Origin: Sarcophilus harrisii
Taxonomy: Eukaryota
Length of the DNA stretch: 64,000 nucleotides
NCBI GenBank assembly: GCA_048593225.1
Contig: CM109176.1
Coordinates: 477,435,429 to 477,499,428, forward strand
Direction of reading: 5' to 3'
Shown: positions 1-64,000 of the stretch, piece after piece
How positions within the stretch are numbered: position 1 is the stretch's first letter
Layout of the letters: each line of letters begins with the position of its first letter
Notes under the pieces: model-generated
Told to the model about the DNA's origin: nothing
What the model saw: the letters and a program-made list of their open reading frames with translations, nothing else
The model's database searches: none
Translations under genes and position numbers: made by a program

Positions 1-629
1 TAAAAGTTTGTAGGAGAAAGTGTTTAAAAAATGAACAAAAAGGGTCCAATGCAGTGAAATATTGTTAATTAAGATAAGGGGAGATAATTAAGACAAAATA
101 AAATTACTCAACATAAAACTGGACTTCAAGATACACTAAAATGGATAATGGGCTATATTGGGTTTTGTAGCTCTAGCCACTTTCCTATTTGCCATCATAT
201 AGATTCAAGACACCTAAACATAAAAAGTACCAAAGAAAAGTCACTGAGTAAATATTAACTTAATGTTAATTAAATAGATCACTGCATCCATCTCATGCTT
301 TAGCCAAGAAATTATCTCAATAGAATTAAGAGTTAAATCAGATTTGGGAATAGAAGCAACAGAGAATCCCTTGTTCCCATATCAGTTATTGCATTAAACC
401 GCCAAAAGGAAGATTGACTACAGAAATTTAAGTGATGGGATCTTTCCTATAAATAGGGAAAACATTGTGAGGTGCTGACCCATTTCCCCATTTTGTGTTA
501 GATGCAGACAGGAGGGGATTTAAGGCATCCTTTGCTTTATCCCTCTAGGTCAGTTGTTAAGAATATCATCTATAATCTCTTTGAAGAAATAAGTTTTGTT
601 TGTGAGTTCTCTCTCCTCTTTGTTCCCTA

Positions 630-1510
630 GCATTAGAATTAATTTGCCATTAAGACAACTCTGAGATACCACTACACACCTGTCAGATTGGCTAGAATGA
701 CAGGGAAAGATAATGCGGAATGTTGGAGTGGATGTGGGAAAACAGGGACACTGATACATTGTTGGTGGAATTGTGAATACATCCAACCATTCTGGAGAAC
801 GATTTGGAACTATGTTCAAAAAGTTATCAAACTGTGCATACCCTTTGATCCAGCAGTGTTTCTACTGGGCTTATACCCCAAAGAGATACTAAAGAAGGGA
901 AAGGGACCTGTATGTGCCAAAATGTTGTGGCAGGTCTCTTTGTAGTGGCCAGAAACTGGAAACTGAGTGGATACCCATCAATTAGAGAATGGCTGAATAA
1001 ATTGTGGTATAGGAATATTATGGAATATTATTGTTCTGTAAGAAATGACCAACAGGAAGATTTCAGAAAGGCCTGGAGAGACTTACATAAACTGATGCTG
1101 AGTGAAATGAGCAGGGCCAAAAGATCATTATATACTTCAACAACAATACTATACGATGACCAGTTCTGATGGACCTGGCCATCCTTGGCAATGAGATGAA
1201 TCAAATCAGTTCTGATGGAGCAGTAATAAACTCAACCAGCTACACCCAGCGAAAGAACTCTGGGAGATGACTCAGAACCATTACATTGAATTCCCAATCC
1301 CTATATTTTTGCCTGCCTACATTTTGGATTTCCTTCACAGGCTAATTGTACAATATTTCAGAGTCTGATTCTTTTTGTACAGCAAAATAACAGAATATAG
1401 AATAAGAAGAGAATAAGAGGGGAAAAATTGGAACAAGAGGTTTGGCAATTGTCGATGCTGTAAAATTACCCATATGTATAACTTGTAAATAAAAAACTAT
1501 TAAAAAAAAG
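630..1510 (+). mobile_element. L1 (LINE-1) 3' portion: ORF2 C-terminal Cys-rich region plus 3' UTR.
   Basis: The translations '[33 protein letters not shown]' and '...EWLNKLWYRNIMEYYCSVRNDQQEDFRKAWRDLHKLMLSEMSRAKRSLYT' are typical of L1 ORF2. It has an A-rich tail. Confidence 0.9.
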
Positions 1511-1699
1511 AATTAATTTGCCAAAGAATTACTCTTTTGGAGAACTATCTACCACCAAAAGAAGGAATCAAAATGATTAGAAGAAAATGATCAACCTACT
1601 TTATTTTGAAAATCTTATTGAGAAAAAGAACTAATGAATGGGCACTCTGAAGGAATTCAAAGATAAATGAAATTAGCCAAAATATTATGACAAAATTAA

Positions 1700-2560
1700 G
1701 AACTGAATATATCTAAGAAGTCTCAGGTTAAGCTGTTGATCAGATTCAACAGTTGGAAATGCTCTAAATCATTACTGATTAGAGAAATGCAAATGAAAAT
1801 AACTCTAAGATGACACCACTTCACACTTCTTAGACTGACTGAGATGTAAGGAAAAGATAATAAATGTTGGAGGGGATGTGGGAAAACTTGAACACTGATG
1901 TATTGTTGATGGAATTGTGAACTGATCCAACCATTCTGGAGAGCAATTTGGAACTATGTCCAAAGAGCTATCAAACTGTGCATATCCTTTGATCCAGCAG
2001 TGTCTCTTTTGGGGTTGTATCCCAAAGAAATCATATAAAAAAGAGAGAAAGGATTCATATGTGCAAAGCCCTTTTTGTAGTGGCAAAGAACTGGAAAGTT
2101 GCCCATCAGTTGTAGAGTGGCTGAACAAGTTATAGTACATGAATGTAATGGAATATTATTGTTCCATAAGAAATGATGAACAAGCTGATTTTAGGAAAAA
2201 ACTGGACTCTCATGAATTGATGCTAAATGAAGTGAACAGAACCAAGAGAACTTTATAAATAGCAACAATATGACCAACTGTGATGGACTTGGCTTTTTTT
2301 TTTTTTTTAAACAATTAAGTGTTTTGAGGCAATTTCAAAGTGATGGGAAAAGCCGTCCACATCCAGAGGAAAAACCAAGGGAACTGAATGTAGATCAAAG
2401 CATAATATTTTCACCTTTTTGTTGTTGTTTGCTTGTTTTTTTTCTCATTTTTCCCCCTTTTTCTCTGATTTTTCTTGCAAATGACAAATATGGAAATATG
2501 GGGGGTTGCATTTAGTATACTTATTTTTTTAATACACATTACTTTATGAATATGTTAGGA
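1700..2560 (+). mobile_element. Older L1 3' fragment (ORF2 C-term and 3' UTR).
   Basis: It carries the same 'CWRGCG...TLIHCWW...IQPFW' signature, degraded. Its 3'UTR-like segment is similar to the other copies. Confidence 0.8.
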
Positions 2561-2999
2561 GATAAAAATCAGGACAAAAGGGAAAAACCATGGAGAGATT
2601 AAAAAAAACACAGAAGAAAGAAGTGAACATAGTAAGTACTGATTTACATTCAGTCTCCTTATTTCTTTTTCTGTATGCAGATGGCATTTTCTGTTCAAAG
2701 TCTATTGAGATTGCTTTGGATTACTGAATCACTGAGAAGAATCAAGTCTTTCATAGCTTATCATTGCACATTCTTGCTGTTATTGTGTACAATGTATTCT
2801 TGGTTCTGCTTGTTTTGTTCAGCATAAGTTCATGTAACTCTTTCCAGGCCTTTCTAAAATCAGCTTATTCATCTTTTTTTTTTTTATAGAACAATAATAT
2901 TTCATTATCTTCATATACCACAACTTGTTCTGTCATTCCCCAATTGATGGGCATCTACTCATTTTCCAATTCTTTGTTACTACAAAAAAAGCTGCTACA

Positions 3000-3200
3000 A
3001 ACATTTTTGCACATGTGGGTCCTTTTCCCTCTGGAAATATGTTTAGAATAATTATACATGTTTAACCTATATTGAATTGCTTGCTGTCTAGGGGAGGAGG
3101 GAAGGAGAAACATTTGTAAAACAAGGTTTTGCAAAAGTGAATGTTAAAAACTATCTTTGCATGTATTTGGAAAAAACAAAAAACTATTTAAATCATTGGA
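3000..3200 (+). repeat. L1 3'UTR-like fragment.
   Basis: It contains 'ggaggagggaaggagaaacatttgtaaaacaaggttttgcaaaagtgaatgttaaaaactat', which matches the 3' ends of other L1 copies in the window. Confidence 0.65.
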
Positions 3201-4479
3201 TTCCTTGAAATCCGTGACCCCCACAAAAAATAATCCTGAAAATTATATTTTAAGAAATAAGAAATGAAAACTATGCAAATGTACTGTAAGTAAAGATAGA
3301 ATCCACAACATATTTCATGAAAGACATCCCCAAAGAAAATGTCTTAGTAATGACATAGTCAAAATCCAAAGCTCTCAAGTAAAGATAAAACACTATAAGC
3401 ATACGGAAACCACAGTCATGTTCACACAAGACCTGAAAGCTTCTACCAAAAAAGAGGAAATATTGAGTGTAATATTCCAAAAAGTAAAAGAGAATAATTT
3501 TACCCTGCAAAGCTGAATATAACACTACAAGGGGAAAAGATGGATCTTTAATGGAGCCCAATGATTTAAATAGTTTTTTTATTTTTCTAAATACATGCAA
3601 AGATAGTTTTTAATCCTATTTTTATATTGTTTCTCCAATTAGGACTTGAATTCCTACAGAGTAGGCTTTGCTTTTTGTGGTGGTTGTTGTCATTTATCTT
3701 TTTTTGTATTTCCTACATTTAGTACAGTTTCTGACACATAGTAGGCACTTGATAGCTCTTGATGAGAGAAATGATTATTTCTCTCTCATATTTCCTTCTA
3801 ATTATTGAATCAGGAGCAAATATTTTCCTCTTTTCTACTTCCTCATCCAGAAATCAACCAGGATGGGAAATCTCTTTCAAAATCTTAACCAGACTCAAGA
3901 TTTGAAACAAAATCAATAAAAGAAATTCTAATTTTAGGCTAATGAATGGATCCTGCTCATGCTATTTACTCAGATCTGGGAAAATGTGAATTTTGTCAAA
4001 CAGGTGATAGGGAAATTGATATCTCTTTAACCAAGACTGTATGATCCAAGCCACATACCCCAGAGACCTTTATTTTAATATAATCTACCTTCCATTAAAT
4101 TTTCATTCTCATTATCTATTGAATTGTTGACCAATCCAAGTTGATTTTCACCTTTAGATGCATCCTTTTATTGTTTTCTACATGTTTTCAATAAAACTGA
4201 TTTATCCATAAATTCTGTCTCTTGGGATTTTTAAAATGTCACAATGACTTGACTAGACCATCTAAAATGTACAAAGGAAGATTGAACCCACATATGCATA
4301 CATATACAATTGGGTATAGAAATGAACTCAAACTCAACAAGGGAAAAAAAATTGAGGATGAACTGGGAGGAAAAGGAAGAAGGAAAACACCAGAAAGGAA
4401 AAAGCTGCAAGCAAAACAAACTTCCTGTTCCTGGAAGGAAATTAAAAGGGAAAAAAAAGAAATAACTAGAATCTAAGAG

Positions 4480-4700
4480 GATACCCATCAATTAGGAAAT
4501 GGCTGAAAAAATTGTAACATATGAATATTATTGAATATTGTTGTTCTATAGGAAATGACAAAACACGATTTTAAAAAATTCTGAGTAGCACGAACTGATA
4601 GTGAAGGCAGACCAATTGATACAAGGACAACTTTATAAAGTAAAATAACTTTGAAAAATTTAGTAACTCTGGTCAATCCAATGATCAACTATGTCCAAAC
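4480..4700 (+). mobile_element. L1 ORF2 C-terminal fragment.
   Basis: It contains 'ggatacccatcaattaggaaatggctgaaaaaattgtaacatatgaatattattgaatattgttgttctatagg', the 'EWL.KLWYMN..EYY' motif. Confidence 0.7.
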
Positions 4701-6559
4701 AGCCTATGATGAGGCATGTTACCAATGCATTAATGGACACAAAAAAGTATGTTTAAATTTTTTTTCTTTGTTGTTATTTAGTTCTACCCTGTGAATTTAA
4801 AAGTTTTATTAAAACATTAATTTTATTTTTTCATCTGTGTATTGTTTTTTTTTATTGTTGTTGAGAGTTGTGGATTTTTTTCAGCTTCCTCCGTAAAATG
4901 GGAGTAATAATACTTGTAGTTCTTACTATGTCATAACTCAATAACTCACTGTCACTGAAAGACAAATTAAATCAAGTGAAAGTACTAAAAAATACTGAAG
5001 GCTTAGACTATTTCAAATATAAAGTTTATTATTTTAATTGAATTTGTGTACATAGAACGAAAAGTTTTAATTTTATGGTTCTTATTTCTAAATACAATAT
5101 ATTCAATATTCCTTTCCTAACCAGAAAACAATGATTTCCTTTAGATGAATTTAGTGACAACATGAAATGTTTACTTACAATTAAGCATTTAAGCATTCAA
5201 AACAAAGAATTAATCACATCAAAATATCAAAGTAAGTTAAATTTCTATATCACAATTATTTCTTTTTTATTGCCAACAGAAAACATTTGCTTATTATGAA
5301 ATATCTTGTTTTATCTAATTTTCAAATGCTTGGCTTATATACTTAATATAATCATAACTTAAATCATATTTTAGTCGGTTTCTATTCAATGTAAGTACTT
5401 TACAAACCCAAACATGAAAAATCAAATACAATTTGACAAACTTTAGCCTTGATTATAATTAAATACTTTGTGAAGAGGAGATCTGGTACTTATTGGTTGA
5501 ATTCCCAACAGCTGTTTGGTGGCAGAATCCCAGTCTTTACCCAATTCAAGCCTAGAGCAAAGAGATGGATATTGTGCTTCTGTTCTTCTTACCCATTCCA
5601 CTGCTTTCTTTACTGAAGCAAAACTCCAGGCCCAGGCACAAGGTCTAAGAAAAAATGGAATTGTTAAACCTCAAAATATGGCTATATAAGAAACCAAGCT
5701 TGTGATTTAAGCATTTTATATTAAAAGAAATTTTATCATAAATGAAAAAATTGAGAGTACTATTTTTGCAACTAACAACAACTGAAACAAACAAGTAAAT
5801 TGTTTTTCCTGTCCTCCAAATCCTTTCATAGTAACAATATACTTATACATTTAATCCTTGTCTCTGGCATAACTCTTATTCTCACATCTGTCTAATTGCT
5901 TAGAACAAATTTCCAGGGTCTTTCCATTTCCCCATACCCTGCCATCATTCAAGGTCATATTTAAATAACAACTTTTCTGTTAATTCTTCACAGACTGTTC
6001 TAGCCCATATTGACCTTTTCCTTTAATTCATATTGCACTTATAACCAGTATAACAAGCTAGCACTTAATTAAAGATGGTTTATTAGAGAAAAAATAGAGC
6101 TCTGTGAAGAATACCAAGGATTTCCTTCAAGAGTAGATTTTGAAAGTTTGCTTTGTTTTGGGCAAGGCTTAGGGCTCATGAGTAATTTAAGAATGTTAAA
6201 CTTTTCTATTCTTTCTTTTTTTCTATCTATCTATATTGCAATGCTTTATACTTTGCAGCCTACATAAAGTTCTAATTACTACCTCATTATGGTATAGAAT
6301 TGAGCCCAAGAGTCTTGAAATCTAAACAAAGCTGATTTTACCATATATGGTCCAAGAACAGACAACATCTACTCTAAGGACTAACCTAATTATGGAGAGA
6401 TTTATCATCTCTTAGAGGATGGCCATATAATGACCACATTCTCTGGCAACCCATGAAATAGAAACATTTAAAAACTTTAATGCATCTTTTATTTCATTGA
6501 TAAAATATTCCCTCCAAGATTCCTGCTACAACAGAGAACTGATAGCCAAATTAAGTCAG

Positions 6560-7480
6560 GAGTTATAAGAAAGCACCTAGCTGCCTTTGATGAAATCACG
6601 TCACCTAGCTCAGATGAACTCTATCCTTGGGTCTTAAAAGAACTAGCAGATGCAATTGCTGAGCTACTGTTGGAATATTTGAAAAAACACAGAAATCAGG
6701 AGAGGTACCACAAAATTAGAAAAGGGAAAATATCTTGATTTTCAAAAAAGGGAAGCCAATAGAGTCTACAAACTCTGGGCCAGCAAGTTTGACATCTATT
6801 CCTTAAAAAATTCTAAAATGGATTCTACAAGAAATTGTTGGTGAACATTTAGAAGGAAACTTAACAGTCATACCAGACTGATCTCATTTCCTTTCCTGAT
6901 GGACTATTGTAGTAGATGAGGGAAGATTCCATGGACATAGTTTATTAGATTTTAACACCACCTTTCTTTCCCCTGACGCAACTGGGGTTAAGTGACTTGC
7001 CCAGGGTCACAAAGCCAGGAAGTGTTAAGTGTCTGAGATCAGATTTGAACACAAGTCACCCCTACTCCGGGGCTGGTGCTCTATCCACTGCGCCACCTAC
7101 CTGCCGCTAGCACCACTTTTGATAAAAAGAATCTCATACTGTTTTTGTAGAGAAGATGGGACTTAACAATAATTCGATCAGAAAGATTAAAAAACTTTTC
7201 CCATGGTCTGAGCCCAAGAATAGTTATTAGTGGTTGGTAATGGAATACCCTGCTGTATTTGGCTTATGCTGTTTAACATTTCTATCAAGATGACTCAAAG
7301 TTTGGTGGAATAGCTACCACAGTAGATAATAATAACCAGTGTGTAGGGCTAGAGTATTGGACTGAATCTATCTGATGATGAAATTCAAAAGGGATAAACA
7401 TAAAGTTTTGCTCTTGAGAACAAAAATTATTTCCACAAATATAAATTGTAGAAGGCATAGTTCTACATAGCAAGAATAAT
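6560..7480 (+). mobile_element. L2/CR1-type LINE reverse-transcriptase fragment, interrupted by a SINE at about 6960–7100.
   Basis: The plus-strand translation gives 'SDELYPWVLKELADAIAELL...' and later '...FGGIATTVDNNNQ...KFCS..QKLFPQI', matching L2 RT motifs (vP.dWk.Anv.PIfKkG ... FADDTkl). Confidence 0.6.
6960..7100 (-). mobile_element. Marsupial tRNA-derived SINE (SINE1-type).
   Basis: It ends '...ggggctggtgctctatccactgcgccacctacctgccgc', the reverse complement of the SINE head 'GGCAGGTAGGTGGCGCAGTGGATAGAGCACCAGCCCC'. Confidence 0.85.
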
Positions 7481-7499
7481 AATTACAGAGCATTTCCTT

Positions 7500-7745
7500 T
7501 CCCTGCCCCCACACCTGGATCATTGTTGTTTGTTGTTCAATTATGTCCAATTCTTTGTGACCCCATTTGAGGTTTTCTTGGAAAAGATAGCTTCTATTAA
7601 AGATAAGAAAACTTGAGGCAAAATTAAGTGATTTGCTCAGAATCATACAGCTAGTAAGTGTTTAAGGCCATATTTGAATTCAGCAGCTTGAATCAGAAAT
7701 ATTCTGCACTCTATCCACTGAGCCATTTAGCTGCTTCAACCTGGA
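7500..7745 (-). mobile_element. Marsupial SINE, a long variant with a tRNA-like head.
   Basis: It contains '...ttgttcaattatgtccaattctttgtgaccccatttgaggttttcttgg...ctctatccactgagccatttagctgcttc'. Confidence 0.75.
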
Positions 7746-7871
7746 TCATTCTCTCCCACAAATGAACACAGAGTCCAGAGATAGAGAGGTGCCTTATAAT
7801 ATTAAGGGACATGTGATGTGATCAAGACAACTCAGAACTCAGGAGGAACCTGATGCTTTTTCTCTCTCCTA

Positions 7872-8037
7872 GCCTCATGAAGGTCATTGAACAGTATAGT
7901 ATGAGTGGGGAAGAAGCTGGATGGGATCCATCTAGGACACAGAACTTCAGCGGGATAGCAATCTCCATGGGGCTTGCTCCTCTAGCAAGCTGCATCTCTG
8001 CTGGAAAAGTCAATGCGCTAAACTCCCTGACTTACAG
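7872..8037 (+). other. Plus-strand open frame with canonical splice-like boundaries (PSLMKVIEQYSMSGEEAGWDPSRTQNFSGIAISMGLAPLASCISAGKVNALNSLTYR). It may be a cryptic or antisense exon, or part of an unclassified repeat.
   Basis: The acceptor is 'ctttttctctctcctag|CC' and the donor is 'TTACAG|gtagct'. ORFs overlap on both strands. No homology is recognised. Confidence 0.2.
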
Positions 8038-9875
8038 GTAGCTCTCATTTCTACCACTCAGGTTTGCCTGAGTGCCACTGTCTGAGATCCTCAACTGAAA
8101 ACTGACTGAAGCCTTTCTGGTTCTGCTACTTTTGGGTCTCAGCTCCTCACTTTGCTTTCATTTCCCACCAGGCAGGAGAGAAGGGAAAGCTTCTCTTATT
8201 CTTCTTGTTTCAGAGCTCAGTTTCTTTGGTGAAAGACTTTGCCATACCTAAAGGTAATCTGCACATTATATTCCCCAGACTTCTGGATCTATGCAAATGA
8301 ATGGCAGGTAATGATTTCCCAGGTTTTTTTGGTCCTGGGTTCATTGCCAATTCCAGGCTTTTCACATACCATCTCTGGTTTCGCCAAAAGTGTAGAATGT
8401 TTTATTTGCACTTGAAAAGGGCCCCAATCATTTATTTCACCATCTCTATCTTTGCCATGTAAGACTTTAAATTTAGCTGAAATCTAAAAAATAATGATTT
8501 ATGTTTTGTAATATTTTGGACATAGCCCTACAGCATAGGACATAGGAATTTACCTCTATATAATTTTAGAAGAATAGCTAATTCTATATTGCTTTAATAT
8601 TGCTTTTGCAAAGTATTTTACAGACATCATCACATTTGATTCTCATCACAATCCTATGAAAGGTTACATGACTTATGTTCCTAAAGCATACTGAGTATCA
8701 GAGATGGAATTTTAACACAGATCTCTGCTTACCATGCTACTTTCAAAGTCAAGTAATAACATAAGACTATAAGAAAAATGTTTCACCTACTTAAGAAGAA
8801 AAGCTGACTCCAAGGATCATATAAGTACTCACTTACATAGTATATGCAATAGGGCAAGAGGATGTGCCAATTCCCCATCATTTATTCAAATACATTTCCA
8901 AAAGATCTCTACTTGCCAATATTTATTGACCTAATCGTTCTTACTACATCTGCTGCATGTCCTTGAAAGCAATACACTTGATTATTTTAAAAATATTACA
9001 TAATTCAGATTGGCTTTTCTTCAATCATTTTTTTTTTTAATTGAGCATCTTATTCATTTAGAGAGGTTAAAAAGGATGTGAACTAAAAAAAAAAGGTTAC
9101 TGGATTTACCAATTAGGAAGTCAATAGTACCTTTTGACAAAGCAATTTCTGCAGAGTGGTGATAACAGAAATCACATTATAAGGAGGTTGAGGAATGAAT
9201 AGGATGTAAGGAAGTAAATACATCAAATGAAGGCAACTCAAAAAGTTTCAGCATGACAGCAGGAAGGGAGAAAGGAGGATGTTTGGGGGAGGGTGTGCAA
9301 GTTTTTTTTTTGTTTTTGTTTTAAAGATTGTGATTAGTACTTACTAAATTCTATGAGGTAGACAGAAGCAGCTTGTGAGTCTTATTTTAATAACATCTTA
9401 TGACTAGAGGTTGAAAAATAGTAACATTTAGAGGGGCTAGAAGTAGAAAGATGGAGATACAACCATTTGTTGAAAAACCTGTGTAGTGGACAAACTGTAG
9501 TATCACAGATTTAGGGATCATCTTGTTCAGAAGTGTCAGGAAAATGAAAGAAAAGGGACAAATGTATCTTGGTCAGCAGTGTATTGCTTCTCCCAGTCAT
9601 CAATCTGGTGACTAACCATAGTAATATATATCTTTGGGAGGCAAGATTTGAAATCCCTGTCTATCAGATATCTTTATGTGCTTAGAATTGTAGAAAGGCT
9701 TCTGAAAGCTTCAAGTAATTAATGTTTAAATATAAAATAGAGTTGCTTCTTGAGAGTAGGGATTGTTTCATTCTTAGTATTTCTGTTTCTAGCATCTAGC
9801 AGGGTTCCTGGCTCATAGCAGGCATTTAATAAATGCCTGTTGGTTAATTGATTACTCCATTACTCTAAAGCATAC

Positions 9876-10008
9876 CTGTAATCAGCTGAGTCATCTAGTT
9901 TCAACAGTGACTTGACTGTGATCCCTTCTAGCTCCAACTTGATTCGAATGAGCTGTAGCACTAAAAATGTGGCAATCAGCTGTAATACATCTTCTTTTCC
10001 TTTGGAAC
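9876..10008 (-). CDS. Candidate downstream coding exon translating (G)SKGKEDVLQLIATFLVLQLIRIKLELEGITVKSLLKLDDSADY, phase 1 to 2.
   Basis: The acceptor is 'gaatacttttag|GT' and the donor is 'GATTACAG|gtatgc'. It is open only in the frame required by the phase-1 end of the previous exon. It resembles VWA5A 'WATILAVIWL...EWELLERKAVAWM'. Confidence 0.4.
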
Positions 10009-10649
10009 CTAAAAGTATTCACAGTTATTACCAATTGAGAACATTAATGCCACTAAAAATGTGAAGACATAACAGTGGATCATGAGACAATATGCAGAAC
10101 AATACTCTGAAGAAACAATTTTCTGCAGAATACAGTTAATTTAATGTCTTTAATAACATATGCAAAAGTGATACTATGTTATATTACCACAAAGGCAGCT
10201 AAGCTCGGGTTATTTGGCCACATTTAAACATTGATTATAGACCTGCTGATGGGCTTTTTGTTGGTTGTAGACAATCTAGTTAAGTTCAGAGATTCTCAAT
10301 GTTCAAAAGGTGGCTGCAGTTGATGGTGGGTTTTTTGGCCATAGTAACTCAACAAAACTGAATATTAAGGAGGAATGATTTCAATCTCCTTTTGTATAAG
10401 ACTACCAAAACAATTAAATCATAGATCATTAAAAGTAAGTTCTAGAAATACCTGAGATCATATACATACGTATGGTGGTGAAGGGGCACTGAGTAATCAT
10501 TCTTTCTGCTAATGAAGAAAGTTTTATTCAAACACCTAGGCTTGATCTCAAGATTACATGTTCAAAGGTGCTTTTTAAAAAAATTGTAATGTTTTAATTT
10601 TTCAACTTTTATTTTAAGCAAGAATGTCATGATATGTGTTAATTACTTT

Positions 10650-10850
10650 AGCAGTCTACCCACTCAGTTTTTAAAAATTTTTATTAAAGCTTTTTATTTT
10701 CAAATCATATACATGGATAATTTTTCAACAATGATCCTTGCAAAACCTTGTGTTCTCTTCCCCCTACCCCTTCCCCTAGATGGCAAGTAATCAAATATAT
10801 GTTAAACATGTTAAAAATATGTTAAATCCAATATATATATACATATTTAT
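10650..10850 (-). repeat. L1 3'-end fragment.
   Basis: It is the reverse complement of an L1 3'UTR: 'catggataatttttcaacaatgatccttgcaaaacc...cccctagatggcaagtaatcaaatatatgttaaacatg'. Confidence 0.7.
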
Positions 10851-11219
10851 ACAGTTACCATGCTGCACAAGAAAAGTCAGATCAAAAAGGAAAAAAATAA
10901 GAAAGAAAACAAAATGCATCAAAGTGCTTCTTAAATTTTTTGTAGTTTAAAGTTAAATATTCATTTTATATCAAAACAAGATTTACTTATAGTAGAGACT
11001 TTACTTATAGTAAAATCTTAAAAAATTGTTTTCTAAAATGCCTACTTTGTTAACAGTTTTTTCACTTTATCTTTCTTGCTTTTTTGTAACATGTTTAATC
11101 TAGAAATATGTTACACATGATTTTATTTGTGTAATTAAGATATTGCTTGCCTTTTCAATGGGTGGGGGAGGAGCCAGGAGACAATTCAGAGTTCAAAAAA
11201 AACCAAACATTTTTTTTGA

Positions 11220-11830
11220 GGGAGAACTAGAAATTAAGTGGATGCCCATCAATTGGGGAATGGTTGAATAAGTTATGATATATGAACATAACATTCATAT
11301 TATGGAATATTATTGTTCTATTACAAACTATCAGCAGGATGATTTCAGAGACTTGGAGAGCTTACATGAACTGATGCTACATGATGTGAATAGAACTAAG
11401 AGAATACTGTAGACAGTAACAAGATTATGTGATGATCAACTGTGATGGACATGGCTCTTTTCAACAATGAGGTAATTCAGTCCAATTCCAATAGGCTTGT
11501 GATGGAAAGAGCCATCTGCACCCAGAGAGGATTGTGGGAACTGAAATGTGAATCACACCACAGTAGTTTCACCTTTTTTATTGTTGTTAGCTTGCTTTTT
11601 CTTTCTCATTTTTTTCATTTTTGATCTGATTTTTCTTATACAGCATGATAAATGTAGAATTATGTATAGAAGGATTGCACATGTTTTAATATATATTGGA
11701 TTACTTTTCCAATGGAGGAAGATTGGGAGAAGGGAGGGAGAAAAATTTGGAATAAAATGTTTTGCAAGGGTGAATGTTGAAAACTATTTTTGCATCTATT
11801 TTGAAAATAAAAAGCTATTAAAATAATAAT
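11220..11830 (+). mobile_element. L1 3' end (ORF2 C-terminal fragment plus 3'UTR).
   Basis: It contains 'ggatgcccatcaattggggaatggttgaataagttatgatatatgaaca...ggttttgcaagggtgaatgttgaaaactatttttgcatc...aataaaaagctattaaaa'. Confidence 0.85.
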
Positions 11831-12289
11831 TTTAACAACTGTAATATTAATAATAAAAAAATAAAATACCTACTTCTCCAAAATAGTATTCAAAGTCGTG
11901 ATTAGTATCTTTTATAAAACAAACTACTATTAGAGCTACTTTGATCTGATTATGCAAAAAAATTCTAAAAGCATAAAGGCTCTTTCATTTCTTCCAAACT
12001 CTATACAGCAATCTTGTTATATAGAAATGGACAGAGCTTTTCTAATGATTATGTTTTTTAATTCCCTAACCAGATGCTTCCATAGGATCAATGAAAAGGA
12101 AGAATAAAGAGTTCATAGTTTAAAATGTCAGCTCAGGATGGAAATGATGGAGAGAAGGATTAAGTATTATTTCTCTACTGTTTACTTTAGAGAGAGACTG
12201 ACTAGCTAGGAGAGTCTAAAATTACTGTTCCTTCTACGATGCAGTTAAATGGCCTCCCTGTAGTTCTACAGATACAACATTCTAATCTT

Positions 12290-12730
12290 CTGTCTCTGCC
12301 TCTGCCCAACCTGTCCCTTGTGCCAAAAAAATGCACCACTTAGTAGAATTTGTAATTTTCTTTAAAGCTCAGACCCTTCCTTATTTCTCCCCTGGTCACT
12401 ATTAATTACCTTATTTTTATATACTAATATATGTACATATTGCCTCCTTCAATGAAATATGAATTCCATGAAGACAGAGACCATTTCCCCTTTATATTTT
12501 CAGTGCTTAGTCCAGTGTACTCAAGCGTCCCTCATTCCTCCAACTGCTAGTGCTATTCCTCCCAAGCCATTTTATATTAATTTGTATTCTGCACATGCCT
12601 GCATGTGCATGTTATCTATCCCATTAGAATATGTACTCCTTGAGAGTATGGATTGTTTATTGCCCTTGTACTCTTGGTGCCTAGAACAGAGCCTGCCACA
12701 CAGTAGCTACTTAATAAATGTAAGTTATTG
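12290..12730 (+). mobile_element. Mar1/MIR3-type marsupial SINE.
   Basis: It contains '...gaatatgtactccttgagagtatggattgtttattgcc...cagagcctgccacacagtagctacttaataaatg', characteristic of the MIR/Mar1 core and tail. Confidence 0.75.
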
Positions 12731-25959: not shown

Positions 25960-28560
25960 GGAAGGTAGTAGAATTAAGAAGTATTGGGAAATGTTTTCCT
26001 CAGAGGATGGGATTTTAATTAGGTCTTGAAGAAAGCCAGGAAAGTCAAAAAGATTCCCAAAGATGAAGAGAAAGAACATTCCAGACATGGGGGACAGATA
26101 GAGAAAATACCTGGAGCCAAGAGATGGAATATTTTCACTGGGCTGAAGAGCTTGTGGTATAAAATAATCTGTAAAAAGACTGGAAAAGTAATGGGATAGG
26201 ATAAGGAGTTAGGATATGAAAGGCTTTGAATGATAAACAGAAGATTTTGTGTTTAATTCTGAAGGTGATAAGGATCCTTTGGAGTTTAGTGAATGGAGGG
26301 GTATGTATGACATGGTTGGATCTATACTTTAAGGATATCACTTTGGCAGCTGAAGGGAGGATATTTTGAAATGGGGAGAGGCTTGAGACAGGCAGAGCCA
26401 CCAGAAAAACAGGAATCAAGATGGTAAGATCTGGACTAGAGTAGTGGCAGTGTCAGAGAATAGATGGAGGCATATTTGAGCGATGTTGCAAAAGTGACAC
26501 CAACAGGCCTTGGCAACAGCCTGGATCCAGGGGTGAGAGACCGTGATGGGGCCAGGATAACTCCTAGGTGGTGAGCCTTAGGCACTGAGATGATAATGTT
26601 GTTCTCTACAGTAACAGCCAAGTAAGAGATAGAGAGGATTTAGGGGGAAAGACAATAAGCTCTGTTTCATGCATTTAAAATATCCTCTGAATGTTCATTT
26701 CAAGATGTCTGAAAGATAGTTAGAAATATGAAACTGTAGGTCAGTAGAGAAGTTAGCCAAGAAAAGGTAAATTTGAGAATCACCAACATAGAAATGCTCC
26801 ATGGCAACTGATGATATCACTGAGTGAAGTGCTACAGAGAAGAGAAGAAGGCTCACTCTGAGTGACACCTACAATTAGAGGGTATAAGAGAGTATATAGG
26901 GAGGGATAGTGATCCATAGTGTCAAAGGCTGCAGAGAAGTCACGGAGAATGAGGACTAAGAAAAGGCCATTACATTTGGTAACTAAGAGATTCTTAGTAA
27001 CTTTGGAGAGAGCAGTTTGAGTGGGATGATAAAGTCAGAAGTTCAGTTGTAAAATGTTAAGAAGTAAGCAAGAGGAGAGAAAATAGAAGCACTAGTGTAG
27101 ATGGTCTGGCCATAAAGCTAGAAGAGATATTATAGAATGATAGTGGGGATGGAAGGATCAAGTGAGGGTATTTTGGCGATGAGAGATACATAGATGTGTT
27201 TCCATGGAAGAGGGGAAAGAGCCAATAGTCAGAGAGATATTAAAGATAAATGAGAGAGTAAGGATGACAGAGGCCCAGTCTACTGAAGGGTGTGGGACAG
27301 AATGAGATCCCTTATGGAAAAGTGGGCTTTGATAAGGAACAAGGCTGACTTATCATGTGAAAGATGGGTGAAAGAGGAAACAGTAGTAGAAGGCATCTGA
27401 ATGAGATGAAATAAAGATGGGACAAAGGAACTCACAGCAAATAGCTTCAATTTTTTGGTAAAATATGAGGCAAGGTTCCCAGATAAGTGGGTGGGGGAAA
27501 AGGAGATCCCTGAGAAGTTTGAGAAGGGATGCAAAGATTTGGAAGAGCTGCTATGGGGAATGAGACAGTGAGTTGATTAAGAAGGTGCAGAAGGACAGCC
27601 TAGTAACAATGAGAGTCAAGTTGAGATTCTCTCCATTATCATTCAGCTGCAAGAGTGGGTGTCATCCAAGGCTGAGGCTTGTATGGTAGGGTACAATTGT
27701 TCGTAGGAAAAGGAAGCCAGGGACTAAAGAGAAAAAAACAGTGCAGAGCTGAACTGAGTTACCAAGGGATCAAAAATGTGGAAGAAAGGAGAGAGTGCCT
27801 AGTGTGTGGGGATGGCCTGGGAGAGAATCAAAGGATTGAAGGATTGGAGGTCATGATGTGAAAAGGAAATAAGGTTTGGTAAAGGAAGGCAGATGAAGAG
27901 GCAGGTGGTCAGAGAAGGATATTTCAGAATTCTTGAATATGAAGGTGGTGTATTTGTGGGTGATGGCAAGATCCAGAGTAAGCTCATCTAACAGAAGTGA
28001 GATTAAGAAGTAGGTCATGGGAAGTGAGTTGACTGAAGAACTGAGTGGTGAAGGTGTTTGATGGAGAATCAATATATGTGTTGAAGTCTCTTAGTAGGAG
28101 ACAAGAGTTTAAAGAGGAGAGAAAAATTGTGAGCCGGGTACCAAATTCTTTTAGGGAGGAAGGAGGGTGACTTGGATATCTGGACAAAGTCTACCTGGAT
28201 TTTGATAAGAGTGGGAGAGATAAATAACATGACCTTAGGGAGAGAACTTGAGAGTGGCAACAGGGAGCAAGGAACAGTCCAACTCCCCTGCCTTACCCAG
28301 TGAACTGAGAAGAATAAATAGAGGTGCAGCCTGTACTGGGTGGCCAGAGAGACAATCCAGAGGGCACAATGTAAGGGCTAAGTGGTGTTTGACTGGGATT
28401 TTGGGGTAGTAGGATTCAAGATGATCAGGAAAATGGGGTTCTGAATCATTGGTATGTGTAGGTCTAACCAGATGAAAAAATGTCCATCACTGAAGGCAGC
28501 ATTCTTCTTTTTATAAAAGAGGTTGTCTCCTGCCCAGGCAAGAGACAAGTACAATATGAA
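25960..28560. repeat. Unclassified interspersed repeat of about 2.6 kb, purine-rich on the plus strand. Related fragments lie at 9130–9300, 31200–31560 and 48280–48960.
   Basis: The copies share sequence with one another, e.g. 'gaggagtgaaggttgactcccaggttgtgaggatggtcat' versus 'gaggagtaaagggtgacttccaggttgcaaacctggatagc'. There is no intact ORF. The repeat family cannot be assigned from sequence alone. Confidence 0.5.
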
Positions 28561-28989
28561 ATGGAATACACTTGATTAGATAATCAAAAGGAAAACTTTA
28601 TTTCACTACTCCTCTTCACTCTAAGGGCTGGGATTCCATTGCATTTATTATCTGTATTATCTAGGAATTAATCATGACACTTTTATATTGTTCTTTAAAT
28701 AGTTCACATGCAATATATGTATATATATATGTAAAACATGTGCATAAAATATATACATAAAACATACATGTATGCATAGTATATTTGTGTATGTATATAA
28801 ATATAAATTTCTCCTTTTGGATATGAGTTCTTTGAGGGCAGAAAACATTTCTCATTTTTTTCATCACTGAAAGCCCCTTGCACAGTTCAATATCCATAGA
28901 AGGTGCTCAGCAGATGATAACGGTTGAATTGAATAAAGAATATGGTACATGCAAAGGCAAAGCTGTGCTATTTTCATTGTGACAAAGAA

Positions 28990-29470
28990 TTAGAAATTGA
29001 AAGGAGATTCTATCAATTAGGAAATAGATGGACAAAGTTGTACTTTATGTTTGTGATGAATGCTATTGTATTATAAGGAATGATGAAGGGATGGTTTTAG
29101 AAGAAATCTGGAAAGACTTTTTATGAATTGATGCAAAGTGAAATAAGTAGAACTGGAAGAATTATTTATACAATAACAACAGTATTGTAATGACAAACAA
29201 CTTTTAAAGACTTAGGAACTCTGATCAATACAATGAAACCAGCCTTGATTCCAGAAAACTCCTGATGAAGCATACTATCTATTTCCAAAGAGAAAGTGCA
29301 GATTGAAGTTTTTTTTTTAACATATAAGTTTAATGCAAGAATTTGTTTTTTTTGACTATATATATTTGTAATGGTTTTTGTTTTTGCTTTTTCAATAGGG
29401 GAGAGTAAGGTTAGAGGGAGAAAATTTGAAACTGGCAATAAAATAAAACTGATTTTTTAAAAAAAAAGTA
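28990..29470 (+). mobile_element. L1 3' end.
   Basis: It contains 'atcaattaggaaatagatggacaaagttgtactttatgtttgtgatgaatgctattgtattataaggaatgatgaa...', an L1 3'UTR and an A-rich tail. Confidence 0.8.
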
Positions 29471-29563
29471 AAGCTGTGGGAATAGAATACAATTTGTGTG
29501 GGGGTGTCCACTAACAAACTTGGCTCAAGAAGGTCAATTTTGAAAAATTGCATTAAGGCTTAC

Positions 29564-29686
29564 CTTCATCATTATATTCTCTAGCTGCTCCACCTCCCAA
29601 TCCATGTATGGTAGAAAATCTATGTCTTCTGTGGTGATAAGTTCCAAAATATTTGGATTATTAGAATCCGATGATATATTGCTATC
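29564..29686 (-). CDS. Coding exon translating DSNISSDSNNPNILELITTEDIDFLPYMDWEVEQLENIMMK, phase 0 to 0.
   Basis: The acceptor is 'ttgtttttattcag|GAT' and the donor is 'GATGAAG|gtaagc'. It is the only open frame and is phase-compatible with the large exon downstream. There is no clear homology. Confidence 0.45.
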
Positions 29687-29789
29687 CTGAATAAAAACAA
29701 GTATATTTAGAACTAATTTTTATAATAAAACTTTCATGATTCCATAGTCAGAAGACAGAAAATGCTAAGTCTCAAATTGAGAACACTCT

Positions 29790-30240
29790 TAAAATTAGAT
29801 GATGAAATCAATAAATGTCACCTTCCAGAACTGAAGCTAATCAAAATAAATCCATGAAATTAATTAACTGCAAAAGTGGATAAACTATTTCTATAACTAG
29901 ATAGCTTTAAAACAATCAGGAAAATAACCAAAATATAGCTTACTGAAGTCAATCCAATTCAACATGTGACAATTAGATGAGGGTTTATTTTCCATAAAGT
30001 GACAAAACTCAAATTAGAAAAATATAAAGAAAAGAAATTAAAATCAGAAAAATGAAATTGAAACCTAAAAAATGGAATCTAAGGATTAAACTGACATGAA
30101 ACACCGGGAAACAAAACTTATAGAGAGAAACCATAAAATTAAAATAATAGGGAATCAAGGGAAGGACTTGCATTTCAGATAATAGGGTATAAAACAATGT
30201 GTCTATTGATCTAAAGTACCTATTAATTTACACACCTGTT
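29790..30240 (+). mobile_element. L1 ORF2 N-terminal (endonuclease-region) fragment.
   Basis: The plus-strand translation resembles the L1 ORF2 start ('...ELKLIKINP.N.LTAKV...ISDNRV.NNVSIDLKYL...'), compared with L1 'LNINGLNSPIKR...ISDKAKAKIDLIKRDKEG'. Confidence 0.5.
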
Positions 30241-32120
30241 CTTGCAAGAACATAAAATAAAATCTTTTCTTGGATCAGAGGAGTTCTTGGCAAAGCATCT
30301 TGTTTCTTATAGACAAACTTTTGCTTATGTATTAAAGGCCAAGAATTTGGCTAGGCAAGGGAAAAAACTTGCCTTGTGGTCTTTTCTTCTACTTCTCATT
30401 TTTAAGAAAGAACAAAACATTTGGAATTGAGGATTTTTTTTTGGGGGGGGTAGGTTGGCTATCATTACCAAACTCACAGAATTCCTGAAAATGTGACAGA
30501 ATGGTAGCCATCTACAAGGAAATTAAATAGGGAGTAATTCTTATTCTAAGAATGAAGCCTCTTGCAGAAAAACTGCTTTTGGAAATCAATAAAAATCCTG
30601 AAAGCATTAATTAGATGGGGCAATTCTAGCTCTGTGATTGAAAGAGCATGGTACTTGGGACAAGGAATTTCCTTCTGAAGAGATACTCGTTTCCTGTTAT
30701 GGGCCAGAATTCTAAACTTGAAACAAGGATGCTTACAAGGTTCTAAGTGGAATTGAGGAGACAATGGTTATCTAGTTTAGCATGGTTCAGTATGATTGAT
30801 TTAATCCTACAACAAATAATGATTTCCTAGTGATATAATTGGTTTATACTCAGTGTAGAGCATATAAGGTAGGAGCCTCAGCTAGATTGATTCAGAGATT
30901 CAGAGAGGCAGAGACAGAGAAGACAAAGGACTGGCGGCAGGAGCTTAAGCTTCCAGAACCAAGGAGAGAAATTTAATTCCATCTTCCAGGTGGTGGGCCT
31001 GGCCTCCTGCACTTCCCCCACTAAGACCAACGCCAGACTGAAAGGCTCTCCAGAAAGCTGCCCAGCCCCAGGAAGGAGATAATAAAGGATTTGTACTTTA
31101 ACACCTGGCTACACTTGTGGTGATTACTGAACTGAAAAGAAGGCTGCTTCTAGAGACCCCGAGAAAATTCAAACTGAGAACATTAGTTTCAGCCAAGGCT
31201 CAATGGAACACCTATTGAGAGGCTTTCTGTTTGTATCTGGAGATGCCTTCAAGTAGTCAATTTGAGTAAGGGAGGGTCTAGCACCTCATCCCATGAAGGA
31301 GATAAAAAATTGAGGAGTGAAGGTTGACTCCCAGGTTGTGAGGATGGTCATACCCTCCATAATACTGGAGAAGTTAGTAAGAGGGGAGGGTTGAGTGGGA
31401 AAGATAATGAGTTCAGTTTTGTACAGATGTTGAGTTTAAGATGTCCGTGTGGCATCCAATTTGAAATTTCTAATAGGCACTTGAAGATGTGAGACTGGAG
31501 GTCAGGAAAGAGTTAGGACTAGAAATAACAAACCAGAGAACTGATGAGATAAAAAAATTGAAAAAAATAGAGGAAGAGAAAAGTGGTCAGGTCAGAGCTT
31601 CAGTGGACATTTATAATTAATGGCAAATCCTGCATGAAGATCCAGCAAAGGAGACTAAGAAGGAATGATCAGACAGGTCCAAGCAAAACCAAGAAAGTAT
31701 GTTAAGGAGAAGAGGGTGATCAAAGAAACTACTCTCCTTATTGTAAGGAAGAAAGAGCAACTCAGTGGAGATTACATTTCAAGTCAGAAGCTAGAAGCAG
31801 AGAGGAACTCTGCAGCCTCGTGACCAGTGAAGCTGTGACATTTCATGACAGTGATCATGAAATCAGCAGGTTACCATTATGTAGTGGCTTTGTGAGATTC
31901 AAAAAAATAAAAAAAGCTGCCCCTGATGGGGTTACACACTTCTTATGTAGAAATACTACTAGTCTTACAACTCCAGAGATTATGTATTAAAGGTGAGGAG
32001 TTTGGCTAAGCAAGGAAAAGAATTTGCCTCTTGGTCTTTTCTTCTACTGCTCGTTTTCCAGAGAGTTGTCTCCAATTTAAACCTAAACTAGCTTATTCCC
32101 AAGAAATGCTAAAATGAGCC

Positions 32121-32156
<36 letters not shown>

Positions 32157-32159
32157 GTT

Positions 32160-32285
32160 GCTGAGGCAATTGGGATTAAGTGACTTGCCCAGAGTCACAC
32201 AGCTAGGAAGTCTTAAGTGTCTAAGACCAGATTTGAACTCAGGTTGGTGCTCTATCCACTGCCCCACCTACCTGCCCCAAGGCTC
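32160..32285 (-). mobile_element. tRNA-derived SINE flanked by long poly-T tracts, nested in the ERV.
   Basis: It contains 'gctgaggcaattgggattaagtgacttgcccagagtcacacagctaggaagtcttaagtgtctaagaccagatttgaactcaggttggtgctctatccactgccccacctacctgcccc'. Confidence 0.9.
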
Positions 32286-32319
<34 letters not shown>

Positions 32320-32994
32320 CTTTTTCTATTTATTCTTTAGTAAGCATACTCAGGTCAATTCTCTCAGACTGTACTGTTTGTGGAATCATAAAGAGACCAA
32401 AATTTCATAGTCTTAATGTTCTCTGAGACTTTTTTTTTTTTTTTTAAAGAAGATGCCTTTTTCTACTTAACAACATTTGGATCAATTGATATAAGTCTTG
32501 AGACTGTCTTGATTAGCATATTTTTAGATGAATCTGAGACCTGGTCAGTCTGGCAGATTCCACTTGGCTTTTCCTTGATCCCTCCTTGATTCCTTCCTGA
32601 TTCCTTCTCCTTACTTCCTGGATCCTGCCTCTGCTCCCCTGAGAATTTAAAAATTATGTTTTCCCAAGAACAAGTTGTTTATTTAGTATCACTGCATTGC
32701 ATAGTTGTATTTGCTTGAGCCTGTGAAGCTATTTTAACATAAATAAAATAGCAAACCTTTGTAATCTGTGATGGATATGTGACTTATTTCTTCAGGTCAA
32801 TTGAACTGTAGCTGAATCTCTAATATACTATTTTTATATAATATTCTTTTACAATTATGCTCTCCTAAATTTATTTCATATTACCACTCCTGGTACCTTT
32901 TTTTTTTTCCACTTCATTTGGATGATGACCGCTGGTCATATGTGTTCCACATTTCCCATTAGTGTTAGAATTTTGGGGAAAATGTGTTCCAGTC

Positions 32995-33285
32995 TCTGAA
33001 GGAAATAGTTTATTAAAGGGCAGCTGAGTGACATAGTAGATAAAGCACCAAGGTCTGGACTTAAGATCTGAGTTCAAATCCAACCTTAGACACTTATTAC
33101 AGACACTGTGTAGCCCTAGGCAAGTCACTTAACTGCTGTCAACCTCATATTCCTCATTTATAAAATGAGAAGAATAGAAATACCTACTTCCCAAGACTGT
33201 TGTGAGGATCAAATGAAATAATTGTAAAGTGCTTAGCATAGAGCCTGACAAGTAGTAAAGTAACATGTAGATGTTACCTATTATT
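32995..33285 (+). mobile_element. MIR-type SINE (tRNA-like head plus MIR core).
   Basis: It contains 'gggcagctgagtgacatagtagataaagcaccaaggtctggacttaagatctgagttcaaatcc...tcatttataaaatgagaag...ttgtgaggatcaaatgaaataattgtaaagtgcttagcatag'. Confidence 0.85.
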
Positions 33286-33689
33286 TTTATCATCATTATT
33301 GTTGTTGTTATTGTTGCTATTTTTCTTATACTCTTTTGTTAAATGCTTTTGCTTTGAATTAATTGTATCTTCTAGTTAACTAATAAATGTAAACATATCA
33401 ATGTGATGTTTTGAGCTATGATGTTGAGTAGTTAATTTGGGATGTGCCAGGACTTCTATCTCCTACTCAATTGCAAAGAGAATGGCGCTTTTGGGTTATA
33501 GACATTAAGGATTGTTTCTATTCTATCCCTCCAGATAAGGAGGTTAGGAGGATATGAAAAGATTTGTCTTTTCAGTGCCCAGTGTTAACTTAGCTGAGCC
33601 CTATAAAAGATATGGACAGTTTTGCCACAGGGAATGAAAATTAGTCCTACTATGTGTCAAATGTATGTTGCTGCTGCTCTTACTCCAGT

Positions 33690-34335
33690 AAGAAAAACAT
33701 TTCCTTGAAGGGATGCCCACCAATTGGAGAACGGCTGAATAAATTGTGGTATATGAATGCTATGGAATACTATTGTTCTGTAAGAAATGACCAGCAGGAT
33801 GAATACAGAGAGGCTTGGAGAGACATACATGAACTGATGCTGAGTGAAATGAGCAGAACCAGGAGATCATTATATACTTCAACAACAGTACTACATGATG
33901 ATCAATTCTGATGGTCATGGCTATATTCAACAATGAGAGGATCCAAAATAGTTCCAACTGATCTGTAATGAACAGAACCAGCTACATCCAGAGAAAGAAC
34001 ACTGGGAAATGAGTATGGACCACAACATAACATTTCCACTCTTTCTGTTAATGTTTGCTTGCATTTTTTTTCTTCTCAAGTTATTTTTACCTTCTTTCTA
34101 AATCTGATTGTTCCTGTGCAACAAGACAACTGTATAAATATGTATACATATATTGTATTTAACATATATTTTAACATATTTAACATGTATGGGACTACCT
34201 GCCATCTAGGGGAGGAGGTGGGAGGAAGGAGGGGAAAAGTTGGAACAGGAGGTTTTGCAAGGGTCAATATTGAAAAATTACCCATGCATATGTTTTATAT
34301 ATAAAAAGCTATAATAAAAAAAATTAAAAAAAAGC
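33690..34335 (+). mobile_element. L1 3' end nested inside the ERV.
   Basis: It contains '...GERLNKLWYMNAMEYYCSVRNDQQDEYREAWRDIHELMLSEMSRTRRSLYTSTTVLHDDQF' plus the typical L1 3'UTR ending 'ataaaaagctataataaaaaaaattaaaaaaaag'. Confidence 0.9.
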
Positions 34336-34339
34336 ATTT

Positions 34340-34560
34340 CCAAAAGTTATGTTATTACATTACATGGATGATATACTGGGGTGTGCACCTGAGGAGCAAA
34401 TATTAGAAGCATGTTTACATAAGACCATAGGAACACTAAGGAATTACAAATTGCATATAGCTCCAGAAAAAATTCAAAGGCACACTCCTTTTCAATATTT
34501 AGGATATGAAGTATATCCTAAGGTATTGGAACACATGGGAGCCACCTGATAGTGGCTGCT
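34340..34560 (+). pseudogene. ERV pol reverse-transcriptase fragment carrying the YMDD active-site motif.
   Basis: The ORF 34349..34549 reads 'MLLHYMDDILGCAPEEQILEACLHKTIGTLRNYKLHIAPEKIQRHTPFQYLGYEV', the retroviral RT 'YMDD ... QYLGY' signature. Confidence 0.8.
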
Positions 34561-35189
34561 GGAGATCCAACCCAGAATGGATCTTATCTTGTAAGAGGAT
34601 GACACAAGGAGATTAAGAGGCAATTGCTATTCTCTGATGTCTCTGACTGAGAGGCCGCTGCATTGTCTGACCTCTCTCCTCCTTCCTCTGCCTCCAATTT
34701 ATCTCATTCCCAGTCCACAACACCGTGTCAGCAAAGACTGCCCTGCAACTCCTTTAGATGTTATGATCCACAGCTGTGGAGGCTCTTGGAGAATTGACCT
34801 GTCCTGTAACACTAAGGTGCTTATAGTACAAAAACTTTCTTTAAGAACAGAAAAGATGGCCTTCTAACCATGTTAACCATAATTCTTTATTTCAAGAAGC
34901 CCAAGAATCTTGTTCTAAATAACATCAGGCTCCTCAAGCTTTATGTTTGCGATTTGGGATAACAAAAGAGGAAGCTAGGAGCATAGTAAAAGCCTCTACA
35001 GCTTGCTTTCCTTTCCACGTTCCTATGCTCCCTCCAGGAAAGAATGCTTGTGGTTTGAGACCCAGTGAAATTTAGCAAATAGATGTGACTCGTTATAAAT
35101 CTTTTGGCTGTCTGTCTTTTATCCATGTTGTAGTAGACACCTTTTTTCAGGATTCACTTTTGCAATACTAGCAGCAAAAGAAATGACCT

Positions 35190-35445
35190 GAGTGGTCACT
35201 AAGTTCCTTAGACAAGCTTTTGCAATTATGGGTGTGCCACAAGAAATAAGAACAGATAATGGACCTGCATATACTTTTAAACATTTTGTACACTTTTGTG
35301 CACCGTATAAGATTTTACATACCACTGACATACCTTTTAATCCTCAAGGACAGACAATAGTAGAGAGGAAAAACAGAAACATTAAGACCCTCCTCCAAAA
35401 ACACAAGAAAGGGGGAGCCACAGGTAACCTAGAGAACTTCTAAAT
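35190..35445 (+). pseudogene. ERV pol integrase catalytic-core fragment.
   Basis: The ORF 35192..35443 reads '...GVPQEIRTDNGPAYTFKHFVHFCAPYKILHTTDIPFNPQGQTIVERKNRNIKTLL', the DDE integrase core ('TDNGP...NPQ.QG.VER.N'). Confidence 0.85.
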
Positions 35446-35769
35446 CTAGCTCTTTATACTATTACCTTCTTGATTTTTGACAAAGATGCACTGGCTCCAG
35501 TAGACAGGTTTTATAACCCACCAGAAAGTCAGTGTCCAGTGCGAGCAGCTCCACTTTCTGTAGATAATCACCAGGTGATGTAAAGAGACCCAGAAAGTGG
35601 TGAATGGAAGGGACCAGATAGGTTAACTGTTTGGGGGAGAGGGTTTGCTTGTATCTCTATAGATGGAGAAGGAATAAGATGGGTGCCATCCTTGTCCATC
35701 AGAGAGAGACAGAGTAGACCCTTGAAACGAAGGAGAAGACCCAAGAAACATCAGGTTCCATCTCTGATA

Positions 35770-36230
35770 ATGTGTGCCACTGAAAGAGCCTGGCTGTTAA
35801 CCTATATGTATGGCTATTGACTGATGAACATCAAAAATTGTCAATGAGACTGCTGCAGGACTTCAAAACCTGCAGGAATCATTGGATTCCCTGACATATG
35901 AAGTAATGGACAATAGATTGGTTTTGGACTATCTCTTGGCTGCTGAAGGAGGTGTATGTATGATTGTTATTTATATACTCTCCTTTTAGGACTTATGGAC
36001 ACATATAATTCCTCATGTTGCTTCATGTTTTTTGTAACATCACTACTAGCCTGTGTTATATTACTATGTGCTTGTGTAATACCTCCTATGCTGATGGATT
36101 TATGTATACTTGTTTCAAGTAAGACCCCTCAGCCCAGAAGAAACCTGCTAACAATATCTGGTTTGACTCCCCATTTCCCTTTGGTGTTCTCACCTCCCTT
36201 CCTGAGAAGTCAAGGGAGGGTATGACCACC
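35770..36230 (+). pseudogene. ERV env transmembrane subunit remnant with an immunosuppressive-domain-like motif.
   Basis: The translation includes '...NRLVLDYLLAAEGGVCMI...' and the ORF 35956..36225 reads '...DTYNSSCCFMF...LLACVILLCACVI', a gamma-type TM 'LDLL.AE.GG.C' plus a CC motif plus a membrane span. Confidence 0.7.
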
Positions 36231-37475
36231 TGTGTTCTAAAATAAAAGAAAACAGGAGATGTAGAGGGCTGGAACTCTGGAGAAATATACTTGAAACAAG
36301 GATACTTACAACAAGTGTTAACTTAGTGTGATTGTTGAGATGATGGTTCTCTAGTTTACATATACTTAGTATTTAGTATGGTGATGTAATGGTTCTACAA
36401 TTCACACATACTAAGAATGCTGTAATGATGTAATTGTAATAGGGTATTTAAGGGCTGAGAGGATTGGAAATAGAGGCATTCCATCTTTGACCATCCTCCT
36501 GGTGGCTTTCCTGCTTACTTCATTCCTTCACTAAGACCAAGACTGGTCCCATAATCCTCCAGAGCTAGTGTAGACACTACAATTTTGGGCTACCCATATT
36601 AGTTCTTCAGACAAAAATATCCTTACAACAAATTCAGTAGAACTGAACAGTGTTTTGCAGTTAATCAGAACTTAATAATTTGTTGAATTCTAATCAAGGT
36701 ATCCTATTTTTACAGGAAAGTCTAGGAGTCATTGATCAGCACAGAATGGTTTACCTTGCATTGGTTCAGCTAACATAAAATGATTACCCTTCAAAAATCA
36801 ATACAAATTTCCTAGCAGGTAATCCTGCCATCAAGGTATTTTCTTCAGATCCTGAATGTTATCCTAGTAGACCATCATATTCTATGATATGGGTTCCATG
36901 CTAGTATTCTAGCTTTTATAAAGCTGAGGCAGCCAAATATACAAAGACAATAATTAACAATAGATAACACCCCCCAGGTTGTCTTTCTAATTACCCACCA
37001 TCATAGGAATGAACTGTCATATTTTAGTAGGTTCTATTAATAGGTACTATTATGCCCACTGGAGCCATGGAGATAGTCTATCACTTCTGCAATGGTCAAG
37101 AAATTAGCCTCAATCTTCAGGTCTACTAACTTCCTCACTAGAGGAGAAAAATATTTGCATTATCTGTCTTAAAAGAATGTGTTTAAGAAAAGACTTTTAG
37201 CTGGAAAACTCTACTGGAATGTGAGATGTTGTAATTTTCTATTAATAAAACAAAGGTATATAATTATTAATAATAAATCTATGCTTTGTAATATTCTAGA
37301 AGATAGGTTTTCTAGTAAAATGTCAAAATGTTAGTTTTCCCAATTCACCACATAAAGTGCATGTCAAATTTAATAACAATATAATTAAATATAAATATAT
37401 TTAATAGCCCTATTTGCTTATTTTATCATTTAGATAATTAAAATAATTTAATTACTTATTAATAATAATACTTAC

Positions 37476-37571
37476 CCTTTTCTCAACTGCCACAAAACTT
37501 GTAAATTGTGTTATAATAGAGTTCTCCTTACTGAGTTTAATAATCAGAGACTTCAAAATTTGCTTCTTCAT
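37476..37571 (-). CDS. Coding exon translating MKKQILKSLIIKLSKENSIITQFTSFVAVEKR, phase 0 to 0.
   Basis: The acceptor is 'ccaacctag|ATG' and the donor is 'AAAAGG|gtaagt'. 'KQILKSLIIKLSKE' aligns to VWA5A 'SKALRTLKRSLQP' immediately after the previous exon's homology. Confidence 0.5.
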
Positions 37572-38407
37572 CTAGGTTGGAACATTTTAAATAAAAATAT
37601 TATATTAAACAGATGTATTTTGTATTTAAGGTGTAAGAATAATTCACATAGACATACATATTATGTTCTTTTAAAATTCTGGTTCTTATTACTTCTTTAA
37701 TGAAAATTCTAGAAAACTGTTTTTCCTTTAGATAAAGAAGTATGATCTCATGTTCAGAAAGAACATTGGACTTGAAATCAGAACATATGGGTTAAAGCTT
37801 TGGCTTTCCCACATTCTTCAATATGTCATAATCTCTCAGCTTTGGTTTCCTCATCTATAAAATGGGCACAATACTATCTGTTTTAAGAATAAAATAAGAA
37901 TGTATGTGAAAATGTTTTCTAAACTGTAAGTTTCCATGCAAAAAAAAAAAGTTTTCTTTCAGATTTTTCACTTTCATAAGGTGTCTCTGTCACCCACCTA
38001 ACAGATCTGATAAATCATATAGAAAAGAATAGAAAAGACTTTGATAAAAATGAAAGAAGGAAAGCTGCCTAATTTCAAAAAAAGACTAAAAAAATCTTGA
38101 AAATAATTTTTCAGTTCATCAATCCAAAAGTCTAATAATTTAGTATTAAGGTTAATGTAAGATCTCTCTCCCTAAAAGTAACCGTTGCCTCCCTGGAGTT
38201 TGGCTTTCCCACATTCTTCAATATGTATGTCAACATACATAACAGCTCTAAATTCTCTCATTATATAATCTTCTTTAAGACAAATTTTTTTCACCCTAAA
38301 AAATACATTTATTTCTTTATTCTGATTCCCTAACTTCACATATTGCTGGCTACATCAGTTTAAGATTTTCTAAAAATCAAGGCATACTTTCTATAGAAAG
38401 AACAAAC

Positions 38408-38488
38408 CTCATGTTTTGTTTCATCCTCATGAAGTATTCCATCTTCATAATCTCTGATGATAGCTCTAGCTGTTAGCTTGTGAAGCAT
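38408..38488 (-). CDS. Coding exon translating MLHKLTARAIIRDYEDGILHEDETKHE, phase 0 to 0.
   Basis: The acceptor is 'tttgctcctaaaatgtag|ATG' and the donor is 'CATGAG|gtttgt'. Together with the previous exon, 'YGFIPHCTQ|MLHKLTARAI' aligns to VWA5A 'FGIGEGTSTSLIKGIARASGG' and to ITIH 'LARRIHEDSDS'. Confidence 0.55.
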
Positions 38489-38559
38489 CTACATTTTAGG
38501 AGCAAAAGAAAACACATAATTTCTTTGATTACTATTTTACCTTCTAGACTTTTTATATA

Positions 38560-38712
38560 TTTATTTTTTTGCTGAAGCAATTGGAGTTAAGTGACTTGCC
38601 CAGGGTTACACAACTAGGAAATGTTAAGTGTCTGAAACTAAATTTGAAGTCAGGTCCTCCTGACGTCAGAGCTGGTGGGTCTATCCATTGTGCCACCTAG
38701 CTGCCCCAACCT
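38560..38712 (-). mobile_element. tRNA-derived SINE.
   Basis: It contains 'gctgaagcaattggagttaagtgacttgcccagggttacacaactaggaaatgttaagtgtctgaaactaaatttgaagtcaggtcctcctgacgtcagagctggtgggtctatccattgtgccacctagctgcccc'. Confidence 0.9.
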
Positions 38713-39179
38713 TCTTGACTTTTTAAAAGTCATTAATTAATTTCCTTAGTTCCTTAATTTGATTATTCTTTATTATAAGCAAGTAGCAGATTTGTCTCTA
38801 ACATATCCAAAGGTAGGAGGATATCTGCCCAAATGTTCTCTGAGGAAAGAGAAAACAGTGTAACCTAAAGATTCTTTTCCCTCTCTTTAAAAGTTATTCA
38901 TAAAAAGAATTGACTTTAAGAAATTACTTAGATGGCCCTTAGTATGCTTTTTGTTTTGTTTTGTTTTCAAAGTAATACTATACTTTTATTTATTTATTTA
39001 AAATTTTTAAATTAAAATTTATTTTTAATCATCAATAAATCTGCTTTGTCTCCTTTCACCTTCATCCCTCCAAAGTGAGAAAGAAAGAAAAACAAATTCC
39101 CTATTATAAACATGTTAAGCAAAACAAATTCCTATATTGGTCAAGTAAAAAAAATATTTACACTCTGAATACATCATCT

Positions 39180-40140
39180 ATCAAGAGGTAGATAACACTT
39201 CATCATGGATTCCTTTGGAATCACAATTCTATATTACACTGATCAGAGTTCTTAATACTCAAAATTATTTGATTTTTCAATACTACTCTCAGTTCTCTCA
39301 GTATACTTGGTTCTGCTCACTTCACTCTGCATGATTCACATAAACCTTCCTAAGTTTATCTGAAACCATCCCCTTCAACATTTCTTATAATAGGATATTC
39401 CATCATTATTATAAATTGTAACATTCTCAGCCATTTCCAAATTGATGGGCACACTTTCAATTTCCAATTCTTTACCACCACCAAAAGAGTTGTTATGAAT
39501 ATTTTTGGGTATCTTTAAAGTTTGTTTTGTTTTGAACTACTCTTTTCCTTAACTTACACTCTACACCTATGCCATTTTTTTACATTTGTTTTTAAATTTT
39601 TCTGTCCCTTATCACACTCACAATTAAGTAACCATTTGTGGTTATGCAAAACATTTCCATATAAGTCAAGTTGTAAAAAAAAAAAAAAACCCCACAGCTT
39701 TCTCATCCTAATGAAAATAAAAACTCTCAAAAAATTAAGTTAAAAAAAGAGAGATAAAGAGACAAAGAATGCTTCAATCTGAATTCAGACACAATCAATT
39801 TTTTCTCTCAGTATGGATAGGATTTTTCATCATAAATTCCTCAAAGTAGCACTATGTGGATGATTGTGCTACTGAGAATAGCAAAGTCATTTATAGATGG
39901 TCAACCCAAAACACTGCTCTTACTTTGTATACAATACATTTTACTTTGCTTAAATTCATGGAGGATTTTCCAGGTGTTTTTTTTTCTGAGGGCATCCATA
40001 GAATTTATCCATAGAATAATTATATTCCATCATAAACACATACTTCAGTTTACTGAGCCATTCCCTAACTGATGGGCATCCCCTCAATTTCCAATTTTTT
40101 TGCCTTGAGACTGCTAAGAATATTTTTGTACAAATAGGTA
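39180..40140 (+). mobile_element. Two partial L1 ORF2 C-terminal fragments.
   Basis: A repeated segment reads '...ccatttccaaattgatgggcacactttcaatttccaattctttaccaccaccaaaagagttgttatgaatatttttg' and '...gagccattccctaactgatgggcatcccctcaatttccaattttt', the L1 'PFP..IDGHLG.FQFF' region. Confidence 0.7.
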
Positions 40141-40289
40141 ATTTCCTTTTTTTTTAAATTTTGAATCTCTTTTGGTATTCTTAAGGATATGCATGAAATT
40201 ATAGTCCTTAGGGCACAGATCATATCTTTTGCTCATTTATCAAGTCGGAGCATGGCTCTTATTTTTTTTAAAGTGTTTGACTCGTTTTA

Positions 40290-42200
40290 ATATTACTTAT
40301 TGGGGGAGCAGAGCCAAGATGGTAGAGAAGACACACAGGTCTATCTAAGCTCTCCTTTATCCTCACATTACTTTTTTTATGAAACAGCCTCAGAATTAGT
40401 GCTTATTTGTCAAAACCCACGAATATTGGGAATATAACACATTATCAACAGAAGATAATCTTGAAATTCGCCAGAAAAGGTCTGTTTTTGCTTACTGGAG
40501 GGGACCTAGGCCAGGCACAGAATCATAGGCAGTGAAAGCCAATTAAACAGCTCACACTGAGCAGACCAAAGGGGGGCAAGGTGTGATCTTTGGTAGTGGA
40601 AAATTTGTGGGGAGAACTTTACCACAGTATTAACTACTCTGCTCTGGCAGCAAACCAGTAGATCAGTGGAGAGGCGATAAACACAGTGGGTAAAGATTGT
40701 GACCCCAAAGGCTAGAATCTCTTGGGGCTGGCCACATCAACCCAGCACCAGGAGGGATTCAGCCCTTTCTCAGTGTGCAACCGCTGACCCCAGCACAGAT
40801 GCTAATCTTCGTGCAGACGCCAATCTCAGTGTAGATGCTGATCCCAGGATAGCCATTGCTGTCCCACTGCAGCTTCACTGCTACTTCCTGTGGTCTGTTG
40901 AGGAAGCTTAGTAACACCACACTGCCCCAAAAGTAGACTGCAGTTTGTTTGTTTTTGTTTTTGTTTTTGTTTTTTTGTCAAAATGAGTAAAAAGGCAAAG
41001 TGGGCTCTAACTATAGATAGCTTCTATACTGAAAGAGAGCAGATTTCAAATCCTGAGGAGACTAAAAGCAGATTGTCTCCAGATGAAGCCCCAAATGGTG
41101 ATATATTCTGGTCCCCATCACACAAGGCTCTCATAGAAAAAAATTAAAAAGGCTTTCACAAGAGAGCTAGAAGAAAAATGGGGAAAGGAAAGGGAAGTTT
41201 TGCAAGAGGGTCTGGATAAGGCATCCTACTCATTAAAAGATAGAGTAAATAGAGAAATCAACTCCCTAAAAAACAGAATTAGTGAAATGGAAAAAGAAAA
41301 TAGTTCTCTAAAAAATAAAATTGGCAAAATGGAAAAAAATTCCATAGAACAAAACAGCTCAATTAAAAAACTCAATAAAAAAAGTAAATGAGGAAAATAA
41401 TTCATTAAAAATCAAAATTGAACAAATGGAAATGAATGACTTGAAGAGATACCAAGAATCAGTCAAGCAAAACCAAAAAAATAGAAAAATAGAAAAAAAG
41501 TGTTAAATAATTACTTGGGAAAACAACATATGTGGAAAATAGATCTAGGAGATATAATCTAAGGATTATTGGACTCCCTGAAAATCATGATAAAAAAGAG
41601 CCTAGACACTATTTTTCAGGAAATCATCAAAGAGAACTGCCCAGATGTTAAATAGACATTGAAAATGTAAAATAGACATTGAAAGAATTCATTGATCACC
41701 TACTAAAAGAGATCTTAAAATCAAAACTCCAAGAAATATTGTGACTAAATTCCAGAACTATCAAACCAAGTTAAAAATACTACAAGCACCTAGAAAAAAG
41801 GAATTCAAATACAGAGGAGGCACAATAAGGATTATTTAGGATCTAGGAGCGTCCACATTAAAGGATCAAAGGGCCTGGCATTTGGTATTCCAAAAGGCTA
41901 AGGAACTTGATATGCAACCAAGAATAACTTACCCAGACAAAATGAGCATTTTCTTCCAGGGAAGAAGATGGACATTCAATGAAATAGGTGAATTCCATCT
42001 ATTTCTGATGAAAAAAACCGGAACTAAATAAAAAATATGACCTCCTAATACTATGCTATGTACCAGTACCTAAATAGGTGAATAAAATGTGGGTTTCTCA
42101 ATATACTACTATTAAAACTAAATGTTTATAGGTTTAGAAAAATGAGCTCATCTGTCCAGATAATTACTTCCCTGAGTTACTTAGATTTTAATATGAAACT
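40290..42200 (+). mobile_element. L1 5' portion: 5'UTR plus ORF1 (coiled-coil and RRM).
   Basis: It starts 'gggggagcagagccaagatggtagag'. The ORF 41200..41391 reads 'MQEGLDKASYSLKDRVNREINSLKNRISEMEKENSSLKNKIGKMEKN...', an L1 ORF1p coiled coil. Downstream is '...IIGLPENHDKKKSLDTIFQEIIKENCPDV'. Confidence 0.8.
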
Positions 42201-42269
42201 GAAATTAAAATATTAAATATACAGCGTATATAAAATGACTATATGTTTGTTAAAATATAAAATTATGGG

Positions 42270-42385
42270 GGCAGCTAGATGCTGCAGTGGCCCTGAGTTC
42301 AAATACAGCCTCCGACAATTACTACTCACTAGCTGTATGACCTTGAGCAAGTAACTTAACCCTAATTGTCTCACAAAAAAATTAT
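42270..42385 (+). mobile_element. tRNA-derived SINE.
   Basis: It contains 'gggggcagctagatgctgcagtggccctgagttcaaatacagcctccgacaattactactcactagctgtatgaccttgagcaagtaacttaaccctaattgtctcac'. Confidence 0.9.
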
Positions 42386-42773
42386 GAAAATTGATTACTA
42401 TCACAAGCATATATATGAAATGATGAATCTTACAGTTCCAGTTGTTTTCTGTAGTTCAGTAGTTGATACCATTGTCTGAAATTCCCTCTCTTGAATTAAA
42501 GCATTTAGGATAGCCTGAAGGACATTAAAATAAAAGAGAAAGCTAATTACTTTTTAGAACTCCACATTCCCAACCCCTTAGTTACTGATACCTTTAGCAG
42601 TGATAATACTAACGATTAACAATTAACCATCTGCCAAGTGAAGAAAGAAGCAAAAATCACTTTTCCTTAGTTGTAAAACATATTCATCAAAGGGGAGAGT
42701 TTTAAAACAAGCCATGTATTAGTTGGTTAAATATTCAAACATACAACCTGTGCTTCTTTGGACCACTCCATAC

Positions 42774-42910
42774 CTGTGTACAATGAGGAATGAATCCATA
42801 CACAAGCAGCCTATCATTATTGAATAAGGCCTGGATTTGTGTGGGAGCCTGCATGGGCTCTGGTGAATTTAAATTCAATTGTTGCCATTTAACAGACACA
42901 GAGCTGCATC
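42774..42910 (-). CDS. Coding exon continuing the VWA domain. It translates (R)CSSVSVKWQQLNLNSPEPMQAPTQIQALFNNDRLLVYGFIPHCTQ, phase 1 to 0.
   Basis: The acceptor is 'tattttctccag|GA' and the donor is 'ACACAG|gtatgg'. Its phase-1 start fits the phase-1 end of the 54.6-kb exon. Across the junction, 'FGTRCSSVSVKWQQ' matches VWA5A 'FGSSYEACFPESVKYTQQ'. Confidence 0.65.
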
Positions 42911-44879
42911 CTGGAGAAAATATTCTTGTCATCTGGTCTTCAATCTATTTAAAAAGGAAAAAAATACATTAGATCTTGATTTTACTTCACAAAAAAGAAC
43001 TTTCATGCTAAATTTAACATTTATAGTTTTTCCTTCTTGTTCTATACAGAATGAAAACTTTGGGGTAAATTTGACAAATGCCCCCTTAAAATGAGTCCAT
43101 TATCAGTGTTACCCACTTTACATATGCAAAGGTAACTTCAATGCCTCTAGTGGGCATTAATTTCTCTAGTGGGCCTTTAGTAGGCAATCTTCACATCATC
43201 TTTTAATTACAATATTCATTCTAATAATACAAGTATTATACAACTTCATATTGTTTGTATATTGAACATTATGAACCAGCAGTTTTCAGCTGTTTTTATG
43301 GTAAAATTAATCGATTTTTATGGTGGGCTTTTTTTTTATTTGCTTAATTTTTCCATCCTTTTTCCTGACTGTAATTTTTATGTTAGGTGAGGCTATGTGC
43401 TCTTACAGAGAGAATGTCTGTAAGGTTACTTAGTATTTCTGTACATATATAAGATTTAGGGGTAGAAAGGATGTGAGAGATCATTTCTAGATCAACCCCT
43501 TCATTCTACTGAGTGGGAAATTGAGGTTCAAAAAGTGACATGCCCAAGGTCATATAAGCAAAAGGAGTAAGATTTGGACCCAGGTCTTATGACACCCAAA
43601 CAGGTTATCTTTTCATGGTATCACCATTTAGGCCAAATGATTACTAAGGTTCTTTCTAGACCTAAACTTCTGTGATACTGAAGCAGATGATTCAGGGCAT
43701 TCACCTAAAGACTATTCTTCCCCCTATCAGATTTCCATTTCATTCTTTCTCCTACAGAGAAGAAAAGAAAATTTGGTTAACCTTTATTTTTCTGGATAAT
43801 AATAGTCTAGTCTCTATTTTATTTAATTTTTCTCTTAGGACTATCCTGTTCTAAACACAAAAAAAAGAACATCTCATTTTTTCAAAACATAAAAAAATTT
43901 AAATTGAATTTTATTTTTATACTTGACTAAAAGAGCCCAAACTTCCAAAATTAGAAAAGTGATCCTAATCATAGTCATAAGTTACATTTACATAGGGCTT
44001 TGAAAACTGATAAAGTGCTATTCTAACAAGATCCTTTAAATATGATGATTCCCATTTTATAGATGAGGAAACAGCAGTTCAATGAGTTTACAAAGTTGTC
44101 AGATCTGGAATTTAGTCCCAGGATTTCTGATCACAGGATCATAGATATAGTAAGAAGGCCTTGAGAAGCTATCTAATTCTTTTTCCTTCATGTGGAAATT
44201 AAAAGTGATAGATATAAAGGTGAAAGGGACCTTTAGCTCCTTTTAGTTGAATCCCTTCAATTTTTAGCTGAGGAAATTGAGGTTCAGGGAAGTTTAATTA
44301 ACTTGTTCACCCTGCCAGTCTCAGAAGCAGAAGCCCCCAATCAGGGCTCTTTCCATTATATTACCATGCTTCCTTCCTTATTCCTAGGCAAGACCTCTTG
44401 CCCTTTTACTAGAGTGTGGAATGTCCACCCACAGGATAAGGCCCTGGAAATCATTTACTGAGGCAACTACAGGCAATGATGAGCTGAAAAGCTAGGTACA
44501 ACAACCTCCCACTGCTTGAGTTCTCTAAAGATGATAATTTTGTAGGGCCTGTAAATTATGTTATAAATATCCAAACAGCCCTTGGCAGAAAAAAAAGTTC
44601 CCCAGTCCTGCCTTATATGAATCATAATGGACTCCACAATCCTTTTTTATGGTTATAAGTATAATTACTGAGTAATAAAAATTGATTTTTGGTTTTTTTT
44701 TCAAGGAACTCTAGTATATATTTTATTATAAACTTATTGTTTGCTAGGTATCAAACCAGAAAATTGAGGTGTGAAGAGAAAAACAAATACAAAACAAGAA
44801 CAAGAATGTTAAGAAAAATAAGAACCTTGCTTTCAAAGAATATACATTCTTGAATAAATGAAATGCGTCTCTTGTCTGA

Positions 44880-46300
44880 TTATTTTATTCTATCATGTGA
44901 CCAGATCACTGGGTTTTCTTTTTTTTTTATCTTCCTTACTTCTTCTTTAAGATGCAGAGTCAAAAACCCAAAGATCCTAACTTTTGGGATAAGAATTCAT
45001 TATTTGACAAAAAAATTGGAAATTATTACGGCAGAAATTAGGCATGGACCCACACTTAACATCATATACCACGATAAGATCAAAATGGGTCCATGATTTA
45101 GACATAAAGAACGAGATTATAAATAAATTGGAGGAACATAGGATAGTTTATCTCTCAGACTTGTGGAGGAGGAAGAAATTTGTGACCTAAGATGAACTAG
45201 AGACCATTATTGATCACAAAATATAAAATTTTGATTACATCAAATTAAAAAGCTTCTGTACAAACAAAACTAATGCAAACGAGATTAGAAGGGAAGCAAC
45301 AAACTGGGAAAACATTTTTATAGTCAAAGGTTCTGATAAAGGCCTGATGAAATTGAAACTATTACCACTCATATGAAAGTGTTCCAAATCACTATTGATC
45401 AGAGAAATACAAATTAAGACAATTCTGAGATACCACTACACACCTGTCAGATTGGCTAAGATGACAGGAAAAAATAATGATGATTGTTGGAGGGGATGCG
45501 GGAAAACTGGGACACTGATACATTGTTGGTGGAGTTGTGAATGAATCCAACCATTCTGGAGAGCAATCTGGAATTATGCCCCAAAAGTTATCAAACTGTG
45601 CATACCCTTTGACCCAGCAGTGCTACTACTAGGCTTATACCCCAAGGAGATACTAAAGAAGGGAAAGGGACCTGTATGTGCCAAAATGTTTGTGGCAGCC
45701 CTGTTAGTAGTGGCTAGAAACTGGAAAATGGATGCCCATCAATTGGAGAATGGTTGGGTAAATTGTGGTATATGAATGTTATGGAATATTATTGTTCTGT
45801 AAGAAATGACCAGCAGGATGAATACAGAGAGGCTTGGAGAGACTTACATGAACTGATGCTAAGTGAAATGAGCAGAACCAGGACATCATTATATACGTCA
45901 ACAACGATACTGTATGAAGATGTACTCTGATGGAAGTGGATTTCTTTGACAAAGAGACCTAATTCAGTTTCAATTGATGGACAGAAGCAGCTACACCCAA
46001 AGAAAAAAAAAACACTGGGAAATGAATGTAAACTGTTTGCATTTTTGTTTTTCTTCCCGAGTTATTTTTACCTTCTGAATCCAATTCTCCCTGTGCAACA
46101 AGAAAACTGTTTGGTTCTGCACACATACTTTGTATCTAGGATATACTATGACATATTCAACATATATATAGGACTGCTTGCCATCTAGGGGAGGGGGTGG
46201 AGGGTGGGAGGGAAAAATCGGAACAGAAGTGAGCACAAGGGATAATGTTGTAAAAAAATTCTGTCAATAAAAAGTTATTATAATAAAAAAAATTTTAAAA
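44880..46300 (+). mobile_element. L1 3' portion (ORF2 C-terminal third plus 3'UTR), with frame disruptions.
   Basis: It contains '...[111 protein letters not shown]...' and ends 'ctgtcaataaaaagttattataataaaaaaaattttaaaaaag'. Confidence 0.9.
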
Positions 46301-46619
46301 AAGATGCAGAGTCAAGAAGACCTACATTCAAATTCATTTAAAACATTTAATAGCTGTATGAACCTGAACTTTCTAGCCCCAATTTCCTTATTTGTAAAAA
46401 AAGATGAGATTTGGCTTTGACTCCATAGTCTCTTCCAGCTATAAATCTATAACCCTATGAGCCTTCTTCTTCTTTTTTTTTTTTTTTTAAATAAGGCACA
46501 TGAGAAGAGCAGAACAATTTTCTTTTTGGCCTGATTCCCTTTAGCAATAATATAAATAATATTTCTTAAGTATTCTAATTTTGGAAATTCTTGCTTATAA
46601 TCCACAAAACACACAATGT

Positions 46620-46800
46620 ATAATATGTTTTATTATAACTTTTTATTGACAGAACATATGCATGGGTAATTTTTCAACACTGACCTTTGCAAACACTTCT
46701 GTTCCAGCTTTTCCCTTCCTTCCTTCTATCCCCTCCCCTAGATGGCAGGCAGTGTCATACATGTTAAACATGTAAAACTGTTTTTTTTTTTTTTTAACAA
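46620..46800 (-). repeat. L1 3'-end fragment.
   Basis: It is the reverse complement of the L1 3'UTR: 'catgggtaatttttcaacactgacctttgcaaacac...cccctagatggcaggcagtgtcatacatgttaaacatg'. Confidence 0.7.
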
Positions 46801-47399
46801 ACCTGGGCCAATGATTATAATAATAACAAATGACACTCATGTACTGCTTTAAGATTTCCTTGTAAGTTTGCATGTAAGTTACCATTAAGTCCATTATTAT
46901 TCTCTTTATACACATGAGAACAACTGGAGCTCAGAGATTAGATGCTTGTCCAAGGTCACATGGCTAGTATCTCAGGTGGGATCCAAGTTTAGGTCTTCCT
47001 AACTCTATACACAGTATTCTATTCACTACATTAACATGGTGTCAGAACCCACAATTCAAATGGATGCTGTTTTGCAAAGCCTCTTCTTTGGGAAACTGCA
47101 TGTATTCCAATAATGCTGATATAACTTGGACTCATTGGAACTCACTCTGGAACAGCCTCAGTGCCAGTTCATAAGCCATGAAAAAGTCACGCATTGCTTC
47201 AGAGTCACATTTCATTTGTCACCCCAAAGAGAACCAGTCACCTTCTTTTCAGAAATGGCTTTGGATGACTTTTATTTTAAAATTATAAGTCTCTGTCATG
47301 TTAGAAACCTTAGTGTTATCTTTCCATTCTCACCCCTTCAACTCTCATAGCCAACCAGTGGTGGATTCTTATTAGTTCCATCTTTGAAAGTTCTCAAAT

Positions 47400-47900
47400 C
47401 CATTCTTTTTTCTCTATTTCCACAACTGTCATCCTAGTTCAGATTCCCATTACCAACCTTCTAAATATTACAAGGCTTCCTACTAAGACTTACCATTTCC
47501 ACTTCCTGTCTCTGATAATCCATCTATCACATGCTGCCAGTTATCTTTCTTGTATATAGATCTGATCATTTTATACAATGTGCAAGAATTAAGAGTTTTT
47601 CTTTTGCTTATTATTCAGAGTCTCTATATGTGGCACTTGCTTATTAGCCTTTCAGCCTTATCTAATATCACTCTTTCATGTACTCTATGTCCCAGTTATA
47701 CCACTCTATTTGCTGACCTCCAAACCTATCCCAGGCTTGCCCATTTCTCTACTCTGTGCTGTGGCTCATACTGTTCCCTATGTCTTACCAAGACTGAGAA
47801 TGTCTACCTGTTCTTTAAAGCCCAATTCAAAAGTCACTTTCTCTAGGAAACCTTCCCTGATTTGTTAGTAACCAGCTATCCTTCCGCTTCAGATGTGCGT
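47400..47900 (+). mobile_element. Mar1/MIR-type SINE fragment.
   Basis: Segments such as '...ctttaaagcccaattcaaaagtcactttctctaggaaaccttccctgatt...' match the Mar1-like copies at 12.3 and 14.3 kb. Confidence 0.55.
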
Positions 47901-50900
47901 AACACTTTGTTCCCTCATTGACTTAAGAGATTCTTCTGTCTTGTTACTTTTTTACATGGTATAGACTCCTCTTCCACTAAAATTCTCTTCTGATGATCAG
48001 CCATGATGTAGAGATAACTCTGGACTCTTGAAAATTGTGCGTGCTAAACTATACTAACCTTCCTCTTGAGCTGGAAATGCTTAAAATATGAGCCTAATGC
48101 TGGACTCAATAACACCAAGCATTAAGCCCTTCCAAATATGCTAGGATCTCTGCTGGATACTAGTGATACAAAAAATAAAATTGAGATAATCCCTGCCCTC
48201 AAGGAGTTTATATTTTACCAACGGATATAAGTAAAGACAAAATTAAAACAAAATAAATACAAAATAATTAGAAGAGTATTAACCACTTGGGGAATCAGGA
48301 AAAACCTGCTGAAGAATGTGGAACTTGAACTGAGCACTGAAGGGAGCTAGTGGCTCAAAGAGGTGACAGTAAAGAGGGAGAATATTCCAGACATTTGCTG
48401 GAGCAGCAAGGATAACAGAATGTTGTGAAAGAGGTATAGTAAGTGCATCAATGGAGCTTGAGTGTGTAGGGCAAGGAAGGGAATGATGGGGCACCAATCT
48501 ACCTATGTGTGCCAGTGCGAGAGAAAAAAGCCAGATTGTGGAATGGGGGTTTATATTAGTTCTGGTGGTAGTGGTAGAGAGCCACTGAAGATTCTTAAAC
48601 AGAAGAGTGATAGTTAGGATCTGTGCTTTAGAAATATTAATTTGATGGCTTTATGGAAGATGAATTAGAAAAGGAAGAGACTAGAGGAAGGGAGAAAAAT
48701 TAGAAAGCTCTTGAAATGGTCCCTGAGTAATGAGGCCCTGAATGAGAGGAACTCTGAAATGAACACAGAGAAAGGAACAGATGTGAGAGATACTGAGAAG
48801 GCAAATAAAAATGAGGAGTAAAGGGTGACTTCCAGGTTGCAAACCTGGATAGCTACAAGAATTCTGGTGTATTTGACAAAGGCAGGGAAATTAGAAGGAA
48901 GGGTAGGTTTAGAGAATGTAATGAAATTTGAGAAGTCCAGTCAGTGTTGGATATTTATTTAATAAGGATCAACACAGTTAAATGTAAAGATGTTCATCAG
49001 TGGAAGGTGAGCAAACAACTGATTTTTTGGCCATTTTTTTTTGACAACTCAGGATGACTATCTACCAAACAGATGAGGGGATGTGATCAGTGTCAGTGGA
49101 AAGAATTCTTACACCAAAGAAGTTAAGGATCTATAAAGGACTGAAGTTATAACTCCTTTCTCTCTATTAGACTACAAGACCTATGAGGCTAAGAACCACA
49201 GTTTATCTAAACTTTATTATCTTCTCCAGGTCTTAGCACAGTATAGAAAATTTAATAAATAAACATATATAGAATAGTTCGTTAATACATATTTGTGGAA
49301 CTAAATGGAATCTTTAGAAAAATGTCAGAAAACAAAGTTAAAAGTGACAGACTACATGAATGACATTTGTGAACATTTTGTAAGCATTTGTGGAATAAAA
49401 TTATTAAAGGACTAAAATTCTATTATTACTTAGATATTAGAACCCAGAGATCCATTTCACTGACTATTGTACAAGATTTCAAAACATATGTAATTATAAT
49501 ATTTCATATTCCCATAAGCATACTTGAAAAAAAGAATGAAAAGGCGAAGAAACTTGCCTGTTTTTTCCAACTATATTTAGATTTTGTGTTAAAGTATTCA
49601 AATGCTCCAGCACCGTACTGGGACAAAGTCCTTAGGATATGACGATTTGCTGTGGACCTGGTCAAATTTTAAAGATTTGTTTCAAAGATTTATGAAAATA
49701 ATTTCAAAAGTCTTTACAAATTAAAATGTCAACAAAAAAGTATGTGGTACTAACAGATAGTGCCATGCCCCCTGAATGGTTTTGGGATTTATAATTCAAA
49801 AGAAATAAAATAAAATATTAGAGAGAACATATGTAATTCAAATTCCTCAGACTAATGGATGGGCTGATCTTTTTCAACAAAGGAATTGAAAAGTAGTGAT
49901 AACAGATGGTCTTTTAGATCATATTTCTCTCTAAATAAGGACTAGTTTCTTTTCAACCAGAAGTAGAGGTGCAAATGAAATGATAATTGCCACTTACACC
50001 TACTCCCAAATAAGGCCTATGCTGAACCCAAATACCAAGGAAAAACAAACACCTTTTCCATCCCTCAATTTCTACAACCCTACTCATTCCTAATCTTCTC
50101 TAACCTATCTGACTTTTTAGTCTCCTTTGCTGATCTGCCATCTATTCTATGCTTTCTACTTAAAGAACTATCTCTGAGGCTCTTCTTTCTATAGTCTTTC
50201 CCCGGGGTATTTCCTCAGCTCTTACCGGTTCTTTTATGTTTTGGAAGTTACCTGTATAATCCATCTATTCTGTCCTAATTCCCTAATTTCCCTCCTACAT
50301 CACCTGTTGGCCTGTTGGCCACACTTCCTCCCCCTCCATTTTCCATTTACATAATGATTTTTCTAACACTTACCCAATGCCACATGTAAATAAGCGGGTG
50401 TGTCTAACATTTCTTTTTACAATCTGCAATGTCAGGCTCTTGTTCTGAATATGCCCATCAGACAGAAGAAGTATGCTGCGCATCCCTTGAGAAGGGTAGA
50501 GTAAGTTTAAAAAACGAAGGGTTTTCCAGAAGTCAGTATTTCCCATGGTAGGTGTAGCAGACTAGAAAAAAATTAAAAGAAAGTAGATTTTATAAACACT
50601 GTAAATTTGCTACTCAATATTTCTTTTTTGGAGCATGTTTCCTTTTTTAGAGAAGGGATCCCTAATTTTTTCATGAAAGATTTTTTAAAAAATGACATAT
50701 TTGCTACTTTGCCTGGGAATAAGAGGTAAACTAATATCATTCCATTTCTGCATTATGAACTTACAAAAAGTAGATTCTCACATTTCCTTTTAGACAACTA
50801 GAATATACAAGTATTTTCTTTGTGCCTAAATTAAATGAAAATGTTGTTTTGTTGTTTGTTTTTAATAGTTCATCATACACTTAACTTTAAATCTCCACAA

Positions 50901-53389
50901 AACCAATCAAACTTAGATTTGCCACTAATTAAACTTTTAAAATAAAGCATACCAATGTAAATTTACCTTTTCCCCAACTTATAAATTATCCAATTAATAG
51001 CCTCTCCAGCTAGTACTATTTTAAATATAAAATGAAAGAGCTGGTATCACATGCTATTTTTAATGGCATTGTGTTTACTCTTAATTAGTGGCTGTAATCT
51101 TATTTTAGAGAAAATAGGAAAAAGATATTTCCCTTGAATAAAAATCACAGTACTCTTTGTGTCTGATAGTCTCAAATTGCATATAATACTTCAGACTCTT
51201 TACAGACCAATTGTTCAGGCCCCTTGTTCAAGTGGTTTACCTCGCCATCTGTAATTGATCTCTCGCCTTAAGTTGCCTCTCAACCAAAAATTACTAAAGT
51301 CTGCCTTCCTGCTTACCTATGTGTGACTATAACATTTTTTTCTCCTTCCTGTGTCTTTATATAATGGTTACTGTCACATACTGGTTGCACTACATTTTTC
51401 CAGAGAGGAAAAAGTATAAAAGCTACATAAGTAAATGGAATAGTAGCAGGCAATTTAGCAAAAACAGGGATGTATGCCCAGGGCCTTAGGGGCAGAAATC
51501 CTGGGAATGCCATTAAAATTTCATATGCAAAGATTCAGGATATTTAAGAAAGAGTGTTTTACTCACCATAATGAACTCTGTTAGGTCAGGATTGCTTGTG
51601 GAGTACTTAGGATATGAAAATAATTCTGTGTAACCTGTATAATGAAATTTGTTTGAAACTTCTGTCAAATATTTATTCTAGTAACTTCTAGTTGCATTAC
51701 CATTATGTGGTTCTTTCTGTCATTTAAAAATACTTCACATATTTGTTTATGTATATTTATTGAGTTGGGCCTCACTTTTAGGAAGCTGTATATATAAAAA
51801 TCTTAGTTTGTAATTGTAACAGGAGACTGACCTATAAGGGCCAATCCTGCACATATGTGCAGGGGACTTATAGATATTTGGTGAATACATCTCTAGAAGT
51901 TTATGATAATGTGGAACAAAGGTGTATAACTCTTCACCAAGCATTGGCAAACGTTTAGTTTGTGATTGTTTCCTGTCCACATGGTGGACAGGTGAAGAAG
52001 GATCTTTTGATTAGGGATTGAACAGGAACTGAGCTCATACAAAAGGCCCTAACACAAAAATTCATTTTTTCCTTCCCATCGGTCTTGAGATACAAAGATG
52101 TCTCTGATCTCTGGAGAGCCAGTGGTAAGCCAGGGTAACAGCATATGGCTGTTAAAGCAAGTCTATATCTGACATGGGGCTACCTCCCATTTATATTTTC
52201 TAAACATTGATAAAGGATTTTTGAGACTTTGAAGAACAAAGAACAAAGGTCTAGTGACAGGATACCATATCAAAATTTGCTGGTACTGAGATGAGAGCAT
52301 CAACCATCCCTGAGGAATAATCTGCTCGATTCAGCTCAGTGGCAAAGGGATGATGGATCTTAAGTAGCTTGAAGTCTAATCTTGAAGTAGCCCCCTCATT
52401 CTGTCTATATGTCTAGACTCAGTAGCCACTACTGAGTCTGGTGGGGATGCCTGCATAGCCACCAAGGGGTTTCACAATTCATCCCAGCAGAAGACTGGGC
52501 CCTCCAGTGAAGAAAGATATTACAGTTCAGCATGAGCAAACACAAGTGAGCTGCTCATATCATGGAGATTTCCAGCCTTGTGAGGAGCTAGCCTGGCTGA
52601 GCAGCAGAGTGCCTCATCCACCATCAGTATTGTGCCTGCCCCACCACAATGCAGAGAGCACCCTTCAGAAAAAAAAGGATCTAGAAGCTCTGTAGCTTCA
52701 TCTTTGTGAGGTTTCTTAGCCACATATGTTCCCTACACATGTCTCATTGTGATTGTGTTTTAAATTCATGTCTACTCTTCTCCCCTTTTGCTTGGATGTA
52801 TTTGTGGGAGAATGTGCCCCAGAGGTTGGGTTGACTTATTGAGTCAAGTAATTACAGACTAAATTATTAAAGAACAGAATTTTCTGGCTGCTTGTTAAGC
52901 AAGAGTCCACTAGCAGAGGCACATGAGGCAATATTAGGAGGCTATCTGTCCACAGTGTTCCTCCTACTCTAAAGTACTAACAGCTAATCCTGTGGAATTC
53001 CAACCTGCCAGTACCTATGAGTTAAACAAGTGAGACTTGAGAGGCATTAAAAAAAAAGATAAATTAGAGAGTGATAAAAAATTGGCTTCCTTTCAATATA
53101 TAATTTTGTCAACATATTTATACTACAAAATCACTCATTTAGAACTCAATCATTATATAAAACAAGGTTTGTCTTTAATCTCAAATAGCCCTTTATGTTT
53201 CTACAAAAAGTAAGAGCTCCATACTTTCCCCTGTGGACTTCCCTAGTATTGATATTACTTGGCCAATGGTGAGGTTCAGGAGAAACTTTAACAACAGGGC
53301 CTTTTTTAGAATGGGATGGGCATGAATAGAGAGAACACTGAGCTCCATTCTTTCCTGTGTCATGTGTCTTGACTCTTCTTTACAATCAG

Positions 53390-53925
53390 GCACTGATCCT
53401 TTCTCTTGTATTATGGGCCAGAACTCTGAAACAAGGATTCTTCCAAGGTGTTAAGTCAGTGGAATTGATAAAGAAAATGATTATTTAGTTTAGCATGGTG
53501 CTCTAAGTTCAGTATGATTGAGTTAATGTTACAACAAATAATGATTTCCTAGTGATATAATGATTGGTTTATACTCAGTGTAGAGCATATAAGCTGGGAG
53601 CCTCAGGCAGATTCATTCAGAGACAGCTAGGGAAGACAAGAGGACTGGAAGCTGAAGCACAAGCCCTTGGACTCAGACTCATTCATTCCATGTCACACTC
53701 TGTGGTGGCAGGGCTCTCTTCCTGCATTTTCTCCACCGAAACCAAAACTTTGGAAGGCCTTTAAGAAAGCTAACCGGGCCCCAGGAAAGGAGACAAGACT
53801 TTGAAAGAGGATTGATAAAGAATTTGGACTTTAACCCCTGGCTACTCTTGTGGTGATTAATCTGCTGAAAAGAAGGCTGCCCAGAGACTTGCAGAAAACC
53901 GATCCAAGTGAGTGTTCCCCACCTG
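53390..53925 (+). mobile_element. Solo LTR of the same family as the provirus LTRs at 30.7 and 36.3 kb.
   Basis: An alignable run, 'gggccagaactctgaaacaaggattcttccaaggtg...gtttatactcagtgtagagcatataag...ggatttggactttaacccctggctactcttgtggtgattaatctgctgaaaagaaggctgcc', parallels 30700–31200. There is no internal retroviral sequence alongside it. Confidence 0.75.
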
Positions 53926-54504
53926 GTGTAAAAGGTTTTTACATATCTTTTAATAGCATAAATTCTTCAAACAAAATTATAATTTCACAATGTGTCCAGG
54001 GGTTTTTAATCTTTTTTTATGTCACGCACCTTCTGGCAGTCTGGAGAAACCTATCGAGTCCTTCTTTGTATAATATTTTTAAATAATGGAAGGAAACACT
54101 AAATTTAAATTAGAAGTCAGTAAAAATAAAAATGATTTTTCTTTTTGCCATTTAAGTTCATAGGCCTTTAAATTAATCTACAGACCCAAGTTAAAAATCC
54201 CTGTGGTAAAGACTCAGAGAATCCCAGAGTTGGAATTGGTCATCTAATCCACCTATTCCTGGACAGGAGTTTTTTCTACAATATACTCCACATACAACAT
54301 ACTTCTGTTTCCAGTTAAGATCTCCAATAACAAAATACTCACTATCTCTTGAGGTACCACACTATATTATTTTCTGACAACTTAACACTTGGGCAATTTT
54401 CCCTTGTGAGTTTTCTTGTCAAGGTAATTCATATCCTTTTTATTCTTTTATCTTTTAAAGTTAATTTTAGAATATCACACTGTCAGAAATAACAGAAAAC
54501 TTAC

Positions 54505-54700
54505 TTGTGCCAAACTTGATAATATTTACTTTTTGCTTCTCTTGGACAAGAGACAGAGCATGTAAGGCAATTTGCTTTGCTTGCAGTAATATTGAACCCT
54601 CCATAGAATTGGAACAATCCAGACAAATAATAACTTCATTAGTATAGGCCTTTTCAGGAAGTGCAGTGCTAAAATCTGGATGGAACACCAGCATGCAGGC
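54505..54700 (-). CDS. Coding exon for the N-terminal half of a VWA domain with a MIDAS DxSxS motif. It translates ACMLVFHPDFSTALPEKAYTNEVIICLDCSNSMEGSILLQAKQIALHALSLVQEKQKVNIIKFGT, phase 0 to 1.
   Basis: The acceptor is 'tccttcttccttctag|GCC' and the donor is 'ACAA|gtaagt' (consensus). The translation aligns to VWA5A 'GEFIFLMDRSGSM...AKETLILLLKSL...YFNIYGFGS'. Confidence 0.8.
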
Positions 54701-56329
54701 CTAGAAGGAAGAAGGAGACAATGTCTAGAAAGTGGCAAATTCATCTCATAACTTCATCTGGAAATGAAAAAGTCTTTATTATGAAATTATTTTACTATTA
54801 AATTAATAATGAATTATTAAATTGGTATCCAGGTTTTTCCTCCTTATTTCCTTTAAGAACAAGCTTCTGTAAAAAGTTAGTCTCTGAAGGACATGATTGA
54901 TGAGTGAGATTGCCCTAGCCCTGAAGGAATATGCTCTACAATCTTGGGTAGGACTTCATGCAACTAAGAGTCCTAATTTCTATTAAGAGTGTAAACAGAA
55001 TCTAATTGGAGAAGAGTTCTTACCCCGGAGGAAATGGGATTCTGACCTTGGACCCCTCCATTAGACTTTAGGGTGATCCAACTCATGAAAGAGAAAACCA
55101 ATTAGAGTGATCTGAATGGAGATAAATTTCTCTGACCAGATTGTTGGAGGCAGGTGAGTCTCATGATGAACCAATGTTCTCAGCAGGAGGAGCTGAAGAC
55201 TCCTACCCTGCATTTTCATTAAATGTCCCCAAAAGGGGTTGATTTCCACTTGTCAGAAGCATTCCTTTTTACAAAGGCATTTAAGTCATTCAATGTTTCC
55301 ATCAGTTTGTGTTTGGTTACCTAGAGAAACTACTGACCATCAATTTATTGACTGCCAGCTAGCTTAATTAATAAATAGACTAATTATCCAGAAAATCTAT
55401 AAAGTTATGACTTTCAATTGGTCTTTTATTCAAAAAATGAAAATAATTTTTACTTTGCTAATTGAAGAATTGCTAGTTGAGTAATAAAATTTAATTTTAA
55501 AAGACCAAAAGAATTCTAGTTTTAAGTTCCAAAATGAAGAAGACAAAATTAAGCTGAGCAACATAAAAAGGGAATAGGATTACACAGTAAAATAGCAGAG
55601 TGAGGTGACCAAAACCAGGAGAACAATTTATGCAACAACAATGTAAGAAATTAATTATTTATCTAATATTTAATAATTAATTATTGAATCAAGACCAAGG
55701 TTTTTCCCCTTTTCTACTTCCTCATCCAGAAATCAACCAGTGGCAGAGATCTAAAAAGACAATTAAGAGAAGCTCTTAAGTTTGGGCTCCTAGGTGTATA
55801 CCCTACTCAGTATTTGCTCAGACAAGTCTGGGAAAAATGTAGATTCTCCCTTTTGTCAGACAGGTGATAAGGAAATTGATTAGTCAAGATATGGACAATA
55901 TAGGTCACATACCCCCAAACCCTCATTTTAATACAGCCCACCTTTCATTATAATATTTATTCTCTTATTGACCCATGAAAATTGATTTAAAAAATTATAT
56001 TATAATTATATATACATATATATGTAAAATATATATATAGATCTGGACCTGATATTTCTATTGAGTGGATTAGCCCAGGACCATTCCCAGTAGCTCGAAC
56101 TTAAGTGGTCTCATTCAACTGGAAATCTAGGCCTGGGGGCAGTGAAGAAATTGAAGGAATCTCATTCAATGGAAGCCCTACCTTGAGACTGCCAATAAAA
56201 TGACCATTCTGAACTCTAAATCTTTGCAGAAATCTGAAGTAGGAATTAGCTTCACCAATGAAGCTCTCTTCTTGGCAAAGCTGCCTACCAAGACTCCTAC
56301 CTGTTGTGAAAAGACCCTCTTCTCAGTGA

Positions 56330-56530
56330 ATATAATATTATATATATATATTATATATTAATATATAATATAATATATATATAGAGAATAATAACTGAGA
56401 ATAATTGAGAATAACACTGAGAATAATATAATATAACATATAATAATAATATAATATATATAATATATAATAATATAATAAATAATAAATAAATTAAATT
56501 TAAATTTAATTTAAATAAATTTAAAATAAG
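56330..56530. repeat. AT-rich compound microsatellite of (ATATA/TAATA/AAT)n, about 200 bp.
   Basis: Directly visible: 'tataatattatatatatatattatatattaatatataatataatatatatata...aataataaataaattaaatttaaatttaatttaaataaa'. Confidence 0.95.
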
Positions 56531-56544
56531 AGGCATTTCAAGGG

Positions 56545-58490
56545 AAAATCAGAAACTTTATGAGCAAAACTACAAAACACTTTCCACACAAATTAAGCCT
56601 GATCTAACCAAGTGGAAAAATATTAAATGCTCTTGGATTGGACGAGCAAATATAATAAAGATGACAATACTACCTAAACCAATCTATTTATTTAGCGCTA
56701 TACCAATCAGACTCCCCAAAAACTATTTTAATGACCTAGAAAAAATAACAACAAAGTTCATATGGAAAAACAAAAGGTCAAGAATTTCAAGGGAATTAAT
56801 GAAAAAAAAATCAAATGAAGGTGGCCTAGCTGTACCAGATCTAAAATTATATCATAAAGCAGCAGTTACCAAAACCATCTGGTATTGGCTAAGAAATAGA
56901 CTAGTTGATCAATGGAATAGGTTAGGTTCAAAGGATAAAACAGCCAATAACTTTAACAATCTAGTGTCTGACAAACCCAAAGACCCCAGTTTTTGGGATA
57001 AGAACGCATTATTTGACAAAAATTGCTGGGGAAATTGGAAATTAGTATGGCAGAAACTAGGCATTGATCCACACTTAACACCGTACACCAAGATAAGGTC
57101 AAAATGGGTTCATGACCTAGACATAAAGAATGAGATTATAAATGAATTAGAAGAGCATAGGATAGTTTACCTCTCAGACCTGTGGAAGAGAAAGGAAATT
57201 ATGACCAAAGAAAAACTAGAGATCACTATTGACTACAAAATAGAAAATTTTGATTATATCAAATTGAAAAGTTTTTGTACAAACAAAACTAATGCAGACA
57301 AGATTAGAATGGAAACAATAAACTGGGAAAACATTTTTATAGTCAAAGGTTCTGATAAAGGCCTCATTTCCAAAATATATAGAGAATTGACTCTAATTTA
57401 TAAGAAATCAAGCCATTCTCCTACTGATAAATGGTCAAAGGATATGAATAGACAATTCTCAGGCGAAGAAATTGAAACTATTTCTAGCCATATGAAAATA
57501 TGCTCCAAATCATTATTAATCAGAGAAATGCAAATTAAGACAACTCTGAGATACCACTACACACCTGTCAGATTGGCTAAGATGACAGGAAAAGATAATG
57601 ATGATTGTTGGAGGGGATGTGGGAAAACTGGGACACTGATACATTGTTGGTGGAATTGTGAATACATCCAACCATTTTGGAGAGTAGTTCGGAACTATGC
57701 TCAAAAAGTTATCAAACTGTGCATACTCTTTGATCCAGCAGTGTTTCTACTGGGCTTATACCCCAAGGAGATACTAAAGAAGGGAAAGGGACCTGTGTGT
57801 GCCAAAATGTTTGTGGCAGCCCTTTTTGTAGTAGCTAGAAACTGGAAAATGAATGGATGCCCATCAATTGGAGAATGGTTGAGTAAACTGTGGTATATGA
57901 ATATTATGGAATATTATTGTTCCATAAGAAATGACCAGCAGGATGAATACAGAGAGGCTTGGAGAGACTTACATGAACTGATGCTGAATGAAATGAGCTT
58001 TATATACCTTTATATACCAGGAGATCATTATATACCTCAACAACGACACTGTATGAGGATATATTCTGATGGAAGTGGATTTCTTCAACAAAGAGATCTA
58101 ACTCAATTTCAATTGATTAAGAATGGACAGAAGCAGCTACACCCAAAGAAAGAATACTGGGAAATGAATGTAAACTGCTTGCATTTTTGTTTTTCTTCCC
58201 GAGTTATTTTTACCTTCTGAATCCAATTCTTCCTGTGCAACAAGAGAACTGTTCGATTCTGCACACATATATTGTATGTAGGATACACTGTGACATATTT
58301 AACTTGTATAGGACTGCTTGCCATCTGGGTGGGTGGGGGGGTGAAAGGAGGGAGGGGAAAAGTCGGAACAGAAGTGAGTGCAAGGGATAATGTTGTAAAA
58401 AAATTACCCTGGCATGGGTTCTGTCAATAAAAAGTTATAATAAAAAATAAATTAATTAATTTTTTTAAAAAAGGGGAAAAAAAAAGAAAA
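56545..58490 (+). mobile_element. 5'-truncated L1 with a long intact stretch of ORF2 (519-aa ORF covering the RT C-terminus and Cys-rich domain) and a 3'UTR. It is relatively young.
   Basis: The ORF 56661..58220 reads '...[89 protein letters not shown]...EWLSKLWYMNIMEYYCSIRNDQQDEYREAWRDLHELML'. A 3'UTR with an A-rich end runs 58220–58490. Confidence 0.9.
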
Positions 58491-58539
58491 ATAGTAAATG
58501 AAAAAGGTAAAATTCAACCCTAAAAAAAAAAAAATGGTA

Positions 58540-58990
58540 AATGTCTAACAAATGTTTAGAAAATGTTTAACAAATGCTTGTTGATGGATTGATAAATAAT
58601 GGAATTTTAGTGTGCTATAAGAAATGTTGAATAATTCACAGAAAACCTGGGAAAATACACAAATTGTGGCAGAGGAAAGCAAGTAGAACCAGGAAAAAAT
58701 AGACATAATGACCAATATTATAAATAAAAAGAAGCCAAGTGCTATGTAACTACAATGTCCTGTCCTGGCTTACAAGAAGAGATATATAGAAACCAGACTC
58801 CTTTTCCTAGAAGAAATGTGAAAGTGTGGATGGGGAATGTGGCATTTTCTGCCACACATGGTTGCTATGTACAGTGGTATTATTACTGAACTGATTTTCT
58901 TTGCTACAAAAGAAGACTCATAGAGTAGATATCTACAGAAATTACTATGATCTGAAAACAAAAGTTATCAATAAAACTTAAAAAAAATAA
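58540..58990 (+). repeat. Ancient L1-like 3' fragment.
   Basis: It contains 'gatggattgataaataatggaattttagtgtgctataagaaatgttgaataattcacagaaaacctgggaaaatac...', a diverged 'W.NKLWYMN.MEYY...RND' pattern, and an A-rich end near 58980. Confidence 0.5.
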
Positions 58991-60219
58991 GTAAGGAAGT
59001 TCAGTGAGATGGTCTATTAAGTTCCCATCTTGTTTTAAAACCTAGTCATTTACTTAAGCACTATGACAGTTCTTTGATATCTTGAAGAATAAGGGACAAC
59101 TGTCTAATATGTTAAATAACAAAAAAAAAAAACCCAAAAAAGGAATCCTTTGCAATTTTTCCTTCAAGATTAAGAGTCCCCCATAATCATAATGAATTTC
59201 AGAACTAGAAAGTATTTTAGAAATCATTGAGTCAGAGGAATTAGTTATAGAATTCAGAACTGAAGAGGATCTATCTAATCAATCACCTCATCTTTTATAG
59301 TTTAAGAAAAATGAGACTTAAAAGTAAATCCAAACCTTTCATATTACAAAATAATAGAATTTGATTAAATCCAGAAGAACATATATTTATTAAATGCTTA
59401 CCACTTGCAAAACTGTGATAGGTATTGGAAATATAAAGACAAAAACCAAGTTCCTGCTTTCAAGGAGCTAAGAATTCCCTGACATTCTGGAAGCAAACTG
59501 ATACTCAGAGATACATATTTAATGGCAGAGACACTATCTGGATCCAAAATTAAAATGTGTTCTATCACAGAAATTAAGTGAGCCCCTTTATATGAAGATA
59601 AATTAAAGATGGGAAGGCACCTTGGAAGCCATCCAGTCTAATGTGCTCATTTTATAGATGAGGTAATTAAAACTCAGAATTTTTAATATCTTGCTTCTGA
59701 TCATATATGGAATAAAGAGAAGATCTGGGAGATGAATCTAGGTCTTTTGACTTCATTCCTCATACCTAATTTTTTCCCTCTCTTTCTTCAAAGAGGGTCA
59801 ATACTAAAATCAAAAGAGTTAGGCATAGCTAATATATGATTAGGCTATAATTACTCTACATATGGTGAGAAGTCCCTAATATTCTTCTATTTTATAGGCT
59901 TACTAAATTAGAAGAATGTCACAGATATGTTGTATTTTATTTTTTAAAAAATCATTTGTCAAATAAATAAATACTTTTAAATTTTAAAAGATTTTTTAAT
60001 AATCACCTGACACAAATCTCCCATGTTATCTTTGTGGGTTAGATGGTAAAATTGATATAAGATAGTAAGATGTATTTTAACAGTTACACCCAAAGAATGT
60101 TAATTCCTACATCATTGTCAGTCTAGATAAAGGCCTCTAGGGGGAGACCACAAAGCTCAGTGCTTGCCTCAGATTCCTGTCAATGATTTGTCAATCACAA
60201 GCAGCAAATATTTATGAAT

Positions 60220-60320
60220 GGATGTCCATCAATTGGAGAATGGTTGAGTAAACTGTGGTATATGAATGTTATGGAATGTTATTGTTCTGTAAGAAATGAC
60301 CAGCAGGATGAATACAGATT
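60220..60320 (+). repeat. Short L1 ORF2 C-terminal fragment.
   Basis: It contains 'ggatgtccatcaattggagaatggttgagtaaactgtggtatatgaatgttatggaatgttattgttctgtaagaaatgaccagcaggatgaatacaga'. Confidence 0.85.
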
Positions 60321-60599
60321 TTGCAGATAATACAAAACCTAAAGATATAGCCAACAATAGGGGACAGAAAAAAGATTCAAAATATTTCAACAGGTTAGAA
60401 AATTGAGAAGCAGAAATTTGATACAAATAAGAATCCTGTGATAAGAATTACTGAGGGCCAGCAACCCCAATGTTCTACACCATTTGCTTCAGCTAGTTTT
60501 AGGGCTTGCTGGCAGAGAAACTTGTATCCTTTATTACAGGTGTCAATCTCAAGGATCAAAGGAGAGGCAAAATGTTGTCAATAATTCTAGAACAATAGA

Positions 60600-60715
60600 G
60601 CCATGGCAGGTGTGTGTATGTGTATGTGTGTGTGTATGTGCATAGTATGTGTATATACAGAAAGAGAGAGAAACAGAGGCAGAGAGAGAAATGAGACACA
60701 CAGAGAGAACCAAAC
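60600..60715. repeat. (GT)n followed by (GA)n compound microsatellite.
   Basis: Directly visible: 'gtgtgtgtatgtgtatgtgtgtgtgtatgtgc...cagaaagagagagaaacagaggcagagagagaaatgagacacacagagagaacc'. Confidence 0.9.
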
Positions 60716-61312
60716 AATTTAGCTATTTAAATAAAGAAGCAGAAACAAAAAGACAGATTTGCCTTATTTGAAAGGAATGGATTAAATATTTGTTATATAG
60801 TATAATTATCTGGAAGTGCAAAGAAGTGGGACATTAGGAGAAATACTGGTAATGAAAAAAGCCAAAAGTTATAAATAAAAACTTATTCTGAAAAAGAAGG
60901 TATAATAAAAATTCTAAAAAAAATTAAAAATTATTTGAAAAAAAGAAAGGCCAGATGGGACTAAAGGCAAAGTAGAATAACACATTATAACAATAACATC
61001 ATACCAATATGGAAATCATAAATTTGAAATGGAAATATGGTGGGCCGTATTTGGGTAAGGATCAATGGAAAGAGAAACAAGAAGTATTACAGGGGGAATT
61101 TAATCTGTTATACAAAACCATACAATAAATATTCAAAATATTGTTCAGCAAACACGATTGTCACTTTTTGTAGTTGATGGATCTGTCGCAGTGAAAAATG
61201 ACAATGGATTCAAATGAAACTGGAATGTATATAGTCATTTTTTTTCCAAAGTGTTTTTTTAAAACAGTTACTTTGGAAGATATATATTTTTTTCAAATAA
61301 AAAGAGATTTAC

Positions 61313-61378
61313 CTCACTTTCCTTGTTTGGGTGCTTTTCAACCCACATTCTTGGGAGGTAAACCTCTCCTATGTGGAT
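61313..61378 (-). CDS. Candidate small internal exon translating IHIGEVYLPRMWVEKHPNKESE, phase 0 to 0.
   Basis: A strong acceptor 'cttctctctccag|AT' and donor 'GAG|gtaaat'. The frame is open and its phase is compatible with the upstream VIT exon. There is only weak resemblance to VWA5A 'EDLPYTLSMV'. Confidence 0.28.
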
Positions 61379-61989
61379 CTGGAGAGAGAAGCCTTTGCTG
61401 TCTAAGGTACTGTTATCCAAAGTACTGATTACAGCTTTGCAGTCTGTTTTCTATACACAAAAGAAAAATATAATAACATTTGATTTAATTGAATATGTCC
61501 ATTTTGTCACTCACTGTAGTATAAAATCATTTTCAAAGGATAGTTTAAAGGAGAGCAAAAAAATTAATCCTAAAGTTATGTGTTTCTGATCACTTGAAAA
61601 CTCTGAATTCTTAGGGTAAAACTTTCATTTCAGTCATTTTCAGGTATTTCACAAAATTCTAAATTTGTATCTCTCTACAAAGCCAAACCAAAGTAAAAGA
61701 ATAACACTTCTACTTAAGTCATTAGTTATATAGATTAATCTGGTTCAGAATATAACTGATAGTCACACTTTAAAGATCTTATAAATTTTACAATTTAAAA
61801 AATCTTACAAATGAGCCTCACTGATGACAGCATTGATAAGATATTTTTACAAGTATGAAATTAATTTAAATATAGATAATAAAGTTTTTTAAAGACTTAC
61901 ATACCTTTATTTTGAGCTGGTGTGTGTCACTGCTAATTAGCTCAATTAAATGTGGCATCTCAATTGATATATTTAAGGAGAATCTATTA

Positions 61990-62265
61990 AATATAAAGAA
62001 AAAAGGATTTCAATTTAATAGACAGAGATACATTGCTTTCCTTCACATATGCTATATTTCAAATACAAGTTGCTATATGCTAGCTACTTGTGCTCCTCAA
62101 ATTACCTTGTATTTATTCTGAATATATTGATATGTGCAGTTGTCTCCTCTATTGACTGTAAGTTTCTTAAGGAAGGGATTATTTCATTTTTGTTTTTGTA
62201 TCACTAAAGACACAGTACTTAGCACCTAATAAGTGTTTAATAAATGTTTCTAGATTGATCACACC
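61990..62265 (+). mobile_element. MIR-type SINE.
   Basis: It contains '...ctctattgactgtaagtttcttaaggaagggattatttcatttttgtttttgtatcactaaagacacagtacttagcacctaataagtgtttaataaatgtttctagattgatc', the MIR/Mar1 3' region. Confidence 0.8.
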
Positions 62266-62879
62266 CTCTATAAATTTGTGTAAGCTCTCTCCCAAGTTCA
62301 GATTGTATACTCTTTTCATTACTCTGTCAGAAGCCTAATCAGCTAAACTGTATCTCCTTTACAGAAAATTATGATTCCCTCCATCTGAAAATATTTTCTC
62401 TCCCTTAAAATTTTGCCAGAACATTTTGAAGCTCTTTGTTTCTATGACATTCTTCCTTCTATTAAATACAGTATATTTCAAAAGGAACTTTAAAATATGA
62501 AATTAATGTCCACTAAATTCAGTCACTGAAAAATTAAGACTTTATATTTTAGGTACTTACTGCTGATGCACTCCTACTTCCTTAATATAAACTTTCTCTA
62601 CTGCATCCTGTCAAAAATAAAAATATAATCATATATCCATTTTCAGGGTACGCCGAATACAATGACTAGGATATAAAAAAATGGTAGGTCATTGTCACAT
62701 CAAGTAAACAGCTAGCAACATGAATAATGCTATAAGTTTGCAACTTTGCACATCTGTAAATATCATGCATTTTCCTCTTGTGGAATAAAAGTCACTATAA
62801 AACTAATTTTTGAGTAATAGTACTCAGAAAGGTTAATGAAATAACAACAGTTAACATTTGCATACAGCTTACCAAACAC

Positions 62880-63085
62880 TTTACAATTATTATCTCACTT
62901 GATCTCACCATAACTCTGGGAGGTGGATGCTATTATTCACTCTATTTTACAGATAAAGAAACTGAGGAACACAAGTTAAGTGACTTGCCTAGAGTCACAA
63001 AACTATTAAATAGTTTATATCCCTTAGGCAGGGATTTGAAATCAGGTCCACCTGACTCCAGGCCTGATGTTCTCTCTGCTGTGCC
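62880..63085 (+). mobile_element. MIR-type SINE about 200 bp downstream of the VIT exon (in the gene's direction).
   Basis: It contains '...attttacagataaagaaactgaggaacacaagttaagtgacttgcctagagtcacaaaactattaaatag...ggatttgaaatcaggtccacctgactccaggcctgatgttctctctgctgtgccatcc'. Confidence 0.8.
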
Positions 63086-63298
63086 ATCCTAATTGCCTCT
63101 AATTGCTACTGATATTCAAAAAGGGCAAATGAAAATAATTTTTTCTCATTTTTCTAACTGACATGTATACTAAGTTCTGTTATCTTTAGGAAATATTACC
63201 TATTTATATCAAGGACATTAGATTCCTTTTGATAATTAATTTAAGAACTATAACTTCAAAGAAAATATCACTTAAAATGTAATGTTAAATATACAAAC

Positions 63299-63463
63299 CT
63301 GCAAGTTTTCATTTAAAGCTTTGTCCTGTTGCCACGGTGCTACAGTAGCAGGCATGAAGAAGTTGGCACATCCATGATGAAAACTGAGCTCAGTAATATA
63401 GGTAATTTTGATAAGAACTTTGGCCTGTGGTGGTAAGTTTCCAATACTCACAGTAAAGACACC
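63299..63463 (-). CDS. Internal coding exon, VIT-domain portion of a VIT+VWA protein. It translates GVFTVSIGNLPPQAKVLIKITYITELSFHHGCANFFMPATVAPWQQDKALNENLQ, phase 0 to 0.
   Basis: A minus-strand ORF with acceptor 'tttccatttcag|GG' and donor 'CAG|gtttgt'. The translation aligns to the VWA5A/ITIH VIT core ('VGNLQPGSKAAVTLKYVQELPLE...VLPAVLNPRYQ'). Confidence 0.72.
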
Positions 63464-64000
63464 CTGAAATGGAAACATAATTCACTTTGCAAACCAAAGA
63501 CCTAATCCAAATTCATTATTTAATAATGTTCTACATTAATAATCAATTCAAACAATTAAGACATCATATATAGCTTTGGAAAACACTTCCTAGGAAAATG
63601 GGGACAGTATTTAAGCTTATTTTGAAAATTCAAAATTTTGCAGAGGTTAGTGCTTCTTCACTAATTTAAACTTTGATTCTTCTTTACCTTGGTAAGGGAA
63701 TTATTGTAGCCAAAAAATTCATCACCTCCAATGTAGTGTATAAGTAAGTTTTTCTGAATTTAGACAAGATGACTCTTAGCTAACACAAAGATTATTAATC
63801 TCTGTGCCCCTATATGAAGTATTTCCAGCTTAGTAGGACCTGCCAAAACTTCTCTACCAAATGGCTATATTAATCCTTATTTTAACCTAGATCAAGACCT
63901 TGTTCTGACTGTTAGTGAACTCACTTACTGTATTTTTCTGCTACAGAGAATCTACAGAGAATCTTCACACTCAAGGTTTCCGATCAACCATTGGACAATC

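Follow-up and report, generated by a model that had tools for sequence, protein, structure and literature searches.

The window analysed here, a stretch of 64,000 nucleotides from the genome of the devil Sarcophilus harrisii, contains on its minus strand a multi-exon locus that, judged by its sequence, is almost certainly the 3' portion of a real gene for PARP4, the vault-associated mono-ADP-ribosyltransferase. As modelled, the window would hold the 3' 58 kb of that gene, with 18 coding exons specifying residues 710-1735 of its product. The complete model comprises 3084 nt (1027 codons followed by TAA, with no internal stops), and displays 17 AG acceptors, 16 GT donors and one GC donor in consistent phases. 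The junctions were assigned on the basis of homology, consensus splice sites, and agreement with a protein from computational annotation, designated P0020 below ('protein mono-ADP-ribosyltransferase PARP4 [Sarcophilus harrisii]', 1735 aa; NCBI, assembly GCA_902635505.1). The corresponding features are:

63299..63463, minus strand: exon 1 in the window, 165 nt, phase 0 to 0; PARP4 residues 710-764, end of VIT, GNLPPQAKVLIKITYITEL; acceptor TTTCAG, donor GTTTGT
62561..62607, minus strand: exon 2, 47 nt, phase 0 to 2; DAVEKVYIKEVGVHQ; acceptor TTTTTGACAG, donor GTAAGT
61905..61983, minus strand: exon 3, 79 nt, phase 2 to 0; FSLNISIEMPHLIELISSDTHQLKIK; tblastn HSPs and splice sites
61313..61450, minus strand: exon 4, 138 nt, phase 0 to 0; KTDCKAVIST...VEKHPNKESE; acceptor TGTGTATAG at 61451, donor GTAAAT
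54505..54700, minus strand: exon 5, 196 nt, phase 0 to 1; start of VWA with MIDAS DCSNS
51567..51634, minus strand: exon 6, 68 nt, phase 1 to 0; (G)YTELFSYPKYSTSNPDLTEFIM; tblastn and splice sites
50374..50561, minus strand: exon 7, 188 nt, phase 0 to 2; VWA core with MIDAS Thr (GNT) and Asp (SDG)
49558..49657, minus strand: exon 8, 100 nt, phase 2 to 0; STANRHILRTLSQYGAGAFEYFNTKSKYSWKKQ; the next intron is GC-AG, with donor GCAAGT
42774..42944, minus strand: exon 9, 171 nt, phase 0 to 0; IEDQMTRIFSPGCSSVSVKWQQ...PHCTQ; acceptor TTTAAATAG at 42945; tblastn match
42434..42514, minus strand: exon 10, 81 nt, phase 0 to 0; AILNALIQEREFQTMVSTTELQKTTGT; tblastn and splice sites
38408..38488, minus strand: exon 11, 81 nt; MLHKLTARAIIRDYEDGILHEDETKHE; tblastn and splice sites
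37476..37571, minus strand: exon 12, 96 nt; MKKQILKSLIIKLSKENSIITQFTSFVAVEKR; tblastn and splice sites
29564..29686, minus strand: exon 13, 123 nt; the ITIH-like region ends here (...EDIDFLPYMDW...)
17063..18076, minus strand: exon 14, 1014 nt, phase 0 to 0; Pro/Ser-rich linker with poly-Pro tracts
16861..16962, minus strand: exon 15, 102 nt, phase 0 to 0; IQKHQTDVIPRENWLRSIKENLVFWTQVFNLQNE; the MVP-interaction (MINT/MVPID) domain starts here; acceptor CCTTTCAG, donor GTATTT
15847..15946, minus strand: exon 16, 100 nt, phase 0 to 1; EGFWKLNHELGLILKLNVNDLNTFLVQKGIQSL; Ser equivalent to human S1614
9876..10008, minus strand: exon 17, 133 nt, phase 1 to 2; GSKGKEDVLQLIATFLVLQLIRIKLELEGITVKSLLKLDDSADY; Lys equivalent to human K1618
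5443..5644, minus strand: exon 18, 202 nt of coding sequence, of which 5443-5445 is the TAA stop; end of MINT, with the Q1682 and R1689 equivalents; acceptor TTTTCTTAG at 5645
5266..5271, minus strand: candidate polyadenylation signal, the first AATAAA/ATTAAA hexamer, 172 nt past the TAA, from a pattern listing

The locus was identified by comparison with the annotated devil protein. A preliminary 17-exon model matched P0020 in BLASTP at 992 of 993 residues and left a single gap of 34 amino acids, as a result of which the exon at 16861-16962 was added; the resulting 18-exon translation corresponds to residues 710-1735 with no amino-acid substitutions, terminates at the same C-terminus and stop, and differs in having one more proline, which lies within a poly-Pro tract encoded by the linker exon. 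The window is therefore not byte-identical to the assembly behind the P0020 prediction, and the extra codon probably reflects a microsatellite whose length varies from one assembly or individual to another. When P0020 was used as a tblastn query, its matches in the window fell on exactly the 18 exon intervals (with complete identity across residues 710-764, 853-918 and 1669-1735, in the exons at 63299, 54505 and 5443, respectively), and its residues 1-709 matched nowhere within the window, in keeping with an earlier sequence-only reading that had placed the 5' end of the gene beyond position 64000. The reading upstream of the first exon (FPFQ) disagrees with the ...DSP found in P0020. Individual exons were corroborated by additional evidence: exon 2, which a scan combining AG/GT boundaries, phase and similarity had located, agrees with P0020; the splice sites of exon 7 were located, and tblastn with P0006 matched it at E 4.5e-28; the KKQ/IEDQ junction that follows exon 8 is shared with both P0020 and human PARP4; and the last coding exon was matched by P0002 at E 1e-19.

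The encoded segment would represent the non-catalytic half of PARP4, in which the final 22 VIT residues are followed by VWA, an ITIH-like region, a linker of 338 residues and the C-terminal helical MINT/MVPID domain. The first exon covers Pfam VIT profile positions 91-111, so that 21 C-terminal profile positions lie in the window and the remainder upstream, while the VWA domain, to which exon 5 also belongs, scores 53 bits in Pfam (cutoff 23.8) and possesses a complete MIDAS (DCSNS...GNT...SDG). A phmmer comparison with the solved human chain 11jf_P aligned residues 2-508 of the translation to human residues 713-1219 without a gap (E 9e-253, 74.8% identity across 507 residues), with exon 4 corresponding to human residues 811-856 and exon 13 forming the final block; the C-terminus matched human residues 1581-1724 (E 4e-55), and both values are far beyond chance. 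The two proteins are colinear from VIT end through VWA, ITIHL, linker and MINT (human PARP4, or vault PARP: PDB 11jf, 9bw6, 9bw7; 1724 aa) and share the MIDAS motif, in agreement with a published domain scheme that includes a disordered linker (PMC10450202). Within MINT, 105 of 169 residues (62%) are identical to human, and the four residues reported as MVP contacts in human PARP4, S1614, K1618, Q1682 and R1689 (PMC12280208), are all retained. The features that define PARP4 orthologues are found: a MINT domain with its contact residues (human ~1562-1724), a central VIT and VWA, a long linker, and, through P0020, the BRCT-WGR-HD-ART half, in the form of Pfam BRCT (2-79), PARP_reg (285-350), PARP (386-562), VIT (621-731) and VWA (875-1027). 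The BRCT and catalytic half is known only via that annotated protein, and the exons encoding it lie upstream, outside the window.

The sequence-only reading had described a real, intron-rich vertebrate gene on the minus strand whose product contained a VIT end, a VWA domain with its MIDAS, and a C-terminal helical domain, and this description is borne out by the 18-exon model; each of its peptide landmarks is present (GNLPPQAKVLIKITYITEL, DCSNSM, NIIKFGT, SVKWQQ, LHKLTARA, KQILKSLIIKL and EGFWKLNHELGLILK). Its expectation of introns exceeding 10 kb and filled with LINE, SINE and ERV copies also held, in that one intron exceeds 10 kb, at 11,487 bp, and L1, ERV and tRNA-derived SINE copies were found inside introns. 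The exon list itself was correct in eight of ten intervals (63299-63463, 54505-54700, 38408-38488, 37476-37571, 29564-29686, 17063-18076, 15847-15946 and 9876-10008). The remaining two possessed the right donors and false acceptors: for 61313-61378, truly 61313-61450, the 'AG' belongs to the CAG codon of Gln in ...SLQ/IHIG..., and for 42774-42910, truly 42774-42944, it lies inside ...FSPG/CSS.... Eight of the 18 exons had been missed (62561-62607, 61905-61983, 51567-51634, 50374-50561, 49558-49657, 42434-42514, 16861-16962 and 5443-5644), and the proposed gene range of 9876-63463 fails at its lower bound, below which the last coding exon falls. The phase arithmetic offered in favor of that chain was right and nonetheless misleading, since the join 54505/42910 skips three real exons and 34 nt of a fourth. 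Inspection of the raw letters by eye gave eight exons exactly and placed the protein in the right superfamily; a requirement for consistent phase passed two false acceptors and eight absent exons, and the assignment to a family settled on the wrong paralog.

That assignment was to a VWA5-family (VWA5A/VWA5B-like) paralog, in which VIT and VWA come first and ADP-ribosyltransferase domains are lacking. The ITIH-like VIT and VWA region is indeed common to VWA5A (BCSC-1) and PARP4, the C-terminal helical domain of VWA5A belongs to the same fold class as that of PARP4 (PMC10450202), and a distant but significant BLASTP alignment to VWA5A was obtained (E 8e-23, with a provisional VWA5A sequence). 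However, that alignment displays 25% identity and 63 gap positions, as compared to the gapless 74.8% found for human PARP4 and the essentially complete identity to devil PARP4; VWA5A possesses neither the BRCT/WGR/HD/ART half nor a long linker; the annotated protein of identical sequence carries BRCT and PARP catalytic domains; the arginine equivalent to R1689, which VWA5A lacks (PMC10450202), is present in the devil sequence; and all 120 of the matches listed carry PARP4-type Pfam sets. We therefore reject membership in the VWA5 family, which is vanishingly improbable, in favor of PARP4, an alternative that had itself been named together with the upstream BRCT and PARP exons that would reveal it. 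ITIH1-6 (the inter-alpha-trypsin inhibitor heavy chains), which are secreted and are not known to have a MINT domain, share the VIT and VWA architecture. The structure of ITIH1 resembles the PARP4 ITIHL region (PMC10450202), but a sequence search of solved structures returned no ITIH chain at E <= 0.001, and the C-terminus encoded here is MINT.

It is also very unlikely that the locus is a pseudogene, whether a duplicate of the 3' part of PARP4 that has no function or a copy in decay. The absence of the 5' part from the window, and the strong divergence of the linker exon from placental sequences, could be read in that manner. In opposition, none of the 18 exons is interrupted, their splice sites are intact and the introns retained, substitutions relative to the annotated protein are absent, and P0020 is recorded as encoded at a single place (its gene ranges over 103 kb of a 611-Mb contig in GCA_902635505.1). 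Furthermore, identity in the folded domains is 83-96% between marsupials, consistent with purifying selection, and the linker diverges in every lineage rather than in the devil alone. The PARP4 locus is already annotated in Sarcophilus harrisii, is for that reason ordinary, and contains no new VWA5-family gene.

The linker exon is one of just three open reading frames of at least 130 aa in the window, and an open exon of 338 codons would be expected by chance at approximately 2e-11 per start at 34% G+C. It corresponds to P0020 residues 1221-1557 apart from the added proline, can be skipped in frame, and is of low complexity, with poly-Pro runs of 12-13 and 7 residues; the tract that has the added proline is coded by a (GAG/GGA)n repeat (17662-17723, plus strand). 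It matched no Pfam family, and its sequence is specific to its lineage: a BLASTP comparison of its 338 aa with the human linker of about 361 aa gave nothing significant, and alignment with placental linkers was impossible. Even among marsupials, its divergence is two to four times as fast as that of the domains on either side. By analogy with the literature (PMC10450202), it is presumably disordered. We consider it unlikely, though conceivable, that the linker is a lineage-specific, fast-evolving interaction surface, which could bind SH3/WW/profilin-type domains through its poly-Pro tracts or be a target in host-pathogen conflict. The latter role has reportedly been proposed for the primate PARP4 linker. 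Relaxed constraint on a disordered spacer accounts for the data equally well; if the interaction-surface reading were true, the linker of a species burdened by transmissible tumours would perhaps be worth a look.

Homology with human PARP4 suggests that MINT would anchor the protein within the vault cage, at repeat domains 3-5 of the major vault protein, that the linker would let the VIT-VWA and BRCT-WGR-HD-ART modules move within the lumen, and that the VWA/ITIHL module would serve in protein interactions; both vault docking and ADP-ribosyltransferase activity of devil PARP4 are extrapolated from the literature. As the annotated orthologue of a sequenced marsupial, with an architecture as published for human, the gene carries little scientific weight of its own. 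Two minor points may be drawn from it: (i) that the MVP-docking residues of PARP4 are conserved in marsupials; and (ii) that hardly any of the sequence of its presumably disordered linker is shared by marsupials and placentals.

Each of the ten minus-strand intervals proposed by the sequence-only reading was found, on translation, to be open in its assigned frame with AG upstream and GT downstream, every peptide landmark quoted from them was recovered, and their joining produced an open frame of 288 amino acids. Against Pfam this chain matched only VWA and VIT, both below threshold (the VWA score because missing exons truncate that domain), and those scores were a first sign of missing pieces. 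When the same chain was searched for homologues, all the proteins returned were PARP4-like and fragmentary: camel and sturgeon fragments bearing the name 'Poly [ADP-ribose] polymerase 4', and unnamed genomic gene calls. Used as tblastn queries against the window, these fragments matched the proposed intervals and six additional places (approximately 61.9 kb, 51.6 kb, 50.4-50.6 kb, 49.6 kb, 42.4-42.5 kb and 5.5-5.6 kb), and extended two of the proposed exons upstream.

Reading of the sequence established that the interval at 61313-61378 is the 3' half of an exon at 61313-61450, its presumed acceptor being a glutamine CAG codon, and fixed the true extent of the exon at 42774-42910 as 42774-42944. 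A phase gap between the exons at 63299-63463 and 61905-61983 implied that a small exon lies between them; when AG...GT intervals were screened for a fitting phase it was located at 62561-62607, where the acceptor is strong and the donor reads GTAAGT. The exon at 49558-49657 is followed on the minus strand by GCAAGT at 49552-49557 rather than by a GT donor, and therefore by a GC-AG intron; no frame-preserving GT donor was found nearby in the sequence, and the GC donor is needed for the KKQ|IEDQ junction that is present in both the devil and human proteins. The resulting 17-exon model is open from its first exon to a TAA stop, and repair of the exons raised the VWA score in Pfam to 52-53 bits. 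Pairwise comparison with P0020, the annotated Sarcophilus harrisii 'protein mono-ADP-ribosyltransferase PARP4' (1735 amino acids), showed 992 of 993 residues to be identical, with only two differences: one additional proline in the window's poly-proline tract, and a block of 34 residues absent from the model. An exon at 16861-16962, flanked by the acceptor CCTTTCAG and a GTATTT donor, encodes exactly that block. The final model thus contains 18 exons and 3084 nt (1027 codons and a stop), separated by introns of 100 bp (the shortest, at 16963-17062) to 11,487 bp, the longest being the only one that exceeds 10 kb. A candidate AATAAA signal for the 3' end lies at 5271-5266. On the whole the gene proposed by the sequence-only reading was confirmed, with gaps in its exon chain.

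When the repaired model was used as a homology query, hundreds of vertebrate PARP4 proteins were matched, the top ones being P0020 itself (97% identity, 100% coverage) and Sminthopsis crassicaudata PARP4 (87%). A phmmer search of all solved-structure sequences gave a single strong match, the 1724-residue human chain 11jf_P ('Protein mono-ADP-ribosyltransferase PARP4'), in which residues 713-1219 aligned without a gap to model residues 2-508 (E 9e-253) and residues 1581-1724 to the C-terminus of the model (E 4e-55). The whole of P0020, searched by tblastn, matched exactly the 18 exon intervals, and its first 709 residues had no match anywhere in the window. Assembly GCA_902635505.1 has a single locus for this protein, with a gene range of 103 kb on a contig of 611 Mb. 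From these observations it follows that the window holds the 3' 58 kb of the devil PARP4 gene. In the devil assembly, PARP4 is followed on its own strand, 8.9 kb past its end and beyond window position 1, by a gene outside the window that encodes an MPHOSPH8-like protein of 857 amino acids with Chromo and ankyrin-repeat domains.

Pfam places the following domains on the annotated protein.

Domains of P0020 (residues; Pfam)
2-79, BRCT
285-350, PARP_reg
386-562, PARP catalytic domain
621-731, VIT
875-1027, VWA

The earlier assignment to the VWA5 family was a choice of the wrong paralog. VWA5A shows 25% identity with 63 gap positions (a figure that is indicative only), as compared to 74.8% without gaps for human PARP4; BRCT and PARP domains are present in the annotated protein; the equivalent of human Arg1689 is present here and absent in VWA5A (PMC10450202); and no ITIH chain was significant in the search of solved structures. 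For these reasons the family call fails, while the resemblance that led to it is real at the level of the superfamily. A reading of the 3' part of PARP4 as a pseudogene was also considered and rejected. The same confusion of VWA5A with PARP4 occurs in public annotation, as in the case of P0110, a protein from outside the window that has PARP and BRCT matches in Pfam and 65% identity to this PARP4.

Because the window begins at P0020 residue 710, only the last 22 residues of the VIT domain are encoded, and these correspond to the motif that had been read as a VIT core. The entire VWA domain is present, with its MIDAS positions (DCSNS, GNT and SDG) patterned identically to those of human PARP4, and is followed by the rest of the ITIH-like region, a linker and the C-terminal domain.

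The proline- and serine-rich linker is encoded by exon 14 (17063-18076), one of only three ORFs of at least 130 amino acids in the whole window; at the window's base composition, an open run of 338 codons would arise by chance with a probability of about 2e-11 per start. Pfam gave no match to this exon, and in BLASTP it was not significantly similar to the linker of human PARP4, so that placental homology offered no check and the exon was confirmed through marsupial proteins only.

Identity to devil PARP4 by region (ITIH-like part; linker; C-terminal MVP-interaction, or MINT, domain)
Sminthopsis: 96%; 83%; 91%
Petaurus: 85%; 43%; 84%
Placentals: about 75%; 12-15% (noise level); about 60%

The devil linker agrees with the published description of this part of PARP4 as disordered and quick to evolve (PMC10450202). 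The corresponding segment is absent from a wallaby (Notamacropus) PARP4 isoform, P0024, and from the camel fragment P0002; since exon 14 spans 1014 nt in phase 0-0, its skipping would keep the frame, and in-frame skipping is plausible. A (GAG/GGA)n repeat on the plus strand (17662-17723) encodes the poly-proline tract of the linker, and the extra proline codon relative to P0020 is probably microsatellite length variation.

The introns had been described as filled with LINE, SINE and ERV copies, and elements of all three kinds were indeed identified.

Interspersed elements in the window
56493-58217, plus strand, L1 ORF2 ORF of 575 uninterrupted codons (human LINE-1 ORF2p residues 767-1259, E 1.6e-159)
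34328-35986 (approximately 34.3-36.0 kb), plus strand, degraded ERV in intron 12, with a YMDD reverse transcriptase motif, integrase and env TM-like sequence
6973-7109, 25472-25645, 25776-25939, 32124-32293 and 38550-38724, SINE family (about 170 bp; A and B boxes resembling those of tRNA)

The L1 ORF corresponds to the C-terminal 40% of ORF2p and is located within intron 4, antisense to PARP4. An intact frame of this length suggests a fairly young copy, and its identity came from solved structures (Pfam gave no match to it). The window also contains ten or more other fragments of L1 ORF2. Of the ERV integrase, the core (Pfam rve, 35.6 bits) and the C-terminal domain (IN_DBD_C, 45.3 bits) are recognizable, as is the env TM-like segment 'LDYLLAAEGGVC'; no LTR pair for the ERV was found within the window. 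The SINE family is tRNA-derived and has at least five copies, plus weaker ones; the copy at 32124-32293 ends in a 33-nt poly(A), read as poly-T on the plus strand (32123-32155). Between 26000 and 28500, strong plus-strand GC skew (0.37-0.51) accompanies a string of minus-strand ORF pieces of 75-105 codons, with a reverse transcriptase-like 'FSAAFDTMDH' motif at 26783-27034; Pfam did not match these pieces, which probably derive from an old LINE other than L1. At 22755-22860, 26.5 copies of a (GAGA)n microsatellite are the source of a spurious 131-amino-acid 'SLSLSL' ORF. Neither Rfam at gathering thresholds nor ARAGORN, searching for tRNA genes, returned a match in the window; its introns contain no RNA gene from any known family.

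In human PARP4, a PARP1-like N-terminal half (residues 1-575) is followed by an ITIH-like region with VIT and vWA domains, an intrinsically disordered linker, and a helical domain (1570-1724) that interacts with MVP and in which Arg1689 is conserved (PMC10450202). The MINT domain (1562-1724) is reported to dock between major vault protein (MVP) repeat domains near the vault waist, with S1614, K1618, Q1682 and R1689 as key contacts, and an S1614A/K1618A double mutant abolished binding (PMC12280208). Neither the last exon nor the isolated 209-residue C-terminal region was matched by Pfam here, including by PF26156, a family that is present as precomputed annotation on PARP4 proteins; the equivalents of all four contact residues are kept in the devil protein. 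The protein to which Tasmanian devil PARP4 is orthologous is well described, and the devil gene itself is already annotated. Its mechanism is likely to be the known one: by orthology, PARP4 would be anchored within the vault by its C-terminal domain, with the linker tethering the catalytic and VIT-VWA modules in the vault lumen.

Follow-up and report, generated by a model that had tools for sequence, protein, structure and literature searches.

The retroviral sequences in the middle of the 64,000-nucleotide window of Sarcophilus harrisii DNA analysed here raise the question of whether they derive from one provirus carrying two LTRs of its own, and of which retroviral class that provirus would be. 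A preliminary description had reported a single gamma-like provirus bracketed by LTRs at 30690–31200 and 36270–36600. The locus is here considered probably to hold, at 33393–36659, the remnant of a beta-pol/gamma-env ERV that is truncated at its 5' end, has internal deletions and retains pol, env, PPT and 3' LTR in that order, together with an independent, probably solo LTR (LTR A). The features concerned are the following.

30695–31191, + strand: LTR A, of the same family as LTR C.
31311–31901, + strand: interspersed repeat, a diverged copy that is not ERV-specific and occurs also at 26534–27190 (nhmmer E 3e-9, 78% alignment).
About 32117–32290, − strand: tRNA-type SINE, its tail being the T-run at the left on the + strand; copies at 6.97, 24.8, 25.5, 25.8, 38.55 and 42.3 kb.
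About 33019–33300, + strand: SINE, with like copies at 25.5–25.9 kb and 62.9 kb.
33393–33704, + strand: RT remnant part 1, fingers and palm (…WVIDIKDCFYSIPP…PVRKTF); Pfam RVT_1, HERV-K RT 7sr6 at E 4.4e-34.
33705–34329, + strand: 3' end of an L1 in the RT gene (ORF2 C-terminus, 3' UTR, A-rich tail), with many L1 copies elsewhere in the window.
34343–34525, + strand: RT remnant part 2, palm (LLHYMDDILG…EKIQRHTPFQYLGYEV); Pfam RVT_1 at E 1.2e-8, alignment to 7sr6.
34526–34877, + strand: 352 nt of GC 0.46, in place of the roughly 1.1 kb expected for RT thumb, connection and RNase H.
34878–35754, + strand: integrase (IN) with all three domains (zinc finger, DDE core, C-terminal); Pfam Integrase_Zn, rve and IN_DBD_C, MMTV IN 7usf/3jca.
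35820–36150, + strand: env TM remnant, a heptad and immunosuppressive-domain-like region followed by a hydrophobic anchor in another frame.
36244–36259, + strand: polypurine tract (PPT) AAAAGAAAACAGGAGA, directly 5' of LTR B, as read from the sequence.
36260–36659, + strand: LTR B, with TG…CA ends and a TATTTAAG box; the pol–env remnant's own 3' LTR.
53407–53921, + strand: LTR C, a further member of the A/C family, in an intron farther upstream in the VIT–VWA gene.

With respect to pol, Pfam matches to RVT_1 (in two pieces), Integrase_Zn, rve and IN_DBD_C were found in retroviral order on the + strand at 33.4–35.75 kb; an RT palm with its YxDD is followed on one strand by an integrase with HHCC, DDE core and C-terminal domains. 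The YMDDIL of RT and the TDNGPAYT…NPQGQTIVER of integrase, noticed earlier at 34.35 and 35.2 kb, were located at 34358–34375 and 35192–35440. The best PDB match of the RT was HERV-K RT (E 4e-34, 119–121 bits), HIV RT following at about 1e-19, and neither MLV nor XMRV RT was among the best 60 PDB matches. MoMLV RT was 29% identical to the remnant RT at 54 bits. The integrase was matched best in the PDB by MMTV IN (E 2e-54, 7usf/3jca, residues 6–279) and then by delta and alpha integrases (1e-33 to 1e-28), while its identity to HERV-K IN was about 38–52%. The zinc and C-terminal domain models that it matched, PF02022 and PF00552, describe integrases of the alpha, beta, delta and lenti groups. 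By this ranking of similarity scores, as distinct from a phylogeny, pol is class II or betaretrovirus-like, which makes the element a class II, "type-D-like" ERV. The label of a gamma-like provirus was not borne out by these matches, the env TM alone being of gamma type. Class II is further marked by a dUTPase and a G-patch in pro, a PBS-Lys and a 6-bp TSD, and the regions that would carry these are missing from the remnant copy. The integrase contains four in-frame stops and two frameshifts. The nearest protein found, at 76% identity, was P0001, a metagenome ORF, and a scan of metagenome contigs with the IN protein gave no match.

Part 1 of the RT runs through three frames with two frameshifts, and beyond it the gene is split by the L1. 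The insert is flanked by a duplication, AAAAACATTTCC (33693–33704) and AAAAGCATTTCC (34330–34341), with 11 of 12 positions matching. An L1 3' end inserted into the internal region had been proposed in the preliminary description, and its insertion into RT, later than the ERV, is proven because excision of the insert and one duplicate restores the RT frame …PVRKTFPKVMLLHYMDD. The nesting provides a clean relative-age marker. Past RT part 2, 34526–34877 matched nothing in Pfam or the PDB in any + frame, no RNase H or RT thumb was found in 34500–34900 at PDB E<=10, and the HERV-K RNase H part of P0002 did not align to this region.

The env TM remnant reported at 35.8–36.2 kb was confirmed by its structure matches. 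A TM peptide (…LDYLLAAEGGVCMI) at 35828–35968 matched gamma-type TM structures in the PDB at E 2.5e-5 to 1e-3, namely syncytin-2/HERV-FRD (2.5e-5), MPMV TM 4jf3 (4.3e-5), HERV-T and MoMLV p15E (1e-3). The hydrophobic anchor lies at 36010–36150. Pfam TLV_coat reached 21.2 bits, just below its cut-off of 22.5, over model positions 424–476 of 560. SU and the fusion peptide are deleted. The CC motif reported earlier is present as a CC in SSCCFMFF (from 36010; CC at 36016–36021), but it lies about 20 codons past GGVC in a different frame and is not demonstrably a CX6CC. The TM begins at 35820 on the same strand as the integrase, which ends at 35754, and is followed by the PPT and LTR B, a TG…CA LTR. 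On these matches gamma-type character is confined to the env TM, and a gamma-type TM downstream of a beta-like pol makes the element a type-D-like chimera. Motif reading alone mislabels chimeric ERVs of this kind, since a provirus is not made gamma-like by the type of its TM.

LTRs of a single integration start identical and must be each other's closest relatives. The A–C pair scored 214 bits in nhmmer (76% identity globally, 86% locally), whereas A–B scored 24 bits (E 3e-7; z about 18), with significance that was local only and a global identity of 54–58%. In a three-way alignment made in three MAFFT modes, 95–103 informative sites united A and C, 18–22 united A and B and 27–35 united B and C, giving the tree ((A,C),B). 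The alignment of the three LTRs recommended in the preliminary description established the similarity of A to C, but that of A to B only locally. LTR B is only a distant relative of A and C, of whose family a further fragment lies at 22.9 kb. The tree cannot be reconciled with a single integration at which A and B were identical; A and B are not mutual closest relatives and do not bracket one provirus, so that the locus is a partial provirus to which a single LTR belongs. LTRs that lie close together and point the same way need not be a pair, and dating the "provirus" by LTR divergence is consequently invalid and would return a meaningless age.

The search for target-site duplications, also recommended at 30690/36600 and 53390/53925, yielded none for A to B, for A alone or for C alone with boundary slop allowed, and produced only chance 4–5-mers within LTR ends and no adjacent exact 4–6-mer; decay could erase TSDs. 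No primer-binding site (TGG…tRNA-like) was recognised when the 20–30 nt after A and C were read for likeness to tRNA 3' ends, and the DNA adjoining both LTRs is without retroviral coding sequence. A scan of metagenome contigs with 24-mers of the A/C LTR gave no match. Judging from its relationships and surroundings, LTR A is most likely an independent insertion and presumably a solo LTR rather than the remnant's 5' LTR. LTR C had likewise been taken for a solo LTR, at 53390–53925; its relationship to A and the absence of retroviral genes beside it agree with this, but as no TSD was seen for A alone or C alone, the solo status of each is unproven. LTR A shares the remnant's orientation, lies only 2.2 kb upstream of it and has recognisable homology to B, a combination that may not be due to chance.

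The 2.2 kb after LTR A (31196–33400) gave no gag, pro or dUTPase signal in Pfam even at E<=5; PBS, gag and pro, which would follow a 5' LTR, were not found there. The interspersed repeat begins 120 nt past LTR A. Continuation of its 26.5-kb copy across LTR A, which would have shown A inserted into the repeat, did not give a significant alignment, and a comparison of 22–30 kb with 30–37 kb revealed no larger colinear duplication. Both SINEs noted earlier in the interior are present, the one at 33019–33300 being probably of MIR/CORE type. Their nesting inside a provirus, however, is unproven, because the DNA that holds them is without demonstrable retroviral origin. GC is host-like at 32317–33018 (0.33) and 33301–33392 (0.23), against 0.38–0.46 in the ERV parts; these two segments and 34526–34877 could be unrecognisable ERV sequence. 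An 86-nt direct repeat (30325–30410 and 31980–32065) was also observed, and no Rfam family was found in 29.5–37.5 kb.

These results bear unequally on the histories that may be proposed. A single gamma-like provirus spanning 30690–36600, with A as 5' LTR, B as 3' LTR and an eroded interior invaded by two SINEs and the L1, would account for two same-orientation LTR-like units flanking pol and env remnants, for their local similarity and for the gamma-type TM. We nevertheless consider it highly improbable, as about 98 informative sites against about 21 place A with C, pol is beta-like, and no PBS follows A. Moreover, gag and pro are absent after A although pol is easily recognised elsewhere, an older non-ERV repeat lies close behind A, and no shared TSD was found. 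That the retroviral similarities are due to chance, or belong to a non-retroviral LTR retrotransposon, has next to no probability: nothing but the degraded state of the element would speak for it, structures of retroviral RT and IN were matched at E values of 1e-34 to 1e-54, and a retroviral TM, a PPT and an LTR follow in the correct order.

In a post-integration chimera, proviruses of the A/C and B families, or else one provirus and a solo LTR close to it, would have recombined or been joined by deletion; A would then be the 5' LTR left from one element, and pol–env–LTR B what is left of the other. The shared orientation, closeness and distantly homologous LTR families fit such an event, as do the unexplained filler segments, and the 86-nt direct repeat hints at local rearrangement. 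Since no leader, PBS or gag adjoins A, where an older dispersed repeat and host-like AT-rich DNA are found instead, and since a history of two insertions is simpler and accounts for all observations, this chimera is doubtful. It is likewise rather unlikely that pol–env–LTR B represents an undescribed marsupial type-D-like lineage, a reading for which the mere 76% identity of the nearest protein would speak, or that the A/B mismatch reflects ectopic recombination of two ERV lineages with deletion of gag–pro and host DNA. A truncated beta-pol/gamma-env remnant beside an independent LTR A is the reading we prefer. Its homologies, the order of its parts, the L1 nesting, the strand relations and the relationships among the LTRs are shown directly, whereas truncation rather than rearrangement as its history, like the solo status of LTR A, is what we infer.

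Under this two-insertion history, a retrovirus with a class II gag-pro-pol and a gamma-type env, "type-D-like" as in MPMV, TvERV and MEBrv1/2, would have entered the germ line and inserted on the + strand within one intron of the VIT–VWA gene, antisense to it. The 5' LTR, leader, gag, pro and RT N-terminus would then have been lost, as would the RT thumb, connection and RNase H, and SU, and a later L1 insertion would have split the RT. LTR A would be a separate insertion of the A/C family, which also left LTR C and the 22.9-kb fragment.

Marsupial ERVs with beta gag/pol and a gamma env are documented, and TvERV of the brushtail possum and MEBrv 1 and MEBrv 2 of Dasyuridae are marsupial type-D-like endogenous betaretroviruses (PMC11334065). 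Compared with these by description only, the remnant agrees in its beta pol (RT and IN) with gamma-type env TM, in its setting among repeats of marsupial type and in the length of its LTR (about 400–500 bp); those elements, however, are near-complete at 7–9.5 kb, and some of them have identical LTRs and intact ORFs, whereas the remnant is a 3.3-kb 3' fragment without gag, pro, RNase H or SU. MPMV and the simian type D viruses share the chimeric architecture, a beta-type pol and a TM to which the TM stub aligned (4jf3, E 4e-5), but are exogenous, intact primate viruses, and the similarity is at family level only. MMTV and HERV-K(HML-2) supplied the best matches for IN and RT, and the YMDDIL and TDNGPAYT…NPQGQ.IVER motifs are common to all; in contrast to the remnant, they have a beta-type env and lack a gamma-type TM with immunosuppressive domain. 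With MLV and class I ERVs the likeness is in the TM, where the heptad and immunosuppressive-like segment is akin to those of MLV p15E, syncytins and HERV-T, while the RT is as distant from MoMLV RT as given above. ERVs of beta-pol/gamma-env type are already known in marsupials; the present one is an ordinary, badly decayed fragment. The locus holds nothing that functions today. There is no sign of an intact ORF, of regulatory co-option or of an influence on the host gene, and the locus matters little beyond its correct annotation.

The host gene lies on the − strand, with exons recognised by AG/GT splice contexts and VWA/VIT Pfam matches. As had been proposed, the remnant, on the + strand, is antisense in an intron of this VIT–VWA gene. 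Antisense is the orientation least disturbing to host splicing and polyadenylation. The intron extends from exon 38363–38488 to the exon that follows it in the gene, no later than the large one at about 18.07–17.06 kb, and exon 54470–54700 (− strand) lies 549 bp from LTR C. In the protein database, the host gene was represented only by unnamed single-exon ORFs, with nothing for the large exon. A 575-aa ORF at 56.5–58.2 kb, in which no Pfam domain was found, is by its sequence an L1 ORF2 C-terminus.

Pfam searches of + strand conceptual translations between 33.4 and 36.7 kb matched RVT_1 (in two pieces), Integrase_Zn, rve and IN_DBD_C, and this stretch is unmistakably retroviral coding sequence. 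The three peptides quoted in the preliminary description were all present on the + strand. The parts are presented in order below.

Parts of the pol–env remnant and the L1 within it
~33393 to 33704, +, first part of the RT homology, spread over three frames
33693–33704, first copy of the duplication flanking the L1, AAAAACATTTCC
33705–34329, L1 3' end (625 nt), breaking up RT
34330–34341, second copy of the duplication, AAAAGCATTTCC
34343–34525, +, second part of the RT homology
34358–34375, +, YMDDIL
34526–34877, 352-nt segment between RT palm and integrase, richer in GC (0.46)
34878–35754, +, integrase, all three domains, with 4 in-frame stops and 2 frameshifts
within 35192–35440, +, TDNGPAYT…NPQGQTIVER
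35820–36150, +, TM stub
within 35828–35968, +, TM peptide …LDYLLAAEGGVCMI
36244–36259, +, polypurine tract, abutting LTR B
36260–36659, +, LTR B, the remnant's own 3' LTR, with TG…CA ends

The remnant proper most likely comprises 33393–36659, is 5'-truncated and contains no intact ORF. Removal of the L1 together with one copy of the duplication restored the RT frame exactly, giving …PVRKTFPKVMLLHYMDD…, which places the L1 insertion later than the retrovirus and bears out the earlier claim of an L1 inserted in the internal region. Downstream of the palm domain the remnant lacks approximately 1.1 kb, comprising RT thumb, connection and RNase H. The segment at 34526–34877 matched nothing in Pfam or PDB, RT thumb and RNase H included, and may be either unrecognizable ERV sequence or filler DNA of a deletion event. 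Integrase ends only 65 nt before the TM heptad region, indicating that SU and the fusion peptide have been deleted.

With respect to retroviral class, the integrase was closest among PDB chains to the MMTV intasome (7usf and 3jca, E ~2e-54, 274 residues aligned), followed by delta- and alpharetroviral integrases (1e-33 to 1e-28). Among the best 60 PDB matches to RT the closest was HERV-K RT (7sr6, E 4.4e-34), the remainder were all lentiviral (1e-19 to 1e-17), and none was an MLV or XMRV RT; a segment of MoMLV RT aligned at 29% identity and 54 bits. The TM stub was nearest to gamma-type TMs in PDB, namely syncytin-2/HERV-FRD (2.5e-5), MPMV 4jf3 (4.3e-5), HERV-T and MoMLV p15E (1e-3), and scored 21.2 bits against Pfam TLV_coat, slightly below the 22.5 cut-off. 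By homology, pol is therefore assigned to class II (beta-like) and env to the gamma type, a combination which corresponds to a "type D" architecture. The earlier term "gamma-like" holds for the TM stub and fails for pol. In marsupials, recombinant type-D lineages such as TvERV, MEBrv 1 and MEBrv 2, which combine beta pol and gamma-type env as the remnant does, have been described as common (PMC11334065). The CC motif earlier listed as a TM feature is separated from the GGVC cysteine by about 20 codons and lies in a different frame, so that CX6CC could not be confirmed. In the protein database, the integrase homologue P0001 (metaclust, 76% identity) probably represents host DNA in a sample associated with marsupials. 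The next-best homologues P0002, P0003 and P0005, from ENA metagenome assemblies, resemble HERV-K(HML-2) pol fragments and are probable human contamination of those assemblies.

ORFs on the – strand with AG/GT splice contexts together matched Pfam VWA, VWA_3 and VWA_2, with the VIT end matching weakly.

Exons and candidate exon of the VIT–VWA host gene
63.4 kb, –, exon, VIT end
62.0 and 61.4 kb, –, exons
54.47–54.70 kb, –, exon with DCSNSM MIDAS-like motif; single-exon ORF homologues in other assemblies
50.4–50.6 and 49.5–49.7 kb, –, VWA exons
42.7–42.9, 42.4–42.55 and 38.36–38.49 kb, –, exons
18133–17039, –, proline-rich ORF of 365 codons with AG acceptor and AAG|gtaaag donor

The 365-codon ORF is the second longest in the window (mean ORF 15 codons). 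The protein database yielded no homologue for this ORF, which presumably represents a large, fast-evolving exon belonging to the same gene. With host exons on the – strand and the remnant on the +, the antisense intronic placement described earlier was upheld: the remnant and the upstream LTR A share the intron that follows the 38.4-kb exon in gene order, while a third unit, LTR C, lies in the intron between the 54.5- and 50.5-kb exons. ERVs in introns show an antisense bias, the result of selection acting against splice and poly(A) signals in the sense orientation.

LTRs and repeats outside the remnant
30695–31191, +, LTR A
53407–53921, +, LTR C
22860–22995, +, fourth LTR fragment of A/C type, 5'-truncated (3' ~130 nt)
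31311–31901 and 26534–27190, +, and partly 48805–48879, purine-rich interspersed repeat, ~78% in aligned columns with many indels
32117–32290, –, SINE
33019–33300, +, SINE

LTR A and LTR C matched over almost their full length (nhmmer 214 bits, E 6e-65; 86% local and 76% global identity), and the relatedness claimed earlier for the third LTR was thus confirmed. A and B gave only 24 bits (E 3e-7), with 54–58% global identity and ~86% across 70 nt (local z ~18). For B and C, nhmmer returned no match at E<=1 (global identity 57–60%, local z 15). Informative columns, counted where all three LTRs carry a base and given as ranges over three MAFFT modes, numbered 95–103 for A=C≠B, 18–22 for A=B≠C and 27–35 for B=C≠A, yielding the tree ((A,C),B). 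The fourth fragment, which follows a long (GA)n microsatellite, indicates that the A/C family is simply frequent in the region. No 4–6-bp target-site duplication was recognizable for A to B, A alone or C alone, at a level of decay that may have erased it, and no PBS-like sequence was found after LTR A or LTR C.

Between LTR A and RT, the 2.2 kb at 31192–33392 yielded no retroviral Pfam match even at E<=5, whether to gag, protease, dUTPase or anything else; pol farther on is still recognized at 1e-34 to 1e-54. A diverged interspersed repeat copy of 590 nt begins ~120 nt past LTR A; outside the repeats this interval is unique AT-rich DNA with host-like GC (0.23–0.33, versus 0.38–0.46 in the ERV parts). 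LTR A and the old repeat next to it lie between the two copies of an 86-nt direct repeat (30325–30410 and 31980–32065; nhmmer E 3e-12, 83–85% identity), which has no further match within the window; local rearrangement or a low-copy repeat are candidate sources.

Chance similarity to retroviruses was excluded. One provirus running from LTR A to LTR B, as the preliminary description had it, is disfavoured and highly improbable: a single integration starts out with two identical LTRs, which must then be each other's closest kin, and ((A,C),B) contradicts this. With the bracketed structure its dating by LTR divergence also falls, A and B being no pair. A post-integration chimera of two proviruses is unlikely; the proximity of the units and the 86-nt repeat are all the positive evidence in its favour. 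LTR A most likely inserted independently and is probably a solo LTR. With the remnant limited to 33393–36659, nesting in the provirus, earlier claimed for both SINEs as well, can be demonstrated for the L1 only.

Apart from the L1 insertion, the following order is what we infer. A type-D-like retrovirus would have entered the germ line, integrating antisense to the host gene; deletions would then have removed the 5' half, RNase H and SU, with the L1 inserting into RT afterwards. Point decay of the remnant would complete this history, and separate insertions of a related LTR family are recorded at the locus as well. Nothing points to co-option. The original observation was partly confirmed and its interpretation partly supported; the remnant is real yet ordinary, an ERV of an already known kind.

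The window is AT-rich vertebrate DNA (GC 0.34) in which copies of L1 and of tRNA-type or MIR-type SINEs are abundant, the SINE type being presumably marsupial. Its longest ORF (575 codons, 56493–58217, +) had no Pfam domain. Judged by its CWRGCG…HCWWNC motif it is the C-terminal half of L1 ORF2, pointing to an L1 copy of comparatively young age within an intron of the host gene.
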